Positions 1-64,000 of a stretch of DNA of 64,000 nt are shown piece after piece; positions within the stretch are counted from its first letter, which is position 1; the number at the start of each line of letters is the position of its first letter. The notes beneath the pieces were generated by a model. The model was not told where the DNA came from. It saw only the letters and a list, made by a program, of their open reading frames with translations, and did not search any database. Position numbers and translations under genes: made by a program. The DNA is taken from positions 97,049 to 161,048 of the forward strand of contig JABHLR010000005.1 in assembly GCA_018693315.1 (NCBI GenBank). The letters are read 5' to 3'. Origin of the DNA: an archaeon (GTDB lineage: Archaea > Nanobdellota > Nanobdellia > Pacearchaeales > GW2011-AR1).

Positions 1-78
1 CATGCTGTGAATGAGCAAGAGGCACAAAATGTGATAGAGGCTTATAATGAAGAGACTGATGCTTGCTTTAGTTTGTGA
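1..78 (+). CDS. C-terminal fragment of a CDS entering from the left edge (hypothetical)
   Basis: Frame 1 is open from position 1 to TGA at 76-78 (HAVNEQEAQNVIEAYNEETDACFSL*). No recognisable domain. Confidence 0.25.
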   Translation, partial: HAVNEQEAQNVIEAYNEETDACFSL

Positions 79-136
79 TTTCGAGGTTGTTGTTTAGTAT
101 ACTAATTCTTATAAAGTTGGGTTGGAACGAAAAAGG

Positions 137-478
137 ATGCCAAGGAGAAATATAGCGCCGCTTGATTCTATGGGTAATCCGCTTAGAGTTGGTAGGAGGT
201 ATGTAGATGGGGCTACGCAAGTGGCGCCTTTTAATCTTAGGATTACTGCCATTCGGGAGGGTTATATTTCATGGCAGTATGATGCAGTTGGAGATAATCT
301 TGGAGATTGTGATAATTCGGATAATTGGTGTGAAACCGTTGAAGAACTTGCTGCTGAGTTTACTCCGTTGACTAGGAAGGATATTCATGATGAGGTTGCT
401 GAGTTGACGCGTAAGATAAAGTGGTATGCGGCTGGGTTTGATCTTGCTCCAGCCTCTAGTTCCAGAAGGGTAGGTTGA
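137..478 (+). CDS. hypothetical protein
   Basis: ORF 122..478. First ATG at 137 follows AAAAGG. No recognisable motif. Confidence 0.45.
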   Translation: MPRRNIAPLDSMGNPLRVGRRYVDGATQVAPFNLRITAIREGYISWQYDAVGDNLGDCDNSDNWCETVEELAAEFTPLTRKDIHDEVAELTRKIKWYAAGFDLAPASSSRRVG

Positions 479-958
479 TTATTTTTTGATTATTTTTTCT
501 GTGATTTTTTCTGTGATTGTTGGTTTTCTGTCTTGGAATACTGCTGGTTTTTGTTTTAGTTGTTCTTTGGTTTTTGCTAAAGGATTTTTCATGACTAGGT
601 TCATTATGACGTCGATTGCGTAGGCTAGGATTAGGTATAGGAGTAGATCGAGAATTAGGCCGATTGGTTTTGCTGTGCTGTCTCCTGTTAGCGCGAACTC
701 AATGAATGTCCAAGGGTAGCCGATTTTTACTACGATATCTGTATTCCCCGACATTAGTGAACCGAATGGGAATTGGAATACTGCGAGGATCATGACTGCG
801 AGAATTATTAGCCCGAATATTGATCCGGTTTTTTTTGTTGGGATGAATTGTTTTGGTATTACTTTGCCGAGATTTCCACCTGCTGTTTCTTTGCCGCCGG
901 CGTATTCATAATTTATTTTTTGTGGAGTTGGTTTTGCTGGAGTCACTTCTTTTTTCAT
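479..958 (-). CDS. hypothetical membrane protein
   Basis: 159 aa ORF with hydrophobic segments (SIFGLIILAVMILAVFQFPF, IGLILDLLLYLILAYAIDVIMNLV). Confidence 0.6.
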   Translation of the reverse strand: MKKEVTPAKPTPQKINYEYAGGKETAGGNLGKVIPKQFIPTKKTGSIFGLIILAVMILAVFQFPFGSLMSGNTDIVVKIGYPWTFIEFALTGDSTAKPIGLILDLLLYLILAYAIDVIMNLVMKNPLAKTKEQLKQKPAVFQDRKPTITEKITEKIIKK

Positions 959-980
959 GAGAGAGAATGGTGAATTGGCT

Positions 981-2246
981 TTAAATAATTTCTGCGAATC
1001 CGATTAGTCGCCAGTGGCTGTTTAGGTTTCTTGCGATTCCGATTGATTCGCCTTTAAGTGGGACGACTGGGATTTTTAGAGATAAGTCAACTTGATCTTT
1101 TCCTGTTTTTGTAACTTGACCGACGGTGATAGAAGTGTTTAGACTTAGCATTAGCATTTCGTTTGGTTTTAATGGTTGGACTGGTTCATGTTTTCCTGTT
1201 CCGAATACTTCGTCAAACAAAGTGTATTTTATTGTGATTTGCTCTTGAATTTCTGGAAGTGTTCCTTCGGTTGAAGCTACTCCGCCGGATAGAGAATCCG
1301 CTTTTGTTAGTGATGGGTCGAGTTCTGTTTCGATTGCTAGAGATCCGCCTGGCATTGCTTCGGTGATTGGGTATTCACCTTTTTGCATAGATACGATTTT
1401 TGATTTTACGGTTTTGTAATGATATGTGTTTTGTTTTTTGTAGGAGTAGCCTGGTTTGATTTCGATTGTGTCTCCGATTTTCAATGTCCCTTTTTTCAAA
1501 GCTCCGCCCAATACTCCGCCGTGTAGATTTTCTAGTTTTGTTCCTGGCTTGTTGATGTCGAAACTTCGTGCTACTAGGAATAATGGTTTTTCATCTTTGG
1601 CTGGTTTCGATGTTTCGATGTTGCATAAAACTTCTAGGACTTTGTCGATGTTTACTCCCTGTAGTGCTGAGACTGGAATGATTGGTGCGTTTTCAGCTAC
1701 GGTTCCTTTTACGAATTCTTTGATTGCTTTGAAATTTTCAACTGCTCGTTCTTTTGAGACTAGATCGATTTTGTTTTGGACGATGATTATGTTTTTGATT
1801 TTTTTTGCTTTAAGCGCCACAAGATGTTCTTGTGTTTGCGGTTTGATTCCTTCATTTGCTCCGACAACTAGAATTGCCGCGTCCATGATTGCTGCTCCCG
1901 AAAGCATTGTTGCCATTAGCATTTCGTGGCCTGGAGCGTCGACGAATGTGATGTATCTTTTTGGTTTTCCTTTCGCGTCTTTTTCTACGGATAATTTTCC
2001 GCCATCATCTTTTACGATTGCGTCTGCGTATCCGAGCTTGATTGTGATTCCTCTTTTGAGTTCTTCAGAGTGTGTGTCTGCCCATTTGCCTGATAGTCTT
2101 TGTAGGAGTGTTGTTTTTCCGTGGTCTATGTGCCCGACTATTCCTACGTTTATTGTGTCTAATTTTGATATGTCTTCCGACGGAACTAACAGTTCCCTGC
2201 AGGTAGCCTCCCTTGAGGTAGTCGACTTTGTCGTATCTTTTTCCAT
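981..2246 (-). CDS. eif2g: translation initiation factor aIF2 gamma subunit
   Basis: GTPase motifs GHIDHGKTT (G1), DAPGHE (G3), NKID (G4). Length and domain II/III-like C-terminus are typical of a/eIF2-gamma. Confidence 0.93.
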   Translation of the reverse strand: MEKDTTKSTTSREATCRELLVPSEDISKLDTINVGIVGHIDHGKTTLLQRLSGKWADTHSEELKRGITIKLGYADAIVKDDGGKLSVEKDAKGKPKRYITFVDAPGHEMLMATMLSGAAIMDAAILVVGANEGIKPQTQEHLVALKAKKIKNIIIVQNKIDLVSKERAVENFKAIKEFVKGTVAENAPIIPVSALQGVNIDKVLEVLCNIETSKPAKDEKPLFLVARSFDINKPGTKLENLHGGVLGGALKKGTLKIGDTIEIKPGYSYKKQNTYHYKTVKSKIVSMQKGEYPITEAMPGGSLAIETELDPSLTKADSLSGGVASTEGTLPEIQEQITIKYTLFDEVFGTGKHEPVQPLKPNEMLMLSLNTSITVGQVTKTGKDQVDLSLKIPVVPLKGESIGIARNLNSHWRLIGFAEII

Positions 2247-2275
2247 GTTAATAATTAAGAAAGTGGGTTTTTAGG

Positions 2276-2905
2276 TTATTCGGTTGGGCTTGGGGCCTCT
2301 AATATTTCTCCGTCGGTTGCGCCTGCCGAGCTGATTGCCGATTGGGCGAAGTCGCCGATTCTCATGATTAGTTCAATGGCTACGATGAATAGCAGGTAAT
2401 ATGGGACGTGTGAGAATAGTGACGGCACTTCTTTGATTCTTAAGAATAGCGCGCTGATGTCGAAGAAGCCTGCTGTTGTGATTGCGATTGCTAGGAGTGT
2501 GAATGGGAGCATTTTTGCCAGGTCTCTTGATAGGTCTTCGCTGACGTATGATGTGATTCGGACTGCTGCGACTAGAGCTGCTGATATTAGTAGAATTGTT
2601 GATGCGTCGAGTCCCTTTGATAGGACTAAAATTAGGATTGCTAGGACGGCGAACCAGAAGAATGTTAGAACTGGGAGGATTACTAGGTATTCGATGATGT
2701 AGAAAATTGTGGCTAGGAATTTTACTGTTGCTGGGTTTTCGTATTGGTTGTATTTGCTTAGGTTGAGTTCGATTAGGTTTTTCTTTGCGAGGAATCTGTA
2801 GAAGTAAAATACGAAGACGGCGTAGACGACGATTACGGCTGTGAAGAAAAGTAAGATTGGGGTTGTTCCCGATCCCGCTGCAAATATTCCTGCTAAGTCT
2901 ACCAT
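2276..2905 (-). CDS. polytopic membrane protein (hypothetical)
   Basis: 209 aa with at least 5 hydrophobic helices. Preferred over the overlapping low-complexity frame 2373..2912. Confidence 0.6.
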   Translation of the reverse strand: MVDLAGIFAAGSGTTPILLFFTAVIVVYAVFVFYFYRFLAKKNLIELNLSKYNQYENPATVKFLATIFYIIEYLVILPVLTFFWFAVLAILILVLSKGLDASTILLISAALVAAVRITSYVSEDLSRDLAKMLPFTLLAIAITTAGFFDISALFLRIKEVPSLFSHVPYYLLFIVAIELIMRIGDFAQSAISSAGATDGEILEAPSPTE

Positions 2906-2956
2906 GTATCACCTTATGGATTTAGGGGATGGTAGTTTATAAGAGTTTTGTGAGAA

Positions 2957-3403
2957 TTATTCTTTCTTTTCTTCTGCTGGAGCTTCTGCTGGTGTCTCTT
3001 CTGCTGGAGCTTCGAATAGGTCGTCGAATTTCTTTGAGCCTTCTTTGGCAACTTTTGAGTTAATCTGAACTGTGAATAGAGAAATTTCTTTTCCTCGAAC
3101 TGTTTTTCTTAATCTCAAACCTTTTGGTCTTTTGTTGGTTTTCTTTTCGCCTTTCGGTTTTTTGTGCATACCTTTTCCGTAGCTTAGTAAAACTTTGTGT
3201 AGGTTTGGTCCGTCGATGTTTGGCATTCCCATGAAGCCTGATTTGTCGGATGTTCCTGTGATTTCGATTTCGTAGCCTGTTAGATCTTCTGAGAATTCTT
3301 TGCCATCGATCTTGTCGCCGATTGAGTAGCCAGCTAGTGCTTCGCTTTCAGTCTCGACTTTGAATGTCTTTCCTTTGTGGGATACGTTTATTTTGAATAC
3401 CAT
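2957..3403 (-). CDS. rps6e: 30S ribosomal protein S6e
   Basis: N-terminus MVFKINVSHKGKTFKVE..., GFMGMP, and the basic RLRKTVRG region are typical of S6e. Has an acidic/Pro-Ala tail. Confidence 0.85.
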   Translation of the reverse strand: MVFKINVSHKGKTFKVETESEALAGYSIGDKIDGKEFSEDLTGYEIEITGTSDKSGFMGMPNIDGPNLHKVLLSYGKGMHKKPKGEKKTNKRPKGLRLRKTVRGKEISLFTVQINSKVAKEGSKKFDDLFEAPAEETPAEAPAEEKKE

Positions 3404-3483
3404 TTGTTTGTAATCTTTCCGAGGAGTTTTTCGTCCTCAGCTTAGATGATATTTGTTGTGTTTTTGGGTTTTTAAGTTTATTG

Positions 3484-4029
3484 CTAGAGGTTTAGCATCT
3501 TGTGATAGACTTTTGCTGTGATGTGGCAGTCGGCTAGTGCGTCGTGAGCTTTGCTGTAGTCTAGGTTGAAATGTTCTGAAAGAGTTTGGAGGTTACTTCT
3601 TCCATAGGGAACTATTCCTTTTTTTTGTAGGTTTCTCCAGATGTACATTGTGTCTTCGTGTTCGTGATGGAATATTGGGTCTTGGTCTTCTTTGACATAG
3701 AGAGCTGAGAGGAATCCTCTATCGAAGTGGAGGTTGTGCCCGACAAGGAGGGTTTTGTGAAGAGAATTTTTATCTATGAATTGGTTTATTTGTTTACATG
3801 CTGAGTTTGGAGTTATTGCAGTTTTGTTGTGTTCTTCTATATTTATTTTGTTTACTTTGAGGGCTTGAGGGTTTACTGAACCGCTGAGATGTCTTATGAA
3901 AATATGGCTTGAGTCTAGAATTTTTAGGAAGTCTTTTTCGACATCTATGTGTAACATTCCGACTGTTAGAAGGCTGTTGAATCTTGGCGAAAGTCCTGTC
4001 GTTTCTGTATCTATCACCAATCTTTCCAT
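3484..4029 (-). CDS. DEDDh 3'-5' exonuclease (DnaQ/RNase T-like)
   Basis: Exo I VIDTETTGL, Exo II GHNLHFDRGFL, Exo III HDALAD (H-x4-D). Confidence 0.85.
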   Translation of the reverse strand: MERLVIDTETTGLSPRFNSLLTVGMLHIDVEKDFLKILDSSHIFIRHLSGSVNPQALKVNKINIEEHNKTAITPNSACKQINQFIDKNSLHKTLLVGHNLHFDRGFLSALYVKEDQDPIFHHEHEDTMYIWRNLQKKGIVPYGRSNLQTLSEHFNLDYSKAHDALADCHITAKVYHKMLNL

Positions 4030-4060
4030 TTTGTAGAATGTTGAAGAGGGTTTATATTGA

Positions 4061-5110
4061 TTATTGTTCCCCGATGATTGAGAATTCTAGGCGGTCTTGT
4101 CCGAATGTTGGGTGCTCTTCTACTCTGGCCACCTTTATTTTATCATAGAGATTAATTACTTCGTTCATATCTAGGATTATTCTTTTGTTTTGTTTGTCGA
4201 TGTGAAATTTTTTAGTTAGTTTTTTGATTTGTTTCTTTGCTGTTGTTAGTTTTTCATAGTAGTGGGCGAAGTATACTACGGTTCCTTCATCTGTTTGGTT
4301 TCCTAACGGTAGGATGTTGTGTTTTAGCAATCGGTTAATGTATTGGTAGCAGTCTTTTGTTCTGGCCGTGCAGAGATGGACCTTGACTTTTAATTTTTCT
4401 TTTGTTGCTTTTTGGATTATTGATTTTCCGGCTGTTATCGAATTTCTTATTGTATATGTGTCTTCGTTGAATGTGTGCTTTTTTGTCATGATGTCGAAAT
4501 TTGTTTCTGAGAGTTCGAATTCATTTAGGTTTGCGAAACTGATGTAGTTTTTTAGTTCTTTAATAGTGTTGTAGATTTCCTTTTTCTTGTCTGGAATCAT
4601 TGGGACTTCTATTCCTGTGTTTGTTTTTCCGAATATTTTTGATGCTAATTTTATTTTATTTAATTCTTCTTCGTGTTTTGAGTTGTCGATTAGGAATGAT
4701 GGGTGGAATCTTATTTCGTCTATGTATTTGTTTAATTTTAGAAGTTTTTTCTCTGTGACTAGATTCAGTGGGAGGTAGATGTGGATGTGGAATTTCTTTC
4801 CGAACTTTTTCTTTAGAGCCTTTGCGTATTTCATTGTTTTTTTGAAGTATACTAGAGGGTCGCCGCCAGTTATTCCGGCGCCTTTTGCGTTGGATTCTAT
4901 TGCTTCTTTAATCATTTCTTTAGAATTTTTTATTGGTCTTTCGTTTGCGTATGCTTTTGGGGAGTTTTTTCTGTTTTTAGATAGTGAGCAGTACCAGCAG
5001 TTTCTTGAGCATTTGCCGCCTATGAATAGGACTAGTTTTTCACCCTTTACGCAGAACTTGCAGCCTTTGCACACATCTGGACTACAGAATGATTCGAATT
5101 TGGTTTTCAT
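4061..5110 (-). CDS. radical SAM domain protein (PFL-activase-related family)
   Basis: CX3CX2C cluster motif CSRNCWYC, followed by the GGDPL glycine-rich SAM motif. Confidence 0.8.
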   Translation of the reverse strand: MKTKFESFCSPDVCKGCKFCVKGEKLVLFIGGKCSRNCWYCSLSKNRKNSPKAYANERPIKNSKEMIKEAIESNAKGAGITGGDPLVYFKKTMKYAKALKKKFGKKFHIHIYLPLNLVTEKKLLKLNKYIDEIRFHPSFLIDNSKHEEELNKIKLASKIFGKTNTGIEVPMIPDKKKEIYNTIKELKNYISFANLNEFELSETNFDIMTKKHTFNEDTYTIRNSITAGKSIIQKATKEKLKVKVHLCTARTKDCYQYINRLLKHNILPLGNQTDEGTVVYFAHYYEKLTTAKKQIKKLTKKFHIDKQNKRIILDMNEVINLYDKIKVARVEEHPTFGQDRLEFSIIGEQ

Positions 5111-6853
5111 TTAAATTCCCCAAGTTGGATTTTCTCGTCTCTTGATTTGTGCGATTTCTTGCAAAATAGATTTTTCCTCACTTGAAAGTAAATTTTTGTG
5201 TTCTTTGAATTTTCTGAATTCTGTTTCTGATAGGTTTGTGTAAAGTGGTTCGCCTACAGTTAGTTGTCTTTCGAAATTTACTCCTGGCATTGAGATTGCT
5301 AATTCTTGTCCTTTTTTTCCTTCTTGAACATTGTTTCTTTCGTGTTGTATTTCTTTTATCTGTCCGATTTTTGTGTCATCTTTATTTATGAATCGTTCTC
5401 TATTTTTTAGTAGGCCGCCGTTTACAATTACGCCAAAAACTGCAGGGGATGAATTTCTGAAAACGAAATCTAGAGTTGTTAGTTTACAGATCCTTGGGAG
5501 TTCTTCTAATTTCTTTCTTTCGATTTCTTGAATTTTTTCGGCTTTCCATTTTTCGAGGTTTTCGATTAATTTGTAGACTACTGGATCTGTTAGGACTTTG
5601 ATATTTTTTAGTTCTTCTAGTTCTTCTAGTTCTTCGGCAAGATTTACGTTGAAGCCGAGTAGAACTTTATCTTCTTCTGGTAGTGTGTTTGTCATGTAGA
5701 TATCTTTTTTCGTTATTGGTCCGATTCCTGCTTTCATTACTGGGATTTGGTTTTGTCTTAGTAAAACAAGTAGCGCTTCTAGGGATCCTAGTGAGTCTGC
5801 TTTTACAACTATCCCGTGTCCGTCAGTTTGGATTTCTTCTTCCATTTCTTCTGTGAATTCTTCGGATATTTTTTCGAATGTGTTTTCTTTGGTGATTACT
5901 TGAAAAGGCATGCCGGGTAAGATTTCTTCTTTGGATGTTATTTGTACTTTGAGTCCCGTCGCTGCTTCGACTTTTGTTTCTGTTTTGTATCCTTTGTTCA
6001 ATGGCTGTGCTTCTTGGATGTTTCGTATTTTTGTTTGGATTGCGCCTTCTTCTATTGATGCGATTGCGATTTCATCTGTGCTTGATAGTTTCCCGTCGTA
6101 TAGTATGCATTCTAGGAAGTTCATTGCCTTGTCTTTTTTGACTTCTAAGACTACTCCTTTTCCCTGTTCTCGAACTTCGATTCTGTCTTTTAGGAATTTT
6201 TGCGATAGGGCTGTTAGCATTGCGAGGATTTCTGAGATTCCTTCGCCTGTTTGTGCTGAGCATGGGACGATTGCTACGTTTTGAGTGAAGTCGTCGATTT
6301 TTGAGTACATTTCTGCTGTGATTCCGTGAGAATGTAGCGCTCCGATTATTGTGTAGAATTTTTCGTCGAAGTTTTGTTTTACGTTTGTTGCTTGGTTTTC
6401 GATTGATTCTAGTGAGAGTAAAGATTCTGATGACTTCCAGCCTGATATGTTGTCTAGTTTGTTTAGGGCGATTATGAAGGGAGTTTTGTTTGCTTTTAGG
6501 ATTGATAAGACTTCGGCTGTTTGCGGTTTTATTCCGTCGTTGATGTCGATTACTAGGACTGCGATGTCAGCTAGGGAGCCGCCTCGTTTTCTTAGGTTTG
6601 TAAATGCTGCGTGGCCAGGCGTGTCGATGAAAAGTAGTCCTGGGATTTCTACTGGGATTTTGAATTTCTCTAGAGTTGTTCCAGCTCTTTGTTCGATGTT
6701 TTTTTGAGGTAATGTTGTGAACGAGATTTTTTGTGTGATTCCGCCCGCTTCCCCTTCTTGTATAGAGGTTCCTCTAATTTTGTCGAGGATGCTTGTTTTT
6801 CCGTGATCGACGTGTCCTGCTACTGTGACGATTGGTTGTCGTATGTTTGTCAT
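5111..6853 (-). CDS. infB: translation initiation factor aIF5B (IF2 homologue)
   Basis: VAGHVDHGKTSILDKIRGT, DTPGHAAF, NKLD. About 580 aa, the usual archaeal aIF5B length. Confidence 0.93.
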   Translation of the reverse strand: MTNIRQPIVTVAGHVDHGKTSILDKIRGTSIQEGEAGGITQKISFTTLPQKNIEQRAGTTLEKFKIPVEIPGLLFIDTPGHAAFTNLRKRGGSLADIAVLVIDINDGIKPQTAEVLSILKANKTPFIIALNKLDNISGWKSSESLLSLESIENQATNVKQNFDEKFYTIIGALHSHGITAEMYSKIDDFTQNVAIVPCSAQTGEGISEILAMLTALSQKFLKDRIEVREQGKGVVLEVKKDKAMNFLECILYDGKLSSTDEIAIASIEEGAIQTKIRNIQEAQPLNKGYKTETKVEAATGLKVQITSKEEILPGMPFQVITKENTFEKISEEFTEEMEEEIQTDGHGIVVKADSLGSLEALLVLLRQNQIPVMKAGIGPITKKDIYMTNTLPEEDKVLLGFNVNLAEELEELEELKNIKVLTDPVVYKLIENLEKWKAEKIQEIERKKLEELPRICKLTTLDFVFRNSSPAVFGVIVNGGLLKNRERFINKDDTKIGQIKEIQHERNNVQEGKKGQELAISMPGVNFERQLTVGEPLYTNLSETEFRKFKEHKNLLSSEEKSILQEIAQIKRRENPTWGI

Positions 6854-6903
6854 GTATTATGGAGTATAGATTTATTTTTAAAGGTTGATGTTGAGTTGTT
6901 CTT

Positions 6904-7332
6904 ATGCCAAACGGATCTGACAGAGAGACTAGTGTAGAAACGGGATTAGGTGTAGCTCTTGGGGGCATGGTTATTTGTGATCATTATATTGTTGGAGCGG
7001 ATCCTAACTTGGTTTCGGTTGCAATGCCTATGTCGCAGAATGATTATGATTCAATTAAGGAGGGGCTGGAGGTTCAGGCTGGAGCTCCCTGTGAGCGGCA
7101 TATCGGGCAGGTGGTTGATAGAAAGGATAAGCCACTCGGGACAGGCCCGACGCATTATAATTTTAGGGGTGACTGTTATCTTATGAGAAATGGTGTTGCT
7201 CAGATTGGAACTGCTGAAACGACTGCGAATATGGAAGGATTTGGTATGGTAAGGTTGTTTTCGGGAACGACAGAGCAGCAGCATGCTTTGCGAGAAGAAA
7301 TTTCTTCGGCTTGTAGTTTGGGGCGAATTTAG
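6904..7332 (+). CDS. hypothetical protein
   Basis: 142 aa ORF, locally GC-richer. No recognisable motif. Confidence 0.45.
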   Translation: MPNGSDRETSVETGLGVALGGMVICDHYIVGADPNLVSVAMPMSQNDYDSIKEGLEVQAGAPCERHIGQVVDRKDKPLGTGPTHYNFRGDCYLMRNGVAQIGTAETTANMEGFGMVRLFSGTTEQQHALREEISSACSLGRI

Positions 7333-7385
7333 AGTTTGTGATTTTTGGGTAATAGGTTTTTAAAGGTTGATAATTTTTGGTTTTT

Positions 7386-7652
7386 ATGAGATATAGTATT
7401 GATGATTTGGAGAAGGATTATGAGCTGGAGCTGGATCGGATTGTTAAGGAGATTGAGAAAGAAAAGGCTGAGAGTGTTTTGTTGCAGTTGCCGGATGGGT
7501 TGAAGCCGTATGTTTTGGCGATTAGTGATTATTTGGAAGAGAAGACTTCTGCGAAAGTTAGTATTTGGCTAGGTGCTTGTTTTGGTGCTTGTGATTTGCC
7601 CGATAGTGATGCCGATTTGGTGATTCAGTTTGGGCATTCGCCGTGGAAGTAA
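7386..7652 (+). pseudogene. dph2: N-terminal fragment (~88 aa) of diphthamide synthase Dph2
   Basis: SVLLQLPDGLKPY...GACFGACDLPDSDADLVIQFGHS matches the N-terminal domain of archaeal Dph2 (normally ~330 aa). The ORF stops at TAA and no continuation is visible in any frame. Confidence 0.55.
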
Positions 7653-7721
7653 TATTAAGTAGTGTTTAAATTTAAGTAGGAAGTTTTAAATAGTGTTATG
7701 AATATATATGCATAACTAAAT

Positions 7722-7883
7722 ATGGAGAAAAATAAGATGGCGAACAAAGACGGAACTGGACCAGAAGGAAAGGGTCCAAAAACTGGAAGGCAAATGGGAA
7801 GCTGCGAAGGGGCAGAACCTGTTGTTGGGCGAGAACGAAGACCGAGGTGTGGTTGCGGGCAAGGCCGAAGAGCCAGGGGCTAA
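7722..7883 (+). CDS. DUF5320-like small protein (53 aa)
   Basis: Hand translation: MEKNKMANKDGTGPEGKGPKTGRQMGSCEG...RCGCGQGRRARG. It has the DGTGP-x-G-x-GP-x-TGR signature and sits directly before a DUF134 gene. Absent from the ORF track because it is under 60 aa. Confidence 0.6.
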   Translation: MEKNKMANKDGTGPEGKGPKTGRQMGSCEGAEPVVGRERRPRCGCGQGRRARG

Positions 7884-7884
7884 A

Positions 7885-8163
7885 ATGGTTAGGCCTTGTG
7901 TCCGAAGAAGAGTTAGGGGAAAACCTAATTCTTCTTATTTTAAACCTGCGGGAATTAGAATGATCGATTTGAAAGAATCGGTTTTAGATATGTCTGAATT
8001 TGAGGCGATTCGCTTAGTTGATTCTTTGGGTATTTCACAGGAAGAAGCTGGAGCTAAAATGAAAATTTCTCAGTCTACTTTGTCTAGGGTTTTGAAGAAT
8101 GGCAGGAAGAAAATTTCTGATGCTATTGTGGGTGGAATGGCTATTCGGATAGAAGGAAACTAG
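7885..8163 (+). CDS. DUF134/UPF0251 family putative DNA-binding protein
   Basis: MVRPCVRRRVRGKPNSSYFKPAG...EFEAIRLVD...SQEEAGAKMKISQSTLSRVL (C-terminal HTH). ATG at 7885 lies 1 nt after the upstream stop. Confidence 0.75.
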   Translation: MVRPCVRRRVRGKPNSSYFKPAGIRMIDLKESVLDMSEFEAIRLVDSLGISQEEAGAKMKISQSTLSRVLKNGRKKISDAIVGGMAIRIEGN

Positions 8164-8205
8164 TTTCATCTTAATGTTTTTAAAGTTGGTTTTATAGTGG
8201 TTTTT

Positions 8206-9276
8206 ATGAAGAAGTTTAATTTGTTGCTTGTTGGGTTGCTTGTTGTTTTGACTTTGGTTAGTTTTGCTTCGGCGGGAGATGTTAGCGTTAATTATTTTTA
8301 TGGTGAGGGTTGTCATGTTTGTGCGGCTGTTGCGGAATCTGGGTTGATCGATAGGGTTGATGGTTTGGAAGGCGTTAGCGTCGAGAAGTTTGAGGTTTAT
8401 CATGATGATTCGGGTAGGGAAAAGTATATTGAAACTGTTAGTGGTTTTGGTATTTCTCAGTATGATTGGGGCGTTCCTTTTGTTGCGATTGAGTGTGAAA
8501 ATGATTCTACCTATATTATGGGTGGTTCTATGATTGATAGTCTTGAAGAAAAAATTGTGACCTGTGAGCAGAATGGTGGGGACGGAAACGTTTCTCCGAT
8601 TGATCCGAATGCACATAAAATTACATTGTGGTCTTTGATTGTTGCTGCGCTTATTGATTCTATTAATCCTTGTGCTTTTGGTGTTTTGATTTTTTTGATG
8701 TTGAGTTTGTTGAATATGGGTTCTGCCAAGAGGGCTTTGCGTGCTGGTCTTCTTTACACTTTTGTTGTTTTTGTTGTTTATTTCTTTGCTGGGTTTGGTA
8801 TTTTTTCTGCGATTCAGCAATTTACTTCTGTGACTTATTATATCTATATGTTTTCTGGTGTTTTGGTTTTGGTGCTTGGTTTGTGGCAGTTTAAGGATGT
8901 GTTTTTTCCTAAGATTGGTCCGACTTTGCAAATTTCATCTAAGGCTAAGCCGTTGATGGAGAAAATTATTCGGAAGGGAACTTTGCCTGCGATGGTTCTT
9001 TTGGGAATTGTTGTTTCTTTGTTTGAGTTGCCGTGTACTGGTGGAATTTATTTGGGAATTTTGACGATGATGTCGATTAACAAGACTTTTGCAGTTTCAT
9101 ATTTATTGATTTATAATTTGATTTTTGTTTTGCCTTTGGTGATTTTGACGTTTTTGATTTATCGCGGTATGTCTCCTAGGGTTTTGCAGAAATGGACTCA
9201 GGGTGAGAGGAAGTGGATGAAGCTTGGAGCGGGTGTTGTTTTGGTTTTGCTTGGGTTGTATATACTTTTATTTTAG
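8206..9276 (+). CDS. thioredoxin-like domain fused to a CcdA/DsbD-type thiol-disulfide transporter
   Basis: Signal/TM segment, CxxC (GCHVCAAV), then a membrane domain with SINPCAFGVL and ELPCTGGIY, the paired Cys motifs of the DsbD_2/CcdA family. Confidence 0.75.
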   Translation: MKKFNLLLVGLLVVLTLVSFASAGDVSVNYFYGEGCHVCAAVAESGLIDRVDGLEGVSVEKFEVYHDDSGREKYIETVSGFGISQYDWGVPFVAIECENDSTYIMGGSMIDSLEEKIVTCEQNGGDGNVSPIDPNAHKITLWSLIVAALIDSINPCAFGVLIFLMLSLLNMGSAKRALRAGLLYTFVVFVVYFFAGFGIFSAIQQFTSVTYYIYMFSGVLVLVLGLWQFKDVFFPKIGPTLQISSKAKPLMEKIIRKGTLPAMVLLGIVVSLFELPCTGGIYLGILTMMSINKTFAVSYLLIYNLIFVLPLVILTFLIYRGMSPRVLQKWTQGERKWMKLGAGVVLVLLGLYILLF

Positions 9277-9315
9277 GATGATAAATTTTAAGTAGTTAGA
9301 ATTGTTTGATGTTGT

Positions 9316-9933
9316 ATGATAAGGGCTGTTGTTGTTGATATTGGGAATGTTTTGATTTATGAAAATGGGGATAGGGCGCGGGATTTTTTGGCGAAGAAAT
9401 ATGGTTTTGATGCTGAGGATTTTTGGAAGTATGCGAAAAAGAATTTGAGTAAGTCTTATTGTGGAAAGTTGGATGCGAAGGATTTTTTTGCTGGATTGAT
9501 TTCTGAGTTGGATATTAAGAACGTTAGTGCTGAGGATATGATCGATGGTTGGTTGGAGATTCGTGGTGGGACGTCGAGGGTTGATGAGGTTGTACGAGAG
9601 ACTTTGGAGAATTTGAAAGGGAAGGTTTTGCTTGGGGCTTTGACGAATAGCACGGTTTTGAATGATAGGGTTGGGGTTAGGAAGAATTGTTATGGGCTGT
9701 TTGATTTTAAGATTATTTCGCATGAGGTTGGAGTGAGTAAGCCAGAGAAAATGATTTATAAGATTTTTTTGGAAAAATTGAAAGAGAATGGAGTGAAACC
9801 AGATGAATGTGTTTTTATTGACGATAGGAAAGAGAATTTGAATGCTGTTGAGGAGTTTGGGATTGAGGGCATTTTGTTTGAGGATAGTGAGCAGATGATT
9901 AGGGAATTGAGGGAGCTTGGGGTTTCGTGTTAG
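9316..9933 (+). CDS. HAD-superfamily hydrolase-like protein
   Basis: VVVDIGNVL (motif I, second Asp replaced by Gly), LTNS (motif II), FIDDRKENL (motif IV). Confidence 0.6.
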   Translation: MIRAVVVDIGNVLIYENGDRARDFLAKKYGFDAEDFWKYAKKNLSKSYCGKLDAKDFFAGLISELDIKNVSAEDMIDGWLEIRGGTSRVDEVVRETLENLKGKVLLGALTNSTVLNDRVGVRKNCYGLFDFKIISHEVGVSKPEKMIYKIFLEKLKENGVKPDECVFIDDRKENLNAVEEFGIEGILFEDSEQMIRELRELGVSC

Positions 9934-9972
9934 TATAATAAATTTTAAGTAGTGTGGTTGAGGCGTTATAAT

Positions 9973-10707
9973 ATGGGAATTTTTGGATTTGGTAAGGGAA
10001 AGACTTTGTATTATCCGGGATGCTTGACGAAGGGGGTTTTGAAGGAGCAGTTTGAGAATTATAAGGAAATTTTTAATCGATTGGGAATTGATTTTGTTTT
10101 ATTGAGGGATGATGAGGTTTGTTGCGGTTTGCCTATTTTGAATGGTGGGTACAAGAAGGATGCGAGGAAGTTGGCGGCGAAGAATTTTGATGTTTTTAGG
10201 AAGTATGGGATCAAGAGGATTGTTACGAATTGCCCGTCGTGTTATCATATGTTTGGTGAGGTTTATCCGAGTTTGGTTAGGGATTGGGATATAACTGTTG
10301 AACATGCGACTGGTGTGATTTTGAATGCTTTGAAGAGGAAGCGTATTAGATTTAAGGGGAGCGATGAGGATAGGGAGTTGGTTGCTTATCATGATCCGTG
10401 TCATCTTGGTCGGTATAGCGGGATTTTTGAAGAGCCTAGGGAAGTGATTGAGATTTTGGGTGGGAAGATTTTTGAGTCGAAATATAATCGTGAGAATGCG
10501 ATTTGTTGTGGCGGCGGCGGCGGAGTGCGCGCGAATTTTCCTGAGATTGCTAAGGCGGTTGCGAAAAAGAAATCTAGTTTTATTCCAGAGCATGTTGGCA
10601 AGGTGATTAGTCCTTGTGGTTTGTGTTATGCTAATATTAAATCTGCGACTGAGAGGTCTGTTGAGTTTAGTGATTTTGTTGTGCGGAAGTTGAGGGGGAT
10701 GAGATGA
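9973..10707 (+). CDS. CCG-domain Fe-S oxidoreductase (GlcF C-terminal/HdrB/LutA-like)
   Basis: Two cysteine-rich CCG-type repeats: YYPGC...CCG...NCPSC and YHDPCHLGR...CCGGGGG...PCGLC. Confidence 0.8.
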   Translation: MGIFGFGKGKTLYYPGCLTKGVLKEQFENYKEIFNRLGIDFVLLRDDEVCCGLPILNGGYKKDARKLAAKNFDVFRKYGIKRIVTNCPSCYHMFGEVYPSLVRDWDITVEHATGVILNALKRKRIRFKGSDEDRELVAYHDPCHLGRYSGIFEEPREVIEILGGKIFESKYNRENAICCGGGGGVRANFPEIAKAVAKKKSSFIPEHVGKVISPCGLCYANIKSATERSVEFSDFVVRKLRGMR

Positions 10708-11855
10708 AGTTGAATAAAAATTTAATAAAAATTTATGAGAGTGATGCGTCGCGATTGAAAGGGAATGCGAAAGAGGTTGTACATCCGAGGAATGTTGCGG
10801 AGGTTCGTGGGGCTGTTGCTAATTCTGCTAGGGTTGTTGTGCGTGGAGCGGGGACTGGTTTAGCTGGGGGTGCGGTTCCGCAGAATGGGATGGATGTTGT
10901 TTTGGATATGTCGAAAATGGATGGGATTCATGGTTTTGATAAGGAGCGAAATACTGTTGAGGTTGAGGCTGGTGTAATTTTGGATGAGCTGCAGGGATAT
11001 CTTGCGAGATTTGGTTTGGAGTTTCCTGTGAATCCTTCGAGTCATGCGGTTGCTACGATTGGTGGGATGATTGCTACCGACGCTGTTGGGAGCCGTGCGA
11101 TAAAATATGGGAAGACTTCGAATTGGGTGAAGTGGGTTGAGATTGTTGATGGCTATGGGGAGGTTCATAAGAAAGGGATTACTGAGTTGAGTGATTATTC
11201 TGGGATGGAGGGAATTACTGGGGTTATTGTTCGGGCTTGTTTGAAGTTGGCACCGAGGAAAGATAGGAGTGCGACTTTGGTTAAGGTTGAGAGTTTAGAG
11301 GATGTTGTTTCTGTTGTTCGGGAGTTGAAAAGGAATTCTGCTGTTTCGATGATTGAGTTTTTTGATAAAGGGATTAGTAAGGAGTTGGAGCTTGGCGAGG
11401 GTTATCATTTGATTGTTGAGTATGAGTCCCCAAGGGATGACCCTGCTGGCCCCGATGGTGCTGGTGCTTTGACAGGGAAGGAGTATGAGGATTTGATTAA
11501 GTTGCGGGATAGGGTTTATCCGTTTGTTGCGGGCGAGGGGTATACCAGGATTGAGGATCCGAAGATTATGATTGATAGGTTTGTGAAGTTGATGACTTGG
11601 TTGGAGGCGAGGAAGATTCCGGTTTTTGGGCATGTTGGGGTTGGTATACTTCATCCGTGTTTTAATCATGATCAGGAGAAGTTGGTTCCGGAGATGATGG
11701 CTTTGGTGAAGAGGCTTGGGGGGCAGGTTTCGGGGGAGCATGGGATTGGGGTTTTGAAGAAGGGGTTTGTCGAGATTAATGATCAGAAGATTTTGAGGAA
11801 TGTGAAGAAGCGGACTGATCCTTTGAATAAATTTAATGTTGGGAAGGTTGTATGA
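10704..11855 (+). CDS. FAD-linked oxidase (GlcD/D-lactate dehydrogenase-like)
   Basis: FAD-binding PCMH-type motif VVVRGAGTGLAGGAVP. C-terminus GEHGIG. 4-nt start/stop overlap with the upstream CCG gene. Confidence 0.85.
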   Translation: MKLNKNLIKIYESDASRLKGNAKEVVHPRNVAEVRGAVANSARVVVRGAGTGLAGGAVPQNGMDVVLDMSKMDGIHGFDKERNTVEVEAGVILDELQGYLARFGLEFPVNPSSHAVATIGGMIATDAVGSRAIKYGKTSNWVKWVEIVDGYGEVHKKGITELSDYSGMEGITGVIVRACLKLAPRKDRSATLVKVESLEDVVSVVRELKRNSAVSMIEFFDKGISKELELGEGYHLIVEYESPRDDPAGPDGAGALTGKEYEDLIKLRDRVYPFVAGEGYTRIEDPKIMIDRFVKLMTWLEARKIPVFGHVGVGILHPCFNHDQEKLVPEMMALVKRLGGQVSGEHGIGVLKKGFVEINDQKILRNVKKRTDPLNKFNVGKVV

Positions 11856-11940
11856 TGGAAAGATTTAAATATAATGGGAGGCTTTGTTAAACATAACCTC
11901 CCCGGTATGACGCAAGGAATGCCGGGAGTCTTTATTTTCT

Positions 11941-12501
11941 ATGGTAATTAAAAAGAAAGCTATTGTGTTTGTCGACGGTAATAATTGGTATCATAATGTG
12001 AAGTCTGTTGTTGCGAAGCCGAGGGGACTTGATTTTAGAAAGTTGGCCGACATGGTTGCGGAGCATTTTGATTTAGATATTGTTGGGATTAGGTATTATA
12101 ATTCTGTGCCGGATATTGAGTTGGGTGAGGAGAATTATTACAAGCATATGGTTTTTTTGGCTGGGCTGAAGCAGAAGGGGCTTGATGTGAATACGGCGAA
12201 GTTAAAGAAGATTCGGACTAATGGGAAGACGTTGAGGGTTGAGAAGGGGATTGATGTTATGATTGCGACTGATATGATTAGTAAGACTTTGCTCGAGAGC
12301 GAGTGTGATTGCTGTGTTTTGATTTCTGGGGATAGCGACTTTGTTCCTGCGATGAGGTTGGTTAAGACTGCGGGGAAGGAAGTTTTGACGACTTCGGTTT
12401 TGAGGGGATATGCGAGGGAGTTGTTGCAGGGCGAGTTTAGATTTTGGATTTTGAAGAAGGCTGATGTGAATAAATGTTTTGGGGGTTCAAATGCCAAGTG
12501 A
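11941..12501 (+). CDS. NYN/LabA-like domain protein
   Basis: AIVFVDGNNWYH...VLISGDSDFVPAM is the NYN (DUF88) acidic signature. Confidence 0.75.
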   Translation: MVIKKKAIVFVDGNNWYHNVKSVVAKPRGLDFRKLADMVAEHFDLDIVGIRYYNSVPDIELGEENYYKHMVFLAGLKQKGLDVNTAKLKKIRTNGKTLRVEKGIDVMIATDMISKTLLESECDCCVLISGDSDFVPAMRLVKTAGKEVLTTSVLRGYARELLQGEFRFWILKKADVNKCFGGSNAK

Positions 12502-12898
12502 TAAGCCGAGTAAGGCAGACAGAATAGCTGCTGCGAATTTAATGGAAGAAGCGAGCGAGGTTTTTGATAATTGTATTAGTTGTGGGATGTGCAAGTCGCT
12601 TTGTCCTGTGTTTAAGATTTTGAAGGAGGAGCGGGTTTCGCCGAGGGGAAAGGGGATTGTTTTGTCTGATAAGGTGATGGACAAGATTTTGTTTGAGTGT
12701 ACTATGTGTAAGGCTTGTGAGGAAAAGTGTCCGTTGAATATTAAGGTTTGTGAGGCTGTAATGAAGGGTCGAGAGGCGATGGTTTTGAAGGGGAGGGGTT
12801 TGAAGTCGAATGAGGAAATGATTGAGAATGTTCGGAAGTGTGGGAATCCGTTTGGAGATAAGGATGTTAAGGATCCTGAGAAGTTATATTGTTGTTAA
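12491..12898 (+). CDS. 2x[4Fe-4S] ferredoxin-domain protein (GlcF N-terminal-like)
   Basis: CISCGMCKSLCP and CTMCKACEEKCP (CxxCxxCxxxCP twice). Confidence 0.8.
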   Translation: MPSDKPSKADRIAAANLMEEASEVFDNCISCGMCKSLCPVFKILKEERVSPRGKGIVLSDKVMDKILFECTMCKACEEKCPLNIKVCEAVMKGREAMVLKGRGLKSNEEMIENVRKCGNPFGDKDVKDPEKLYCC

Positions 12899-14583
12899 TT
12901 ATGTGTGAACCAGAATTCTAGCTTATCTTTTGATTTTTTGTGGAGTTTGACGAAGCCGAATCTTTCGAATTGGATTGTTGTTCCGAGCTTTAGGTCTTTT
13001 AGTTTTGGTTCGCCTTTACCCTTTATTGTTGAGCCGTCTGGCATTATGATTTCTACATTGATGTTGTCGACGTTTGCGGGGAGCCATTGGATGAATTTTG
13101 TTTTGATGTCGTTGTCTGGTTCTGATGATAGGAATGAGAATGTTCTCGGCTTCATTCTTTCTACGTTGTCTGATTTGAAGTTTAGTAGGTGCATTAATCT
13201 GTAATTTCCGTTTTGCATTATGTCGTAGTCTATTTTTGAGATTAGAAATTCTTGTGATGTTTTGTATTCTCGTGTGCCTAACTTTTTGGATGGATGCAAT
13301 GGGATTTTTGCTGTGAGTTCTGGGGTGCCTGAAATTTTTATTTTCTCTGGCTGTTCGACGAAGAAATATCTTGGTGCGTCTTCTAGGAGTTTTTTGTTTA
13401 GGATATAGAGAGATTCGACAGGAATTGTTGAGTTTGATTTTTTTATTCCCATGCTCAGAATGAAATCTCTTATTGCTTTTGGCTGGATGCCTCGGTCTTC
13501 TAGGGATTGTAGTGACCATGTTCGTGGATCGTTCCAGCCGATGAAAGATCCTTCGTTGACTTCTTTGGCTCCTTTCGATTTTGATATTTTTATTCCTTCG
13601 ATTGCGAAGTGTCCGTTGTAGATTGATTCGGGATTTGACCAGTTGAATATTTTTCGAATGAAGTCTTGTACTCGCGTTGACATTTGATGGTCAATTCCTC
13701 TTAGGACGTGAGTTACGCCGAGGATGTGGTCGTCGATTCCCCAAGAGAATTCCATTGATGGGTATACTCGGAATTTGTTTTTTGTTCTTGGGTGTGGGAG
13801 GTCTGAGATTTTGAACATTACTCTGTCTCGGAATGCTGGGTCTGGATCTTGCATATTTGTTTTTAGTCGAACTGTCATTGATCCCATTTTTGCTTTGAAC
13901 ATTTCTTTCCATCTTTCCATCTGTCTTTCTGGGGGGAATTCTCTGCAAGCACATGCGATTCCTTTTTGTTTTAGGTCGTGCATGGTTTCTTGATCGCAGT
14001 CGCAAACGTACATATAGCCTTTTTTCAAGAGTTCTTCTGCGTATGCGTAATATTTTTCGGTTCGGTCAGATTTGTAGATTATGTTTTTGTCGTAGTTTAT
14101 ATCGAGCCATTTGGTTCCTTCTTCGATTAGTTTGTACGCTTGTGGTTCGATTTTTTTTGCTGCCGAGCCGATTGTGTCATCCATGACTAAGAGTAATTTT
14201 CCGTCGTACATTTTTACATATTCGTCGTTGAGGATAAATGGTCTTGCGTTCCCGATGTGGAGTGGGCCTGAGGGGAATGGCGCGAGTCTCATTACCACTT
14301 TTCCTTTTTCGGCATTTGGCAATTCTTTGAGTCCTTCTCGGATTTCCCTTTTTGATGTTGCGGCGTTTAGTTTTGAGTATTCTTCTAGTTGTGTTTCTGG
14401 GGATAGTTTGTTGACTTCTTTTATGACTTTCTGAATTGTGGGCATTATGTCTTTTATTTTTGATTTTTCTAGGCCTTCTGCGAATAGGCCGGCTAGGACT
14501 GCGCCCTGATTTGCTTCGCCTTTGTATTTGATTGCGTTTTCGAGGGCGTAAGCTTTGATCACTTCTTTTGATATTTCTGTCAT
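12895..14583 (-). CDS. gltX: glutamyl-tRNA synthetase, archaeal/eukaryal GlxRS type
   Basis: Class I signatures PSGPLHIGNARP (HIGH) and KISKSKG (KMSKS). 562 aa. Confidence 0.9.
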   Translation of the reverse strand: MTEISKEVIKAYALENAIKYKGEANQGAVLAGLFAEGLEKSKIKDIMPTIQKVIKEVNKLSPETQLEEYSKLNAATSKREIREGLKELPNAEKGKVVMRLAPFPSGPLHIGNARPFILNDEYVKMYDGKLLLVMDDTIGSAAKKIEPQAYKLIEEGTKWLDINYDKNIIYKSDRTEKYYAYAEELLKKGYMYVCDCDQETMHDLKQKGIACACREFPPERQMERWKEMFKAKMGSMTVRLKTNMQDPDPAFRDRVMFKISDLPHPRTKNKFRVYPSMEFSWGIDDHILGVTHVLRGIDHQMSTRVQDFIRKIFNWSNPESIYNGHFAIEGIKISKSKGAKEVNEGSFIGWNDPRTWSLQSLEDRGIQPKAIRDFILSMGIKKSNSTIPVESLYILNKKLLEDAPRYFFVEQPEKIKISGTPELTAKIPLHPSKKLGTREYKTSQEFLISKIDYDIMQNGNYRLMHLLNFKSDNVERMKPRTFSFLSSEPDNDIKTKFIQWLPANVDNINVEIIMPDGSTIKGKGEPKLKDLKLGTTIQFERFGFVKLHKKSKDKLEFWFTHN

Positions 14584-14732
14584 GCTATATAGAAGGAATA
14601 TGGGTTTTTAATTTGTTTGGAAGGGACAAGATATGCTGTTTATAATGATAATAGACAACTGGGGTTTATATAGTTTATGGAGGTTTGTCGACGGGGAGAT
14701 AGATTTTTAAAGAATCTGGAGTTTTATTATTT

Positions 14733-16478
14733 GTGGGATCGAAAGATATTGATTATTCAAATTGGCAGTTGGTAAAAGATTTGTGGCATTTTTTGAAGTT
14801 TCGTAAATGGAGATTTATTTTTTTTAGTGTGGTTTTGCTTATTGCGTTTTCGACTAGTCTGGTTACTCCGGTAATTCTTGCTATGATAATTGATTTCTTT
14901 GTTTCTGGTGGAAAAGATATTGGGGTTTTTTATTCTTACTTGTGGATACTTTTGGGTGTTGGGATGGTTGGAAATTTTATGAGACAGTATGGGAAATATA
15001 ATTTGAATCTGTATAGTTCTGAAGCTGAAAGGCACGCGAAGATAGAATCTTTTGATAAAATATTGCAGGGGGATTTGGTTTGGCACGAGGGGATTAGTAC
15101 CGGTGAGAAGATGCAAAAAGTTAATGATGGGATTAATATGATAAGGGCGTTTATGGATTTTTATATCAATAATGGAATTAGGTTGGTTGTGAGCATTGTT
15201 GGGGTTATCAGTGTGTTTTTCTATTTTAATATCAAATATGCTTTGATCGCGGTTGTTTTCATAGTGGTTTATTTATTTGCTGAATTTAAATTAAATAAAA
15301 GTTTGGCTAAAAATAGCCTGATTGTTAAGAAAGCTAGGGAATTGGCTTCGGGAAAAGCTTATGAATTTTCTTCAAATATTAGTACAATTAAATCTTTGGG
15401 AATTGAGAAGTCTTCTGGTGAAAAAATTGTAAATGTCGAGGATTCGGTTTTAAGGGCTCAGTCGGCTAGAAAAAAGGCTAGTGCAATTAAGTGGAATGTT
15501 TTGAATTTTATAGTGTTGATTAGTTTGACTTTGTTTATCTTTTTGGTTGGTAATGATATTTTGATTGGGGTTTTGACTGTGGGGGCTATTGTTATTTATG
15601 TTCAATATTTTAACAAATTAAGAGAAGGGTTGAGTACTATATCTGTTCAGATAAATAGATTGATTGACATTAAGTTCGGGATTTTTCGGATGATGGGGAT
15701 TTATAGAATGATACCAGATATTGACGAGAGCGGAGCGGGTAATTTGAAGAAATGGAAGCATATTCGAGTGAAGGATTTGAGTTTTAAATATAAGTCGGAT
15801 TTTATTTTAGATAATTTGAATTTGGATATTAGGAAGGGTGAGAAAATTGGAATTGTTGGAATGTCTGGAAGTGGAAAGTCAACTTTGTTTAAATTGTTGT
15901 TGAAGTTGCATTTGGCCAAAAAAGGAGAAATATGTTTTGATGATAAATCTATTGAAAAAATAAAAAGAGATTCTATTTTAAAGAAGATTTCGGTTGTGCC
16001 GCAGGAAACTGAATTGTTTAATTTGACATTGAGAGATAATATTACGATTTCTGGGGGGAGATTTAATCTGGCTAGATATAAGAAGGCCTTGGAGATTAGT
16101 CAGGTTTCGAGCTATTTATCTAAGCTCAAAAATAGGGATTTGACTTTTATTGGAGAGAAAGGGGTTCGTTTGTCTGGTGGCGAAAGGCAGAGGCTTGGAA
16201 TTGCCAGAGCGATTTATAAGAATAGTGATGTGATTATTTTTGATGAGTCTACTTCTAATTTGGATTACGTTAATGAAGGAAAGATTTTGGGTGCTATTGA
16301 TAAGAAACTGAAAAATAAAACCCTGATTGTCGCTGCACATAGGTTAACTACTTTGGAGAGTATGGATAGGATTTTGTTTATCGAAAAGGGGCGTGTTGTT
16401 GAGGAGGGTTCATATGACGAGCTTTTGAAAATGCGGGGAAAATTTTACAGGTTATGGAAGTCGCAAGGTAGAAAATAA
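14733..16478 (+). CDS. ABC exporter, fused permease/ATPase (MsbA-like)
   Basis: Six-TM N-terminal half. Walker A GMSGSGKST, signature LSGGERQR, Walker B VIIFDEST. GTG start. Confidence 0.9.
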   Translation: MGSKDIDYSNWQLVKDLWHFLKFRKWRFIFFSVVLLIAFSTSLVTPVILAMIIDFFVSGGKDIGVFYSYLWILLGVGMVGNFMRQYGKYNLNLYSSEAERHAKIESFDKILQGDLVWHEGISTGEKMQKVNDGINMIRAFMDFYINNGIRLVVSIVGVISVFFYFNIKYALIAVVFIVVYLFAEFKLNKSLAKNSLIVKKARELASGKAYEFSSNISTIKSLGIEKSSGEKIVNVEDSVLRAQSARKKASAIKWNVLNFIVLISLTLFIFLVGNDILIGVLTVGAIVIYVQYFNKLREGLSTISVQINRLIDIKFGIFRMMGIYRMIPDIDESGAGNLKKWKHIRVKDLSFKYKSDFILDNLNLDIRKGEKIGIVGMSGSGKSTLFKLLLKLHLAKKGEICFDDKSIEKIKRDSILKKISVVPQETELFNLTLRDNITISGGRFNLARYKKALEISQVSSYLSKLKNRDLTFIGEKGVRLSGGERQRLGIARAIYKNSDVIIFDESTSNLDYVNEGKILGAIDKKLKNKTLIVAAHRLTTLESMDRILFIEKGRVVEEGSYDELLKMRGKFYRLWKSQGRK

Positions 16479-16481
16479 TTA

Positions 16482-16865
16482 CTAGCCCATGACGCCGACG
16501 TTTGGACTTGGGGAAGAATTGATGTCGAGTTTTTTTTCGAGGACTTCGATTCTGTTTTCTAGTTTGTATATTTTGTTATCTAGGTTTGTGATTTTTTCGT
16601 CGACTTCTCTTTTGTCGTAGCCGTCTGTTGAGTTTGAGAAATTTGATGAGCTTGATGATGTTGTGTCCATGAAGCCGAATAGTTCTGAGTTTGATGTGGG
16701 GGCTGAAGAAGTTGTGGTTGATGACGTTGGTGTTGTTTTGGATCCGAATTCTACGAAGCCGTCACGATTTGTTGGGACTACGATATCTCTTTTTGGGATT
16801 CTTACTACGCCGCGTCTTTGGAGCTCGCGGACGTCGATCATCTTTTTCTTTTTTTTGAAGAGCAT
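16482..16865 (-). CDS. hypothetical protein (Ser/Thr-rich linker plus C-terminal coiled coil)
   Basis: 127 aa. TTSSSSSNFSNS linker, then a heptad-like segment EKITNLDNKIYKLENRIEVLEKKL. Confidence 0.5.
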   Translation of the reverse strand: MLFKKKKKMIDVRELQRRGVVRIPKRDIVVPTNRDGFVEFGSKTTPTSSTTTSSAPTSNSELFGFMDTTSSSSSNFSNSTDGYDKREVDEKITNLDNKIYKLENRIEVLEKKLDINSSPSPNVGVMG

Positions 16866-16939
16866 GTTGATATGTGGTATTTGTTGTATATAAAAGTTTG
16901 GAGTGAAACGTTTATATATTCTTGATTCTGTGTTAGGTT

Positions 16940-18505
16940 ATGGGTGACGATGGTCCTGTAAAAGATGTGGCGGAAGCGATAGAGCGTGTTATGACGAAGG
17001 CGCATAAAAAAAGTGAGTTGCGGAAGATGGGGATGTATGATCCTGTTGACGGGAAGTTTAAACCGATTTCTTCTTATCAGTTGTCGTTTGATTCGCAGCA
17101 AAATCAGTTGGAGCCGTCGTATTATTGGCTGTTGGATTTTATTGGGGAAAAGGGTTGGAAGTGGGAAAAGTTGATTGATAATTTTATGGCGTCGCCGGGG
17201 TCTGGGCAATTTTCCGAATTGAATATGAAGGCGACAAAGATGCAGGAGGAGGGAATGAAGATTCTTGGGGGGATGAATCAGGTGATTAAATCGGTTTTGA
17301 ATTTGGTTTATGATTTGAAGGAATTTGAGTTGAGGTTGGCGCATTATGATGATGCAGATGGCAAAAATGGTAAAGAGAAAGTTTCCGAGGGTATGTTGGC
17401 GTTGAAGCAGATTTGGCTGGATAATGTTGATTTGAAAAGAGGTCGTGGCTCGATTCATCAGATGTCGGCGGAGCTTGGTTATTCGACTTTGCGAGAGGCG
17501 TTTATGATGGCAAATTCGCAGGAGGATCTGAAGAAGATAAATAAGGATGAGCATGGGGGTTTGATTAATGATCAGGTTTTGAGAATTTTGATTCCGAGGT
17601 TGAGTGAGTTTTTGAAGTGGGTTGATTATTCGGAGAAGGAGTTGAGGAAGAGGTTTAGCATTGAGAGGAATTATTTGAAGTCGCAGGTTGAGACCATAAA
17701 ACTTTATTCGGGGTGGATGAAGCCTTATTTGATTGCGGCGGAGAAGTTGAGGCAGCAGGGTTTTGAAAAGGATGCGGCCTTGGTTAATGCGTTTTCGACT
17801 ACGATGTTTCATTTAGAATTGTTTACGCAGAAAGGTGTTGACAGTCCTGATAGTAAGTATAAGCCGAAGCGGGATTATAAGAGCGTGATGGTTATTGATT
17901 TTAAATTTCGTGGGCATGTTTCGCAGAGGGTGACGCAGAAAGGGGATTATGGTTATGGAATGGGTGGGAAGATAAATATTATTTACAAATCTTATGCTTT
18001 GAATGATGAGGAGATTGCGGCGGCGAAGGAGCTGCTGGATAAGGCTGATAGGGATTCTAGCTTGGTGTTTTCTGCTGATGTCGCGAGTGATGCGTTGGCG
18101 GATTTGAAAGAGGATTTGGATTATTTTTTAATGAGTGATGATGAGAAAAAAGAGGAAGAGGCGAAGATGAAAAAGACCGAGGCGAAAAAAGAAGATATTA
18201 ATCCGTTTTCTGCTTTGTTTGGTTTTGGGAAAAAGAAGAAGGAAAAGAAGAAGGAAAAGAAAGGCCCTGTTGCGATTGAGGATATTAAGAAAGATAATTT
18301 TCTTGAGAAAAAAATGAGGGGTGATGCTGGAGAGTCTGCGGCTAGTTGGTTGTATTTGGCTTATGATATTTACAAGAAGGCTCATAGGATGGCTTCGGCC
18401 GCTGGTGAGGGTTTCGATACGCATGATGATGATGCGGTGAGCAAATATGCTGAAGGCGGGGATGTTAGTTTTGGTGGGTCGTTTAAGGGCGCTAAGAGTA
18501 ATTAG
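16940..18505 (+). CDS. hypothetical protein, 521 aa, Lys/Glu-rich C-terminal region
   Basis: Long ORF in host-like composition. No motif recognised. KKEEEAKMKKTEAKKED...KKKEKKKEKK low-complexity tract. Confidence 0.7.
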   Translation: MGDDGPVKDVAEAIERVMTKAHKKSELRKMGMYDPVDGKFKPISSYQLSFDSQQNQLEPSYYWLLDFIGEKGWKWEKLIDNFMASPGSGQFSELNMKATKMQEEGMKILGGMNQVIKSVLNLVYDLKEFELRLAHYDDADGKNGKEKVSEGMLALKQIWLDNVDLKRGRGSIHQMSAELGYSTLREAFMMANSQEDLKKINKDEHGGLINDQVLRILIPRLSEFLKWVDYSEKELRKRFSIERNYLKSQVETIKLYSGWMKPYLIAAEKLRQQGFEKDAALVNAFSTTMFHLELFTQKGVDSPDSKYKPKRDYKSVMVIDFKFRGHVSQRVTQKGDYGYGMGGKINIIYKSYALNDEEIAAAKELLDKADRDSSLVFSADVASDALADLKEDLDYFLMSDDEKKEEEAKMKKTEAKKEDINPFSALFGFGKKKKEKKKEKKGPVAIEDIKKDNFLEKKMRGDAGESAASWLYLAYDIYKKAHRMASAAGEGFDTHDDDAVSKYAEGGDVSFGGSFKGAKSN

Positions 18506-18538
18506 AAAAATAAATAAAGCTGGTTTCTGTGTAATTTT

Positions 18539-19171
18539 ATGGCTAAGAAGAAGAAAATTAAGGAAAAGATCAAGGAAGGAGTTAGAGAGATCAAGAAGAA
18601 AGTTGAGGAGCTTGAGGAGCTTGAGGAGGCGCTTGACGATGCTGATGAGGGTGGCATTTTTGATGAGGATTTAGAGGACGTTGATGAAACTCTTGAGGTT
18701 AGTGATTTTGATATTGGTAGTACGATTTTGACGTCTGCACCATCTGTTGATAATTGGTCTGGGCAAGATTTAGAGGAAGCTGTTCGTGATGAGAAGAGGG
18801 GGAGGGATAGAGATTGGGAGCCTGCTGATGAATTTGCTGGTGGCGATGTTTATACTCCTAATTCTGGCGGCGGCGATGCTTATATTGGGGCGGGTTCTAG
18901 CGATGTTTATTCTGCTGGTGGCGCGGGTGGTGGGAGTGATGTTTATTCTGCGAGCGGCGATAGCGCGTATCAAGCTGGGAAGGAGAATGGGAAATATGAT
19001 GCTAATGTTAAAGATCGTGGTGATGGAATGAAGACTTATGATCAGCTTCGTGATGAGCGTAGGAGTGGGCCTTCTATGTTGGAGATTACTGGGCTTAAGA
19101 ACGATAGTAAGAAAAAGGATCGGGATAATATTGATGCTAATCAGAAGTATCAAGGGAAGATGGCGGCTTAG
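18539..19171 (+). CDS. hypothetical acidic protein with repeated G-G-x-D-[VA]-Y motifs
   Basis: GGDVYTPNSGGGDAYIGAGSSDVYSAGGAGGGSDVYSASGDSAY gives five D-[VA]-Y units. N-terminus is coiled-coil-like. Confidence 0.6.
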   Translation: MAKKKKIKEKIKEGVREIKKKVEELEELEEALDDADEGGIFDEDLEDVDETLEVSDFDIGSTILTSAPSVDNWSGQDLEEAVRDEKRGRDRDWEPADEFAGGDVYTPNSGGGDAYIGAGSSDVYSAGGAGGGSDVYSASGDSAYQAGKENGKYDANVKDRGDGMKTYDQLRDERRSGPSMLEITGLKNDSKKKDRDNIDANQKYQGKMAA

Positions 19172-19214
19172 TTAGTTTTAAATAATAAGATGAGTTTGTT
19201 TTTTTAGGTGATGC

Positions 19215-21122
19215 ATGGATTATAATACGACTAGTTTCGAGAGTTTTTATGGTGGCGGTGCGAGTTCGCTTAGTCCTGAGTATGGGAATTTTACTGGATA
19301 TCGGATGAGTGCATCGCAACTTGGGTTCCCGGGTTCTCCCCAGACTGCCAATCAGTTGGGTGAGGCGATTAATGCGGCGAAACAGGGCGTTAAGGCTTTT
19401 GAGGTTCAGATGTTGCAGCCTGATGCAGCGGAGACGATTCCTAAGCAGCATTTTAAGGAGATGAGGGCGTTGATGAAGTTGAGTGGGGTTAAGCCTTCTG
19501 TGCATGGGCCGATGATTGATGCGGCTGGATTTGATGATAAAGGGAATTGGGGACAGGAGTTTGGTCGTGCTAGTAATGAAAGAAGAATGTTTGATACTTT
19601 GGAGAAGGCTTATGCGCTTGGTCCTGAGGGGAATATTCCAGTTGTGTTTCATTCTTCGGCTGGTACTCCCGGGGCTGAATTTAGACCTGGTGGGAAGGAG
19701 GAAGGCAGAGGAGATGTAATTATGGAAAAGGGGGCGATGATTAATAGGGAGACTGGGCAGGCTTCTCAGGTGAAGGATCGTAGAAGTTATTTTTTGAGTA
19801 CCTCGGAGAAGGATTTTAAGTTGGGAAAAGATGATCTTGAAAAAGGTGGTACGTTAATGACGGTTGAGCGTTCTGTTGATAATAGTAATGCTGTTGATTG
19901 GGATGAGAAGTTGAAGGGTGTTATTATTGAGAAAGGCAAGGTTGATAGGGCTCTTGGTCAGTTGTGGCAAAATGCGGAGGCTTTGAATTTGTCTAATATT
20001 GATATTAATAATGGTGATGAAAGAAAAGTGTTTAATCAGGCCATTAAAAATAATCCGACAGTGCAGAATGAGATGGTCAAGGCGGAAGTTTTGTTGGAGA
20101 ATAATAATTTGACTTTTAGGTCGTTGTTTAATACGGCGTATAAGTATGGTACTGATGAGCAGAGGAAGTTGCTGAAGGAGTTGTCTAGCGATTGGAAAAA
20201 AGATTCTGAGGAAAAAAGTTCTAATCCTTTTAGGGAGCAAATGGATGCTTCAGAGCTTCAGGATACTTATTTTAATAAGTTTAAAGATATCACTTCGAGG
20301 AAGTTGATTGAAAAAGGTGGACTGCTTGTTTCTGATGAAAGGTTCGGGGCGCCAAAGATTTATCAGGAAGCTAATGAATTTGCTATGGATAAGGCGGCGA
20401 CTACTTTTGGGAATTTGGCTATGAAATCTTATGATAAGCTTGGTGCGGATAAATCGCCTATGCTTGCGATTGAGCCGTTTCATCCTGGGGCTGGATTGTC
20501 TAGTACTGATGATATGGTTCAGTTGGTTAAGGCGTCGCGGAAGAATTTTGCGAAACAGTTGGTTGAGGAGAAGGGTTTTAGTAAGGGGGAGGCGAAGGAT
20601 GTTGCTGCTAAAAAGATTGGGGTGACGTGGGATGTTGGGCATATTAATATGATTAAGAAGTATGGGTTTACTGATAAGGATATTGTTAAGCAGACGAAGA
20701 AGATTGCGCCGATGGTTAAGCATGTTCATTTGACTGATAACTTTGGGTTTGCTGATACGCATTTGGCTCCGGGAATGGGGAATGTTCCGATGAAGAAAAT
20801 TTTGGAGCAGCTGGAGAAGACTGGGCGATTTGGTGAGATGAGGAAGATTGTTGAGGCTGGAGCGTTTGTGCAGCATTTTAAGAAGTCGCCGCATGGGTTG
20901 ACGATGGCTGCGTTTGGTTCGCCGCTTTATGCTATGTCTGGGGATTCGATGGGATGGAATCGGGCGATGGATGTTCAAGGTGCATATTTTGGTGGGTATG
21001 GGACGACTAGTCCTTCGACGCATCATCAGTATTTCGGCGCTGGGTTTACTACGATGCCGGTTGAGCTTGGTGGGCAGCAGCCTGGTGGCAATTCGAGATT
21101 CGGTGGGACGCCGATGGCTTGA
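19215..21122 (+). CDS. large protein with xylose-isomerase-like TIM-barrel (AP endonuclease 2 family) features
   Basis: KHVHLTDNFGFADTHLAPGMGNVPMKKILEQL resembles the metal-binding H-x-H-x-D...H...G-x-G motif of this fold. The middle of the protein is a large unrecognised insertion. Confidence 0.6.
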   Translation: MDYNTTSFESFYGGGASSLSPEYGNFTGYRMSASQLGFPGSPQTANQLGEAINAAKQGVKAFEVQMLQPDAAETIPKQHFKEMRALMKLSGVKPSVHGPMIDAAGFDDKGNWGQEFGRASNERRMFDTLEKAYALGPEGNIPVVFHSSAGTPGAEFRPGGKEEGRGDVIMEKGAMINRETGQASQVKDRRSYFLSTSEKDFKLGKDDLEKGGTLMTVERSVDNSNAVDWDEKLKGVIIEKGKVDRALGQLWQNAEALNLSNIDINNGDERKVFNQAIKNNPTVQNEMVKAEVLLENNNLTFRSLFNTAYKYGTDEQRKLLKELSSDWKKDSEEKSSNPFREQMDASELQDTYFNKFKDITSRKLIEKGGLLVSDERFGAPKIYQEANEFAMDKAATTFGNLAMKSYDKLGADKSPMLAIEPFHPGAGLSSTDDMVQLVKASRKNFAKQLVEEKGFSKGEAKDVAAKKIGVTWDVGHINMIKKYGFTDKDIVKQTKKIAPMVKHVHLTDNFGFADTHLAPGMGNVPMKKILEQLEKTGRFGEMRKIVEAGAFVQHFKKSPHGLTMAAFGSPLYAMSGDSMGWNRAMDVQGAYFGGYGTTSPSTHHQYFGAGFTTMPVELGGQQPGGNSRFGGTPMA

Positions 21123-21159
21123 GAAGCTTTATAAAATATGATTACTAGATATTAGTGAA

Positions 21160-22047
21160 ATGGTGAAGGAAAAAAAAGAGAAGGTGAAGCGAGGTATTCG
21201 CGCTTCGCAAGTACCCCACAAGGGGGCAAAAAAGATGAAAGATGTGTCTCCGACTTTGATGCTTGCTGGCGAGAGGGAGATTGCTTCGGATTTTGCGATG
21301 AAGGTTTATCAGGAATTTGATCAGATGATTAAATCGATTGTTTTGTTTGGATCTTCGGCGAAGCAGGTTTCGACCCCGGATTCTGATATTGATGTTATAA
21401 TTATTATTGATGATGTTTCGGTTAAATGGGATAATGAGTTGATCGGCTGGTATCGTGATGAGTTGGGGAAAATTATTCAGAACAATCCTTATGCGAAGGC
21501 TTTGCATATTAATACTGTGAAATTGTCGACGTGGTGGGATGATATGATGAGGGGAGATCCTGTTGTTCTGAATGTTTTGAGATATGGTGATGCTTTGGTT
21601 GATTTTGGGGGATTTTTTAATCCGTTGAAGGTTTTGTTGAAAGAAGGGAAAATTAGGTCTACGCCTGAGTCGATTTATACTTTGTTGCAGAGAGCGCCTG
21701 GACATATGACTCGTGCTAAGCAGTCGATGTTGGCTGTTGTTGATGGGCTTTATTGGACGATGGTTGATGCGGCTCATGCTGCTTTGATTGCTGCTGATGT
21801 TATGCCTTCATCTCCTGAAGATGTTCCGAAATCTTTGAGTGATACTTTTGTTAGAAATAAAAAATTGCATAAAAAGTTTGTTGGTTATTATGAGGAAGTC
21901 CATGGGGTTGCGAAGGAAATTGTGCATGGTAGTTTGACTTCTATTAGGGGTAAAGATTTGGATAATTGGTTTGCCATTACGGATGAATTTCTTGGGGAAA
22001 TGGCTAGGCTGGTAGATGAGATTATAGATAATAAATCTACGAAATAA
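21160..22047 (+). CDS. nucleotidyltransferase (Pol-beta superfamily) domain protein
   Basis: VLFGSSAKQVSTPDSDIDVIIIIDD (GS...DxD). Its C-terminal helical region is homologous to that of the 46450..48306 protein. Confidence 0.75.
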   Translation: MVKEKKEKVKRGIRASQVPHKGAKKMKDVSPTLMLAGEREIASDFAMKVYQEFDQMIKSIVLFGSSAKQVSTPDSDIDVIIIIDDVSVKWDNELIGWYRDELGKIIQNNPYAKALHINTVKLSTWWDDMMRGDPVVLNVLRYGDALVDFGGFFNPLKVLLKEGKIRSTPESIYTLLQRAPGHMTRAKQSMLAVVDGLYWTMVDAAHAALIAADVMPSSPEDVPKSLSDTFVRNKKLHKKFVGYYEEVHGVAKEIVHGSLTSIRGKDLDNWFAITDEFLGEMARLVDEIIDNKSTK

Positions 22048-22169
22048 TTTTTATTTTTAATGACAACTTCTTGATAAAAGATTTTCTTATGTGCGCTTGC
22101 ACGCAGCGAAAATTTTTATAATACGAATTTATCTACTAAAAATAAAAAATATCTAAAAATAAAAAATAA

Positions 22170-23195
22170 TTAATCTGATGTTTGGTTTGCAACTATGTAT
22201 TCTATTGCTTCACTTGCTTTTCTTGGGATATCTCTAGCTAGGTGATTTGTTGCAGCCTCTGCATCGCCGTATGTGGCTTTAAGCTGAGCTCTATCATTTT
22301 CTCTGCTAGCGTATAAGAATTCTCTGTTAGTATTTGCTTCTTCTCTTGTTATGTTTCCAGCATCTCTTTCCTTATCTACGTGTTCTAATCCAGCTTCATA
22401 TGCTTCTTCCATTCTTTCTCCTTTCTCCTTTTGTGCTTGGCCTATGCTGTTTGCCCTGTAGAGATTTCTTCCTACAAAATTTGCTATTCCTCCAGCGTCT
22501 TTTGTTGCATCCATTGCATTCTCTGAGAAAAGTGTTTTATATGCTCTTACGACTTTACTATCGTCTCCAGGTCTGCTTCCTGTAGCGGCTCTAATTACTG
22601 CACGTTGCATATCTGTTAAATGATCTAATTTTCCATCTACATATGCTTGTTCGTCTGTTTCAATCTGTGTAACTTCTTCATGGTATGCTCTTATGTGTTC
22701 AACTGCTGTGTTGTGTTTTAGTGCAGAATCTCTTTCTGGGTCGCCCTCTGCTGGGACCTCTACCTCAAAGGCAGTTGTTTCAAGATCTTTTGGTTTGTTT
22801 AGAACTATTCTTTCTGCTTGTTCTGTATCAACACCATTAACGATTGCTGTTAGTTGTGTTGCGAATTTGACTACATAATCCATAAATTGAGGTCGAATAA
22901 CATCTCTTTCAAGATTTTTTCTTAAAGAATTAAATTCTTGGTCGCTTGCGCTACCCAGTACATTATTATCTGCTCCATATAATACGCTGTTAAGTTCTTG
23001 CCTGTTAAGATCTCTAAAATTTTGAGCTAATTCGTTATGGCTCATAAAATCTCCAGAATTAAAATCTCCTTCAGTGCTTATTCCCCCGAAAATTACTTCA
23101 TGGGAATCTCCATTATCTTGGAGTACCGCTGGCCTTCTTTTCTTTTGTCTTTGTGTGTTTATCATTTTATTATTTGTTTTAGCATGTAGTGTCAT
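22170..23195 (-). CDS. hypothetical protein (341 aa)
   Basis: Long ORF flanked by very AT-rich spacers. No motif recognised. Confidence 0.55.
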   Translation of the reverse strand: MTLHAKTNNKMINTQRQKKRRPAVLQDNGDSHEVIFGGISTEGDFNSGDFMSHNELAQNFRDLNRQELNSVLYGADNNVLGSASDQEFNSLRKNLERDVIRPQFMDYVVKFATQLTAIVNGVDTEQAERIVLNKPKDLETTAFEVEVPAEGDPERDSALKHNTAVEHIRAYHEEVTQIETDEQAYVDGKLDHLTDMQRAVIRAATGSRPGDDSKVVRAYKTLFSENAMDATKDAGGIANFVGRNLYRANSIGQAQKEKGERMEEAYEAGLEHVDKERDAGNITREEANTNREFLYASRENDRAQLKATYGDAEAATNHLARDIPRKASEAIEYIVANQTSD

Positions 23196-23296
23196 TTTAT
23201 AATGATAACCTTTTGCTATGATATATCTAGATAATTATGGTTTATAAACCTTTCGGTTTTGTCGTGTCTGTGTGGTAGTTACAAAAAGTGGAAATT

Positions 23297-25777
23297 CTAG
23301 TTAAAAATGTCTTCTTTTCTTGGCTTGTCTTCTTTTGGCTCTTCGACAACTTCTATATCACTAATTGGTTCTGGATTTTGGAGGGCTTTTTTTGCTTTGT
23401 CGTCGTCGATTTTTCGTTCTTGAATCTCTTCTTTTATTTCTTCTTTGTTGTTGATTGGCTCAATTTTGCTTTCTGGTTTTGGTTGTTCTGTTGCTGGTTT
23501 TTGTTCTTGTGTTTTTGGCTGCGCTCCTGTTTCTAGTTTGTGGACTAGTTCTGAAATTTCTTTTGCCACATCTGCGTTTACTGAAATTGAGTCGATGCCT
23601 TGTTTTACTAGGAATTTTACCATCTCTGGTTTTGATCCGGCTTGTCCGCAGATTGAAGTTTCGACGCCTTGTTTTTTACATTCTCGGATTACTCTTGATA
23701 TTTGTTTTAGGACTGCCCAGTTCATTTCGTCGTAGATGTCTTGGACGTCTTCGTTGCCTCGATCGATTGCTAGTGTGTATTGTGTTAGGTCGTTTGTTCC
23801 GAAAGATATGAAATCGATTTTTTGTTCGCAGATATCTTTGATTAGAATTGATGCTGCTGGCGTCTCTATCATGACTCCGAATTGGACGTTGTTTATTTTT
23901 AACTCGTTGAATATTGTTCTTGCTTTTTTCACTTCGTCGATGGAGATTATTTGTGGAAACATTACTCCGAATTTGTGGCCTTTGTCTGCGAGTTCTTTGC
24001 ATGCCATTAGTTCGGCTTTGAAAATTTCTGGGTGTTTTAGTGAGTATCTGATTCCGTGATCTCCGAGCATTGGATTTTTCTCTGTTTCTTCTGGTGCTCC
24101 TTCTAGGTTCGCGTATTCGTCGTTTCGAATATCTGAGCTTCTTATCCAGATTGGTTTTCCTGGGAATGTTGTTGCGATTTTTTCTAATCCTTCCTTCAGC
24201 ATGTTTTTGTATTCGTCTAGCTTTCCCTCTTTTTCGTATGCGACTGGATGTTTGCCTGAAGTTGCGATTAATCCTTCGAGTCTTACTAATCCGACACCGT
24301 CTGCTTTTGTTTTTGCTGCCCTTTCTGCGAACTTAGGGAGATCGACCATTACTTTGATTTTTGTTTTTGTTTCAACTACAGGTAGGATTTCGACTGCTTT
24401 GTTTTGGGCTTTTCCTGCGAATACTTTTCCGTGGAATCCGTCTACCGTGATTTCGTCTCCGTCTTTTAGGACATCTAGTGCGTTTTGCGCTCCGACGATT
24501 GCTGGTATACCCATTTCTCGTGAGACGATTGCTGCGTGTGCTGTGACTCCGCCTTCTGATGTTAGGATTGCTGCGGCTTTTTGCATTGTGACGACCATAT
24601 CTGGGTTTGTCATTTTTGTTACTAAGATGTCGCCTTGCTTTATTTTTCCAAGGTCGTCCATTGAGTAGATTATTTTGACTGTTCCTGACGCGACTCCTGG
24701 TGACGCTGCCATTCCTTCTGTTAATACTTGGCCGTCGAGGTCAGCCTCTTTTTCATCTGATTCGGATTTTTTCTTTAGTGTTGTTATTGGTCGCGTTTGT
24801 AGAATATAGATATCTTCGTTCTCGATTGCGAATTCGATGTCTTGTGGGTTTTCGTAGTGTTCTTCTAATTTGATCGCGAAATCTGCTAATTGTTTTAACT
24901 CGTAAGTTTTCAAAACTCGTTGTGTGGATTTTTCTGGGGTTAGTTGGATTGTTTTTGTTTGGCCACCCGATGTTCTTATGATTGCTACTTTTTTGTCTGC
25001 AATCTTTTCCTCGATTAGCTCCATTTCTCTTGTTAGTGTGTGCTGATCTGGTTTTATTTTCCCCGACACAATTCCTTCGCCTTGTCCGAAGACCGCTTCG
25101 ACTAAAATTTCTTCATTGTTTTTTACAGGATTTCTGGAGAACATTACTCCTGATTTATCTGAGTTGATCATTTTTTGGACGATTGCTGCGATGCCGACTA
25201 ATCCTTCGAATCCTTTTTTCTTTCGGTAGTAGATTGATCGGGCTGTGAAAATTGAGGCGAAGCATTCTTTGACTTTTTGGATTAGCTCTGGGTTTCCTTT
25301 TACGTTTATGAAAGATGATTGTTGGCCTGCGAAAGATGCGTCTCCGAGGTCTTCTGCTGTTGCCGAGGAACGGACTGATACGAAGATTGGTTCTCGTGCG
25401 GATTTTAGGATTGCTAGTGCGCCTGGTGAGCTTTTGAGGCCGTCTAAGTCTACATTGAAGTTGTCGTATGCTTCTAGGATTTCGGATTCGAGTTTTTGTG
25501 GCATTTCGGCGTTTGTTACAAGTTCTCGGATTTGTTTTGCTTTTTCTGTCAAGTCGTCTGTGTTGTTGACGTCGATTTTGTTTAGGAGGTCTTTAATCGG
25601 CTGTTCTAGCTTGGCTTCTTTGAGAAATAGGTAAAATGCGTCTGTTGTGACGACGAATGCTGGGGGGACTGGGAATTTTGCGTTGAACATTTCGCCGAGG
25701 TTCGCTCCTTTGCCGCCTGCGAGTTTTATGTCATCTCTAGAAAGATTTGATAGCCATGCGACATATTTATCACCCAT
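23297..25777 (-). CDS. ppsA: phosphoenolpyruvate synthase (PEP/pyruvate-utilising enzyme)
   Basis: GGKGANLGEM, phosphohistidine motif TSEGGVTAHAAIVSREMGIPAIVG, GTNDLTQYTLAIDR. Start set at MGDKYVAW (25777). Low-complexity K/E/P-rich C-terminal tail. Confidence 0.92.
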   Translation of the reverse strand: MGDKYVAWLSNLSRDDIKLAGGKGANLGEMFNAKFPVPPAFVVTTDAFYLFLKEAKLEQPIKDLLNKIDVNNTDDLTEKAKQIRELVTNAEMPQKLESEILEAYDNFNVDLDGLKSSPGALAILKSAREPIFVSVRSSATAEDLGDASFAGQQSSFINVKGNPELIQKVKECFASIFTARSIYYRKKKGFEGLVGIAAIVQKMINSDKSGVMFSRNPVKNNEEILVEAVFGQGEGIVSGKIKPDQHTLTREMELIEEKIADKKVAIIRTSGGQTKTIQLTPEKSTQRVLKTYELKQLADFAIKLEEHYENPQDIEFAIENEDIYILQTRPITTLKKKSESDEKEADLDGQVLTEGMAASPGVASGTVKIIYSMDDLGKIKQGDILVTKMTNPDMVVTMQKAAAILTSEGGVTAHAAIVSREMGIPAIVGAQNALDVLKDGDEITVDGFHGKVFAGKAQNKAVEILPVVETKTKIKVMVDLPKFAERAAKTKADGVGLVRLEGLIATSGKHPVAYEKEGKLDEYKNMLKEGLEKIATTFPGKPIWIRSSDIRNDEYANLEGAPEETEKNPMLGDHGIRYSLKHPEIFKAELMACKELADKGHKFGVMFPQIISIDEVKKARTIFNELKINNVQFGVMIETPAASILIKDICEQKIDFISFGTNDLTQYTLAIDRGNEDVQDIYDEMNWAVLKQISRVIRECKKQGVETSICGQAGSKPEMVKFLVKQGIDSISVNADVAKEISELVHKLETGAQPKTQEQKPATEQPKPESKIEPINNKEEIKEEIQERKIDDDKAKKALQNPEPISDIEVVEEPKEDKPRKEDIFN

Positions 25778-25984
25778 GTTAACTTCTGGTATGGATATTA
25801 TATAAAGTTTGTTGTGAGTTGGTATATGTGTTGGGCGGCTGCCCGTTTGGTCCATTGGAAGTATATAGTGTAATATATATGTTGGAGTATATAGGTTTTG
25901 AGAAATAAAAAAGATGGTTTGTAAGTGTGTGGTTGAATATAGTATATTGTAGTATATAGGTTGTTTGAAATTTTTTTGTTTGGT

Positions 25985-26055
25985 AAAAATTAGGCGGCCA
26001 GCTCATTGCTAGGAATCCCGGGGCAAAGATTCTTTCGCGATGGTGAGCTGGCCGC
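25985..26055 (-). terminator. stem-loop plus U-tract terminator at the left island edge
   Basis: 12-bp perfect stem GCGGCCAGCTCA/TGAGCTGGCCGC (25994-26005 and 26044-26055). On the minus strand it is followed by CCUAAUUUUUACC. Lies 19 nt after the stop of 26074..26547. Confidence 0.6.
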
Positions 26056-26073
26056 TGTTCGGTCGTTTGTCTG

Positions 26074-26547
26074 TCAAGATTCGCAGGACTGGTCGAAGAT
26101 TGAAATTTTTCCTTCGCCGCTATCGTCTTTCTTCGCGGAGTTGTCAGATTTCTGTGGATAAGGAGCGTCCATGATTTGGACATTTTCGTTGCCATCTTGC
26201 CAAGACCAGTTTCCCTCCTCGTTCGTGTCGTCACCGGCTTCATTCGGTTTTGGCGGAGATGCAAGTGCAGCGCCAAGCATAACTGCTAATCCGATCAGGA
26301 GCACTACTGCGCCGCAGGTAAATTCACCCCACGAAGCACTATTGTAGAGATAGTCAGGAACTTCTTTTTGGGAGTCAAAAGCATTTACTCCGTAAGCTGC
26401 TAAGAGAGCTCCTCCCAGTGTTAGAAAGATTCCTACAACCATCCCAATAGTACACAACATTTCTTTGTTTTTCCTTGTCATCGTCTTGCCTGCCTTTCTT
26501 GCTCGATCGCTAGTGGTTCGTTGTTTTATGTAATCCACCAAGACCAT
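26074..26547 (-). CDS. small membrane protein (2 TM), acidic C-terminus
   Basis: TM segments MLCTIGMVVGIFLTLGGALLAAY and CGAVVLLIGLAVMLGAALA. An alternative start at MTRKNKEM (26481) is preceded by GAAAGG. Confidence 0.6.
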   Translation of the reverse strand: MVLVDYIKQRTTSDRARKAGKTMTRKNKEMLCTIGMVVGIFLTLGGALLAAYGVNAFDSQKEVPDYLYNSASWGEFTCGAVVLLIGLAVMLGAALASPPKPNEAGDDTNEEGNWSWQDGNENVQIMDAPYPQKSDNSAKKDDSGEGKISIFDQSCES

Positions 26548-26661
26548 TGTGCGTTGATGGGTTGCTTTCTAATTGTAGAAGATGGCGGCCAACTCTTGTG
26601 AATGGAAGGGTTCGGGGGGGCTTCCGTCCTACAGAGGGGCTGACCGCCAATCTTCGTTAGT

Positions 26662-26817
26662 CTAATTCGATTTGGTTGTTTCGCTGCTTGACATTTCTAT
26701 GCTAACAGCTGGTTTCGTTTCGGCGAATTTTCGTCTTGCGTTTTGCCTGATACAATCTTCGACCAGGGCTATCGCGATACAGACTGCTACGAGTAGAAGA
26801 AGGTGTCGGATCTTCAT
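26662..26817 (-). CDS. small secreted/anchored peptide (51 aa)
   Basis: MKIRHLLLLVAVCIAIALVEDC signal-like N-terminus. AAAGGAG lies 8 nt upstream of the ATG. Overlaps the 3' part of the 26702..27001 frame. Confidence 0.4.
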   Translation of the reverse strand: MKIRHLLLLVAVCIAIALVEDCIRQNARRKFAETKPAVSIEMSSSETTKSN

Positions 26818-27001
26818 GTAGGATCTCCTTTGTCCCGGGTTGGCTTGCCGGAGTTTTTTCTTCTGTTTGCACTTCGGCTTTCGGCGGCGGCGGTTTGGCT
26901 GGTCTTGATGACCGGCATCCATCTTCTGCGACGAAAGTTACAGAGAGAATGGCGAAGGCAATAAGCGATGCGACTACGGTGTGGTTTTCCAAGTCCTTCA
27001 T
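26702..27001 (-). CDS. small secreted/lipoprotein-like protein, Pro/Lys-rich
   Basis: MKDLENHTVVASLIAFAILSVTFVAEDGC. AAGGAG lies 7 nt upstream of the ATG at 27001. The 3' end is uncertain because the frame runs through the next gene. Confidence 0.4.
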   Translation of the reverse strand: MKDLENHTVVASLIAFAILSVTFVAEDGCRSSRPAKPPPPKAEVQTEEKTPASQPGTKEILHEDPTPSSTRSSLYRDSPGRRLYQAKRKTKIRRNETSC

Positions 27002-27194
27002 GGACAACTCCTTTCGATCCATCTTGGCGACGAGCTACTTATTTTTCTTTGCTGCTTTTAGCCTTTTTCTGTGCGCGTCTCTTTTTTCTTGTTCTTTCTT
27101 CTTCTTGTTCTTCTTCATGCGACATTACCTCTTGCTAGTGTAACGAATGGGTTGATGTACTATGTTATCGAGTTTTCACTCGCTGTTTTCTTGT

Positions 27195-27238
27195 TAATAT
27201 AAGAACAAGGCCCCGTTGCGATTGTTCGCGCGGGGGCC
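27195..27238 (-). terminator. hairpin plus U-rich tract downstream of the PEP-CTERM gene
   Basis: Stem GGCCCC/GGGGCC (27209-27214 and 27233-27238), followed on the minus strand by UUGUUCUUAUAUU. Confidence 0.5.
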
Positions 27239-27301
27239 TCATCCCTTCGGCAGTCACCAGGTAGCGAGCGCTTCGTCAAGTTGTCCGCTGCTCACCGGTG
27301 A

Positions 27302-28204
27302 CTAGTTGCGGCGTCTACGTCTCAGTGCTGCCAGTCCGCCGAGTGCCAAGAGTGACATTGTGGCGGGTTCGGGTACGGCTGTGGGACTAAGCGGTATTGC
27401 GGAGTTAAACGCGGCGAGAAAATCCGGGTCGCTATCTACTAGCGTGAGGTCGAAATATGCGTTGATCTCCATGCCGTCCCAAACGGTCTTGTTGCTGTTT
27501 TCGTCCCAGACCGTGTGGGTATAGTCGTCTACCCACAGGCGTGCGTTGTCGATTTCGGCCAGGGCGAACCAGAAGTCGGCGTTGCCGCGGATATCACCAC
27601 TTATCGTGATTATTGGCTCTTCGTCGTATCCGCCGGGCCACGAGTAGGTTCTGTCGTGTTCCATTGAGCTGTCTGCGCTGAATCGGAGACCGGTGTCGAG
27701 CGGGTCGTTCCAGTTGAGACTACTGTGAGGGTACTCTGTCCAATCGTCGACGTTCTGGTCTACGAAAAGGAATCTGGCTGTGATTTCGACTTGGAATTGA
27801 CCGGTGTTGTTGCGACGCTCGATGTCTACCGAGATTCTTCTAGGCAGGATGTTGGTGTCCATCGCGCCCTGTTCGAGTTCGAATCGGAGCGAGCCGCTAC
27901 ATGACTGTTCGTTGACGTATGTCTTGATGTTGCCGAACTGGTCGATGTACTGCTCTGTTGTTTCCGGCCGGTTTGTCGCGGTCATGCCGATCTCCCATCC
28001 AGGTATAAAGTTAATTTCCTGGTAGATTCGAGCTTCCTCGAAGTAGTGAGGAATAGGTATCGGGCTGCCGGTTGATCCGCCGCCTCCACCGGTGCTGCCG
28101 GAGGGGATGGGGATGATCGGATCGGCCTGCGCGTTGTTTGTAATCGCGAGTGCGATGAGAGTGATGGCGATAGTGGATACGATAGTGCGATTGATTTTCA
28201 ACAT
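27302..28204 (-). CDS. PEP-CTERM-anchored secreted protein
   Basis: N-terminal signal peptide ...ITNNAQA/DP. C-terminus is VPEPATMSLLALGGLAALRRRRRN (PEP motif, TM helix, Arg cluster). Confidence 0.85.
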   Translation of the reverse strand: MLKINRTIVSTIAITLIALAITNNAQADPIIPIPSGSTGGGGGSTGSPIPIPHYFEEARIYQEINFIPGWEIGMTATNRPETTEQYIDQFGNIKTYVNEQSCSGSLRFELEQGAMDTNILPRRISVDIERRNNTGQFQVEITARFLFVDQNVDDWTEYPHSSLNWNDPLDTGLRFSADSSMEHDRTYSWPGGYDEEPIITISGDIRGNADFWFALAEIDNARLWVDDYTHTVWDENSNKTVWDGMEINAYFDLTLVDSDPDFLAAFNSAIPLSPTAVPEPATMSLLALGGLAALRRRRRN

Positions 28205-28448
28205 TTGTTTTCCCTTTCAGGGAGGCTTGATTGACTTTCGACCGTTTTGTTATTTATCGACTTACGTTGTTCGACGGGTTTCCCACCTTCTCCTTTGCGT
28301 TTTTCCTTTCACCTCGCGTGGTTTCGTAATAACAGGAGTAGCCGGCCCTTTCGGTTTCTTTTGCCTTCTAAGCGCCTGGTGAGTATGGCGGAAGGCATGG
28401 ACCGGCTACATCCTGCGCGTCTAGGCTCCTCTTGTCAGTTCGGCTCTG

Positions 28449-29030
28449 TTAGCCGTAGAGGGTTGAGACATCGCCATCGTCATCGCCATCATCGTTGTCT
28501 TCGCCGGACATGAAGTTCCATACAATGTTTATCCTGCCTCTGATGAACATCGGCATGCCGGTTACGGCCCACACTAAAGTGATCAGGATGTAGGCTGATA
28601 TCGATATGCTACTTCCGAAGAGGCTCCAGATTACGTCGACGAATACTGCCGGTCCCAAGAGTATTCCTGCGGCGATTAAGCAGACTACTCCGGAAAGGAC
28701 GACTGTGACGATTGTTGTAGTCGCGACGAAGATGTTCCCAGGGAGCGCCTTCCAGCCCTTTTTGACTGATGACGCGAATGGTCCGCAAAGCCAACTGGCT
28801 GCTCTTTTGCTCCAGGGCTTTCTTTCGTCTTCGGCTTCCGGCTGTTCGGCGGGCTCGGGCTCTTCTGCTCCGATCTGATCGGGAGGCGTGAGCTCGATCT
28901 CTTCTCTTGGCGGTTCGTCTGTCTGCGGCGCGGGGCTTGGTGCTACTATCTGTTCCGGCGCCTGTGTTTGTGCGGAATCCGGTGCTTGGTCGTCGCCCGG
29001 TGTTTGACCAGTATTGTCGTTGTCTGCCAA
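28449..29030 (-). CDS. membrane protein with acidic Pro-rich N-terminal region
   Basis: TTG start 6 nt after AAAGGAG. 3-4 TM segments in the C-terminal half. Ends with an Asp-rich tail. Confidence 0.6.
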   Translation of the reverse strand: MADNDNTGQTPGDDQAPDSAQTQAPEQIVAPSPAPQTDEPPREEIELTPPDQIGAEEPEPAEQPEAEDERKPWSKRAASWLCGPFASSVKKGWKALPGNIFVATTTIVTVVLSGVVCLIAAGILLGPAVFVDVIWSLFGSSISISAYILITLVWAVTGMPMFIRGRINIVWNFMSGEDNDDGDDDGDVSTLYG

Positions 29031-29450
29031 TATAGACTCCTTTCAGTCATATGTTTTGGCGCGTCTTTCCACCACATACAATGGCGGTTTGTTTCGTTTT
29101 TCGGCTAGTCGTCTTCTTCGTCGGGGCTATCTTCGCTTGTTCCGACGTTTCTGAGGCTTTCTTCTCTCCGTCTTTGTGCTTCCCTTCTTTCGATGCTGAA
29201 ATTTCCGTGTGCCATACACACCTCTGTTTCGTTAGGTTGATTCGGACGAGTTGAAGGAAGAGATCCGCTCGAGTAATGCGCCGAACGTCTGATGGGCGGC
29301 TCGAGCGGATACTCAACCTTGTCGATAGTTAATAGACTGGGATCCTGAAGCTTCGCCGTTAGCTTGTAACGTCTGGCAGAATCCCAGGTGAGACAGTATA
29401 CCGATAATTGACTGTGCGCGTGTTGTTGCGGCGGGCGAGTCGCTATACTG

Positions 29451-29894
29451 TTACTGCGTTTGTGTCTGCGGACTTTTTGTTGTGGCCAGCTTCCAGATTA
29501 AGCAGAGGAAGAGGACTACGCAGAAAGCCCCGGAGAGCGCGTAGCCGATTTTGAAGTCAGCTGCTCGTTCTCCCCAGTTTGCGATGACCTTTATCTGGCC
29601 GAAGCATTCCAATGCATAGTGTTTCAGGAAGGCTCCGACTTTCTCCACCGTGTTGCGCTTGAGAACGCCGGACATCTCAGCTGTGAAAAGCCTGGCGAGC
29701 ATAAACGTTGCGAACGGTGCGATTGCGGCTACGAACTTTCCTGCTAGACTTTCGGACGTTTGCCACAACATGTAGGCGGCGTAGAGTCCGAGCAAGGCGG
29801 CGCCAACAACTCTCCAATCTTTTGGGACCTCGATTGACATCATGACCAGGAAGATCAGGAGTAACGCATTGAATTTTATGTCTTTTCGCTGCAT
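29451..29894 (-). CDS. membrane protein (about 4 TM)
   Basis: GAAAGGAG 7 nt before the ATG. Hydrophobic helices throughout. Confidence 0.65.
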   Translation of the reverse strand: MQRKDIKFNALLLIFLVMMSIEVPKDWRVVGAALLGLYAAYMLWQTSESLAGKFVAAIAPFATFMLARLFTAEMSGVLKRNTVEKVGAFLKHYALECFGQIKVIANWGERAADFKIGYALSGAFCVVLFLCLIWKLATTKSPQTQTQ

Positions 29895-29907
29895 AATAAT
29901 CTCCTTT

Positions 29908-30162
29908 CTAGTCCATGATGTTTTCGACTCCGCCGGGCTTCTGTGTCTTCTCGGCGAAGGGGGTCATGAGAGTGGTTTCGCTGCCTTTAGCACTTTTGTG
30001 CCGGAGGTCGCCGAGGGAAGTCCTGATTCTTCCGAACCGAAGACTTGTTTTGTATTCGGCGTCCCTGACATCGACGCATCCACTTGTCATCATCGTCATT
30101 GCGGATACAAGCACCAGTACGATTACGGTTACGATCTGAGCTGTTCTTCTGTGAGCGTTCAT
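29908..30162 (-). CDS. small lipoprotein (84 aa)
   Basis: MNAHRRTAQIVTVIVLVLVSAMTMMTSGC has a lipobox-like TSGC. AGGAG upstream of the ATG at 30162. Confidence 0.6.
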   Translation of the reverse strand: MNAHRRTAQIVTVIVLVLVSAMTMMTSGCVDVRDAEYKTSLRFGRIRTSLGDLRHKSAKGSETTLMTPFAEKTQKPGGVENIMD

Positions 30163-30429
30163 CGCTTTTTCTCCTGCACCCAAGTGCATTTGGAAAAGCA
30201 TCCGTGCTTTGGTTTGTCAATCCATTTTGAACAAAAGCTTACCCAGCGTCTTGTTCTTGAAGATCGAGAGCTCCTTCCGGTTACAATCTCTCAACCCTTT
30301 CGGATTTCGGCGTGTGTGACTTCGCGATTTCTCCTTTCGCTGTGTCGTTTATCGTGAACACCTTGTGGTGTGTTAGTGTTTGTCTAAGGTTTGCCGTGAT
30401 AAGCTCTCGTGGAGCGTATCAGATCAGAC

Positions 30430-30492
30430 CCTAAAACAACGCCGACCGCGAGATCGTTTGTGGCTTTTATCTTACAAGGATCTCGCGGTCGG
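30430..30492 (-). terminator. rho-independent-type terminator
   Basis: 14-bp perfect stem CCGACCGCGAGATC/GATCTCGCGGTCGG (30442-30455 and 30479-30492), followed on the minus strand by CGUUGUUUUAGGG. Lies just downstream of 30510..31370. Confidence 0.7.
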
Positions 30493-30509
30493 GCTGGCTG
30501 GCTTTGATG

Positions 30510-31370
30510 CTAACGGATTTCTGGCACGTTGAGCGGCCGCTTGCTTGCCGTCCATTTTTCTGAAATCAGCTTGATGGCTGCTTCAACGTCAGGATCTCCC
30601 TTGGTCAATTCTAGGGCTTCTCGCAGCTTTGGTATCATCGGCTTGGCTTGTGCGCCGATTATTCCGAGGATCTGTGCGGCGTTTGCGGTATCCTTCCCTC
30701 CCTGTTCCAGTTTTTTGCTAAGTACTGGGAAGGTGAATGTTCCGAACTGCTCTAGCATCCGGGTGGCCTTTTCGCTTCTCTTCCCGGTTTTTTCAGAATA
30801 CGCCTCGAACAACTGTTCGGTGAGGCGGTCCTTGTGCCAGTAGGTTACCTCTCCTTCATCATTCTTAACGCCCGAGATTGCGAAGTCGCCTTGCATTAGC
30901 CCTATCAACTTTTCTCTGGTCTCGTTGATTATGTCTCTAGGGGGGCCGGCGACGTCTCGCTTGTTGGAGAGAACGCACGTTATTCTGGAGCAGTTTTCTT
31001 TTTCGACTTTGGCAATTAGCTCAATGCCGGGTTCGTAGGTGAGCCTTAGACTGACGCAGTCGGGTACTGCCTTGAGGAGTTCCGCACTGGCGTTCCTCAT
31101 GCTCTCGATTGCAACCTTCTCTCGTTCTTCATCTGTTTGTGTCGCTTTGTTGACCTTTTGACTTTCGGGCGTCAGGTGGTCGTAGATGAAGAAGTTGATA
31201 GATTGACCCAGAAATCCCCAGGCTGTGGCACCCGAGTAGACTCCAATGAGAATCAGCAGAATTTCTGGGAACCACAGTCTTTTGCGCTTGACCATCTTAC
31301 GACCCGCGATGATAAAACTCGCTATGCATACTACGCACAGCCCGATACCGACTAATTCTAGAAACGACAT
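30510..31370 (-). CDS. N-terminally anchored protein with C-terminal HEAT-like repeats
   Basis: AAAGGAG 6 nt before the ATG at 31370. 2 N-terminal TM segments. C-terminus AAQILGIIGAQAKPMIPKLREALELTKGDPDVEAAIKLI resembles HEAT/PBS-lyase repeats. Confidence 0.65.
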   Translation of the reverse strand: MSFLELVGIGLCVVCIASFIIAGRKMVKRKRLWFPEILLILIGVYSGATAWGFLGQSINFFIYDHLTPESQKVNKATQTDEEREKVAIESMRNASAELLKAVPDCVSLRLTYEPGIELIAKVEKENCSRITCVLSNKRDVAGPPRDIINETREKLIGLMQGDFAISGVKNDEGEVTYWHKDRLTEQLFEAYSEKTGKRSEKATRMLEQFGTFTFPVLSKKLEQGGKDTANAAQILGIIGAQAKPMIPKLREALELTKGDPDVEAAIKLISEKWTASKRPLNVPEIR

Positions 31371-31393
31371 GTGAGTCTCCTTTTCTTCTCTGG

Positions 31394-31411
31394 GCACCCT
31401 TTGCTAGGTGC
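31394..31411 (-). promoter_or_regulatory. conserved hairpin box GCACC-N8-GGTGC in a 5' leader (copy 1)
   Basis: gcaccctttgctaggtgc is identical to 31936..31953. It sits about 24 nt upstream of the start of 30510..31370. Confidence 0.5.
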
Positions 31412-31539
31412 TTAATAATAGGCATACTGCGATATTGCAGTAAGTTTTTGTAAAATAGGCCCGACCGCGGAAGGGGTTGTTCGTCCATCTTTAGTAAGAC
31501 AAAGGGGATTTTCCACGGCCAGGCAGTTTCGGCGTTGGA

Positions 31540-31917
31540 CTAGTCTCGATGGGAGTTTTTTATGATCTCTGGCAGAAGAACCGTTTCGCCTGTTCTTGGA
31601 TGGATTGGTCCTCCGAGAGCTGGGCCTACCCATTGTGCCATCGCGCTTTTGAAGCTGCGGTGGTTGGCTTTAATGTTCTTCCATAGAGATCTGATTCCCA
31701 GTATCGCGACTGAAGCGAGGGTTGTGACTAGAAGCAATATGTAGAGATAGATTCTTATTCTGCTCTCTTCTATGTGCGTTCTTGCTCGCAATTCGTCGCT
31801 TGTTCCGGTCATCTGCGTGGTTGCCGTGTCTTTGTTTGCGTAACCATAAATGTGTCCGGCTACGTATACAACTAACAACACGGTTAATACCAATACTGCT
31901 GCTTTTACGAATTTCAT
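31540..31917 (-). CDS. small membrane protein (2 TM)
   Basis: AAAGGAG 7 nt before the ATG at 31917. MKFVKAAVLVLTVLLVVYVAG plus a second TM segment. Confidence 0.65.
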   Translation of the reverse strand: MKFVKAAVLVLTVLLVVYVAGHIYGYANKDTATTQMTGTSDELRARTHIEESRIRIYLYILLLVTTLASVAILGIRSLWKNIKANHRSFKSAMAQWVGPALGGPIHPRTGETVLLPEIIKNSHRD

Positions 31918-31935
31918 CTTGCGGCTCCTTTCTAT

Positions 31936-31953
31936 GCACCCTTTGCTAGGTGC
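31936..31953 (-). promoter_or_regulatory. conserved hairpin box GCACC-N8-GGTGC in a 5' leader (copy 2)
   Basis: Identical 18-mer to 31394..31411, about 19 nt upstream of the start of 31540..31917. Confidence 0.5.
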
Positions 31954-32377
31954 GACTAAGATATACAACGATAAGTCCCGTGGGGCGTATCGCAGTAGTT
32001 CTTAGTAAAAGGGACCGGGCCTGGTCACGCGGTAATTGCCGGGATGCTAATGACGTCTAGCATATGGGACATAAGATTTTTCGCGACCAGGCCCAGCGTA
32101 TAATAAAAGAGCTCATGCAGGCTTTGGGGCGGCAGGTGAATGCCCGGTAACCTTTACCCGTAGTTATCGGTGGAGGTAGATCCGATATCGAGTTAACATG
32201 AGCTCCGCGGGTTTGTAAATTGGAAGGCCTGTTTAAACATGGATCTCACCCATGTCGATCTCACTTGTAGGCTGAACTCGCAGGGGAATCCCCAGCGACC
32301 TACTTGTGGTCATTCGCTTGTTGTGGTGGAATATATTGTCTATTCCTGAAGCGATCAGACCTTCCGAGTTCGGAGAG

Positions 32378-32911
32378 CTACCTGTTGTGCGGGCCGTTAG
32401 ATAGGCCGGTTGCGACTTCCTTTGATAGCGCCAGGACCACTATCGCGACAATTACTGTTACGGCTAGCGAGAGCAAGAGTTTTCCTGCAACTATACAAGT
32501 TGCTGCCGTTATGATCACCAGGGCGATAGCTATCCATGCTTTGGGGTCGTTCCTGATTGCCCTGATTTTTCTTGTTGTCGCGGACCAGATTCTTTGGCAG
32601 GTATCAGCTGCTATTATCAGGGTCACGAATACTACAAGCAGGGTTGTGAGCATTGTGAAACTTTCTTTTGGAGGGTCCCTTCGTTTCTTTTTCGGCCAGA
32701 CTTTTTTGTATACTTTATACGTCCAGATGACGGTTAAGTAGTAGACTAGGAATGCCGCTACGAAGACGCCGAGGAACGTCTTGACGGAGAGATAGAGAGC
32801 GCTCCGCTCGAAGACATTTTCTGGTATCTCGATTGTGGTTTCCGAATTTGTCAACGCCTTGATTGGGAACCTGAAGAGGCCTTCCCACGAACCGCTCTGC
32901 CCTTTTCTCAT
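32378..32911 (-). CDS. membrane protein (4 TM)
   Basis: GAAAGGAG 5 nt before the ATG at 32911. Four hydrophobic helices and a KKKRRDPPKE loop. Confidence 0.65.
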   Translation of the reverse strand: MRKGQSGSWEGLFRFPIKALTNSETTIEIPENVFERSALYLSVKTFLGVFVAAFLVYYLTVIWTYKVYKKVWPKKKRRDPPKESFTMLTTLLVVFVTLIIAADTCQRIWSATTRKIRAIRNDPKAWIAIALVIITAATCIVAGKLLLSLAVTVIVAIVVLALSKEVATGLSNGPHNR

Positions 32912-33622
32912 AATGGCTCCTTTCATGGCGCCTTAGTTTGTATATGCGAAGGAACCCGGCCTGCACGAACCACCCACATTTGGTGTTCCGGGTTCCTTCT
33001 GTGTAACGAGTGATCTTGCCGAAACAATCAGCGTTGCACTCGGGACATTTTGCGGCGGCGTGGCACTATTAATGGCGAACCGGGAAAGGAGAGAAACCGG
33101 TTCACCAAAGCCCACGCCGCCTTGTTTTGTTTGTGCGTCTCCTTTTCGTAAAAATTACAAAGGGAACTCGAGATCGCTGCAAGGATGGCGAGTCCAAATC
33201 TCGAGCCCCTTTGCGTGCAGTGAATGCTATCTTCAGCAGCCACTTCTTGTGTTGTCGAGTGGGGCGGCCGGGATCACAGTGAGTGCGGCACTGTGGCAAA
33301 TATCCCGGACCGCCAAAGCGAGCTTGGAACATGACAGCAGCAACCTGTCACGGATCATCAGAATCGCAGGAGCCGGTCAAAACCTACTTATCGTGATCTC
33401 CTTCTGGGAAGGTCAAGCTGGCACCACTCAACTTATAATAATCGAGAAATCAGGTAGACACTTTGCTTTTTAGTGTCAAGCCAGGATTTACTTCATCTTC
33501 CTGAACCCTGCACAAATACCTGATCTTTTTTTACCTGATTCTCGATGTTGGTAATTAAGGAATCCTGATGGCGGAGTTTTATTTCCTTGTCAGGATCCCT
33601 TGGAGAAAACCATGGCGAATGG

Positions 33623-33772
33623 TTACTTTGTTATTCTCCGTACTGGAATGAACATTGTCCAGCTAGAACTTTTTCGTCTGTGGAGAGTGGCGGCGTTTAT
33701 GATGATGCATACTAAAGTAATGATCACCATTGCTACCATTTCGAATAAAACTTTTGCGCACTTCTTTGCCAT
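33623..33772 (-). CDS. small single-TM protein (49 aa)
   Basis: Hand translation: MAKKCAKVLFEMVAMVIITLVCIIINAATLHRRKSSSWTMFIPVRRITK. AGAAAGGAA lies 7 nt upstream. A GGATCCTGA/TCAGGATTCC hairpin follows the stop. Confidence 0.45.
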   Translation of the reverse strand: MAKKCAKVLFEMVAMVIITLVCIIINAATLHRRKSSSWTMFIPVRRITK

Positions 33773-33881
33773 TTCAGAATTCCTTTCTTAGTTGGCGTTG
33801 TTTCGACTAAAGAGTTCTATCGCGTACACTTGCCAAGGTGTACAGGACAGAACTCTCCTATGCGAGCGAGAGTTTGCGGGG

Positions 33882-34127
33882 TTACTCCAGAATTCCTGGG
33901 ATTCCTGGAGCGGCTTTCGGCTCTTCTTTTAGCTGTGCGAACGACCATCCTTTTTTAAGGCCGTCGTTTATGAACACGGCAGATGCTGTTCCAAGTAAGA
34001 TCGAAGCAATTATGCAAAATATTCCGCCCCAGAAATAGTTTCGCATTAGTTTCGGTGCTACTCGAATCATGAGGAGTACTGCGATGGCTGCGAGAACGAC
34101 GCCGATAAGTAGTTCGATTATACCCAT
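33882..34127 (-). CDS. small membrane protein (2 TM)
   Basis: GAAAGGAG 7 nt before the ATG. MGIIELLIGVVLAAIAVLLMI and FWGGIFCIIASILLGTASAVF. Confidence 0.65.
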   Translation of the reverse strand: MGIIELLIGVVLAAIAVLLMIRVAPKLMRNYFWGGIFCIIASILLGTASAVFINDGLKKGWSFAQLKEEPKAAPGIPGILE

Positions 34128-34147
34128 TATTGGGCTCCTTTCTGCGT

Positions 34148-34354
34148 TTAGTCGGTTGTCGAGAGTTTGCCCATTTCATCGTAGAGCATTTGCGTTGTGA
34201 TTCCTTCTCTTGTACGGAAGGTTTTTACAAATGCTGCTAGAATGTCTTGCATTTCTCGGCAGTTCGATGATTGAGGGAGGCCGCCCTCGTCTAGACGTGC
34301 CTTTAGGAACGTTGCTTCTGCTGGCATTATTCCAACGGTTGCGAAGTCGTCCAT
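34148..34354 (-). CDS. small soluble hypothetical protein (68 aa)
   Basis: AAAAGGAT 7 nt before the ATG. Tightly packed with its neighbours. Confidence 0.55.
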   Translation of the reverse strand: MDDFATVGIMPAEATFLKARLDEGGLPQSSNCREMQDILAAFVKTFRTREGITTQMLYDEMGKLSTTD

Positions 34355-34391
34355 ACGCTTTATCCTTTTCTTCTAGAGTTTCTGATACAGG

Positions 34392-34454
34392 GGCATGCGG
34401 CAGGGTGCACCAGCTAATGGAACCGGTGCAGCCTACTTCGTGTCTCTGCGTGGG
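34392..34454 (-). repeat. 63-bp intergenic repeat, copy 1
   Basis: ggcatgcggcagggtgcaccagctaatggaaccggtgcagcctacttcgtgtctctgcgtggg. Differs at 1 nt from 34728..34790. Ends just before the stop codon of 34456..34686 (1 nt between). Confidence 0.85.
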
Positions 34455-34455
34455 G

Positions 34456-34686
34456 TTAATTTGATGGGCCCCTCTTCTTGACTTCCGTCAGTATTTTGCG
34501 GAAGGTTTCAATATTCAAGCTTCCCCATACTCGGAAGGTGGCTTTGAAACTCCTTAGGGCTTCCGTTATTATTGCGTCATCTACTTCTGGAAAGCCCTTG
34601 TTTCGTATCAAGAAGATCCTTAAGTGACCTTCTTCGCTCGGGCCTATTCGTTTCATTATGTCGGAAATAGTATCGACTTTTGCCAT
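34456..34686 (-). CDS. small soluble hypothetical protein (76 aa)
   Basis: GAAAGGAG 8 nt before the ATG at 34686 (MAKVDTISD...). Confidence 0.6.
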   Translation of the reverse strand: MAKVDTISDIMKRIGPSEEGHLRIFLIRNKGFPEVDDAIITEALRSFKATFRVWGSLNIETFRKILTEVKKRGPSN

Positions 34687-34727
34687 CGCGCTTGCTCCTT
34701 TCGAGCTTAGAATTTTCGGTTTACAAA

Positions 34728-34790
34728 GGCATGCGGCAGGGTGCACCAGCTAATGGAACCGGTGCAGCCTACTTCGTGTCTCTGTGTGGG
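34728..34790 (-). repeat. 63-bp intergenic repeat, copy 2
   Basis: Same 63-mer (c->t at one position). Directly abuts the stop codon of 34791..35168. Confidence 0.85.
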
Positions 34791-35168
34791 TTACTTCTGC
34801 ACTTCGAACTCTCGTGTTCGTTCCGGCGCGCGTATTGTTCCGGCGCGGAGCCATCCCGTATCGCTATGGGAGTTTTCCACGAATATTATGAATTCTTGGC
34901 CGTCTCGAATTACACAATATTTTGTTTGGAAGCTGACGATTCCGGTTGGTTCCTCATTTGAGGGTTCGTTTTCGTTGCGCGCGGTCTCGATTCGTATGAA
35001 CCGGCCCTTAAGATTGTGGATCTCGCCTTCTTCTTGCCCTTCGTGTCTGACAATCTCTACTCCTAGATGGGCATCTTTTCTTGAGTAGGATCTTCGTTCC
35101 CGGCATCCGGCGAGCGTTGTTATCATTACAAGGCTTGCACACACAATAAATCGGGTTGCCTGTTTCAT
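34791..35168 (-). CDS. lipoprotein (125 aa)
   Basis: MKQATRFIVCASLVMITTLAGC has the lipobox LAGC. GAAAGGAG 4 nt before the ATG. Confidence 0.7.
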   Translation of the reverse strand: MKQATRFIVCASLVMITTLAGCRERRSYSRKDAHLGVEIVRHEGQEEGEIHNLKGRFIRIETARNENEPSNEEPTGIVSFQTKYCVIRDGQEFIIFVENSHSDTGWLRAGTIRAPERTREFEVQK

Positions 35169-35206
35169 GAGTCTCCTTTCAGGCGTTAGTACAATTGTCT
35201 TGCGAC

Positions 35207-35281
35207 TGGGAGAGGCAGGATTCGAACCGTTGCAACCGGGTCATTTGAGGTGACCTGCTCTGCCAATTGAGCTACTCTCCC
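35207..35281 (-). tRNA. tRNA-like gene, anticodon UCA (opal-reading, Trp-tRNA-like body); irregular, possibly a pseudo-tRNA
   Basis: Hand fold of the minus strand: acceptor GGGAGAG/CTCTCCC, D arm GCTC-AATTGGCA-GAGC, anticodon arm GGTCA-CCTCAAA-TGACC, T loop TTCGAAT. C at position 33 and a 2-nt bulge in the T stem (GCA-AC-GG vs CCTGC) are atypical. No encoded CCA. Confidence 0.55.
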
Positions 35282-35404
35282 GGTTGGCCAGGCGCTCCTG
35301 TGGGGGGAGACAGGATGGAGGCGGGGGGGACCTCTGCCCGACCGGGTAGTTCATCATTGCAGGTGATGCTATGACTAGCTACCGTTTGATTTCGACGGGT
35401 TGGA

Positions 35405-35644
35405 CTAGGCTTTGATGTCGGACTTTATGATGCATTCTCTGCAGGGGTTGCTGCTGCGGCTATTATCTGCTGCGAAAACTTCATGGCCCTTGCTGCATCT
35501 GGCGACAGCTTCGATGGTGCTTTTTCTGGCTGTGACTTTTTCGTTCGCTTCTTGGTCGGTTTTGTTATGACCAGTACAACGACGGTCGGCTTTTCGGATC
35601 CAGTTCTTAAATCCATTCGTGAGATCATAGCACAATCCTTTCAT
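35405..35644 (-). CDS. small Cys-containing hypothetical protein (frame ambiguous)
   Basis: The ATG at 35644 lies 1 nt after the upstream stop (coupling). The alternative overlapping frame 35425..35628 has AAAGGA 7 nt upstream of its ATG. I cannot choose between them from sequence. Confidence 0.35.
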   Translation of the reverse strand: MKGLCYDLTNGFKNWIRKADRRCTGHNKTDQEANEKVTARKSTIEAVARCSKGHEVFAADNSRSSNPCRECIIKSDIKA

Positions 35645-35645
35645 G

Positions 35646-35987
35646 CTAACGGGGTTTCTTCTTTGCGGGGGCGAGGATTGCGCCGGTCTTTCTGTTGACT
35701 CGGTATCCTGCCTTGGAGTAACCTATCGTGGCGATGTCGCTTTGCGCGGCAGTTGGTTCGCCTATTTTGTAGACATTTCCATCTTCATCGATGTCGTATA
35801 TATCTGACCATGCTGACGGGTCGTTGATATTTTTGTGTGTCAGCTTTGGCTTCTGTGGTGCGGCGTTTGTAGTCGGAACGCTTTTATCTGTTCCGGCGGG
35901 GTTAGCGATGATGTCCTTGCTTGCGAACTGCACGAATGCGGCTGCGATTGCAAGGAATATGAGCACTGCTGCGAATTTTCGGTTCAC
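35646..35987 (-). CDS. secreted hypothetical protein (113 aa)
   Basis: GTG start 6 nt after GAAAGGAG. Signal-like MNRKFAAVLIFLAIAAAFVQFAS. Confidence 0.6.
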   Translation of the reverse strand: MNRKFAAVLIFLAIAAAFVQFASKDIIANPAGTDKSVPTTNAAPQKPKLTHKNINDPSAWSDIYDIDEDGNVYKIGEPTAAQSDIATIGYSKAGYRVNRKTGAILAPAKKKPR

Positions 35988-36255
35988 TGTGAGCTCCTTT
36001 CATTTAGCCTGAGCACATTGCGGCGAAGGATAGTAGTGTGAAAAACAATACTTTTCTTCTGTGCTTTGCTTCTTCTGATGTACCGAACATTTGTTTCTCC
36101 TCCGGCTGTGAGCGTTAGGGGTTTTAACGGTTACTGAATATTACCTCTCTTGGAGGGCATATCCTGGAATCGTTGTTAATAGTAGACCCCGGGGCACTGG
36201 CGGGTTCGGACAGTGGGAAAAGTGCGCCCGGGGTCTCTGGTTCGTGTTGCGACTG

Positions 36256-36444
36256 TTAGGCTTCGTCCGGCTTTTTCTTCCCTGTTCCCTTGAGTGCTTC
36301 GCTACATACCTTTCTGCACTCTGGACATTCCATATTATCTCTAACCAGATTATGGAATTCGTTGAGATCTCTCTCTTTCGCTGCCTGTAGCTGTTTGGCC
36401 GTCAGGTGCGAATGCTCTGCCTTTGCTTCTTGCGTCTGTTGCAT
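36256..36444 (-). CDS. small protein with a CxxC motif (62 aa)
   Basis: MQQTQEAKAEH...MECPECRKVCSE. GGAG upstream. A GACCCCGGG/CCCGGGGTC hairpin lies downstream. Confidence 0.5.
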   Translation of the reverse strand: MQQTQEAKAEHSHLTAKQLQAAKERDLNEFHNLVRDNMECPECRKVCSEALKGTGKKKPDEA

Positions 36445-36616
36445 CTTTACGCTCCATCTGAGGTTTTCGAATTAACGACTTGTTGCTAGGATCCTTTCGC
36501 ATAAAGCTTCGCACTTTTCGCAGCCAATTATTGACATGGCTACTACGAGAAGGGTCCCGTCTTTGTGGAAGGCGATAGCATCGTCCTCCGTGAGGCATTC
36601 GTGATCAAGCAATGGT

Positions 36617-36964
36617 CTAGATCTCCTTATCTAGGGGTTGTGGCGATTCGGCTACGCGGTTCGTTGTTGCGCTCGCCGAGCTGGTATATCTTTTTGCGTC
36701 ATAGGACAGATATGATTTTCCTGCCCAGATGACTGCTACGAGCGCTAGGGTTGATATTACTCCTAAGGCTGTGTACTGGACGCGCTCTCTGCCCAGGACG
36801 ATTACGTGGCGGAAACATGCGACTGCGAGTGCGGCCATAATGAGACCCAGTGTGACGATTGCCGCGAATTGTACAGATCCGCAAGGGCCCGATATACAGA
36901 GCACAAAGAAGAAAAGGAATACGGCAATCCCGGCGAGTACTGCGGTTGTTTTGAAGCTATTCAT
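36617..36964 (-). CDS. membrane protein (3-4 TM)
   Basis: GAAAGGAG 6 nt before the ATG. The 28-nt translation-initiation region is nearly identical to that of 40948..41382. Confidence 0.65.
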   Translation of the reverse strand: MNSFKTTAVLAGIAVFLFFFVLCISGPCGSVQFAAIVTLGLIMAALAVACFRHVIVLGRERVQYTALGVISTLALVAVIWAGKSYLSYDAKRYTSSASATTNRVAESPQPLDKEI

Positions 36965-37011
36965 GGCATTCTCCTTTCATGAGGTTGCCAATTTTAGTGA
37001 TTGTAGCACAT

Positions 37012-37055
37012 GGGTACCCCAACGGTGAGTTGTTGAGGTACCCATCTGCGGTGCG
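37012..37055 (-). repeat. partial copy (distal hairpin only) of the ~140-bp leader element
   Basis: gggtaccccaacggtgagttgttgaggtacccatctgcggtgcg. 12-bp stem with 1 mismatch. Shares the GTTGAGGTACCCATCTGCGGT core with copies A-E. Confidence 0.7.
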
Positions 37056-37071
37056 ACCAGGACTAGTCAGG

Positions 37072-37863
37072 TTACTGGAGACTAACGGACCTTTCCGTAA
37101 CCTTGTCGATTTCTTCGACTATCTGCTCTAGAGACTTGATTGTCCTGCGAGGCATTCTCATTGCCTTCAGGCTTTTCTCTAAAACTTTTACTTCTTTTAG
37201 AAGCTCGATATCTTCTTTTTCGTTAACCAGAGCTTCTTCGGCAGCTTCGAGCAGGTTGACCTTGAGGTTTCTGCCGTTCTTGAGGATTTTTAGCGTCTCC
37301 TCGTCGGTGGTCTTTGCTATCTTGATGTTGTGCTTCTTCAGGTCTTCTTTTTGAGACTTAATGATAGCTTCTCGTTCTTTGACTACTGCTTCGCAGCTTT
37401 CGATTATTTCGTCGTAGATGGAAGTTGTATCGTTTTTGTCGATTTTCGGCTGGGTTGTTGCCGGGGGCCTGGTGCCTTTTATTGTTTTCCCGGTAAGTTC
37501 CATCGGAACGACGATTTCCATGATGGGTTCTTGAAACGACTTGGGGTCGGGGTTGTCGCTGACGTCGAAGATTCGGATTGTTTTCCCTCTTAGCTCTTTG
37601 TAGTGACCGAAGGTGTCCAGTGGCATGACCTTGAAGTACCAGTCTTTTACTTCTCCTTTGCCGTCGTTGCTCCATGCTTCGATCATTAAGGTGGATTTTC
37701 CGAAGTTTACGATTCGTCCTCCGTGACCGTAATTGAGGCTGGTGAGGGTGATGCCGATTTGGTCATCTCTGAAAACTTCCTGGTCTGCGCTGTCAGTTCT
37801 GTTGCATCCGGCGAACGCTGCTACGAGGCTCACACACACGATAAGTGTTGTTAGATTCTTCAT
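37072..37863 (-). CDS. lipoprotein with C-terminal coiled-coil region (263 aa)
   Basis: MKNLTTLIVCVSLVAAFAGC (lipobox FAGC). GAAAGGAC 6 nt before the ATG at 37863. K/E-rich helical C-terminus. Confidence 0.7.
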   Translation of the reverse strand: MKNLTTLIVCVSLVAAFAGCNRTDSADQEVFRDDQIGITLTSLNYGHGGRIVNFGKSTLMIEAWSNDGKGEVKDWYFKVMPLDTFGHYKELRGKTIRIFDVSDNPDPKSFQEPIMEIVVPMELTGKTIKGTRPPATTQPKIDKNDTTSIYDEIIESCEAVVKEREAIIKSQKEDLKKHNIKIAKTTDEETLKILKNGRNLKVNLLEAAEEALVNEKEDIELLKEVKVLEKSLKAMRMPRRTIKSLEQIVEEIDKVTERSVSLQ

Positions 37864-38010
37864 GGGTTTGTCCTTTCTGGACATTAAATATAGAGAGGGC
37901 CCGGGGCACCTAGCGGGAGGCTAGTATGAATGTGCGTCTGAGCCATCTCTGTTTGGGTGAGTTAATTCTTTCACGAGAGAGAATGTTTTGAAAACTGCTG
38001 GGGTTGTGGT

Positions 38011-39096
38011 TTAGATGTCGGTCATGATACATTCGGCGGGGGCCAAGAGCATGTATGAGAACTCATAATCCATGCTATCGGAAGTGTTGTCAAGGACTAC
38101 GAACGATTTCCCGTTGATTTCGACCGTGTTGCCGAATTCTACTTCTTTGTCTATTCTTTCTGGAAGCATAGGAATCTTTTTTGCTGTTGCGCAGTCAATA
38201 TGCTTTGCATATTTGAACACCGGAATTTCGAACACTTTGGGAACGTCGATTACCAGTGAGACTCCTGTGTTATGCGGCGGGGCGAGCTCGGGTTCCTCTT
38301 CTTGTGCTGCTCTGACGATTGAGGAGAGCGGGACAGGGCCGTTTTTTACGGGTGCAGCGGTAAAGCATTCGGTGAAAGCGGCGGCCAGTGCCTTTCCTTC
38401 ATCTGTTTCCAGATTGGCAAAACAGAGCGCCAAGCGGAGAAAGAAGTCTTTTACCGTTGCAATTAGAGGCCAATTACGATATAACATGATATTGTCCTTT
38501 GCGAAAGATTGTCTGTTTTTTGTGGAAGTGCCGGCGCTGAATACTGCCATTATGATGCGCTCTAATGCTTGACAGATGGAATCTGTATCTTCATCAGAGA
38601 CACTCAGTAAGGCATCAATCGCGTTCATCCCACTCGTGTCTATTGGAATTTGAATGAATTTTACAAGTTCTTCGCCGCCTTCGCTTTTGAAGTATTCTCT
38701 TGTTAGTTCTTCGTCATCGCATGCACATGTGGCATAAACTTCGCCATTCTTTGTTTCCAGTATTGCAACGTTGATCGTTTCGCATTTCTGAGGTTCTTGT
38801 TGATTGTTTGGTTCGTTACGTTTCGGAACTTCCTGTTCCACATCTTCCTGTTTGCTGGTGTCGTTCATGACATCCGTTGCCCTTGTCACAGTTCTACCTC
38901 TCTCTTGTGTTGTGCCTAAGAGAAAGGTGACATTCTGTCCTTGGAAGAGCTCAATATTATCATGAGTGGATCCTACCTCAACTCTCTTGTCATTGAGTTC
39001 TTCCTGCCTAGAGTCTTTGATTCTAACTTTCCAGACCCATTTACCGCCTTTTTTGTCTTTGCCTAGTACGAAGCCTTTTATTCTTGCCTGTTCCAT
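38011..39096 (-). CDS. hypothetical protein (361 aa), largest island ORF
   Basis: Preceded by leader copy A with AGGAG 8 nt before the ATG. No motif recognised. Confidence 0.65.
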   Translation of the reverse strand: MEQARIKGFVLGKDKKGGKWVWKVRIKDSRQEELNDKRVEVGSTHDNIELFQGQNVTFLLGTTQERGRTVTRATDVMNDTSKQEDVEQEVPKRNEPNNQQEPQKCETINVAILETKNGEVYATCACDDEELTREYFKSEGGEELVKFIQIPIDTSGMNAIDALLSVSDEDTDSICQALERIIMAVFSAGTSTKNRQSFAKDNIMLYRNWPLIATVKDFFLRLALCFANLETDEGKALAAAFTECFTAAPVKNGPVPLSSIVRAAQEEEPELAPPHNTGVSLVIDVPKVFEIPVFKYAKHIDCATAKKIPMLPERIDKEVEFGNTVEINGKSFVVLDNTSDSMDYEFSYMLLAPAECIMTDI

Positions 39097-39238
39097 TGCC
39101 TTTTCTCCTGTCTTGGGATCCTACCTGGATCCGGCCTTCCATGTGCTTTTCTCCGGACTTTGGACCGGTACATCCAAACATATGGACGTAGTGCATTAAT
39201 ACCCCAACTATGAGAGCTGTTGAGGTACCCATCTGCGG
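39097..39238 (-). repeat. ~140-bp hairpin-rich leader element, copy A
   Basis: Spans from the start codon of 38011..39096 to the stop codon of 39239..39526. Contains the GGATCC-N5-GGATCC, ACGTCCA/TGGATGT and TACCTCAAC/GTTGGGGTA stems (minus strand). Confidence 0.9.
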
Positions 39239-39526
39239 TTATTCTATGTCTATCTCTTGGGCGACTTTTCGTGTTCCACATTTGAAGAGAATTCTTGCAT
39301 CATCTTCACTGAACATCTTAATAAGCTCTTGCTTGTCTCCTGCTCCTTCGACGAATAGGAGACCTGTTTCTTCGTTTTTCCCGTCTGTGCCGAATGCTAT
39401 TTCCACGCCGGCAGGGTTGATGAAGCGGATACTACGGGCTTCACCAGGATTATCGTTCTCTTCTATTCTGATGCAATCCGCTAGGCGCATTTGTGCTGTT
39501 TCGACTGTCAGTTCGCTCGTTTTCAT
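39239..39526 (-). CDS. hypothetical protein (95 aa), paralogue of 40515..40796
   Basis: Start set at MKTSELTVE (GAAGGA upstream). The longer ORF-track N-terminus only translates the repeat. Core ADCIRIEE..NPGEARSIRFINPAGVEIAFGTDG is shared with the paralogue. Confidence 0.65.
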   Translation of the reverse strand: MKTSELTVETAQMRLADCIRIEENDNPGEARSIRFINPAGVEIAFGTDGKNEETGLLFVEGAGDKQELIKMFSEDDARILFKCGTRKVAQEIDIE

Positions 39527-39668
39527 GATTAAATCCTTCATTTTGGAATCCTTCCTGGATTCGGCCTTCCATGTGTCTTTTATCCGGACTTTGGACCGGT
39601 ACATCCAAACATATGGACGTAGTGCATTAATACCCCAACTATGAGTTGTTGAGGTACCCATCTGCGGT
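39527..39668 (-). repeat. ~140-bp leader element, copy B
   Basis: Same element. The proximal stem carries a compensatory pair change (GAATCC/GGATTC instead of GGATCC/GGATCC). Confidence 0.9.
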
Positions 39669-39783
39669 GCGGCGAATGAGGTTGCAGATCTAAAGGAGTT
39701 GGTTTCTTTGAGATACAATGCGGACCGAGCTTCCTTAGCAAGCGTTACTCACTATTGTAGCTCGGTTCTAAGAACTCATGAAC

Positions 39784-39939
39784 CTAGTAGCTGCACCGGT
39801 TCATTGCAATTCCTAGATCATGTGTGAATGATTTTGTTGATTTGTAGTAAAGTATGACTGCTGCAATCGCAATGCCAGTCAAACCAAAAATTGCTACAAA
39901 TACCAAACCATTCATAACCGGCGTAACCCATTTAATCAT
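39784..39939 (-). CDS. small single-TM protein (51 aa)
   Basis: Hand translation: MIKWVTPVMNGLVFVAIFGLTGIAIAAVILYYKSTKSFTHDLGIAMNRCSY. CAGGAG lies 6 nt upstream, inside leader copy C. An ACCGAGCT/AGCTCGGT hairpin follows the stop. Confidence 0.5.
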   Translation of the reverse strand: MIKWVTPVMNGLVFVAIFGLTGIAIAAVILYYKSTKSFTHDLGIAMNRCSY

Positions 39940-40079
39940 TTTTGACTCCTGTCTTGGGATCCTTCCTGGATCCAGCCTTCCATGTGCTTTTCTCCGGACT
40001 GTGGACCGGTATAGCTACACAAGTAACTATAGTGCATTAATACCCCAACTATGAGAGCTGTTGAGGTACCCATCTGCGA
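39940..40079 (-). repeat. ~140-bp leader element, copy C
   Basis: Same flanks. The central stem is replaced by TATAGTTA/TAGCTATA, still base-paired (one G.U on the minus strand). Confidence 0.9.
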
Positions 40080-40367
40080 TTATGCTGCTTCTGACATTAG
40101 CGAATGAAATGCGAATTCGTTGGACATCTTTCCAATAAGTCTTTTAACGACCAAGGCTTCTTCGCGTTCGAGTTCGCCTGTCATTTTGTCGATGAGTCTT
40201 CGAACGGCTAAGGCGTCTTTGTAGAAAGAGAAGGTGATTTGTATAAGACCATCGACTTCTTCTACTCTGTGAATCTTACTTCTGATTTCTTCGTTAATCT
40301 TATCAATTGTTCCTTCTGTGCAGAACAGTTTGATTCCGACTGATACGGTGTTTGTGCTAATTAACAT
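40080..40367 (-). CDS. hypothetical protein (95 aa)
   Basis: AAAGGAAAG upstream of the ATG. Has an internal repeat ALAVRRLIDKMTGE / ALVVKRLIGKMSNE. Confidence 0.6.
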   Translation of the reverse strand: MLISTNTVSVGIKLFCTEGTIDKINEEIRSKIHRVEEVDGLIQITFSFYKDALAVRRLIDKMTGELEREEALVVKRLIGKMSNEFAFHSLMSEAA

Positions 40368-40510
40368 GATACTTTCCTTTTTCTTTGGATCCTACCTGGA
40401 TCCAGCCTTCCATGTGCCTTTTATCCGGACTGTGGACCGGTACAATTACACAAGTAATCGTAGTGCATTAATACCCCAATAAGAGTCTATTGGGATATCC
40501 ATCTGCGGTT
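40368..40510 (-). repeat. ~140-bp leader element, copy D
   Basis: Central stem ACGATTAC/GTAATTGT and distal stem CCCAATA/TATTGGG both differ in sequence from the other copies but stay complementary. Confidence 0.9.
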
Positions 40511-40514
40511 ATAT

Positions 40515-40796
40515 TTAGTCTACTTCTTGGACGACTTTTTTCGTTCCATATCCGAAGAGAATCCTGGCCTCATCACAATGGAAATCCCCGACGAGCTCTT
40601 CTTTCTCTCCTGTGCCTTGGACGAACAAGAGACCTGTGTCTTTGTCTTCCCCATCTGTGCCGAATGCTATTTCCACTCCGGCAGGGTTGATGAAGCGGAT
40701 ACTACGGGCTTCACCAGGATTACCATCTTCTTCTATTCTGATGCAATCTGCGAGGAGTTTTTGTGCTGTTTCTAGTGTTAGTTCTTTCGTTTTCAT
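40515..40796 (-). CDS. hypothetical protein (93 aa), paralogue of 39239..39526
   Basis: MKTKELTLETAQKLLADCIRIEEDGNPGEARSIRFINPAGVEIAFGTDG... The ATG at 40796 is preferred over the TTG at 40802. Confidence 0.65.
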   Translation of the reverse strand: MKTKELTLETAQKLLADCIRIEEDGNPGEARSIRFINPAGVEIAFGTDGEDKDTGLLFVQGTGEKEELVGDFHCDEARILFGYGTKKVVQEVD

Positions 40797-40941
40797 AATC
40801 AAATCTTTCTTTTTGGGATCCTACCTGGATCCAGCCTTCCATGTGCCTTTTATCCGGACTGTGGACCGGTACAACCAAACATATGGTTGTAGTGCATTAA
40901 TACCCCAACTATGAGAGCTGTTGAGGTACCCATCTGCGGTT
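40797..40941 (-). repeat. ~140-bp leader element, copy E
   Basis: Central stem ACAACCA/TGGTTGT is perfect and differs from copy A by a compensated pair. Confidence 0.9.
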
Positions 40942-40947
40942 TGGCGA

Positions 40948-41382
40948 TTAGGACTCGGTGGATACGTCATCGGGCTTTTCGGCGGGGGGGAAGCAGGTCG
41001 CACCAATTAAGGCTTCCATCGTATTGTCTCTGAACAGGGCTTTTACGATGACACTAGCGAGCGCTGTTGCTGCGTTCGGAGTGGGAAGGCAGTTGCTTGC
41101 CACGAGTGCTTCGGGCACGATTTCGCCGATGCTTTCGAGCATTTCCTTATCGGAGGGTACTGATGCCTCTCGTCCTTTTTTCGGAGAGGTGGATGCAAGT
41201 GCTGAGACAAGGTGCGAACTCCAGCCCGTGAGCATTTCTGCCAAGAAAGGCGCGGCTTTTTCTGCAATGGCCAGGGATATGTCTTCATTGAAGGGGTTGT
41301 CTCCGTCCGCGTTTTCTTCCTTGATTCCTTGTTGCAGCGATACGATAGTGAAGCTTGTCAGAATTTTTCGATCGTTTGTCAT
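40948..41382 (-). CDS. hypothetical protein (144 aa), first gene of the island
   Basis: GAAAGGAG 6 nt before the ATG. No motif recognised. Confidence 0.6.
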   Translation of the reverse strand: MTNDRKILTSFTIVSLQQGIKEENADGDNPFNEDISLAIAEKAAPFLAEMLTGWSSHLVSALASTSPKKGREASVPSDKEMLESIGEIVPEALVASNCLPTPNAATALASVIVKALFRDNTMEALIGATCFPPAEKPDDVSTES

Positions 41383-41649
41383 GGCGTTCTCCTTTCAAGA
41401 GGTTGCCGGGTTTTTGTCAATAGAACACCATATATGGGTATTCCGGTTTGTTTTTGTTAATAAGACAGTAGCGGAGCTATAGAATTTTTGTTTAATGGAA
41501 ACCTATTCCGTGAAAACTTGTGGTTCTCATAGGGTATTCCTTTGTATTTGTATATCCACGATGTGTTTTTGGTGTGTCAATAAAATTCGGCGTGATGTCG
41601 AATTTGTTGTCTATGTATTCTGTGGATAAAGGGTTATTTGTGAATGTGA

Positions 41650-43614
41650 TTAGTTGGATAGTCGTATTAGTTTCTTCCAACCTTTGTCGTATTTTACTTC
41701 TTCAATTTTGATTAGTCCTTTTTCGTTTAGACCCTTTTTCGCGTTCGTTCCTTTTCTTGCTGAAAGACCGATTTGTCGGTATACCTCAGTTGTACTTAGG
41801 GTGTGATTTGGGTTTTTTTGCAAGAATTCCATGAAGACTTGCTCATCAGTATTTAGCTCTGAATGTACTCCCTTTTTAGTGACATCATTCCTTTTAAATG
41901 TTACTACTAGTTGGTTCTCAAACGCCTTGTTGATAGCTGTCATAATATCTGAGGATGTGTAATTTCCTTGCGCCTTACTCTTTTCTAATGTGTTTTCAAT
42001 GTCTTTCAGATCTATTCCTGCCTTTGTGTGGTCGACGATAAAGTCGTGTAGTGTTTGCTGGACTTCTGTTAGATTGATCTCTGGCTTGGATTCGATGATT
42101 GGATTCTCAGTTGGCTTAGATTCAAATATATCTTGCTTTGTTTTTATTGTTTTTGGTTCGACTGGTTTTGCCACTACCTCTTTGGGTTTTTCGATTGCTT
42201 TGTTGAATTCTGGGTCTATTTCCTTCTCGTACTCTTGGTTCATTATCATTGCTTGCATTCTTGATTTGATGTCTTCGTCTGTTATGTCTTTTTTTCGTGT
42301 TTCTACGTAAGGGACTTCGATTAAGAAAGGAGAGGTATACCGCTCTGATAGCTTTACGATCGCTGTTCCTACTTGTAGTGCGGAGAAGTAGTGTTTATTT
42401 TCTCTTAGACTCATAATTTCGCTTATGTCGTAAATATCTTGAGGTAGCTGTTGCTGGAATGCGATGTGACATGCGGAGTTACCTTTAACTGTGTCGGAGA
42501 TTTTTGAGATATGTTGGTCTAGACAGACTAAACTTGTTCCATACTCTCGCATCTCTCGGTAAATCATGTCGGTTGTGGACTCGTTTGTAAAGTTTGTTGG
42601 CTTATTTAGGAAGATATTATGCGCCTCGTCGACGATGATTGCGTGATCAAAACCGTTGCTTGCATAGTTTTGTCGTGCCTTTTTCATCTTATAGATATAT
42701 GTTAAAACAAATTCACAGAAGAATTTCTTTTCGATTCCACCGAGTGAGTTCAGTTCCATAACTACTTTTTTGTCTAATAGTTCTTCGACTGAAACACTAT
42801 TTTCACCTTTGTAGTTTACAGTTTTACCAAATTCACCAAATGTCATAACTGTTGCGATTCTTATTGCGGATTCCAACCATCCTGCTTCTCGTCCGCCCAC
42901 CTTGTCAACTTTCTCTTCTAGTCTCCATTTGATATGGTTCCATGTTGGGTAGTTTTCTGATCCGTTGTAGATTCCCCATTCTTTGAAGGACTGGTCTAGT
43001 GTTTCTAGGATTACTTTATGGACACCGAACGATGCGGAAAAACTTTCAGTTAGTAAATCTGCTAGAACGTTGATCCATTCTTTTGGGGCTACACCTTTTG
43101 GGGGTTGGTTTATGTTTGTTTTAAATAGGTTGGATACTTTGTCCTCACCGACGGTAAAAGTCATGATTGAGTTGTCGTCTGCTGAAAGTGGCCGGAATGA
43201 TTTCTTCCAATCGAAGATCAGGTACGGTTTATTTTTCTTATTTAGCGCTTCGACTATTTTGAAGGCGAAAGTTGTTTTACCGGAACCGGACATTCCTGTG
43301 ATACAGATATGTCGTGGCCAATCTTTTTCTCTTAGGTTGAAGTCGAACATTTTTCTTTGTGCGTAACTGATTGTTGCAAGTGTGTAATCTCCGTCAATTA
43401 CGCCTGCTCTTGGGGGTTCTAGTAAAACTCCTTTGTCTAGTAATTGATTTAGATGTTTTTGGTATAATGCGTTTAGAATGTGTTCGATTTCTTCTCGTTC
43501 TTCTCGGCCGTCTGCTACGGTATACTGGAAATACATCTGATCTACTTTCTCGCCGAAAACAGGTCTAAGTTTGTTACAGATTTCTTCTACGGTTAGGGGT
43601 TTTTGGAATACCAT
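41650..43614 (-). CDS. HerA/FtsK-superfamily P-loop ATPase (DUF87-like) with C-terminal winged-helix-like domain
   Basis: Walker A GMSGSGKTT, Walker B AIIVDEAHN. C-terminus LSTTEVYRQIGLSARKGTNAKKGLNEKGLIKIE. Host-like AT-rich composition. Confidence 0.8.
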   Translation of the reverse strand: MVFQKPLTVEEICNKLRPVFGEKVDQMYFQYTVADGREEREEIEHILNALYQKHLNQLLDKGVLLEPPRAGVIDGDYTLATISYAQRKMFDFNLREKDWPRHICITGMSGSGKTTFAFKIVEALNKKNKPYLIFDWKKSFRPLSADDNSIMTFTVGEDKVSNLFKTNINQPPKGVAPKEWINVLADLLTESFSASFGVHKVILETLDQSFKEWGIYNGSENYPTWNHIKWRLEEKVDKVGGREAGWLESAIRIATVMTFGEFGKTVNYKGENSVSVEELLDKKVVMELNSLGGIEKKFFCEFVLTYIYKMKKARQNYASNGFDHAIIVDEAHNIFLNKPTNFTNESTTDMIYREMREYGTSLVCLDQHISKISDTVKGNSACHIAFQQQLPQDIYDISEIMSLRENKHYFSALQVGTAIVKLSERYTSPFLIEVPYVETRKKDITDEDIKSRMQAMIMNQEYEKEIDPEFNKAIEKPKEVVAKPVEPKTIKTKQDIFESKPTENPIIESKPEINLTEVQQTLHDFIVDHTKAGIDLKDIENTLEKSKAQGNYTSSDIMTAINKAFENQLVVTFKRNDVTKKGVHSELNTDEQVFMEFLQKNPNHTLSTTEVYRQIGLSARKGTNAKKGLNEKGLIKIEEVKYDKGWKKLIRLSN

Positions 43615-43616
43615 GT

Positions 43617-44051
43617 TTAATCAGATAGAATTTTTCCAAGCATTTCTGCACGGCTTTCTTTTTCATTTAGCTCTTTGGAATTTTCTCGGAGCTCTTTTTT
43701 TAGTAATGCAATATCTCTCCAACATCCAATTTTTTCGTTAAGCTGTAGTTCTGAGATTTCGATTTGTTTCTTTCTTAACTCTGCCCTTTCTCGTGCAAAT
43801 TCTGAGTCATCCTCTCCTTTTGGTGCGTTTTCTAATAGAAAATTATGAATTTTATTTTTCATACCCTCGCCTTCTTTTACAAATTTCTTGCTTAGAATTT
43901 TTCGTTCGGTGATCATTTCATCTACTTCTACGATAAGATCTTTAAGGGAATCTACCTTTGCTTTTCCTACTGAATCGAATCCTTCAGACGTATTCCAGGT
44001 ATTCTCTGCGTCGTATTTCTGAGGTATTCCATTTTTATTCGGGTTTTCCAT
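43617..44051 (-). CDS. coiled-coil hypothetical protein (144 aa)
   Basis: Heptad-rich sequence. Its stop lies 2 nt before the ATPase start, so the two are probably co-transcribed. Confidence 0.6.
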   Translation of the reverse strand: MENPNKNGIPQKYDAENTWNTSEGFDSVGKAKVDSLKDLIVEVDEMITERKILSKKFVKEGEGMKNKIHNFLLENAPKGEDDSEFARERAELRKKQIEISELQLNEKIGCWRDIALLKKELRENSKELNEKESRAEMLGKILSD

Positions 44052-44169
44052 CTAGAATGGTGCTATTTTTGGTTTATAAATCTTTCTATTGTTGTTACTT
44101 TGTAGTTGAGACAGAATTGGCTGTTTGATTGAGCGAAAAGGTTATAACTGCGTTTTTATTCTTTTGGTG

Positions 44170-44472
44170 ATGGAACTTGATGATTTGAGGGGGAGGATTG
44201 ATGTGCTTGATGAAGGGATTATTGAGTTGCTTGCTGAGCGGGCCAAGGTTGTTTGTGAGATTAAGGGGTATAAGGATAGTAACGGTTTGGGGATTTTGGA
44301 TGAGGACAGGGAGAATAATGTTTTTGAGGGTGTGAGGAATTTAGCGAGGGAGAATGGATTGGATGAGGATTTTATTGAGAGGGTTTTTCGTGAGGTGGTT
44401 GCTGAGTCTAAGAAGATGCAGTGCTCATTGAAGGACGAGGATGTCTCTGGAGATGAATTGATCCTTTCGTGA
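44170..44472 (+). CDS. chorismate mutase (AroQ class)
   Basis: LDDLRGRIDVLDEGIIELLAERAKVVCEIKGYK...FIERVFREVVAESKKMQ fits the AroQ helical bundle. Start set at MELDDL. Confidence 0.75.
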   Translation: MELDDLRGRIDVLDEGIIELLAERAKVVCEIKGYKDSNGLGILDEDRENNVFEGVRNLARENGLDEDFIERVFREVVAESKKMQCSLKDEDVSGDELILS

Positions 44473-45504
44473 TTCTAAAATTGGTTTCATGTAAATTTTA
44501 AGTCCTGTTTTTTCGGCTATTTTTTGTGCGTTTACGTGATGTTCTCGTATTGCTGGGAATGTTATTGCGATTTTTGCATCGGGTTTTTTGGATTTTTTAA
44601 TACGTGCTAGAATTGGAATTATATAGGCTTCGAAATTTTGAATAATTTGTTTTGCTTCTTTTTCTGATGGTTTTTGCCGCAAAATTTTTCCTAGTGGGGT
44701 TTCTGTCGCAATTGCTGCAAATTGTAAATCTGGTGCTTTCCGCGAATCGATGTTTTGGATGGTATACTTTGAGTTTATTTTGTATTCTGATGTGAGCCAT
44801 TTTAGATTTTGTTCTGCGCCGATTGTTGCTTGCTTATCTTTATCGATTCCGTGAACGTTTATGTTTTTTATTAGAGCTTCTTGGAGGATTCCACCTATGC
44901 CGCAGAATGGATCTAGCAATAAGTTGCCTGGCTTTGCTCCAGAAATGTTAATTAAAATCTTTGACAGCCTCGGTGAAATCGCTAAAGATTCTCTTCTTGC
45001 TGGTTTTTTCATATCTCGTTTTTTGACCTCTGTGTTGTCGTAATTTTGTGTTGATGTTCCGAGGTATACTACGCCTTTGTGTTTGTGGTAGAAAATATAG
45101 AACTCTGCTGAGGGTAATCCTTGTTTCTCTTGATTTTGAAATTTGATTTGCTTGCCGCCGTGTTTTATCATTGCTTTTTTCTTTCGTTCTTTGAATTTAT
45201 CCTTTAGGATTTCTGGATCTTGGTTTCCGAAAGTTGCATATGAAAATTTATCTGCTGGAATTATTTCGGTTTTATTGAGGTATTCCGCGAGATTTTCATT
45301 ATTCCCTTCGAAATTAATTTTTCCGAGCCACATTGTACCACCGAATTCTTGGATGTTGAATTTTACTTTGTCGTTTGTTTCTATTACTAAGATGTTTTCT
45401 TCGAATAAGATTTCTGTGTGCTCTTGGTTTCTTGCTCTTAGAAATTCAATTATCTCTGCTCTTGATAATTCGGGGTTTCTTCCTAGGATAAAAAATGTTT
45501 TCAT
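44425..45504 (-). CDS. Trm11/TrmG10-like SAM-dependent RNA methyltransferase
   Basis: SLAISPRLSKILINISG...LLDPFCGIGGILQEA (motif I). Motif IV is the deviant TETPLG rather than DPPYG. Confidence 0.65.
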   Translation of the reverse strand: MKTFFILGRNPELSRAEIIEFLRARNQEHTEILFEENILVIETNDKVKFNIQEFGGTMWLGKINFEGNNENLAEYLNKTEIIPADKFSYATFGNQDPEILKDKFKERKKKAMIKHGGKQIKFQNQEKQGLPSAEFYIFYHKHKGVVYLGTSTQNYDNTEVKKRDMKKPARRESLAISPRLSKILINISGAKPGNLLLDPFCGIGGILQEALIKNINVHGIDKDKQATIGAEQNLKWLTSEYKINSKYTIQNIDSRKAPDLQFAAIATETPLGKILRQKPSEKEAKQIIQNFEAYIIPILARIKKSKKPDAKIAITFPAIREHHVNAQKIAEKTGLKIYMKPILESRKDQFISRDILVLQ

Positions 45505-45534
45505 GAGAATAAATGTGCTGGTAACTTTATAAGA

Positions 45535-46080
45535 TTACGCTTTGATTTTGGCTCGGATCGTTTCGGTTGTTGTTTTGCAGGCCAGTCTTGCCTTTACTGA
45601 TCGAATTAGTTTTCGTGCCTCTGCCTCTGCCTTTGTGTTTTTTACGCCGATTATGTAGAGAACTTGGCCTGGTTTTACGATTGCGGATCGGCCCATTGTT
45701 TTTCCGAAGGCCCGGCTCATACCAGTCTGCATACGGTCGGCTCCTGCACCAGTAAGCATTTTGTTTTCTCTCAGAATGTGATGTGGGTAGATTTGTACGC
45801 CGAGGTAGAATTCTTTTCCTACTTTGATTTGAAGGAAACGGTTTAGAAACTGTCGAACAGCCTCGATAGAGTTGTCTCGGATCTGGCAGTTTTCTTTTGA
45901 GATTATGTGGATTTGGATTGGGAGTTCGCCTTTGTCGAAGCCTTTGATGTCACCCATTTTGAATTTTACGATTCTTGAATTTGGTACTGTTTTGATGTAG
46001 GATTTTGTTCGCTTTTTGGACGTACGAGTGTATGGGGTTACTTTCCTTTTCGAGTATGCTGATCCTTTTCTTAGTGCCAT
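45535..46080 (-). CDS. rpl10e: 50S ribosomal protein L10e (uL16)
   Basis: MALRKGSAYSKRKVTPYTRTSKK...RMQTGMSRAFGK is typical of L10e. Confidence 0.9.
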   Translation of the reverse strand: MALRKGSAYSKRKVTPYTRTSKKRTKSYIKTVPNSRIVKFKMGDIKGFDKGELPIQIHIISKENCQIRDNSIEAVRQFLNRFLQIKVGKEFYLGVQIYPHHILRENKMLTGAGADRMQTGMSRAFGKTMGRSAIVKPGQVLYIIGVKNTKAEAEARKLIRSVKARLACKTTTETIRAKIKA

Positions 46081-46081
46081 T

Positions 46082-46348
46082 TTAGTTGATTTCTACGTCT
46101 GTTCCGATTGCTTGGCCTGGCAAACCTTTCTCGAAGATTGCTCGGACCACGCCGTTGCCGCCGTGAGCAGATGATATTTTACCTTTGATTGTTGTTTGTA
46201 TTTTTCCTGTGGATTTCCATTCGGCTGTTTTACCGACGAATTTAGAAGCGTCCTCTCTTGTTTTAATTTCTGGAATCTCGATTAGGAAGTGTCTAGGTTT
46301 GAATGTTTTTCTTCCTCTTCGGAACTGGATTACTTTTGCTGTTACCAT
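46082..46348 (-). CDS. rpl35ae: 50S ribosomal protein L35Ae
   Basis: 88 aa. FRRGRKTFKPRHFLIEI...GKISSAHGGNGVVRAIFEKGLPGQAIG. Confidence 0.85.
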   Translation of the reverse strand: MVTAKVIQFRRGRKTFKPRHFLIEIPEIKTREDASKFVGKTAEWKSTGKIQTTIKGKISSAHGGNGVVRAIFEKGLPGQAIGTDVEIN

Positions 46349-46449
46349 TTGATATGTGTCTTAAAAATATACTCACTTCAGGGCATTTCTCCGTAAAGAT
46401 ACTATTAAGAGTAGTTATATTGTGGAATTTGGGTATTTAAAGATTGGGG

Positions 46450-48306
46450 TTAGTAGACTAGATCGAATTCGCCGAAGATTTTTTTTAGGGTTTTGATGGC
46501 GTTGAAATCGATTTTTGTTTCTTTGTTTCTTTGTTCTGTTAGTTGTTCTTGGAGTTCTTTTGGTGTTGCGTTTACTAGCTTTTCTCCTGAGATTTTTTGG
46601 ATCTTTTGATTTTGGATTATGAAAGTGTTTGGGAGGAAGAAAACTTCGGCTTCCATTGTTTTGCCTTTGATTATGAATCGTGATTTTTCCATTGATGCTA
46701 ATTCGCATCTTTGTGTGTATTCTACTAGTGCGTCTGTGATTTCAACTGCTAGTTTTCTTGCATTGTCTACGTCTCGGCTTTGCTTTGTTGTGAGATTGTC
46801 CTTCTTTTTTCCTTTATTCCCTTTCGCCTTTTCTACAGCTGTTTTTGTCTTAGAGATTTGTTTTAAGTTATCTAGGAATCTTGGAGGGAATCTTCCTTCT
46901 TGAATTATTTTCTCGTCGAACTCTTTTATGATTGCGGCTTCGGATTTTTTCTTTAGTAGTGCTCCGAGCATTCCGAATACGTCGTTATAAATTTGTATGA
47001 TTGATTTTTCTTGGACCCGTTTTTCGATTTGTTCTCTTAGTTCGTTTAGTCTTTTGATGTAGTCAAGTGCGTTTTTTGTTAGCCTGTCTAATTCTTTCCC
47101 ATCGATGTCGCCAGGTTTTAGTTTTCCGTGTTCATATGCCTTCCATACCTTTAGTACTATTTCGTCGAGGATATCGGCGTACTTTGCTTCGACTAACTTT
47201 TCTTTTTCTACGAAGACTTCTCGGAATTGTTTTATTGTTTCGTAAACATTTGGTGGTGCTAAACCGTAGAGCATTAGTAGTCCTTGAGTTGGTGTGTTGA
47301 TGTTCCAAAATAAATCTAGGGTTGCGATGTCGAAGATTCTTTTTTCGACTGTTTCTTTTAGCTTGTTTCCTGGGGCCATGAACATGTCGATTGCTTCAGG
47401 AGATGGTTTGATTTTCCCCATTTTCAATAATGATTTCCATGGCAGGAAAGTTCCTCTGTCATAAAGTGGGACGCCGTCTCGGATGAATGTGAACATTACA
47501 GGGTGTGCGTCTTTTACTGCTTCCCAGAAGTCGGTCATTAGGTAGATTTGAACGTTAAGTGTGTTTTTTGGTACGCCTGCAATTGCTTCGGCTTCTTGTA
47601 TATAGGACATAATTATTCCTCTTAGTTTTTCTTTAAGTTCTAGTCTTGGCATTCGTTTTACGTCGGTGTCGTCGATGATTACGATTGTGTCAACGTCTGA
47701 GTCTTTCTTTGTTGTTCCTGTTGTTATTGATCCACCTACTACGTATGATGTTACGTATTTCTCGAATTTCTTTAGGACTAAAGATTTGTGGATTTGCGCG
47801 ACTCGGATGTGGCTTAGAAATGTTTTGTCCATGATTGGGTATGACATTGCGATTGCTTCCATGACTTCGAATTTTGAGTCGAGACCAAGGTTCCAGAAGT
47901 CGACTGGTGTCATTACGTGGACCCAGAATTTTTCGTTTATTTTTTTTGCGGTTTCGATTGCATCGAGCCGGACTTGTCCGATGTTTTTGAAGTGTTTTTC
48001 TGGAATGATTGCTAGGATATGAATTAGTTCTTTTTTTGCATCTTCTTCTGAGATTTCGTATTCTTCTTCGATTTTTTTAGCGGCTTGTGCTGGCATGATA
48101 CCCATAGCCTCGATGTATTTGTATTTTTTTGTAAGTTCGTCTTTTAATTTTTCTAACTCTTTTTGAGTTTTGTCCATCTTTTCTTTTAGAGCGTCGTCGA
48201 TTTGGTTTGCGATAGGGAGATTTCCTAGTTTTGATTTTGGGACGTAATCTTTTGCTAAGTTTTGTTCGACTGAATTTTCGGAAGAATTACTTTTGTGGTC
48301 TGTCAT
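46450..48306 (-). CDS. large nucleotidyltransferase-domain protein (618 aa)
   Basis: VVGGSITTGTTKKDSDVDTIVIIDD (GS...DxD). The downstream helical region is homologous to 21160..22047. Confidence 0.75.
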   Translation of the reverse strand: MTDHKSNSSENSVEQNLAKDYVPKSKLGNLPIANQIDDALKEKMDKTQKELEKLKDELTKKYKYIEAMGIMPAQAAKKIEEEYEISEEDAKKELIHILAIIPEKHFKNIGQVRLDAIETAKKINEKFWVHVMTPVDFWNLGLDSKFEVMEAIAMSYPIMDKTFLSHIRVAQIHKSLVLKKFEKYVTSYVVGGSITTGTTKKDSDVDTIVIIDDTDVKRMPRLELKEKLRGIIMSYIQEAEAIAGVPKNTLNVQIYLMTDFWEAVKDAHPVMFTFIRDGVPLYDRGTFLPWKSLLKMGKIKPSPEAIDMFMAPGNKLKETVEKRIFDIATLDLFWNINTPTQGLLMLYGLAPPNVYETIKQFREVFVEKEKLVEAKYADILDEIVLKVWKAYEHGKLKPGDIDGKELDRLTKNALDYIKRLNELREQIEKRVQEKSIIQIYNDVFGMLGALLKKKSEAAIIKEFDEKIIQEGRFPPRFLDNLKQISKTKTAVEKAKGNKGKKKDNLTTKQSRDVDNARKLAVEITDALVEYTQRCELASMEKSRFIIKGKTMEAEVFFLPNTFIIQNQKIQKISGEKLVNATPKELQEQLTEQRNKETKIDFNAIKTLKKIFGEFDLVY

Positions 48307-48330
48307 GGTTTTATATTGTAGTTTTAGTTT

Positions 48331-48804
48331 TTAAAGGTTGTCTTCAACAAGAAAAGAATCGATGTCGACTTGGGGAATGTCTGACGTGTAGTCTGCGTTT
48401 TTTGCTTCTATGAATTTTCCGACTATTTTTTGTCCCAATTCTGTCAATTGGACTTCTGGTGTACCTTCGAATCTTTCTAAGAGGGTTAGTTCTACTGCAG
48501 CAGCTATGGTTTCTCCTTCGTCTGGGTGTGGTAAATATACTGTGCGATCTTCCCACTGGGCTGTATTTGTTAGAGTGTCTAGTGTTTCAATTATATGAGT
48601 ATACACTCTGTCGTTTATCCCTATGTGTCCTTTCGGGTCGACTTTTTCTATCATCATTTCATAGAGCGGACGAATTACTGATTTTATTGCGTCTATTCTT
48701 CTAATATTTGCGTAATGTGCTTCGAGGCCTTTTTTCTTGGCGTTCGCTGCACACACCTCCAAAGAATCCCAATGTGGAGTTGCTGAACCTCGGTCGGTTC
48801 TCAT
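48331..48804 (-). CDS. hypothetical protein
   Basis: 157 aa ORF starting 2 nt downstream of tRNA-Val. The true start may be an internal Met. Confidence 0.5.
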   Translation of the reverse strand: MRTDRGSATPHWDSLEVCAANAKKKGLEAHYANIRRIDAIKSVIRPLYEMMIEKVDPKGHIGINDRVYTHIIETLDTLTNTAQWEDRTVYLPHPDEGETIAAAVELTLLERFEGTPEVQLTELGQKIVGKFIEAKNADYTSDIPQVDIDSFLVEDNL

Positions 48805-48805
48805 A

Positions 48806-48876
48806 TGACCCCACCAAGAATCGAACTTGGGACTACTCGGTGTAAACGAGTCGTTTTGCCACTAGACTATGGGGTC
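48806..48876 (-). tRNA. tRNA-Val (anticodon UAC)
   Basis: Hand fold: acceptor GACCCCA/TGGGGTC, anticodon arm ACTCG-TTTACAC-CGAGT, T arm CCAAG-TTCGATT-CTTGG. One C.A mismatch in the D stem. Confidence 0.85.
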
Positions 48877-48952
48877 GTAAAAGATAAAGAAAGAATCGGC
48901 TTTTAAAACTTACTATAGAAATTTTTATAAAGGAAAGGTGTTTTTGGTTTGC

Positions 48953-49702
48953 ATGAAAAAAGTTGTGATTGCTTTGATGTTTTTATTGTTGGTTGGTGGA
49001 GCTTTGGCTATGACCGAGCCTGTTAGTGTTAAAGCGACTGCTGGTGATGAGGTTAAGATTTATGCTTGGCCTGCTGATGGTGGACCACTTTTGACAATGA
49101 AGAAAGGTGTTGCTAATAGTGCTGGAAATTTTAATGCTACGTTTTTTTCCTTGAGTGTTCCTGCGAGGTTTAATATTTTTGTGATTCGAGATGGTGAAAA
49201 GGTTCGAGATGCAAATTTCCCAGGACATAATCTTAGTGAGGCTTTGAATATTGATTGTACTGATTCTGAGTGTAAAGTTGTCGAGGAACTTGTCGATGAT
49301 GTGGTGAATGAAACGGTTGTTGTTAATGAGACTGTTAATGATAGCGTTGTCACGAATGAATCTACAAATGTTGCGCCGACGGGAAATGCGATTTTTACGA
49401 ATGAGGATGGTTCAATTAAGTGGATATATTCTCTTGGTGGTGGGGTCGTTGTTTTGGTTTTGATTGTTTTTCTTGCTCTGATGTTTCATAGCAAGAAAGA
49501 AAAAAAGGTTGTTGAGGGTGATGATGATAAAGAGCTGAAGGATGTTAATGATCGAGTTAGGCAAGCGTCTGATAAGATTAAGCAAATTAAGGACGATAGA
49601 GATAAGAAAGAGAATCTTGAAAAGGCTAGAGCGAAGTTGGCTGAAGAAGAGGCTGAACTGAAGAGGCTTGAGGGTGGGGATGACGCTAGGACTGAGGATT
49701 AA
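48953..49702 (+). CDS. secreted, C-terminally anchored protein with cytoplasmic coiled-coil tail
   Basis: Signal peptide MKKVVIALMFLLLVGGALA, TM segment GGGVVVLVLIVFLALMF, then a K/E/D-rich tail. Confidence 0.7.
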   Translation: MKKVVIALMFLLLVGGALAMTEPVSVKATAGDEVKIYAWPADGGPLLTMKKGVANSAGNFNATFFSLSVPARFNIFVIRDGEKVRDANFPGHNLSEALNIDCTDSECKVVEELVDDVVNETVVVNETVNDSVVTNESTNVAPTGNAIFTNEDGSIKWIYSLGGGVVVLVLIVFLALMFHSKKEKKVVEGDDDKELKDVNDRVRQASDKIKQIKDDRDKKENLEKARAKLAEEEAELKRLEGGDDARTED

Positions 49703-49823
49703 TTTCTAGATCTTTGTTTAGGTTTTCTGTTGATTTGTTTATGAAGCCGCATCGTGCACATTTGAAATCTCCTTCGATGTTTTCGTAGCGAGTTGAGTTG
49801 CAGGCGGGGCATTTTTTTGGCAT
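49686..49823 (-). CDS. small zinc-ribbon protein (45 aa)
   Basis: Hand translation: MPKKCPACNSTRYENIEGDFKCARCGFINKSTENLNKDLEINPQS (CPxC...CxxC). Overlaps the convergent gene by 17 nt. Confidence 0.45.
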   Translation of the reverse strand: MPKKCPACNSTRYENIEGDFKCARCGFINKSTENLNKDLEINPQS

Positions 49824-49947
49824 GAGGTAATTAGGATGCAAAGCTTTATAAGTTTATTTTTGGGTTTGATGATATAAGTTAGAGTCCTTAGACCTTTGTC
49901 ATGGGGATTCAGGTCTGAGAAAAATTCTTGGAAATTTATAATAGAAC

Positions 49948-51273
49948 ATGGAACAATTTGAAAAATTGGGCCTTTGCGAGCATGTTTTGAAAGTGATTTC
50001 GAATAAGAAGTTCGAGAAGCCCTCAGAGATTCAAGAGAAAACGATACCGTTAATTCTTGAAGGAAAGGATGTTATAGCTGGCTCAGCAACGGGGTCTGGG
50101 AAAACTTTGGCGTTTGGTGCTGGGATGATTAAGAATGTTGTTAAGGGAAATGGTGTGCAGGGTTTGATTTTGACACCGACTCGAGAATTGGCTGAGCAGG
50201 TTGCTTGTGCTTTGGAAGAGTTTGCTTATTATAAGGAATTGACGGTTGCTGCGATTTATGGTGGTGTTGGGATGGGTCCCCAGATTAAGAAATTGGCTTA
50301 TGCTGATATTGTTGTTGCGACTCCTGGACGTTTGCTGGATCATATGCAGAATAATAATATTACTTTGGCTAAGGTTGATTACTTGGTTTTGGACGAGGCT
50401 GATCGGATGTGGGATATGGGTTTCAAGGATGATGTTGGTAGGATTGTTAAGAATTGTCCTAAGGATAAGCAGACGCTTTTGTTTTCGGCTACGATAAGTC
50501 ATGACCTTGCTGGGTTTGCTGATATGTATATGAAGGCTCCTGTTGAGATTTCTGTTGAGAGTTATGTTGATACGTCGAAGCTGAAGCAGATTTATTACGA
50601 TGTTCGTGATAATGAGAAGTTTGGTTTGATGGTTCATTTGTTGAAGGGAGAGGGGACTAAGTTGGCTATGGTTTTTTGTAATACTCGGAGGAATGCTGAT
50701 TTTGTTGCTAAGAATTTGATTAATAATGGTGTTCATGCTCGGGCGATTCATGGTGGGATGGATCAGAGTAAGAGGATTCGTGTTTTGAAGGAATTTGCTG
50801 ATGGGAAGATGAATATTATTGTTTGTACTGATGTTGCGGCTCGAGGTTTAGATATTACTGGAGTGACTCATGTCTACAATTATGATTTGCCGAAGGACCA
50901 TCGAGATTATATTCATAGGATTGGTCGGACTGCTAGGGCTGGTGAGTCTGGGATGGCTGTTAATATTTTGGCGAGTCGGGATTATGATAATTTTTCTAAT
51001 ATACAGAGGCATAATGAGGGTTTAGTTGTTAAGAGAGAGAATACTCCGCGGTTTCCTAGGGTTGCTGTTAAGTTTGATGAGCCTAGAGCTAGTAAGTATG
51101 GAGGAGTTCATGGTAGGGCTTCAAGAGGTCGGGGTCGTAATATTGGCGGTAGAAGGCCTGAAGATAGGAAGGGTGATAGTAGGGGAAGAGAGCAGAGGGG
51201 GGAGAGGAATAAGCGTTCTAAGGATGGATTTAGGGGTGGGGGAAGGAATGTTAGGCAAAAAAGTAGGCGGTAA
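49948..51273 (+). CDS. DEAD-box ATP-dependent RNA helicase with RGG-rich tail
   Basis: Q-motif region, GSATGSGKTLAF, LDEADRM, SAT, HRIGRTARAG. The C-terminus is Arg/Gly-rich. Confidence 0.92.
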   Translation: MEQFEKLGLCEHVLKVISNKKFEKPSEIQEKTIPLILEGKDVIAGSATGSGKTLAFGAGMIKNVVKGNGVQGLILTPTRELAEQVACALEEFAYYKELTVAAIYGGVGMGPQIKKLAYADIVVATPGRLLDHMQNNNITLAKVDYLVLDEADRMWDMGFKDDVGRIVKNCPKDKQTLLFSATISHDLAGFADMYMKAPVEISVESYVDTSKLKQIYYDVRDNEKFGLMVHLLKGEGTKLAMVFCNTRRNADFVAKNLINNGVHARAIHGGMDQSKRIRVLKEFADGKMNIIVCTDVAARGLDITGVTHVYNYDLPKDHRDYIHRIGRTARAGESGMAVNILASRDYDNFSNIQRHNEGLVVKRENTPRFPRVAVKFDEPRASKYGGVHGRASRGRGRNIGGRRPEDRKGDSRGREQRGERNKRSKDGFRGGGRNVRQKSRR

Positions 51274-51314
51274 AGTGTAGTAATTTTTATAAGGGGTTTT
51301 GTTGTGGCTATTGG

Positions 51315-52151
51315 ATGCCATCTGTTAATAGAGATGCTTTAAAGGGAAGGGAGCTTTCTGCTGTTTGGAAGGATTATCGAGCTGGCAAAAGGAAAGGTGA
51401 TGGAGTTCATTTTAGGAATGTTTTGCTTATGTTTTATTCGCCCTATATTGACTATACAGCTGAGAGGCTTAAGTCCAGATTGCCGGATTCCATAGATGTT
51501 AATGACTTGAAGGTTGCTGGGTCATTTGGAATGATGGATGCGTTGAAGAAGTATAACTCCAAAAAGGGAGTTAGGTTTTGGACATATGCTAATCCAAAAG
51601 TGAAGGGGGCCATGATTGATGAGCTTAGGCGTTTTGATTATGTTCCAAGGTTGGCGCGAGAGAGGAAGAATCATTTTAACGAAGCGGAGACTTTGTTGAG
51701 GTTTAAGTTGGGGAGAAATCCTAGCAGGAGCGAATTAAAAAGAGAATTAACTAAGAAAGTTTATTCCACCACCGGTAAGGCTGGCTGGAAGAATGCCGAT
51801 AAGATTTTGGGGGAGGCTGATCGCTTTTTTGGTATTCATAGTTTGAGTAGGAAGAAACATGATGGGGACAATAAGGAAATTTTGGAAATTGATAGTATTA
51901 ATAATGGTTCTGATCATGTCGGTGATTTTGGAAGTTCTGATTTATTTAGGGCGATGTTGAGAGGATGTTCTCATGATGAAGAGTTGTTGTTGAGGTTGCG
52001 CTACCAGGAAGGATTTAACAATAGGGAAATTTCTGATGTTATCGGTGTTGCTCCGAGTCGGGTGAGTCAGGTTCATACTGATCTTATGAGGCGATTGAAG
52101 GGAATTGCTCTGAGACATAAAGATGCTGGGGCGATTGAAAGATTATTCTAG
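51315..52151 (+). CDS. sigma-70 family sigma factor (group 3, FliA/sigma-28-like)
   Basis: Region 2: DLKVAGSFGMMDALKKYNSKKGVRFWTYANPKVKGAMIDELRR. Region 4 HTH: EELLLRLRYQEGFNNREISDVIGVAPSRVSQVHTDLMRRLK. Confidence 0.8.
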   Translation: MPSVNRDALKGRELSAVWKDYRAGKRKGDGVHFRNVLLMFYSPYIDYTAERLKSRLPDSIDVNDLKVAGSFGMMDALKKYNSKKGVRFWTYANPKVKGAMIDELRRFDYVPRLARERKNHFNEAETLLRFKLGRNPSRSELKRELTKKVYSTTGKAGWKNADKILGEADRFFGIHSLSRKKHDGDNKEILEIDSINNGSDHVGDFGSSDLFRAMLRGCSHDEELLLRLRYQEGFNNREISDVIGVAPSRVSQVHTDLMRRLKGIALRHKDAGAIERLF

Positions 52152-52421
52152 GAGTTTGTTGTAGAGCCAGGCGAAGATGAATACGATTATGAATGCGTCG
52201 ACGAAGCTGAATATTGCGCCTAGAATTGCGCCGAGGAATGTGATTGAGTAGCCGACTGAGCCGTAGATGTCTGCGATCATTGCTGTGAACATTGGGAATG
52301 AGCCGAGGACGCCCCAGATTGATACGAGTGTTGTTAGGAATACTATTGCTGCTACGATTATCGCTGCGGCTAGTGCGAATTTCCATGCGATTAGTTTTGG
52401 GTTTTTGGTTTTCTTTTCCAT
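52143..52421 (-). CDS. small membrane protein (3 TM)
   Basis: 92 aa, almost entirely hydrophobic helices. Confidence 0.65.
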   Translation of the reverse strand: MEKKTKNPKLIAWKFALAAAIIVAAIVFLTTLVSIWGVLGSFPMFTAMIADIYGSVGYSITFLGAILGAIFSFVDAFIIVFIFAWLYNKLLE

Positions 52422-52469
52422 TTTTCTTTGTAAGACTATATTTATTATCCTCTAAGGGTCTTTAAATAT

Positions 52470-52553
52470 TTATTTGCCGCAAGTGCATGTTTTGCATTCT
52501 TTGCATCCGCCGCATGAACATTTCTCTTTGCCGCATGAACATTTCTCTTCCAT
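52470..52553 (-). CDS. Cys-rich micro-protein (27 aa), metallothionein-like
   Basis: Hand translation: MEEKCSCGKEKCSCGGCKECKTCTCGK (9 Cys in 27 residues). The DNA contains a direct repeat gccgcatgaacatttctct. Confidence 0.4.
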   Translation of the reverse strand: MEEKCSCGKEKCSCGGCKECKTCTCGK

Positions 52554-52649
52554 TGTTGTTAGAAGTGTTTTGGGGATATAAATGTGTGTTGAAACTTGTG
52601 AATGGTAAAGTTTATTATGTTGTGTTTCTTTGATTTATTGAGGAGTAAG

Positions 52650-53345
52650 ATGGTTGATGTTGAGTATACTATTGAAGTTCCTAGGCAGGCGCTTGAAGTT
52701 TTGAGAAGGGTTCATGGACCGAGTAGAGAGGAATGTCGTGCGGATGATCCTGCGTTTTTTTATAAGGCGACAACTTTTGATGGGGTTGATGGTTATTCTG
52801 CTGCTGAAATTAAGGATTTTGTGAGAAATGATTTGATTGGCTTGGTTGGCGTTGTGTTGCGACCGGATGTGCCGTTGGTTATATCGGAGGGTGAAGATAA
52901 AAGTGTTTCGATTGTTGGTCATAATTACCAGGCTTGCGGGGATCATCGAGGAGGTGGGGGTGTTCTTAGGGGCGGGGGGATTTATGTTCCGCCTCATATT
53001 GGGGCAGCGGTTCGGGGGGCTGAGCAGGATGAGGATGATAGTAATTATTATAATGTTTCTCTGGAGTTTGATAGGTGTGCGTTGCCGGCGCTTCAATATC
53101 TTGTTAATTTGACTGCTACGTTTTTTAGAAATGGTGGTAGTAATTATCCCCAGTTTAGTATGGAGCACCTTGCGGAGGAGTTGACCAATGGGAGGCCGGG
53201 AGCTCGGGAGTTTGATCTTGTTCGTAGTTTGACGGGTGTTGTCGCGGAGGGTATTCATCCGATGGGTGTGGGGGGATTTAGGAAGACTTTGTTTTTGCCG
53301 CCGAAGAGGATTGCTCTTGCTGAGTTGATACTTAGGGTAGCGTAG
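52650..53345 (+). CDS. hypothetical protein (231 aa)
   Basis: GAGGAG upstream of the ATG at 52650. No motif recognised. Locally GC-richer. Confidence 0.55.
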   Translation: MVDVEYTIEVPRQALEVLRRVHGPSREECRADDPAFFYKATTFDGVDGYSAAEIKDFVRNDLIGLVGVVLRPDVPLVISEGEDKSVSIVGHNYQACGDHRGGGGVLRGGGIYVPPHIGAAVRGAEQDEDDSNYYNVSLEFDRCALPALQYLVNLTATFFRNGGSNYPQFSMEHLAEELTNGRPGAREFDLVRSLTGVVAEGIHPMGVGGFRKTLFLPPKRIALAELILRVA

Positions 53346-53384
53346 TGTATAAATGTTTAAATAATCTGGAGGGATTTTGATTTA

Positions 53385-53654
53385 ATGAGAAGATTGCGGA
53401 ATGCTTTAATTGGGTTGTTTATTCTTGGAGTGAGTGTTACTGCTGCTAGTGGTTTTAGTGGGTATTGTACTGGATATGCGGTTGAGCAAAATAAGGCGAA
53501 GAAGGAGCTTGCTCAGAAAAGGAGTGATGTTGAGATGTATGATGAGAGGATGCGGGACGCGAGGGCGCAGCAGGAGAATACTTATGCGGTTGCTGGTTTT
53601 GCAGGGATTGCGGCAGCGGTTGGGCTTTCTGGATTTGCTATGAAGAGGGATTAG
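53385..53654 (+). CDS. small 2-TM protein
   Basis: TM - charged helix - TM architecture, the same as the next gene. Confidence 0.55.
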   Translation: MRRLRNALIGLFILGVSVTAASGFSGYCTGYAVEQNKAKKELAQKRSDVEMYDERMRDARAQQENTYAVAGFAGIAAAVGLSGFAMKRD

Positions 53655-53683
53655 GTTTAAGTAGCGTTGATCTGTGGAATTTT

Positions 53684-53968
53684 ATGGGAACTTTGCGGGA
53701 TATTGTTCGGTCGGGATTTCTGGCGGCGTGTTTTGGGTGTGCGGCCATGGGGATTGTTAGTTTGAAAGATAGAGCGGATAATTTTGCGGTGATTGAATTA
53801 ATAGCTAAGAAAAAGGCGGATGCTTTGGCGGAGAGTCGGCCTGTTGGATGGTATGATAAAATGACTGAGAATTTGGAGGATACTGATTATAGCGGGCGTT
53901 GGGCTGCGGGGTATTTTGTTGCGGCTGGTTTAGCTTTGGCTGCTAGGTATTCGATTAAGAGGAAGTAG
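53684..53968 (+). CDS. small 2-TM protein (same architecture as 53385..53654)
   Basis: TM - charged helix - TM. Tandem with the previous gene. Confidence 0.55.
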   Translation: MGTLRDIVRSGFLAACFGCAAMGIVSLKDRADNFAVIELIAKKKADALAESRPVGWYDKMTENLEDTDYSGRWAAGYFVAAGLALAARYSIKRK

Positions 53969-53970
53969 GC

Positions 53971-54189
53971 TTACCAGTCGCGTTTGCCGGCTTCGAAGAG
54001 AGCTCTGTTTCGATCTACTATCGCGTGTCTTATGACCATGCATTTTATGGTTCTATCTTTTTCGTAGGCGCAGGTTTTATCTAATCCTAAACTTTCGCAA
54101 TGCATTCCTTGGTTTTCGGTTAATTGGCGGCTGTCTGCATATGGGGTGTATTTGCATAAGTATTTTCTGGCTTGGGCTGTTTCTGTCAT
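53971..54189 (-). CDS. small Cys-containing hypothetical protein
   Basis: 72 aa ORF with 4 Cys. No motif recognised. Confidence 0.4.
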   Translation of the reverse strand: MTETAQARKYLCKYTPYADSRQLTENQGMHCESLGLDKTCAYEKDRTIKCMVIRHAIVDRNRALFEAGKRDW

Positions 54190-54266
54190 GTATAGAGTTG
54201 AGAAATGATGCTTATAAGAATTATCGTGATGGTTAAGTCTATAAATCGTTTTGGCGTCTTCTGAGA

Positions 54267-55283
54267 ATGGTAAGAGTGCGTTATAGTTTCGGGTCTAGGC
54301 ATACTGGTAGGATTAGTAATATTAAGAAGCAGCGGGGCAAGTATCCGGCTGTGATGAGGGATGTGGTTAGGATTTCGGATATTGTGCTTGAGATTTTGGA
54401 TGCGCGTTATGTTGAGGAGACTAGGAACTTGGAAGTTGAGGCGGATGTTTTGCGGCAGGGGAAGAAGTTGATTTTTGTTTTGAATAAATCGGATTTGGTT
54501 GATGAGAAGGATGTTAAGTTGCCTAAGGATATGCGGCCGTTTGTTTTTATTTCGGCGACTAAGGGGAAGGGGAGTAGGGATTTGAAGGGGAAGATACAGA
54601 TGGAAGCTAAGCGGATTCTTAAGGCGTTTTCTGAGGGGACTCAGAAAATGGGGGCGGATAAGAAATCTGGCAAGTTTAGTAAGATTAAGGATAAGGAGAA
54701 GCGGGATGCGTTGGCTAAGGCTGAGAAGGGGAAGGTCGTGAAGAGTGTGCGTTCTGAGAGGCGGGTTCATGTTGGGGTGATTGGGTATCCGAATGCGGGG
54801 AAGAGTTCTGTGATTAATATGATAACGAAGCGTGCTGTGGCTAAGACGGCGAAACAGGCGGGTTTTACGAAGGGGATGCAGAAGATTCGGATGTCGGAAG
54901 GAATACTTATTTTGGATACGCCTGGGGTGATTCCTGCTTCGGAGTATTCGACTGAGGTTGGTTCGTTTGCTAAGGATGTGAAGGTTGGAGGGCGGACTTA
55001 TAGTGATGTTAAGGATCCTGAGGATGTTGTGTTTTATTTGATCAGTGCTCCTGAGCCTGAGGATGCGGATAGTGTGACTAAGGAAGAGCAGGCTAAGATT
55101 GATGAGGCGGCGCGGAACGCGGCGGCGATTGCTGCTTTCTATGATATTGATAACGAGGGAGTTAATGAGATGATAGAGGAGTTGGGTAAGAAGAAAGGGT
55201 TTTTGGGGAAGGGTGGTAAGGTTGATGTTGATAGGACTGCTAGGATTATTTTGAGGGATTGGCAGTTGGGGGAGATTAAGTAG
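54267..55283 (+). CDS. circularly permuted GTPase (YlqF/RbgA/Nug-type ribosome-biogenesis GTPase)
   Basis: Motif order is G4 (NKSDLV), G1 (GYPNAGKSS), G3 (DTPGV). Confidence 0.85.
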   Translation: MVRVRYSFGSRHTGRISNIKKQRGKYPAVMRDVVRISDIVLEILDARYVEETRNLEVEADVLRQGKKLIFVLNKSDLVDEKDVKLPKDMRPFVFISATKGKGSRDLKGKIQMEAKRILKAFSEGTQKMGADKKSGKFSKIKDKEKRDALAKAEKGKVVKSVRSERRVHVGVIGYPNAGKSSVINMITKRAVAKTAKQAGFTKGMQKIRMSEGILILDTPGVIPASEYSTEVGSFAKDVKVGGRTYSDVKDPEDVVFYLISAPEPEDADSVTKEEQAKIDEAARNAAAIAAFYDIDNEGVNEMIEELGKKKGFLGKGGKVDVDRTARIILRDWQLGEIK

Positions 55284-55284
55284 G

Positions 55285-58032
55285 ATGGCAGAAAAAATGA
55301 CTGAAGCTAAGACTCGGAAAGATCTTATTGATCCAATTCTTTTTGATCGAGTTGGATGGAGGAAGGAGTATGTTATTGAGGAACCTAATGCGGTTAAATC
55401 AAATTTCAAGACAAAGGAATTCAAATATATTGGTGATGAGACTGAAGATGGAGAGAATAGGTTCATAGATTATTTGTTATTAGATGAACAAAGAAATCCT
55501 GTTGCGATTATTGAAGCAAAGAAAACTTCTGTTGATATTGAGAAGGGAGAGATTCAAGGAAGGACTTATCGGGAAGATGTAGAGAAACAGGTGGGATTTA
55601 AGGTTCCTGTTTTCTTGACTAATGGCAAAACTTGGTACTATGTTGACATTGATGATACGAGAAGGAAGATCTTGTTGCCTTTTTCTCAGAAAGATCTACA
55701 GAGGATTGTCAGTTTGCAGAAGAAAAGAAAGGATCCTTCAAAGGTTAAGATTAATTCTAAGATTGTTGATAGACATAGAAGTATTGAGGCAGTTAAGCAA
55801 GTTCTGGAGCATTTTGGGAATGGGAAAAGGTCGGCTCTGATAAATATGGCGACTGGTACGGGAAAGACTCGTGTTGCTATGGGGATTATTGATGGACTTC
55901 GAAAAGCTGATTATGTTCAAAAGATATTATTTGTGGTTGATCGGACTGCGTTATCAAATCAAGCGAAAGAAAAAGGGTTCAAGAAATTTTTCCCTAATGA
56001 CCCAGTTGTAGAATTGAATGAAGAAGGTTTTAGTGATACTGCCCGAATCTATGTTTCAACGATTCAGACGCTGATGGCTAACATGAAACCTAGAGGTAAA
56101 GTTTATGAGAAATTTGGGGCTGGTGCTTTTGATTTGATTATCTTTGACGAGGCGCATCGTTCGATTTACGATAAGAATCATTCGGTTATGAAATATTTTG
56201 ATGCGCTTAAGATCGGGTTGACGGCTACGCCATTGACTGCGGATATGAGAGATACCACAACGTTTGATTTGTTTGATTGTGACGAAGGGAAGCCTACTGT
56301 TAGATACGATTATGATCAGGCCGTGAGAGATGAGGTTTTGGCTCCTTATGTTGCGGAAGTTATTGAGACAAAGGTGTTATCTTTGGGAATTGAAGGAAAG
56401 ACGTTGAGCAAAGAGCTTCAAGATAGATTAAAGAAACAGGAGGAAGATCCTGAGCATTTTGAGACTCCGGGTTCTAAGTTTGAAAAGTTATTTACTGATG
56501 AGAAGACAAACGAATTGATTGTTCGAGAGTTTATGGATAGATGTTATATGTCTGGAGGGAGACCATGTAAAACTATTTTCTTTTGTGCTAGTGTTAAACA
56601 TGCGGAATCCTTAGAGTTGATTTTTCAGAGATTGTATCCGGGATTGGCGAAGGACGTTAAGGTTATTGTTTCTAATCGGGCTCGCTATATGGACGAGGTT
56701 AAAAGATTTGAGAAACGTGATTCTCCGCGGATTGCTTTGTCTGTTGGAGTTTTGGATACTGGAGTTGACGTTCCTGAGATTATGAACTTGGTTTTTGTAA
56801 AGCCGGTGATGTCTAAGGTTCGGTTTTGGCAAATGCTTGGTCGGGGGACTAGGAATTTTGAGGCATGTGACCATAAGGATTGGCTTCCGAATAAAGATGG
56901 CGTTTCTGCTAAGAATGATTTTTATATTATGGATTTTATGTTTGGGAGTTTTTCGAATATTCATTATCATGGATTGGATCCGGCTATGAAGAAGGCTAGT
57001 GGGCAGGATGTGAAGACGCGGGTTTTTTTGGATAGGGTTGATTTATTGAAGAAAGATTTGGACGATAAGGAGAAGGGAATTGTTGAGAAGCAGATTCGGG
57101 AAACGATTAAGGAGATTGATGTAGATTCGCCATTGATTCTTGAGAAGAAGGAGATGATCAAGAAAGTTGTTTCTATTAAATTTGACTTGGCGAAACATAT
57201 TGACAAGTTGAAGAATGAGATTGCGCCGCTTTTGATTTATTCGAAGAGTGAGAACTCGAAGGTTTATGCTTTTGTTGGTAAGTGTGTTAAGTTGTTTGAT
57301 TATACGAAGGAGGGTGACTTGGAGAAAGTTGAGAAGGTGAAGAAGTTTGTTGTTGAGCGGGCGGAGACTATTTGGGATAAGAATCTTGAGGCGATCTTGG
57401 CGAAGCGGGATGATTTGATTGAGATCCAGAAGGATGAGTATTGGGAAGATTTGACATATGATGATATTGATTTTATGATTCGGGAAATTGCCCCTTTGAT
57501 GATTTATTATGAGAAGCCTAGGAGAGGGATGTTGAAAGTTAATGCGCCCGATGCTGTTATTGGGGTTGAAGAGGTTAAGAAGAAGCTGAAAGAAGATCCT
57601 GAATATGAAGAGTTTGTAACTGATCCTTTGATGTTGAAAATTAAGAATGGCGATGGGGTTACTTCGAAGGAGCTTTTGGAGATTGAGGCAGCTTTGAGGG
57701 CGAAGAATTCACGGCTTACTATTGAGAATATTCAGGAGAGGGAGGATTTTGTTTTGTTTTTGAGGGCGCTTATTGATGTTAAGGATTTGCCTGATCCCAA
57801 GGAGATGATTAAGTGGGAGTTTGATAAGCACGTGATTGATCGGAATGAGCATTATAATTCTGAGCAGTTGAAGTTTTTGAGGAATCTTGAGGAGGTTTTT
57901 GTTCGGGCGAAGCATATTGAATTGAAGAGTTTCGCAGAGCATCCTTTGGCTGATGGAAGACCCCTTGATTTATTTAGTCGGGAGCAATTAGAGAAGGTTG
58001 TTGAGAAGTGCAATGGGTTGAAGTGGAAATAG
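55285..58032 (+). CDS. hsdR: type I restriction enzyme R subunit
   Basis: HSDR_N-like N-terminus (TRKDLIDPILFDRVGW), helicase motif I MATGTGKTRVA, motif II FDEAHRS. 915 aa. Confidence 0.9.
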   Translation: MAEKMTEAKTRKDLIDPILFDRVGWRKEYVIEEPNAVKSNFKTKEFKYIGDETEDGENRFIDYLLLDEQRNPVAIIEAKKTSVDIEKGEIQGRTYREDVEKQVGFKVPVFLTNGKTWYYVDIDDTRRKILLPFSQKDLQRIVSLQKKRKDPSKVKINSKIVDRHRSIEAVKQVLEHFGNGKRSALINMATGTGKTRVAMGIIDGLRKADYVQKILFVVDRTALSNQAKEKGFKKFFPNDPVVELNEEGFSDTARIYVSTIQTLMANMKPRGKVYEKFGAGAFDLIIFDEAHRSIYDKNHSVMKYFDALKIGLTATPLTADMRDTTTFDLFDCDEGKPTVRYDYDQAVRDEVLAPYVAEVIETKVLSLGIEGKTLSKELQDRLKKQEEDPEHFETPGSKFEKLFTDEKTNELIVREFMDRCYMSGGRPCKTIFFCASVKHAESLELIFQRLYPGLAKDVKVIVSNRARYMDEVKRFEKRDSPRIALSVGVLDTGVDVPEIMNLVFVKPVMSKVRFWQMLGRGTRNFEACDHKDWLPNKDGVSAKNDFYIMDFMFGSFSNIHYHGLDPAMKKASGQDVKTRVFLDRVDLLKKDLDDKEKGIVEKQIRETIKEIDVDSPLILEKKEMIKKVVSIKFDLAKHIDKLKNEIAPLLIYSKSENSKVYAFVGKCVKLFDYTKEGDLEKVEKVKKFVVERAETIWDKNLEAILAKRDDLIEIQKDEYWEDLTYDDIDFMIREIAPLMIYYEKPRRGMLKVNAPDAVIGVEEVKKKLKEDPEYEEFVTDPLMLKIKNGDGVTSKELLEIEAALRAKNSRLTIENIQEREDFVLFLRALIDVKDLPDPKEMIKWEFDKHVIDRNEHYNSEQLKFLRNLEEVFVRAKHIELKSFAEHPLADGRPLDLFSREQLEKVVEKCNGLKWK

Positions 58033-58117
58033 TTCCGTAATTTAGCAGAATTGTGCAAAAAAGGTGTTTACATGTTTTCATGGGAATATTTATATAGTGA
58101 GGTATTATAGTTACGTT

Positions 58118-58303
58118 ATGAAAGATCAAAATGATTTGTGGGGCGAGGAGAGGAAGGTTGTTTCTAGTAGGCTTTACCGTCCTGAGTTTGCTAATTTTAC
58201 TAAGATATGTGAGAGTGAGGGGAAGAGTGTGAATGCAAAGCTGAGGGAAATGATTCGGAAAGAAGTTAATGAAAAGATGGGGGATGTGTTGCAGAATGGA
58301 TAA
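58118..58303 (+). CDS. ribbon-helix-helix (CopG-like) small protein
   Basis: KVVSSRLYRPEFANFTKICESEGKSVNAKLREMIRKEV fits a beta-strand/helix/helix pattern. Its stop overlaps the hsdS start (ATGGATAA). Confidence 0.55.
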   Translation: MKDQNDLWGEERKVVSSRLYRPEFANFTKICESEGKSVNAKLREMIRKEVNEKMGDVLQNG

Positions 58304-59420
58304 TTGGAAAGAATTTGAATTGGGGGAAATAATTGAATTTATTCGTAATGGCGCAAACATGAAACAATCTAAGGAAGGAAAGTTTCCCATAACTCGTATA
58401 GAAACTATCTGGAATGCTAAGATTGATGAAAAAAGGGTAAAATTCTGTGATCCTTCGAATGAAGCTATTAAAAAATATTCTTTAATTTATGGAGATATAT
58501 TATTCAGTCATATTAATAGCCCCTCACACATAGGGAAAACTGCAATTTATCTAGGAAGTCCAGAAGTCTTAATCCATGGAATAAATTTACTTCTTATTCG
58601 GCCAAATAAAGAATTTGTTGATCCAAAGTATTTGGAGAGATTTCTTAAAACAAGGGATGTGAGAAGGTTTTTTGAGCTTAGATGTAAAAAGGCTGTTAAT
58701 CAGGCTAGTCTTAATCAAGGAGCTATTCTCCCAACTAAAGTTCCAATTCCATTACTTAAAGATGGAACTCCTGATTTAGAGAAGCAAAAGCAGATTGTTG
58801 CGATATTGGAAAAGGCGGAGGGGTTGAAGGATAAGCGGAAGGGGTTGGATGAATTGTTTGATGAATATTCGAAGAGTATTTTTTATGAGATGTTTTTGAA
58901 GGAGAAGGGTAAATTTGAAGAGGTCTTCGGGAAAGATCTTTTTGATTTAGCTTACGGAAAAGGATTATCTGGAAAAGATAGGTCTGGTTTGGGATTTGCA
59001 GTCTATGGTTCGAACGGTGTTGTCGGCTATCATGAGAAAGCTTTAGTGAATGGTCCAGGTATTATTGTTGGAAGGAAGGGATCGATAGGAGAGATAAACT
59101 TTTCTAAGGAAGATTTTTGGCCGATAGACACAACATACTATCTTATTCCAAAGAAAGATCTTGACTGGACTTTTTTGTTTTATTTGTTAATGTTTACCAG
59201 ACTTAAACATCTCAATAAATCCGCAGCGGTTCCTGGATTAAATCGTAACGACGTATACACTATAAAGTTTAGTTATCCGCCAATGGAACTTCAGGGAAAA
59301 TTTGCTTCGATTGTTGAGCAGGCTGAGAAGATTAAGGATAAATTAAAAGATGAAAAGAAGGATTCTGATGAGTTGTTTAATGCTTTGATGCAGAAGGCTT
59401 TTTCGGGGGAGTTGATATGA
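58296..59420 (+). CDS. hsdS: type I R-M specificity subunit
   Basis: Two target-recognition halves, separated by and ending in conserved helices (QKQIVAILEKAEGLKDKRKG; QGKFASIVEQAEKIKDKLK...MQKAFSGEL). Confidence 0.85.
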   Translation: MDNWKEFELGEIIEFIRNGANMKQSKEGKFPITRIETIWNAKIDEKRVKFCDPSNEAIKKYSLIYGDILFSHINSPSHIGKTAIYLGSPEVLIHGINLLLIRPNKEFVDPKYLERFLKTRDVRRFFELRCKKAVNQASLNQGAILPTKVPIPLLKDGTPDLEKQKQIVAILEKAEGLKDKRKGLDELFDEYSKSIFYEMFLKEKGKFEEVFGKDLFDLAYGKGLSGKDRSGLGFAVYGSNGVVGYHEKALVNGPGIIVGRKGSIGEINFSKEDFWPIDTTYYLIPKKDLDWTFLFYLLMFTRLKHLNKSAAVPGLNRNDVYTIKFSYPPMELQGKFASIVEQAEKIKDKLKDEKKDSDELFNALMQKAFSGELI

Positions 59421-60061
59421 ACAAACTATTTTTTATTTTATTAATTGGATTGGTTTTGATTGGTTTTGTTAGTGCGGGAGACGATATGAAAAAATATCTT
59501 GCGCAGACAATTTATGAGGATTGTCAAGGTCATGACATTGATGTTCGTCCATTGGGTTGGCATTATACAACCACAAACGAATCCATCCCTTTCTTAGAAT
59601 GGCCGAATTATGACTTAAATTATCTCTATCAGATAACAAGTTTTATTGTTGACCGTGAACCCTTTTCACTTACTCTTTCTAGTGGGGCGGAAGGTATAAC
59701 TCTTCTATCGTGTAATGGAAAGAATCTTGCCGTTAATCTTTATACTTACAGGTGGGGAGGGGAGAGGGTTGACCCTTTTAGTTACAATGTACAAAATTTT
59801 GAAAATTATGTAGACAACCGTATACTGCAATATGCTAATATGAATGGGAGCTATAAGTCTCAAAATTACCAATGTACAAATGGGAATTGTACTGGAGGTA
59901 ACTACCAATATAATTTATTTTCAGACAATAACTTTTATATTACAATTGCCTTTTCAATAGGACTTTCATTAATCTCTATAACTTTTTTTGAGCTCGGATT
60001 AAGATTTTATAAAAAACGAAAGAAGAAAACAACTAAAAAGAAGAAAGGTGATAAAGAATAA
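59417..60061 (+). CDS. secreted, C-terminally anchored protein embedded in the hsd operon
   Basis: Signal peptide MNKLFFILLIGLVLIGFVSAG, Asn/Tyr-rich ectodomain, TM segment ITIAFSIGLSLISITFF, and a KKRKKKTTKKKKG tail. Start and stop overlap hsdS and hsdM. Confidence 0.7.
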   Translation: MNKLFFILLIGLVLIGFVSAGDDMKKYLAQTIYEDCQGHDIDVRPLGWHYTTTNESIPFLEWPNYDLNYLYQITSFIVDREPFSLTLSSGAEGITLLSCNGKNLAVNLYTYRWGGERVDPFSYNVQNFENYVDNRILQYANMNGSYKSQNYQCTNGNCTGGNYQYNLFSDNNFYITIAFSIGLSLISITFFELGLRFYKKRKKKTTKKKKGDKE

Positions 60062-61515
60062 TGGTAGGACTTGAACAAGAATTAAAATCGAAAGTTAGAG
60101 GGCTTTGGGATAAGTTTTGGAGTGGTGGAATTTCTAATCCGCTTCAGGCTATTGAGCAGATTTCTTATTTGATTTACATGAAGAAGCTTGAGGATAAGGA
60201 TGTTCTGGAAGAGCAGAATGCTATTTTGAAGGGTGAAACTTTCAAGTCTATTTTTGAGAAACACAAAGATTGTCGATGGAGTGAGTGGTCGCAGTATTCT
60301 TCTGATAAGATCCTGGATCATGTTCGGGATGTTGTGTTTAAGTTTATGAGGGAATTGGGAGAGGAAGATACTCTTTATTCTGAATATATGAAGGATGCTA
60401 GTTTTTCTTTGCCGACGGCTTCACTTTTGATTGAGTCTATGAATATAATTAATGATATGCATATTAAGGAGCAGAATCAGGATACCCAGGGAGATATTTA
60501 TGAGTATTTGCTTTCGGAATTATCTACTGCTGGGAAAAATGGGCAGTTTAGGACGCCTAGACATATTATTCAGATGATGGTTGAGCTTGCTAATCCGGAG
60601 TATGGTGACAGGGTTATGGATCCGGCTTGTGGGACTGCGGGGTTTTTGGTTAGTGCGTATGAGCATATATTGAAGGCGAACAGGAAGGATGGAGTTAGTG
60701 TTTTGACGCCGGCTAAGAAGAAGATTTTGGATGAAGATACTTTTTACGGATATGATATTGATCGGACAATGGTTAGGATTGCTTTGATGAATTTGATGAT
60801 GCATGGAATAACAAATCCGAAGATTTCTCGGACAGATACTTTATCTAAGAGATATAATGAGAATGGAACTTATGATATAATTTTAGCTAATCCTCCGTTT
60901 AAAGGGTCCATTGATGTTAGTGAGCAGAGTGATGAGTTTACTGTTAAGACTAAGAAGACAGAGTTGTTGTTTTTGGAGTTGATGCATAATTCTTTATCTA
61001 ATGGGGGGCGGTGTGCTGTGATTATTCCGGACGGAGTTTTGTTTGGTAATTCTAAGGCACATCAGGGAATTAGAAAGATGTTGTTGGAAGAATGCCGATT
61101 AGATGCTGTTATCTCAATGCCTTCGGGAGTGTTTAAGCCATATGCTGGAGTTTCTACTGCGGTTTTATATTTTACAAAGGGTGAGCCGACAAAGGAAGTT
61201 TGGTTTTATGACATGCAGGCTGATGGGTTTAGTTTGGATGATAAGAGGAATCCTATTGAAGCGAATGATGTTCCAGATATTCTGACGAGTTTTAATAAAA
61301 GGAAAGATGAAGATAATACTGATCGGAAGGCTAAACATTTTATGGTTCCTGTGGAAGAGATTAGGGAGAATAATTTTGATTTGAGTTTGTCTAAGTACAA
61401 GGAGCATGTTTATGAGGAAGAGGTTTATCGGGAGCCTAAAGTTATATTGAAAGAGATTGGGAAAGTTCATTCTGAATTGAGTAAGGATATTGAAGAGTTG
61501 AAGAAGTTGGTTTAG
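60061..61515 (+). CDS. hsdM: type I R-M N6-adenine DNA methyltransferase subunit
   Basis: Motif I DPACGTAGFL, motif IV NPPF, HsdM N-terminal helical domain. Confidence 0.92.
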   Translation: MVGLEQELKSKVRGLWDKFWSGGISNPLQAIEQISYLIYMKKLEDKDVLEEQNAILKGETFKSIFEKHKDCRWSEWSQYSSDKILDHVRDVVFKFMRELGEEDTLYSEYMKDASFSLPTASLLIESMNIINDMHIKEQNQDTQGDIYEYLLSELSTAGKNGQFRTPRHIIQMMVELANPEYGDRVMDPACGTAGFLVSAYEHILKANRKDGVSVLTPAKKKILDEDTFYGYDIDRTMVRIALMNLMMHGITNPKISRTDTLSKRYNENGTYDIILANPPFKGSIDVSEQSDEFTVKTKKTELLFLELMHNSLSNGGRCAVIIPDGVLFGNSKAHQGIRKMLLEECRLDAVISMPSGVFKPYAGVSTAVLYFTKGEPTKEVWFYDMQADGFSLDDKRNPIEANDVPDILTSFNKRKDEDNTDRKAKHFMVPVEEIRENNFDLSLSKYKEHVYEEEVYREPKVILKEIGKVHSELSKDIEELKKLV

Positions 61516-61635
61516 ATATTTTTTGGAACGTAGTGATTCTGTGAATAAGATAGGCAGTTAGACTGGGCGAAAAGATCCATATATCTTGACTGTTATCCCG
61601 CCCGTCTGCTCGTTAGTTGAACAAGTTACACAAGA

Positions 61636-61663
61636 TTAGTTGAATAATTTACGGGAGACGAAG
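61636..61663 (+). repeat. 27-28 bp direct repeat with TATA-like core, copy 1
   Basis: ttagttgaataatttacgggagacgaag. Matches 62114..62140 except for a 1-nt indel. Confidence 0.75.
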
Positions 61664-61856
61664 TCGATTGTGGAGCGAATGCGATATGGATGGAGATGTG
61701 GGGTGTGGCGATTGTGGCGTCTGGGGGTGCGGATTGTTACGACGGGGGGTCGCGCTGCGGCAAGTACCTTCTGTGGAAGGCAGATTGTTTTTTCAAGGCA
61801 GGGGATGGGAACTGGGGCACGATAATTTTTAAATAACTTAATTCGCTTTTTTTGGG

Positions 61857-62117
61857 ATGTCAAAAGATATGCCGTTGTTTGAAAATATAGAAACGCCTGA
61901 TGCGATTTGTGAGCCCTGTCCTGAATGTAGAGGTTCTGGTTATGAGGCTATTATTGATGATAGCGATAGGAAAAATCCGGTGACCTATGTTCCTTGTGAG
62001 TTTTGTTCAGGGTATCAGTGTTTTGAGAAGAATGGTACTGAGCTTTATCGTGGGCCTTGTCCTGAAACTTGTGGGATTAATCGGGAAAGTTACAAAGAGA
62101 ATTATCCGAATATTTAG
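61857..62117 (+). CDS. small Cys-rich zinc-finger protein (DnaJ-type CxxCxGxG-like)
   Basis: CEPCPECRGSGYE...VPCEFCSGYQC. 86 aa. Confidence 0.55.
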   Translation: MSKDMPLFENIETPDAICEPCPECRGSGYEAIIDDSDRKNPVTYVPCEFCSGYQCFEKNGTELYRGPCPETCGINRESYKENYPNI

Positions 62118-62140
62118 TTGAATAATTTACGGGAGCGAAG
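62114..62140 (+). repeat. 27-28 bp direct repeat with TATA-like core, copy 2
   Basis: ttagttgaataatttacgggagcgaag. Overlaps the stop of 61857..62117. Confidence 0.75.
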
Positions 62141-62156
62141 CGATGGTGAGAAGTGA

Positions 62157-62450
62157 TTAAAGGCTGCATGTCCCAGCGGAATAGTGGCACCTGGTTCTTG
62201 ATACGGTAGAGTGATAAGGGCAGTCGGATCCTCTTTCGAAATATTTTCCTAGCATGCTGCAATATTTTCGTTCTGGCGGCGCTTGTCTTGTTTGATTTTG
62301 TCTTCTGTCTCTTGCGACAAGTTCTGCGGCTCTTTCTTCTGCTCGGCTTTGCTTTGCGTATTTGTTTACGTGGACTGCGCCTCCTGCGACCTGTCCGTCT
62401 TTTCTAAGTCTTTTTCCGCCTTTCCCTTTTCTTCTGCTTTTTCCGCTCAT
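62157..62450 (-). CDS. basic hypothetical protein (uncertain)
   Basis: MSGKSRRKGKGGKRLRKDG... No motif recognised and an alternative frame exists on the opposite strand. Confidence 0.3.
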   Translation of the reverse strand: MSGKSRRKGKGGKRLRKDGQVAGGAVHVNKYAKQSRAEERAAELVARDRRQNQTRQAPPERKYCSMLGKYFERGSDCPYHSTVSRTRCHYSAGTCSL

Positions 62451-62538
62451 GGGTTTTTTATGGAGGTTTTGTTTTATAAGGATTGTTGTGGTGGTGTGGA
62501 ACAATGAAATTTATAAAGTTGAATTTGTGCTTAATTGT

Positions 62539-62868
62539 ATGATAAGTGTTGGAGGAATGGATATAACATTGATGACTTTTCAGACAGTTCCGGATTCTGA
62601 ATGTCCTATGAGGCAAGCGGTTAGAAAGGCCCTCGCTGCTACTTTGGATGGGAAGGTTGAATGGAAAAAAACTGATGCGAATCGTTATGAGGCTGAGGTT
62701 CCTATGGGTTCAGATTCTAAACATGTTGTTGTTGTTAGAGAAGAGATTGCGAGTCTTGGTTCCCCAAATGGTAAGTATAATTTTAGGGCTGGTGATATGT
62801 TACCTGTTCTTCGTAATACTCAGTATGCTCCTGTTGCTGATTTGGGTCAGCTTGTTTGTGACGATTAG
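62539..62868 (+). CDS. hypothetical protein
   Basis: Two candidate ATGs (62539, or 62557 after GGAGGA). No motif recognised. Confidence 0.45.
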   Translation: MISVGGMDITLMTFQTVPDSECPMRQAVRKALAATLDGKVEWKKTDANRYEAEVPMGSDSKHVVVVREEIASLGSPNGKYNFRAGDMLPVLRNTQYAPVADLGQLVCDD

Positions 62869-62933
62869 ATATCGTCACTATTTAGTAATTACATAATGCA
62901 TAGACTTATAAGGCTACTTTTGGGTTTTTAGTT

Positions 62934-64000
62934 ATGAAATTTGAATCATTAGATATTATCGATCCGATTTTGCGTGCGCTTAAAACTAAGGGTTATGTGA
63001 AACCGTCGCCGATACAAGAGAAAACTATTCCTTTGCTTTTGGAAGATAGGGATGTAATTGGAATTGCGCAGACTGGGACTGGGAAGACTGCGGCGTTTGT
63101 TGTTCCGGTTTTGCAGAAGTTGCATGAGCGAAGTAATGGACCGCGAGGTAAGAATCCGCGAGCTTTGATTTTGGCACCGACGAGAGAATTGGCTGCGCAG
63201 ATTTCTGAGAGTTTTGATGAATATGGTAAGTTTTTGAATTTGAAACATTTGGCGGTTTATGGTGGTGTTGGGATTATTCCGCAGGTTAGAGCTTTGCAGC
63301 ATGGGGTTGATATTTTGATTGCTACTCCTGGGAGATTGATGGATTTGATGAATCAGAGGAAGATTACTTTGAGGGATGTTGAGTTTTTTGTTTTGGATGA
63401 GGCTGATAGAATGTTGGATATGGGATTTGTTCATGATGTTAAGAAAATTGCGTCTTCGCTTTCTGTTGAGAGGCAGAATTTGTTTTTCTCAGCGACGATG
63501 AATAAGGCTGTTAGTGATTTGAGTATGAACTTTTTGAGAAATCCGGTTAGGATTGATATTACTCCGGAATCGACTCCTGTTGATAAGATTGAGCAGTGTG
63601 TTTTTTTCGTTGATCAGTATGATAAGAATGAGTTGTTGTTGGATCTGATTAAGCAACAGAATATGACGAAGGTTTTGGTTTTTGTTGGGATGAAATATAA
63701 GGCTGATAGGGTCGTTGATATGTTGGGGAAGGCGGGAATTAGTGCCGAGGCGATTCATGGTAATAAGTCTCAGTATCAGAGGACGCGAGCTTTGAATAAT
63801 TTTAAGAGTGGTCGGGCTAGAGTTTTGGTTGCGACTGATATTGCTGCGCGAGGAATTGATATTAAGGATATTGGGCATGTGATTAATTTTGATTTGCCGA
63901 ACGAGCCTGAGAATTATGTTCATAGGATTGGTCGAACTGCTAGAGCTGGGAAGGATGGGACTGCTTATTCTTTTTGTGCGGCTTGTGATAGGAATTTTTT
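62934..64000 (+). CDS. DEAD-box ATP-dependent RNA helicase (RhlE-like), 3' end beyond the window
   Basis: Hand translation: MKFESLDIIDPILRALKTKGYVKPSPIQEKTIP...AQTGTGKTAAF, VLDEADRMLDMGF, SAT, ARGIDI, HRIGRTARAG. Open to position 64000. Confidence 0.9.
   Translation, partial: MKFESLDIIDPILRALKTKGYVKPSPIQEKTIPLLLEDRDVIGIAQTGTGKTAAFVVPVLQKLHERSNGPRGKNPRALILAPTRELAAQISESFDEYGKFLNLKHLAVYGGVGIIPQVRALQHGVDILIATPGRLMDLMNQRKITLRDVEFFVLDEADRMLDMGFVHDVKKIASSLSVERQNLFFSATMNKAVSDLSMNFLRNPVRIDITPESTPVDKIEQCVFFVDQYDKNELLLDLIKQQNMTKVLVFVGMKYKADRVVDMLGKAGISAEAIHGNKSQYQRTRALNNFKSGRARVLVATDIAARGIDIKDIGHVINFDLPNEPENYVHRIGRTARAGKDGTAYSFCAACDRNF

What the first reader, a model, noticed from the sequence alone, without database searches (positions are those of the whole stretch)
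25991..41481. 15.5-kb block with bacterial gene signals inside an archaeal chromosome
The flanks encode archaeal informational genes: aIF2-gamma, aIF5B, S6e, L10e, L35Ae and an archaeal-type GluRS. Between ppsA and a HerA-like ATPase the sequence becomes clearly GC-richer by eye. About 25 small ORFs follow, all on the minus strand. Nearly every start is preceded at 4-9 nt by the same GAAAGGAG box. Several products carry bacterial-type lipoboxes (FAGC, LAGC, TSGC) or Sec signals, and one ends in a canonical PEP-CTERM tail. Genes end in stem-loop plus U-tract terminators, and there is a bacterial-style tRNA-like gene. Host-side genes show none of these signals. The left edge coincides with a terminator whose U-tract merges into host AT-rich DNA. 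A weak AT-rich direct repeat (AATTTTTGTTT, about 25968-25990 and 41482-41500) brackets the block, but it could be chance. No integrase, transposase, or viral or conjugation hallmark is recognisable. Nearly all products are unrecognisable small envelope proteins. The block is therefore either a very recent inter-domain transfer, a novel mobile element, or a chimeric assembly.
Basis: partly seen in the sequence, partly recalled or inferred. Interest (0 to 1): 0.85.

Follow-up and report, generated by a model that had tools for sequence, protein, structure and literature searches.

The report
Ribozyme-punctuated variable gene island in archaeon
The GC-rich block is real, not an assembly error: it is one version of a hypervariable gene island found downstream of the same ATPase gene in many tiny Pacearchaeota archaea, apparently read as one long RNA cut by twister ribozymes and a tRNA-like element, with cargo partly taken from bacteria.

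Summary
Window 26.0-41.4 kb differs sharply from its archaeal flanks: GC3 0.53 vs 0.39, and tetranucleotide r to host falls from 0.9 to 0.3-0.5. It carries 24 small minus-strand genes. Twenty have an AAGGAG-type ribosome-binding box, against 0 of 33 host genes. Both junctions recur at 99.98-100% identity in more than 10 independent assemblies, so it is not a chimera.

It is also not a one-off insertion. In related Pacearchaeota/Woesearchaeota MAGs the same HerA-like-ATPase-to-ppsA interval holds 0.3-15.8 kb of unrelated, often GC-rich, same-strand small genes. These follow a conserved about 230-nt leader and commonly end in a hairpin plus T-tract.

A homologous twister, a hammerhead and many coding-strand tRNA-like elements occur in sister islands.

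Cargo mixes DPANN-specific families with bacterial-type genes. These include a PEP-CTERM protein here, and CsrA, FliS and a porin-like protein in sister islands. One island CsrA is about 80% nucleotide-identical to Planctomycetota csrA.

No integrase, attC sites, virus genes or defence genes were found.

Best reading: a clade-wide flexible-island operon with RNA punctuation. Its biological role is unknown.

The parts
41650..43614 (-). HerA/CedD-like P-loop ATPase (654 aa) with C-terminal wHTH-like tail. Conserved anchor gene immediately upstream of the island. The 144-aa coiled-coil partner lies at 43617-44051.
   Evidence: Pfam DUF87/Zot/ResIII. NCBIfam CedD DNA-translocating ATPase 1.9e-15 and HerA, both below cut-off. 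PDB HerA 4d2i, weak. 48-77% identical orthologues in 80 Pacearchaeota/Woesearchaeota/Nanoarchaeota MAGs.
41416..41649 (-). Conserved leader of about 230 nt between the HerA stop and the first cargo gene. It has several hairpins, ending in the palindrome GAATACC-N7-GGTGTTC (41423-41443) around an ATATAT core. Candidate island promoter/operator or structured 5' leader.
   Evidence: Alignable in at least 18 species although the downstream genes are unrelated. The (G/A)AATACC-N8-11-GGTATT(T/C) palindrome lies 200-260 nt after the HerA stop in about 25 of 71 relatives. 88% identity to L105 315-348. No Rfam family. RNAalifold gave no consensus on the gappy alignment.
25984..41415 (-). Variable cargo block: 24 SD-led small genes. 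Coordinates: 40948-41382, 40515-40802, 40080-40367, 39784-39939, 39239-39526, 38011-39096, 37072-37884, 36617-36964, 36256-36444, 35646-35987, 35425-35628, 34791-35168, 34456-34686, 34148-34354, 33882-34127, 32378-32911, 31540-31917, 30510-31370, 29908-30162, 29451-29894, 28449-29030, 27302-28204, 26702-27001, 26074-26547.
   Evidence: No TATA-like box before any of the 24 genes, so transcription is probably polycistronic.
39153..39237 (-). Twister-P5 ribozyme 1 (38.5 bits, above GA 37.6). It begins at the stop codon of gene 39239-39526 and ends 56 nt before the ATG at 39096.
39584..39666 (-). Twister-P5 ribozyme 2 (39.0 bits, above GA).
39994..40078 (-). Twister-P5 ribozyme 3 (32.7 bits, E 0.0015). 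It starts 1 nt after the stop of gene 40080-40367.
40425..40507 (-). Twister-P5 ribozyme 4 (31.4 bits).
40854..40938 (-). Twister-P5 ribozyme 5 (32.4 bits). It follows the stop of the first cargo gene.
37003..37055 (-). Degenerate twister remnant. It keeps the P2 5' strand and the P1 hairpin but has lost the UAAUGC core and P4.
39097..39152 (-). Conserved post-twister leader, repeated after each twister. It is GGA-rich with the hairpin GGAUCC-AGGWA-GGAUCC, followed by SD and start. It resembles a CsrA-type GGA-in-loop site, but no csrA gene is present in this island.
   Evidence: Resemblance to CsrA sites rests on established knowledge and was not tested.
35207..35281 (-). tRNA-like element, anticodon UCA, with C at position 33 and a 2-nt bulge in the T stem. 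Its D and T arms match those shared by the sister-island tRNA-like elements and differ from the host tRNA-Val. It ends 38 nt before the ATG at 35168. Probably a substrate for RNase P and tRNase Z.
   Evidence: Sister islands: 20 tRNA-like genes on the coding strand vs 3 opposite, often 36-67 nt before an SD-led start.
34386..34454 (-). Copy 1 of a 69-nt repeat (96% identical to the copy at 34722-34790). It forms a long imperfect hairpin directly after a stop codon. RNA element of unknown function.
   Evidence: z = -1.9 and -3.7. No Rfam hit.
34722..34790 (-). Copy 2 of the 69-nt hairpin repeat.
27302..28204 (-). Secreted protein with a canonical PEP-CTERM tail (VPEPATMSLLALGGLAALRRRRRN).
   Evidence: Pfam PF07589 26.1 bits. 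NCBIfam TIGR02595 25.2 bits, cut-off 16. Only 3 homologues in 5.8 billion proteins. One (P0002/L105) is shown to lie in a sister island behind HerA. The other two lie on short same-style contigs without host flanks.
38011..39096 (-). 361-aa protein, a fusion of two families of unknown function (N 1-195, C 204-360) that elsewhere are separate, adjacent small genes.
   Evidence: 142 HMMER hits. No Pfam or PDB sequence hit. The C-domain model has pLDDT 89.6 and no PDB fold match. Homologue P0145 is the first gene after HerA in L155.
25984..26054 (-). Terminal hairpin (CGGCCAGCUC...GAGCUGGCCG) plus a short T-run, just upstream of the conserved ppsA promoter repeats (25878-25971). Probable end of the island transcript.
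   Evidence: Clearer hairpin plus T-tract at the same place in L104, L044, L031, L028, L039 and L038.
23297..25855 (-). ppsA (PEP synthase), the conserved downstream anchor.

Best explanation
The block is the local version of a clade-wide flexible genomic island in Pacearchaeota/Woesearchaeota (DPANN archaea). It occupies a fixed slot between a conserved HerA/CedD-like ATPase gene and, in the closer relatives, ppsA. A conserved leader, probably carrying the promoter/operator, is followed by interchangeable cargo. The cargo consists of small genes, mostly for secreted, lipid-anchored or membrane proteins, all on one strand. None of the genes has an archaeal TATA box of its own, and each has a strong AAGGAG-type Shine-Dalgarno box. 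The block ends at a hairpin plus T-run before the ppsA promoter. I infer that it is transcribed as one long RNA. That RNA would then be cut into single-gene mRNAs by self-cleaving twister ribozymes placed exactly at stop codons, and by a tRNA-like element processed by RNase P and tRNase Z. Cleavage would give each cistron defined, structured ends and independent stability and translation. The cargo turns over quickly and is mosaic. It mixes DPANN-specific families with genes captured from bacteria, which explains the foreign GC content and the bacterial flavour. Shown: the anatomy, the conservation of the slot and leader, the ribozyme folds with covariation, and the bacterial origin of csrA in a sister island. 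Inferred: polycistronic transcription, in vivo cleavage, the mechanism of cargo exchange (possibly homologous recombination through the conserved flanks), and a role in cell-surface or partner-cell interaction.
For: Real locus: both junctions are reproduced in more than 10 independent assemblies at 99.98-100% identity. Slot: HerA-to-ppsA synteny with a gap of 0.33 kb (L036), 0.76, 1.5, 2-4.8, 8.2, 8.8 and 15.8 kb. Many relatives have GC-elevated stretches of at least 10 kb straight after HerA, for example L042, L047, L090, L029 and L077. AAGGAG is enriched on the coding strand in those gaps. No protein homology was found between this island and the HerA-ppsA gaps of the relatives held at that point. 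Homologues turned up later in sister islands L105 and L155. The leader is conserved in at least 18 species. L105 starts with the HerA C-terminus, shares the leader and carries a 55% PEP-CTERM homologue. L108 is 75-82% nucleotide-identical in three pieces, with the middle of the PEP-CTERM gene swapped. Expression logic: SD in 20 of 24 island genes vs 0 of 33 host genes; TATA-like box in 0 of 24 vs 10 of 33. Ribozymes: five twisters fit a 29-pair model that includes both pseudoknots, with 100% of cells paired and 5 pairs showing compensatory change, while slid controls give 23-39%. A homologous twister (43.9 bits) lies 11 nt after the first island gene of L155, with visible compensatory changes in P1, P3 and P4. 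A hammerhead-II at 35.6 bits lies right after a stop codon in L105. tRNA-like elements downstream of HerA: 20 on the coding strand vs 3 opposite, compared with 22/18 upstream. Cargo origin: CsrA x3, FliS, FHA, MutS_V and a TorF-like porin in sister islands. L043 csrA is about 80% nucleotide-identical to csrA in Planctomycetota-type genome contexts. The 361-aa protein's families occur in DPANN contigs. Precedent: tandem hammerheads flanking single genes in prophages, proposed to process long transcripts (PMC3088659); twister and hammerhead proposed for polycistronic mRNA processing (PMC6765202).
Against: There are no transcript data, so polycistronic transcription and cleavage are inferences. 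Three of the five twisters score below Rfam's gathering threshold (31-33 bits), because of the inserted P3 hairpin and the long P1 loop. RNAalifold found no consensus structure for the leader, and its palindrome varies little, so it may be a DNA site rather than an RNA structure. All assemblies of this species are clonal, so the within-population variability typical of flexible islands was not seen. Some sister islands (L041, L039, L028) have host-like GC, so high GC is not universal. The exchange mechanism is unknown. The function of nearly all products is unknown. PEP-CTERM and OMP-like proteins have no obvious use in a cell without an exosortase or an outer membrane.
Confidence: 0.62

Rival explanations
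1. Integrated mobile element or degraded provirus of the archaeon that targets the HerA-ppsA intergenic site. The different sister islands would be different elements or remnants at one attachment hot-spot.
For: Foreign composition. One-strand arrays of small ORFans. tRNA-like genes and self-cleaving ribozymes are typical of phage and prophage regions. The palindrome at the leader/cargo boundary could be a recombination site. Content is variable at one site.
Against: No integrase, transposase, replication, capsid, portal or packaging gene by Pfam, PHROGs or NCBIfam, either here or in 115 ORFs of sister islands. No flanking direct repeats beyond a chance AT-rich 11-mer. No match for the 361-aa protein in 50,697 phage or 72,556 plasmid records. 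The one IMG/VR scan, with the PEP-CTERM alignment, matched only the generic C-terminal tail in two contigs. Cargo genes lack their own promoters and sit behind a host-conserved leader.
Confidence: 0.13
2. A single recent transfer of one contiguous bacterial DNA segment into this archaeon.
For: Bacterial-type signals (SD box, lipoboxes, PEP-CTERM, bacterial-looking tRNA-like gene). GC 10-12 points above the host. Clear bacteria-to-island transfer of csrA in a sister island.
Against: The slot, the leader and the island architecture are shared by many species. The island's largest gene and its twisters have homologues in other DPANN islands. The only homologues of the PEP-CTERM protein are one in a sister island behind HerA (L105) and two on short contigs of the same style, none on a contig with recognisable bacterial context. 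csrA similarity to bacteria is limited to the ORF plus about 13 nt, which points to gene-sized rather than block-sized capture.
Confidence: 0.07
3. Integron-like cassette array (a CALIN), as reported for some archaea.
For: Unidirectional, promoterless small ORFan cassettes, each with its own SD. About 140-nt conserved elements between several genes. A conserved platform upstream.
Against: No RYYYAAC...GTTRRRY attC core pair on either strand (0 found, 1.2 expected by chance). No inverted repeats of attC type. The 140-nt repeats are twister ribozymes. No tyrosine recombinase among the neighbours.
Confidence: 0.03
4. Assembly chimera joining archaeal and bacterial contigs.
For: Abrupt composition change. 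One NCBI MAG carrying this contig is labelled 'Candidatus Jacksonbacteria bacterium'.
Against: Both junctions are identical in many samples and assemblers. The same architecture occurs in dozens of other species. The bacterial label is a binning or naming error, because the contig carries archaeal ribosomal proteins.
Confidence: 0.01

Closest known systems
Flexible genomic islands / hypervariable regions at fixed positions between conserved genes (for example O-antigen and surface-glycan 'replacement' islands, SAR11 HVR2, Haloquadratum surface-protein islands). From my own knowledge.
   Same: Same chromosomal slot in related genomes with unrelated content. Atypical composition. Enrichment for envelope and secreted proteins. 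No obligatory mobility genes. Probable exchange through conserved flanks.
   Different: A conserved about 230-nt leader 'platform'. Strictly one-strand, promoterless, SD-led small cistrons in a host that otherwise uses leaderless mRNAs. Ribozyme and tRNA-like punctuation. Cargo from another domain. No strain-level variation was seen here.
Tandem self-cleaving ribozymes flanking single genes in bacterial prophages/ICEs (Perreault et al. 2011, PMC3088659; Weinberg et al. 2019, PMC6765202).
   Same: Several copies of one ribozyme class bracket individual small genes of unknown function on one long transcription unit. The proposed role is cutting a polycistronic RNA.
   Different: Here the setting is an archaeal chromosome with no phage genes. 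The ribozyme is twister type P5 with an extra P3 hairpin, starts exactly at stop codons, and is used interchangeably with tRNA-like elements. As far as I recall, twister has been reported from Bacteria and Eukarya and not from Archaea. The papers I read did not confirm or contradict this.
tRNA punctuation of polycistronic transcripts (animal mitochondria; tRNA genes inside bacterial and phage operons). From my own knowledge.
   Same: tRNA-shaped elements between cistrons on the coding strand, positioned so that RNase P/Z cleavage would release mRNAs.
   Different: The elements look foreign to the host tRNA set. Several have odd anticodons (UCA, UUA, A34 types, 6-nt loops), so many are probably not decoding tRNAs.
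Integron cassette arrays, including archaeal integrons (from my own knowledge; not retrieved in the paper search).
   Same: Platform plus an array of promoterless, same-orientation small ORFan cassettes. A route for cross-domain gene flow.
   Different: No attC sites and no IntI. The inter-cassette elements are RNA-processing motifs.
Agrobacterium T-DNA / leading regions of conjugative elements (from my own knowledge).
   Same: Genes carrying the expression or sorting signals of a different kind of cell, kept next to a DNA-translocase-like ATPase gene. One-strand small genes.
   Different: No borders, relaxase, oriT or secretion channel were identified. The ATPase is a conserved chromosomal gene. 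This is purely an analogy.

Membership tests
Twister ribozyme, type P5 (Rfam RF02684) | Covariance-model score at or above the gathering threshold (37.6 bits) | tested here: met
   39.0 and 38.5 bits for two copies. 32.7, 32.4 and 31.4 bits for three more (E 0.0015-0.0031). The homologue in L155 scores 43.9 bits.
Twister ribozyme, type P5 (Rfam RF02684) | P1/P2/P4 helices, both pseudoknots (T1, T2) and the conserved UAAUGC cleavage core are maintained | tested here: met
   29-pair model, 100% of cells paired, 5 pairs with compensatory change, slid controls 23-39%. T2 is AC/GU here instead of the consensus GC/GC. The L155 copy shows compensatory changes in P1, P3 and P4 by eye.
Twister ribozyme, type P5 (Rfam RF02684) | Site-specific self-cleavage | not testable with these tools
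   Needs in vitro transcription or 5'-OH end mapping.
tRNA (decoding) | Cloverleaf recognised by tRNA models | tested here: met
   Rfam RF00005 57.5 bits. ARAGORN calls anticodon TCA.
tRNA (decoding) | Canonical U33, regular 5-bp T stem, matching codon usage (UGA read as sense) | tested here: not met
   C at position 33 and a 2-nt bulge in the T stem (alignment). TGA is not used in frame in island genes. I therefore call it tRNA-like.
Integron / CALIN cassette array | attC sites (RYYYAAC ... GTTRRRY imperfect palindromes) after the cassettes | tested here: not met
   0 candidates on either strand, 1.2 expected. No inverted repeats. A full attC covariance model was not available.
Integron / CALIN cassette array | IntI tyrosine recombinase next to the array | tested here: not met
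   No recombinase among called genes within about 10 kb on either side. The rest of the genome was not searched.
Prophage / integrated archaeal virus | Hallmark genes (capsid, portal, terminase, integrase, replication) | tested here: not met
   PHROGs: no hit for 20 proteins apart from one weak hit of unknown function. Pfam none. The 361-aa protein is absent from phage records.
Integrative genomic island with att repeats | Flanking direct repeats and/or insertion in a tRNA gene | tested here: not met
   Only an 11-nt AT-rich similarity, not conserved in L105. The tRNA-like gene lies mid-island, not at an edge.
Flexible (replacement-type) genomic island | Same position between syntenic core genes in related genomes, with unrelated content | tested here: met
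Flexible (replacement-type) genomic island | Variation among co-occurring strains / under-recruitment in metagenomes | tested here: inconclusive
   All assemblies of this species are identical. Read recruitment is not possible with these tools.
PEP-CTERM / exosortase sorting system | C-terminal PEP motif, TM helix and basic tail | tested here: met
   PF07589 26.1 bits (cut-off 20.7). TIGR02595 25.2 bits (cut-off 16).
PEP-CTERM / exosortase sorting system | Exosortase or archaeosortase encoded in the same genome | not testable with these tools
   Only the window and about 10-kb flanks are readable. None is present in the window.
Bacterial-type lipoproteins | Lipobox [LVI][ASTVI][GAS]C after an h-region | tested here: met
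   FAGC (37072-37884), LAGC (34791-35168), TSGC (29908-30162). The modifying enzymes in the host were not testable.
CsrA-regulated leader | csrA gene present and GGA motifs in hairpin loops or the SD | tested here: inconclusive
   GGA-in-loop hairpins follow each twister. No csrA in this island. csrA is present in sister islands L043, L104 and L155, and on the island-style contig L106, whose host flanks are not known.

The most novel reading that the evidence does not exclude
The island is an inter-domain interaction cassette. On this reading, an episymbiotic Pacearchaeote keeps, behind a conserved leader and next to a HerA/CedD-like DNA-translocating ATPase, a fast-changing set of genes. These genes carry bacterial translation and sorting signals: an extended SD, lipoboxes and PEP-CTERM here, plus OMP-like barrels, CsrA and FliS in sister islands. 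They would act on, or be expressed in, a diderm bacterial partner (Planctomycetota/Phycisphaerae are the nearest donors). The ribozyme- and tRNA-like-cut mRNAs, or the DNA itself, would be the delivered unit, making this a functional analogue of T-DNA or of the leading-region genes of conjugative elements. It would also imply a bacterial host for a DPANN archaeon.
Probability: 0.07. Interest if true: 0.95.

Novelty: new variant of a known kind. Interest (0 to 1): 0.72.

Why it matters
Four reasons, if the reading is correct. (1) As far as I recall, twister has been reported only from Bacteria and Eukarya, so these may be its first archaeal examples. They sit in a context (exactly at stop codons, in tandem, interchangeable with tRNA-like elements and a hammerhead) that makes the long-proposed role of small ribozymes in cutting polycistronic mRNAs directly testable. 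(2) It defines a conserved 'platform plus exchangeable cargo' locus shared by many uncultured DPANN archaea. Such a locus is a handle on how these reduced genomes acquire and express accessory genes. (3) It documents recent, gene-sized bacteria-to-archaeon transfer (csrA from Planctomycetota) into one defined slot, and points to candidate partner organisms for Pacearchaeota, whose hosts are unknown. (4) It supplies several protein families with confidently predicted but unmatched folds, and an unannotated conserved leader. On the practical side, it warns that such islands cause binning and naming errors: this contig is filed under a CPR bacterium in NCBI.

Tried and rejected
- Stop-codon recoding with a UGA suppressor tRNA: rejected. 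Reading TGA as sense only extends ORFs into the 5' UTRs, because the SD box is often TGAAAGGAG. TGA-stop depletion is not significant against the host. Sister islands use TGA stops freely.
- Integron: no attC-like sites.
- Defence island: PADLOC hits only the HerA-like ATPase, weakly.
- Phage or plasmid origin of the 361-aa protein: no match. PHROGs gave nothing.
- Sigma-70 promoters: 19 found against 15.2 +/- 4 expected, so no signal.
- Intrinsic terminators after each gene: not supported on the coding strand.
- The metagenome scan with the PEP-CTERM alignment mostly hit generic PEP-CTERM tails and was uninformative. The IMG/VR scan gave two tail-only hits.
- Back-translated pattern scans with the C-domain alignment could not be run, because no stretch was conserved enough.
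- RNAalifold on the leader alignment gave no structure, because the alignment was too gappy.
- No 16S rRNA gene is present in any fetched locus, so the host anti-SD tail could not be read.
- Fold search of the C-domain model: no PDB match (best E 0.6, TM below 0.25). The sequence-profile hit to the RIG-I CTD (E 0.005) is judged spurious.
- Literature searches for DPANN with CsrA, Pacearchaeota with integrons, and hypervariable islands found nothing relevant.

Full report

Yes, in nearly all respects.
- GC rises from 0.38-0.42 in the flanks to 0.47-0.54 between 26 and 38 kb, then tapers to 0.45 at 41 kb.
- Tetranucleotide correlation with the rest of the window falls from about 0.9 to 0.30-0.57 inside the block. 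GC3 is 0.53 vs 0.39. Median protein length is 114 vs 349 aa.
- I count 24 plausible genes, all on the minus strand.
- The exact octamer GAAAGGAG occurs 16 times in the window (2.8 expected), and 12 of these lie on the minus strand inside the block.
- An AGGAG/AAGGA/GGAGG box lies 4-18 nt before 20 of 24 island starts and before 0 of 33 host starts (p = 9e-12).
- Host genes instead show TATA-like boxes 25-30 nt before the ATG, the leaderless archaeal style, with an occasional GGTGAT box inside operons.
- No island gene has such a TATA box (0 of 24 vs 10 of 33, p = 0.003).
- Three lipoboxes are present. 15-16 products have N-terminal hydrophobic signals or TM segments. There is one bona fide PEP-CTERM tail.
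- The flanks encode aIF2-gamma, aIF5B, S6e, class Ic GluRS, L10e and L35Ae.

Two sub-claims fail.
- There is no excess of hairpin-plus-T terminators on the coding strand: 2 of 32 sites, and 32 against 23.6 +/- 5.1 expected overall.
- The AT-rich edge repeat looks like chance.

Apparent avoidance of TGA stops (1 of 24) is not significant against host genes (6 of 33), and TGA is not read as sense.

**2. Not a chimera**

Exact-protein look-ups place the island's 361-aa gene and the HerA-like gene together on many contigs, and the island's last gene together with ppsA on many others. These come from different samples and assemblers: JGI, metaSPAdes NODE_, MEGAHIT k141_, Logan and an NCBI MAG. All are 99.98-100% identical to the window across both junctions. 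NCBI holds the proteins as 'hypothetical' in one MAG called 'archaeon' and in another mislabelled 'Candidatus Jacksonbacteria bacterium'.

**3. Not a one-off: a clade-wide slot**

The HerA-like ATPase has 48-77% identical orthologues in 80 Pacearchaeota/Woesearchaeota/Nanoarchaeota MAGs. In the closer relatives the order p144, HerA, ppsA (same strand) is conserved, but the HerA-ppsA gap varies.
- Gap sizes are 0.33 kb (L036), 0.76, 1.5, 2-4.8, 8.2 and 8.8 kb, and 15.8 kb here.
- Many gaps are GC-richer than their flanks and packed with AAGGAG on the coding strand.
- In other relatives (L042, L047, L090, L029, L077) a stretch 10-17 GC points above the host starts right after HerA and runs for at least 10 kb.
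- The relatives' HerA-ppsA gaps tested first share no protein homology with this island. Homologues appeared later in sister islands L105 and L155.
- In several relatives (L104, L044, L031, L028, L039, L038) the gap ends in a clear hairpin plus T-tract just before the conserved ppsA promoter repeats.

The roughly 230 nt after the HerA stop are alignable in at least 18 species, with recurring hairpins. They end in the palindrome (G/A)AATACC-N8-11-GGTATT(T/C), which is found 200-260 nt after the stop in about 25 of 71 relatives. Conservation stops about 30 nt before the first cargo SD.

The metagenome contig L105 starts with a HerA C-terminus, has the same leader (88% over 34 nt) and carries a different island that includes a 55% PEP-CTERM homologue. 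L108 is 75-82% nucleotide-identical to three pieces of the window's left end but has a swapped central part of the PEP-CTERM gene, so the islands are mosaic.

**4.

The '140-bp repeat' is a set of five type-P5 twister ribozymes: 39153-39237, 39584-39666, 39994-40078, 40425-40507 and 40854-40938, all on the gene strand.
- Two score above Rfam's gathering threshold. Three score 31-33 bits.
- Each begins at or within a few nt of the preceding stop codon. Each is followed by a conserved GGA-rich hairpin, an SD and the next start.
- A hand-built model has P1, P2, an inserted P3 hairpin, P4 and both pseudoknots. It pairs in 100% of cells, with five compensatory pairs. Slid controls give 23-39%.
- A sixth copy (37003-37055) is degenerate.
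- A homologous twister (43.9 bits) with the same P3 insert sits 11 nt after the first island gene of L155, the HerA-downstream island of another DPANN archaeon. It shows compensatory changes in P1, P3 and P4, and that island also has two tRNA-like elements.
- L105 has a type II hammerhead (35.6 bits, GA 37) right after a stop codon.

The window's 'tRNA' (35207-35281) has anticodon UCA, C33 and a bulged T stem, and ends 38 nt before the next ATG. In the relatives, 20 tRNA(-like) genes lie downstream of HerA on the coding strand against 3 on the other strand; upstream of HerA the split is 22/18. At least ten of them are followed by an SD-led start within 36-67 nt. They share D and T arms unlike the host tRNA-Val, and several have odd anticodons: UUA, A34 types and 6-nt loops.

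Two further repeated hairpins (the 69-nt repeat at 34386-34454 and 34722-34790, and a short hairpin before two SDs) have no Rfam match.

Tandem hammerheads bracketing single genes are known from bacterial prophages and were proposed to cut long transcripts (PMC3088659; PMC6765202).

**5. Cargo**

Pfam, PHROGs, NCBIfam and PADLOC recognise almost nothing in this island beyond PEP-CTERM.

The PEP-CTERM protein has only three homologues in 5.8 billion proteins. All three lie on contigs built in the same style as this island, and one (P0002/L105) is demonstrably a sister island behind HerA.

The 361-aa protein had no k-mer-seeded hit, but exhaustive HMMER finds 142 relatives.
- It is a fusion of two families that elsewhere are separate genes of 150-190 aa.
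- One homologue is the first gene after the HerA-like gene in L155. Another lies in a DPANN contig with archaeal ribosomal proteins.
- The C-domain folds with pLDDT 89.6 and has no PDB match.

Among 115 ORFs from sister islands, Pfam finds CsrA (3 times), FHA (2 times), FliS, MutS_V, Band_7, VKOR and a few others, and no mobility or virion genes. A TorF-like porin is suggested in L105.

CsrA from the L043 island is 81-86% identical to proteins labelled Planctomycetes/Phycisphaerales. Those proteins sit in ordinary bacterial contexts at GC 0.62-0.65. Nucleotide identity is about 80% and is limited to the ORF plus about 13 nt.

So the cargo mixes DPANN-specific families with gene-sized captures from bacteria.

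**6. Mechanism proposed**

- *Shown:* a conserved slot and leader; promoterless SD-led cistrons on one strand; ribozymes and tRNA-like elements placed between cistrons; a terminal hairpin plus T-run.
- *Inferred:* one long transcript starts in the leader (the palindrome surrounds an ATATAT core). Twisters cleave at U^A of UAAUGC. This would leave the upstream mRNA with a 3' P1 hairpin and a 2',3'-cyclic phosphate, and the downstream mRNA with a 5'-OH, structured P3/P4 and a GGA hairpin ahead of its SD. RNase P and tRNase Z do the same job at the tRNA-like element.
- The strong SD is needed because internal cistrons in a mainly leaderless host cannot use 5'-end-dependent initiation.
- Cargo exchange probably uses the conserved flanks. 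Nothing indicates site-specific recombination.
- The biological role is unknown. The bias toward envelope proteins and the fast turnover suggest surface or partner interaction.

**7. Rivals**

- A mobile element or provirus remains possible (about 0.13), but it lacks every hallmark.
- A single block transfer from a bacterium is unlikely (about 0.07).
- Integron about 0.03.
- Chimera about 0.01.
- The most novel reading not excluded is an inter-domain effector or transfer cassette aimed at a diderm bacterial partner. The supporting points are the bacterial sorting and regulatory genes, the CedD/HerA-like neighbour and the Planctomycetota donors. I give it about 0.07.

**8. Verdict**

This is a real and reproducible feature. 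It is best filed as a new variant of known kinds: a flexible genomic island combined with ribozyme-punctuated operons, in an unexpected host and with unexpected parts. Interest 0.72.

Noticed in passing
window 55285-61515 (+): Type I restriction-modification genes: HsdR-like (ResIII, HSDR_N, EcoEI_R_C; 915 aa) and HsdM (N6_Mtase, HsdM_N; 484 aa), with two ORFs between them that may include the specificity subunit.
   Followed up: no
window 41416-41649 (-); L105 125-380 and at least 16 other loci: Unannotated conserved leader of about 230 nt after the HerA stop, with several covarying-looking hairpins and two AAATACC/GGTATTT stems. No Rfam family matches it. It could be a new structured RNA or a protein-binding promoter region. 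RNAalifold failed on the raw alignment.
   Followed up: partly
window 34386-34454 and 34722-34790 (-): Two 96%-identical 69-nt elements directly after stop codons that fold into a long imperfect hairpin (z = -1.9 and -3.7). No Rfam match. Possibly another processing or stability element.
   Followed up: partly
NCBI records for this contig; L029: The contig with archaeal ribosomal proteins is filed in one NCBI MAG as 'Candidatus Jacksonbacteria bacterium' (proteins MBT6757xxx). A sister locus (L029) is filed as 'Desulfobulbaceae bacterium'. These are probable binning or naming errors, perhaps encouraged by the bacterial-like island.
   Followed up: no
L044 12139-12462; L043 9816-10103; L104 14264-14461; L155 13556-13807; L106 3299-3544: Bacterial flagellar and post-transcriptional regulators inside archaeal islands, and on the island-style contig L106: FliS (Pfam E 1.4e-31) and CsrA (five examples in all: three in the Pfam scan, one each on L155 and L156). 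Neither has a known role in archaea.
   Followed up: partly
L044 12720-13504; L104 12236-12305; L031 15972-16048; L095 20297-20371: Island tRNA-like genes with unusual anticodons: UUA (ochre), two with 6-nt anticodon loops, and the A34 types Val-AAC, Thr-AGT and Arg-ACG. As far as I know, A34 types are not used by archaea.
   Followed up: partly
window 38011-38487 (-) = residues 204-361 of the 361-aa protein: Member of a family of about 150-aa proteins (motifs NW..IC, AFPECFS, GPVPLSVL, LAPAECI). The AlphaFold model is confident (pLDDT 89.6, pTM 0.85), with no structural neighbour in the PDB.
   Followed up: yes
L036 11905-12237; L092, L076, L041, L040 near ppsA: Relatives carry a small antisense gene just upstream of the ppsA promoter. 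By eye it looks like a winged-helix protein; this was not tested. It is absent from the window.
   Followed up: no
window 23297-25855 (-): ppsA carries a lysine/glutamate/proline-rich low-complexity C-terminal extension of about 90 aa. Two near-identical 29-nt repeats (25878-25906, 25943-25971) lie in its promoter region and are conserved in relatives.
   Followed up: no
whole window: Cumulative GC skew rises almost monotonically across all 64 kb, and the + strand is G- and T-rich whatever the gene orientation, so the window probably lies within one replichore. The island's skews resemble those of neighbouring minus-strand host genes despite its different GC.
   Followed up: no
window island SD boxes, e.g. 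41389-41397, 36971-36979, 35994-36002: The SD octamer is often preceded by T, giving TGAAAGGAG, so a stop codon is built into the box. This creates the false impression of upstream ORF extensions when TGA is read as sense.
   Followed up: partly

What the first reader, a model, noticed from the sequence alone, without database searches (positions are those of the whole stretch)
35207..35281. Bacterial-type tRNA-like gene with a UCA (UGA-reading) anticodon and non-canonical features
The minus strand folds by hand into a 75-nt cloverleaf: 7-bp acceptor stem GGGAGAG/CTCTCCC, D arm GCTC/GAGC with an AATTGGCA loop, and a 5-bp anticodon stem GGTCA/TGACC. The anticodon loop CCUCAAA places UCA at positions 34-36. 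The body (GTAGCTCAATTGGCAGAGCA) resembles bacterial tRNA-Trp, whose loop is CUCCAAA. UCA-anticodon tRNAs are known as opal suppressors or recoding tRNAs in stop-codon-reassigned phages and bacteria. This one is atypical in two ways: C replaces the near-universal U33, and the T stem has a 2-nt bulge (GCA-AC-GG against CCTGC). It may therefore be a decayed tRNA, a former attachment site, or an unusual suppressor. Island ORFs that end in TGA are followed by terminators or by the next SD, so wholesale UGA recoding of the island looks unlikely.
Basis: partly seen in the sequence, partly recalled or inferred. Interest (0 to 1): 0.6.

Follow-up and report, generated by a model that had tools for sequence, protein, structure and literature searches.

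The report
Island-borne tRNA-shaped gene with UCA loop
A well-folded, bacterial-looking tRNA gene with a stop-codon-reading (UCA) anticodon sits inside a foreign 15-kb island of a tiny DPANN archaeon; relatives of the island keep only its tRNA shape, not its anticodon, so it most likely marks an RNA cutting site and is at best a weak stop-codon suppressor.

Summary
ARAGORN and Rfam both call a 75-nt tRNA at 35207-35281(-), scoring 57.5 bits. The anticodon is UCA, C33 replaces U33, and the T arm is irregular.

It is not tRNA-Sec, not a copy of the host tRNA-Trp, and not an att remnant. It lies mid-operon in a 50% GC island that is 100% identical in at least 7 independent assemblies and is absent from 40 relatives.

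Two diverged relatives of the island (L017, L094) carry a tRNA-like element at the same place, behind the same leader hairpin. Acceptor, D and T arms are kept through compensatory changes: 8 of 21 pairs changed on both sides. Their anticodon arms hold 42- and 59-nt inserts with no usable anticodon.

The conserved function is therefore tRNA shape, not decoding. My best reading is an RNase P/tRNase Z "punctuation" module in a polycistronic RNA that also carries five twister ribozymes in the same leader position.

A weak opal suppressor is not excluded. Only 1 of 23 island genes ends in TGA, against 24% in the host. However, no gene needs TGA read as sense, and most relatives are also TGA-poor.

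The parts
35207..35281 (-). 75-nt tRNA-shaped gene: 7-bp acceptor stem, canonical D arm, 5-bp anticodon stem, loop CCUCAAA (UCA at 34-36, C33), irregular T arm, A73, no encoded CCA
   Evidence: ARAGORN; Rfam RF00005 57.5 bits; sequence
35282..35314 (-). Leader hairpin CCTGTC-N8-CAGGA followed by 14 nt, directly 5' of G1. It is conserved in spacing and motif in both relatives (L017, L094).
   Evidence: Alignments; pattern match in own genome only; fold
35346..35399 (-). 54-nt upstream block, 52/54 identical to L094 although flanking proteins are only about 67% identical. It is an unidentified conserved RNA or DNA element.
   Evidence: Sequences; alignment; no Rfam family
35425..35628 (-). Small SD-preceded ORF (67 aa, TAA stop) upstream of the leader. 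Its L094 counterpart ends in TGA.
34791..35168 (-). Next cistron (125-aa lipoprotein-like). Its SD and ATG begin 38 nt after the tRNA 3' end, on the same strand.
39153..39237 (-). Twister-P5 ribozyme, 56 nt upstream of the 361-aa gene start. One of five copies; the others are at 39584-39666, 39994-40078, 40425-40507 and 40854-40938.
   Evidence: Rfam
25991..41481 (-). Foreign island of about 50% GC in a 40% GC genome. All genes lie on the minus strand with GAAAGGAG-type SDs. It holds the tRNA, the ribozymes and a PEP-CTERM protein.
   Evidence: identical in at least 7 assemblies; absent from relatives

Best explanation
The gene is a real, structurally maintained tRNA-shaped RNA. It belongs to a recently acquired, bacterial-like (Planctomycetota-flavoured) island in a DPANN archaeon. 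It is the local representative of a small family of island-borne tRNA-like modules that sit at a fixed place in the operon, behind a conserved leader hairpin and 38-51 nt ahead of the next cistron.

Across the family the acceptor, D and T arms are conserved. These form the L-shaped 'elbow and top half' that RNase P, tRNase Z and the CCA-adding enzyme recognise. The anticodon domain is free to vary.

I infer that the module's main job is to be cut out of the long same-strand transcript by the host's tRNA-processing enzymes. That would separate and give defined ends to the neighbouring mRNAs. It would be the protein-enzyme counterpart of the five self-cleaving twister ribozymes that occupy the same leader position before other cistrons of the island.

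In this island the module is a near-canonical tRNA, probably captured from a bacterial tRNA. Its decoding-relevant sites are off-consensus (C33 and an irregular T stem). The UCA triplet is therefore most likely incidental, giving at most weak UGA read-through.

Shown: the fold, the synteny, the compensatory conservation, the lack of its own promoter or terminator, and the presence of host RNase P RNA. Inferred: co-transcription, cleavage, and the low decoding activity.
For: 1. **Family and synteny.** L017 (PEP-CTERM homologue 55% identical) and L094 (113-aa homologue 67% identical) carry a tRNA-like element at the collinear place, behind the CCTGTC..CAGGA-N14 leader. Rfam tRNA scores are 43.0 and 43.7 bits.
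2. **Structure is selected.** 60 of 63 stem cells are paired. 8 of 21 pairs changed on both sides, and the D stem is invariant.
3. **The anticodon is not conserved.** L017 and L094 have 42- and 59-nt inserts. No single excision yields a loop with a credible anticodon in both elements, and every L017 candidate lacks U33. ARAGORN finds nothing at default settings.
4. **Operon context.** The element lies on the same strand as all island genes. There is no sigma-70-like promoter and no terminator next to it on that strand. The next SD and ATG follow after 38 nt (46 nt in L017, 51 nt in L094).
5. **Parallel with ribozymes.** Five twister-P5 ribozymes lie 51-57 nt (42 nt for one copy on one of its two candidate starts) upstream of other start codons in the same island, and nowhere else in the genome.
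6. **Host processing.** The host has an archaeal RNase P RNA (80.8 bits, E 2e-23, full length).
7. **Where the deviations fall.** Folding positions are all canonical. The deviations sit at the U-turn (U33 is nearly invariant in elongator tRNAs, PMC5041475) and in the T stem.
8. **Module swap.** The leader is 96% identical to L094, but the tRNA body is very different and matches Phycisphaerae tRNA-Lys/Trp in its 5' third. This suggests that any tRNA-shaped unit serves at this site.
Against:
- Only three family members were found, two of them on short contigs.
- A pure processing signal would not need a perfect 7-nt loop, A37-A38 or a 5-bp anticodon stem. This copy keeps all three.
- Island genes almost never end in TGA: 1 of 23, P = 0.017 against host usage and about 0.001 against off-frame TGA frequency. 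That is what a working opal suppressor would select for.
- A73 with G1-C72 fits archaeal-type TrpRS recognition (PMC12135181).
Confidence: 0.45

Rival explanations
1. Working opal (UGA) suppressor or UGA decoder. The RNA is matured, CCA-tailed and charged, most plausibly with Trp by the archaeal-type host TrpRS. It then reads UGA on the ribosome. The island protects itself by ending its own genes in TAA or TAG, while about a quarter of host genes would be extended.
For: - Canonical cloverleaf, 7-nt loop, UCA at 34-36 and A37-A38.
- 22 of 23 SD-supported island genes end in TAA or TAG. Host TGA usage is 24%, and off-frame TGA inside island genes is 34%.
- L017, which lacks a UCA loop, uses TGA for 5 of 13 called genes (Fisher P = 0.007 with my own gene calls).
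- A73 is the archaeal/eukaryal tRNA-Trp discriminator. E. coli TrpRS does not need to discriminate C34 from U34 (PMC12135181).
- Non-U33 tRNAs do function in nature: C33 in eukaryotic initiators and G33 in Candida tRNA-Ser(CAG) (PMC5041475).
Against: - No island ORF needs TGA as sense; table 4 changes nothing of substance.
- C33 and the irregular T arm should lower ribosomal and elongation-factor performance.
- Relatives keep the module without any anticodon.
- The other relatives without a UCA loop are also TGA-poor: L018 0/5, L021 1/9, L094 0/3. The depletion is therefore partly a family habit.
- The identity set is ambiguous. The acceptor stem equals that of a Phycisphaerae tRNA-Lys, and the RNA is only 67% or less similar to any host tRNA.
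Confidence: 0.27
2. tRNA-scaffolded or aminoacylatable tRNA-like RNA with a non-ribosomal role. The family would be a chassis whose anticodon arm carries variable cargo: the 42- and 59-nt inserts with a shared AGGAA-hairpin motif. Alternatively it would be alanylated (G3.U70 plus A73 in the relatives) for some non-decoding use. On this reading the copy here is a minimal or cargo-less version.
For: - Both relatives have G3.U70 and A73, the classic AlaRS determinants (established knowledge). L017 also gives a sub-threshold tmRNA hit of 27.6 bits.
- The inserts share an AAGGAA(A/C)C motif next to a hairpin.
- A related contig encodes CsrA, which binds GGA motifs.
Against: - The window copy has G3-C70 and no insert, so this reading explains the relatives better than the finding itself.
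- The inserts are too short for a tmRNA-type tag frame, and archaea have no known SmpB or tmRNA system.
- There are only two examples.
Confidence: 0.13
3. Non-functional passenger: a tRNA gene carried in with a recently transferred bacterial island and now decaying in an archaeal host that does not use it.
For: - The island is recent and unameliorated: 50% against 40% GC, and absent from same-genus genomes.
- There are two off-consensus features, C33 and the T arm.
- There is no detectable need for UGA decoding.
Against: - Compensatory maintenance of three stems across relatives whose proteins are only 31-67% identical.
- All tertiary-fold nucleotides are intact.
- Fixed position behind a conserved leader.
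- All neighbouring ORFs are intact and identical in at least 7 assemblies.
Confidence: 0.1

Closest known systems
tRNA 'punctuation' and tRNA-linked mRNA processing (mitochondrial punctuation model; the bacterial tRNA-tufB operon; tRNA-like mascRNA of MALAT1) - from established knowledge
   Same: A tRNA or tRNA-like fold is embedded in a longer same-strand transcript, with no promoter or terminator of its own. The fold elements needed by RNase P and tRNase Z are conserved. A coding region follows closely.
   Different: Here the element sits in a mobile island of a DPANN archaeon, side by side with twister ribozymes doing the analogous job. Family members carry large anticodon-arm inserts. Cleavage has not been shown.
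Suppressor tRNAs of stop-codon-recoded phages and of code 4/25 bacteria - from established knowledge; reviewed in papers listed
   Same: Carried by a mobile element, with an anticodon complementary to a stop codon (UCA). The element's own genes avoid that stop codon.
   Different: No in-frame TGA occurs in any island gene. C33 replaces U33 and the T arm is irregular. The host is an archaeon with normal TGA stop usage of 24%. Relatives of the element lack the anticodon altogether.
tRNA-Sec (the label ARAGORN gives)
   Same: UCA anticodon only.
   Different: It has a 7/5 acceptor/T geometry rather than 8/5 or 9/4, a 4-bp rather than 6-bp D stem, and a 5-nt rather than long variable region.
Bacterial (Phycisphaerae) tRNA-Lys(UUU) and tRNA-Trp(CCA)
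   Same: Nt 1-26 are 96% identical to a Phycisphaerae tRNA-Lys, including the acceptor 5' strand and A73. The D arm TAGCTCAATTGGCAGAGC is identical to Phycisphaerae tRNA-Trp, and the variable loop is similar (CGGTT against AGGTT).
   Different: The anticodon arm and T arm are unrelated. Overall identity is only 65-71%. The loop is CCUCAAA, against CUUUUAA (Lys) and CUCCAAA (Trp). Bacterial tRNA-Trp has G73.
tmRNA and viral tRNA-like structures
   Same: The relatives L017 and L094 have G3.U70 plus A73, an intact T arm and an expanded middle part. L017 gives a sub-threshold tmRNA hit of 27.6 bits against a gathering score of 47.
   Different: The window copy has G3-C70 and a normal anticodon arm. 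All members keep a full D stem. There is no tag reading frame and there are no pseudoknots.

Membership tests
Canonical elongator tRNA (Rfam RF00005) | Cloverleaf scoring above the family gathering threshold | tested here: met
   57.5 bits against a gathering score of 29, over the full model 1-71
Canonical elongator tRNA (Rfam RF00005) | Conserved tertiary-fold nucleotides (U8, A14, R15-Y48, G18 G19, A21, U54-A58, C56, G53-C61) | tested here: met
   All are present when the sequence is numbered with the Infernal alignment
Canonical elongator tRNA (Rfam RF00005) | U33 (U-turn) and purine 37 in a 7-nt anticodon loop | tested here: not met
   The loop is CCUCAAA: C33, with A37 present. U33 is nearly invariant in elongator tRNAs (PMC5041475).
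Canonical elongator tRNA (Rfam RF00005) | Regular 5-bp T stem with a 7-nt T loop | tested here: not met
   Infernal needs a 2-nt AC insert in the 5' strand. ARAGORN draws a 3-bp stem and an 8-nt loop.
tRNA-Sec | 8/5 or 9/4 acceptor/T helix, 6-bp D stem, long variable arm | tested here: not met
   7-bp acceptor stem, 4-bp D stem, 5-nt variable region
Opal suppressor / UGA-decoding tRNA of a recoded element | Anticodon UCA at positions 34-36 | tested here: met
Opal suppressor / UGA-decoding tRNA of a recoded element | In-frame TGA codons in the element's genes (ORFs lengthen or merge when TGA is read as sense) | tested here: not met
   Under table 4 the main island ORFs are unchanged. Only upstream pseudo-extensions and one 28-codon tail appear.
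Opal suppressor / UGA-decoding tRNA of a recoded element | TGA avoided as a stop codon in the element | tested here: inconclusive
   1 of 23 genes (P = 0.017 against the host). However, the relatives L018, L021 and L094, which have no UCA tRNA, are also TGA-poor, while L017 is TGA-rich.
Opal suppressor / UGA-decoding tRNA of a recoded element | Mature, CCA-tailed, aminoacylated RNA; read-through in vivo | not testable with these tools
tRNA-Trp | Anticodon CCA; discriminator G73 (bacteria) or A73 (archaea and eukaryotes) | tested here: inconclusive
   The anticodon is UCA, not CCA. A73 fits the archaeal type only (PMC12135181). The RNA is unrelated to the host tRNA-Trp, which is not among its closest host tRNAs; the best host match, tRNA-Phe, is 67% identical. 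It is 65-71% identical to Phycisphaerae tRNA-Trp.
Integration-site (att) tRNA remnant | Lies at an island edge, with a repeated tRNA 3' or 5' segment at the other edge or in a host tRNA gene | tested here: not met
   It lies at 35.2 kb, inside an island spanning 26.0-41.5 kb. The 3' half has no second copy in the window, and the whole tRNA has no second copy in the genome.
tRNA-like processing ('punctuation') element | Embedded in a same-strand multi-gene unit without its own promoter or terminator | tested here: met
   This rests on consensus scans only; archaeal promoters are not covered by the tool.
tRNA-like processing ('punctuation') element | Acceptor/T/D architecture conserved among homologues while the anticodon domain is free to vary | tested here: met
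tRNA-like processing ('punctuation') element | Host has RNase P; cleavage occurs at G1 and after N73 | tested here: inconclusive
   RNase P RNA is present (80.8 bits, just under the gathering score of 84, E 2e-23). Cleavage itself is not testable here.
tmRNA | G3.U70, no anticodon arm, tag reading frame with pseudoknots | tested here: not met
   The window copy has G3-C70 and a normal anticodon arm. Only the relatives have G3.U70.

The most novel reading that the evidence does not exclude
The island expresses a host-orthogonal opal suppressor. It has a bacterial-type tRNA body with an archaeal-type A73 that the DPANN host's TrpRS can charge. It would extend the roughly 24% of host proteins that end in UGA, while the island's own genes (22 of 23 ending in TAA or TAG) are immune. 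That would be stop-codon-based host manipulation by a cross-domain mobile element in an archaeon. C33 and the T-stem bulge would tune its activity to a tolerable level.
Probability: 0.15. Interest if true: 0.8.

Novelty: new variant of a known kind. Interest (0 to 1): 0.5.

Why it matters
If the processing reading is right, this island shows two interchangeable ways of cutting a polycistronic RNA side by side: self-cleaving twister ribozymes and a tRNA-shaped handle for host RNase P and tRNase Z. That would give a concrete biological role to the long-puzzling ribozyme arrays seen in metagenomic and viral contigs. It would also add a natural "tRNA scaffold" family with variable anticodon-arm inserts.

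If the suppressor reading is right, it would be, to my knowledge, the first mobile-element opal suppressor described in an archaeon. It would sit on an element that looks bacterial (Planctomycetota-like PEP-CTERM tail and tRNA body), which bears on cross-domain gene transfer into DPANN archaea.

Either way, the UCA anticodon alone is not evidence for genetic-code change in this genome.

Tried and rejected
- **tRNA-Sec:** rejected on geometry.
- **Paralogue of a host tRNA:** rejected. The best host match is 67% identical (tRNA-Phe), and the host tRNA-Trp(CCA) is unrelated.
- **att remnant:** rejected. There is no repeat and the gene is not at an island edge.
- **Assembly chimera:** rejected. 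The tRNA, the island and the island-ppsA junction are 100% identical in L009-L016, which come from JGI, ENA and Logan assemblies.
- **Code 4/25 recoding of the island:** rejected.
- **Introns in L017/L094:** rejected. I tested whether excising any single stretch restores a canonical anticodon loop; it gives no credible anticodon. ARAGORN at relaxed settings proposes only an implausible Pro(AGG) with A33.
- **Searches that found nothing useful:**
  - The exact anticodon-arm 17-mer in viral contigs gave 4 chance hits, none a tRNA.
  - T-arm, Trp-like-suppressor and leader patterns in viral contigs gave 0 hits.
  - A twister 17-mer gave 2 chance hits.
  - The leader pattern in 400 Phycisphaerae-class and 400 own-phylum genomes gave only chance-level hits.
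  - Plasmid DNA search gave none.
- **Island proteins:** the 361-aa and 286-aa proteins have no real homologues. Pfam and PHROGs give only PEP-CTERM.
- **Empty-site comparison:** it failed. In three same-genus genomes the HerA-like ATPase is not next to ppsA.
- **Genome-contig scan with the PEP-CTERM family:** it returned almost only the 23-residue tail. That is useful as a taxonomic hint (Phycisphaerae/Planctomycetota) but not for finding more tRNA-like elements.

Full report
**1. Observation**

ARAGORN finds two tRNAs in the window. One of them lies exactly at 35207-35281 on the minus strand, with anticodon tca at position 34. ARAGORN labels it 'SeC' purely from the anticodon. Rfam's tRNA model scores it 57.5 bits against a gathering score of 29, with E = 8e-10, over the full model.

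The sequence reads: GGGAGAG-TA-GCTC-AATTGGCA-GAGC-A-GGTCA-CCTCAAA-TGACC-CGGTT-GCAACGG-TTCGAAT-CCTGC-CTCTCCC-A.

All nucleotides that build the L-shape are canonical: U8, A14, A15-U48, G18 G19, A21, C13-G22-G46, U54-A58, C56 and G53-C61. No CCA is encoded.

Two features are off-consensus.
- Position 33 is C rather than U.
- The T arm is irregular. Infernal draws 5 bp with an AC bulge. ARAGORN draws a 3-bp stem with an 8-nt loop.

**2. What it is not**

- It is not tRNA-Sec. It has a 7/5 helix geometry, a 4-bp D stem and a 5-nt variable region.
- It is not a duplicate of a host tRNA. The 674-kb, 8-contig, 40% GC genome has 34 ARAGORN tRNAs, including its own tRNA-Trp(CCA). The closest host tRNA is 67% identical.
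- It is not an att remnant. It lies mid-island. Its 3' half has no second copy in the window, and the whole tRNA has no second copy in the genome.

**3. Setting**

The host is archaeal: L10e and L35Ae are encoded nearby, and earlier notes call it a DPANN archaeon.

The tRNA lies in the only large GC-rich block of the genome, about 25991-41481 in window coordinates, at about 50% GC. All island genes are on the minus strand and carry GAAAGGAG-type Shine-Dalgarno sequences.

Pfam and PHROGs recognise nothing in the island except a PEP-CTERM tail. That tail variant, PEPATMSLLALGGLAxLRRRRR, is found almost only in Phycisphaerae and other Planctomycetota MAGs.

The tRNA body points the same way.
- Nt 1-26 are 96% identical to a Phycisphaerae tRNA-Lys(UUU), including the acceptor strand and A73.
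- The D arm is identical to Phycisphaerae tRNA-Trp(CCA).
- In phage records the best full-length matches are tRNA-Asn (79%) and mycobacteriophage tRNA-Trp (76%).

The island is not an assembly artefact. The tRNA, the island and its junction with the archaeal ppsA gene are 100% identical in contigs from at least 7 independent JGI, ENA and Logan assemblies, the longest over 220 kb.

The island is absent from relatives. The tRNA sequence finds only one weak hit (75% identity, E 4.6e-4, not followed up) among 40 related genomes. Its signature protein is absent from 400 genomes of the class. This looks like a recent acquisition.

**4. Is UGA recoded?**

No. Under table 4 the substantial island ORFs (361, 300, 295, 270, 182 aa and so on) are unchanged. 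Only spurious upstream extensions and one 28-codon tail appear. The host uses TGA for 24% of the stops of its ORFs of at least 200 aa.

There is one intriguing signal. Of 23 SD-supported island genes, 14 end in TAA, 8 in TAG and only 1 in TGA. Yet TGA makes up 34% of off-frame stop triplets inside those same genes. The binomial P is 0.017 against host usage and about 0.001 against the off-frame frequency. Gene-caller predictions stored with the contigs agree: 1 TGA of 16.

**5. Relatives change the picture**

The PEP-CTERM protein has a 55% identical homologue on a 10.5-kb contig, L017. The 113-aa protein just upstream of the tRNA has a 67% identical homologue on a 2.3-kb contig, L094. Gene order is collinear with the island.

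At the corresponding place, both contigs carry a tRNA-like element that Rfam's tRNA model scores at 43.0 and 43.7 bits. ARAGORN does not call either one. All three elements sit behind the same leader: a CCTGTC-N8/9-CAGGA hairpin followed by 14 nt and then G1.

A further 54-nt upstream block is 52/54 identical between the island and L094, although the neighbouring proteins are only about 67% identical.

Splitting the three RNAs into arms gives the following.
- 60 of 63 stem cells are paired.
- 8 of 21 pairs changed on both sides: acceptor pairs 4-6, four of the five anticodon-stem pairs, and T pair 3.
- The D stem is invariant.

The anticodon loop, however, is 7 nt only in the window copy. L017 has 42 nt there and L094 has 59 nt. 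I tested excision of every possible single stretch. It never produces a credible anticodon loop; every L017 candidate lacks U33 (A33 or C33). Relaxed ARAGORN offers only an implausible Pro(AGG) with A33.

Both relatives also have G3.U70 plus A73, and L017 gives a sub-threshold tmRNA hit. The window copy has G3-C70.

What selection keeps across the family is therefore the tRNA shape, not a decoding function.

**6. Mechanism proposed**

The tRNA has no sigma-70-like promoter or terminator of its own on its strand. The next cistron's SD and ATG begin 38 nt after A73. The spacers in the relatives are 46 nt (L017) and 51 nt (L094).

The same island holds five twister-P5 self-cleaving ribozymes. These are the only ones in the genome. 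Each lies 51-57 nt upstream of a start codon, except that one copy lies 42 nt from one of its two candidate starts. The host encodes a full-length archaeal RNase P RNA (80.8 bits, E 2e-23).

The simplest reading is that the island's long transcript is cut into units at structured leaders. Ribozymes do this in some places. In one place it is done by a tRNA-shaped handle that host RNase P and tRNase Z excise.

Two observations fit this reading.
- The deviations of this copy fall exactly where ribosomal function is sensitive: the U-turn base, which is nearly invariant in elongator tRNAs (PMC5041475), and the T stem. Every folding position is intact.
- The leader is 96% identical to L094 while the tRNA body is quite different and matches genuine Phycisphaerae tRNAs. 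This suggests a module swap in which 'any tRNA will do'.

I put this explanation at 0.45. Co-transcription and cleavage are inferred, not shown.

**7. Rivals**

- **Weak but real opal suppressor (0.27).** This remains possible. The loop is perfect apart from C33, and A37-A38 are present. A73 is the archaeal-type tRNA-Trp discriminator, and E. coli TrpRS does not need to discriminate C34 from U34 (PMC12135181). The island's genes avoid TGA stops, whereas L017, without a UCA loop, uses TGA for 5 of 13 genes. Against it: no gene needs UGA decoding. The other UCA-less relatives are also TGA-poor (L018 0/5, L021 1/9, L094 0/3). The aminoacylation identity is ambiguous.
- **tRNA-scaffold or alanylatable tRNA-like RNA (0.13).** This explains the relatives better than the window copy.
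- **Plain decay (0.10).** This is contradicted by the compensatory changes.

**8. Novelty and limits**

tRNAs on mobile elements, suppressor tRNAs and tRNA punctuation are all known. The following appear new, and the literature searches I ran found no paper describing them.
- The combination of a bacterial-type tRNA with UCA and C33 inside a bacterial-like island of a DPANN archaeon.
- Membership in a family whose anticodon arm is replaced by inserts.
- Co-occurrence with twister arrays.

Limits:
- Only three family members were found.
- The gene calls are partly my own SD-based heuristic.
- The consensus promoter scan does not cover archaeal promoters.

Noticed in passing
window 35346-35399 (-): A 54-nt block upstream of the tRNA leader is 52/54 identical to L094:1827-1880, although flanking proteins are only about 67% identical. 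It folds as an imperfect long hairpin (GTAG..TCAT-A-GCA-TCACC-TGC-A-ATGA..CTAC) and matches no Rfam family beyond a chance-level sR10 hit. It may be an unrecognised RNA or DNA element.
   Followed up: partly
L017:4655-4761 and L094:1947-2071: The syntenic tRNA-like elements of two related contigs have G3.U70 plus A73 (the AlaRS identity set) and an A.C at T-stem pair 1. Their anticodon arms hold 42- and 59-nt inserts that share an AAGGAA(A/C)C motif next to a hairpin. L017 also swaps U8/A14 to A8/U14 and gives a sub-threshold tmRNA hit (27.6 bits).
   Followed up: partly
window 39153-40938 (-), also 37003-37055: Five twister-P5 ribozymes, two above and three just below the Rfam gathering score, each lie about 51-57 nt upstream of a start codon; one copy lies 42 nt from one of its two candidate starts. 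A 53-nt twister-like fragment lies 39 nt upstream of the gene that starts at 36964. There are none elsewhere in the genome.
   Followed up: partly
window 34386-34454 and 34722-34790: Two 69-nt direct repeats, 96% identical, contain a TGCACC-N13-GGTGCA hairpin. Each sits right after the stop codon of a consecutive small gene just downstream of the tRNA. They may be another processing or stability signal.
   Followed up: no
window 27302-28204 (-); genome C6:19076-19162 (outside the window): The island protein ends in a PEP-CTERM tail of the Phycisphaerae/Planctomycetota type. A second PEP-CTERM-like tail (E 6e-8) sits in a 227-aa ORF in normal-GC host sequence, so the archaeon itself may use this sorting signal. 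I did not check for an exosortase or archaeosortase.
   Followed up: no
L017:382-1164, 1994-3961, 9886-10221; L021:3299-3544: Related contigs encode an outer-membrane-barrel-like protein ending in ...SFKW, a MutS_V-domain ATPase, FHA-domain proteins and a CsrA homologue. These are features of diderm bacteria rather than archaea, which supports a bacterial origin for the element family.
   Followed up: no
L017:5731-8568: All five TGA-terminated genes of L017 cluster in the half downstream of its tRNA-like element, while the upstream half uses only TAA. I have no explanation for this.
   Followed up: no
genome C5:178157-178447 (-), outside the window: The host's archaeal RNase P RNA scores 80.8 bits, just under the Rfam gathering score of 84. 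A gathering-threshold annotation would therefore miss it.
   Followed up: no
window 41650-43614 (-) and relatives G001, G006, G012: The HerA/DUF87-like ATPase next to the island is conserved (65-78% identity) in 9 of 15 same-genus genomes. In the three I fetched it is not next to ppsA, so local synteny around the insertion site is not conserved and no clean empty site was found.
   Followed up: partly
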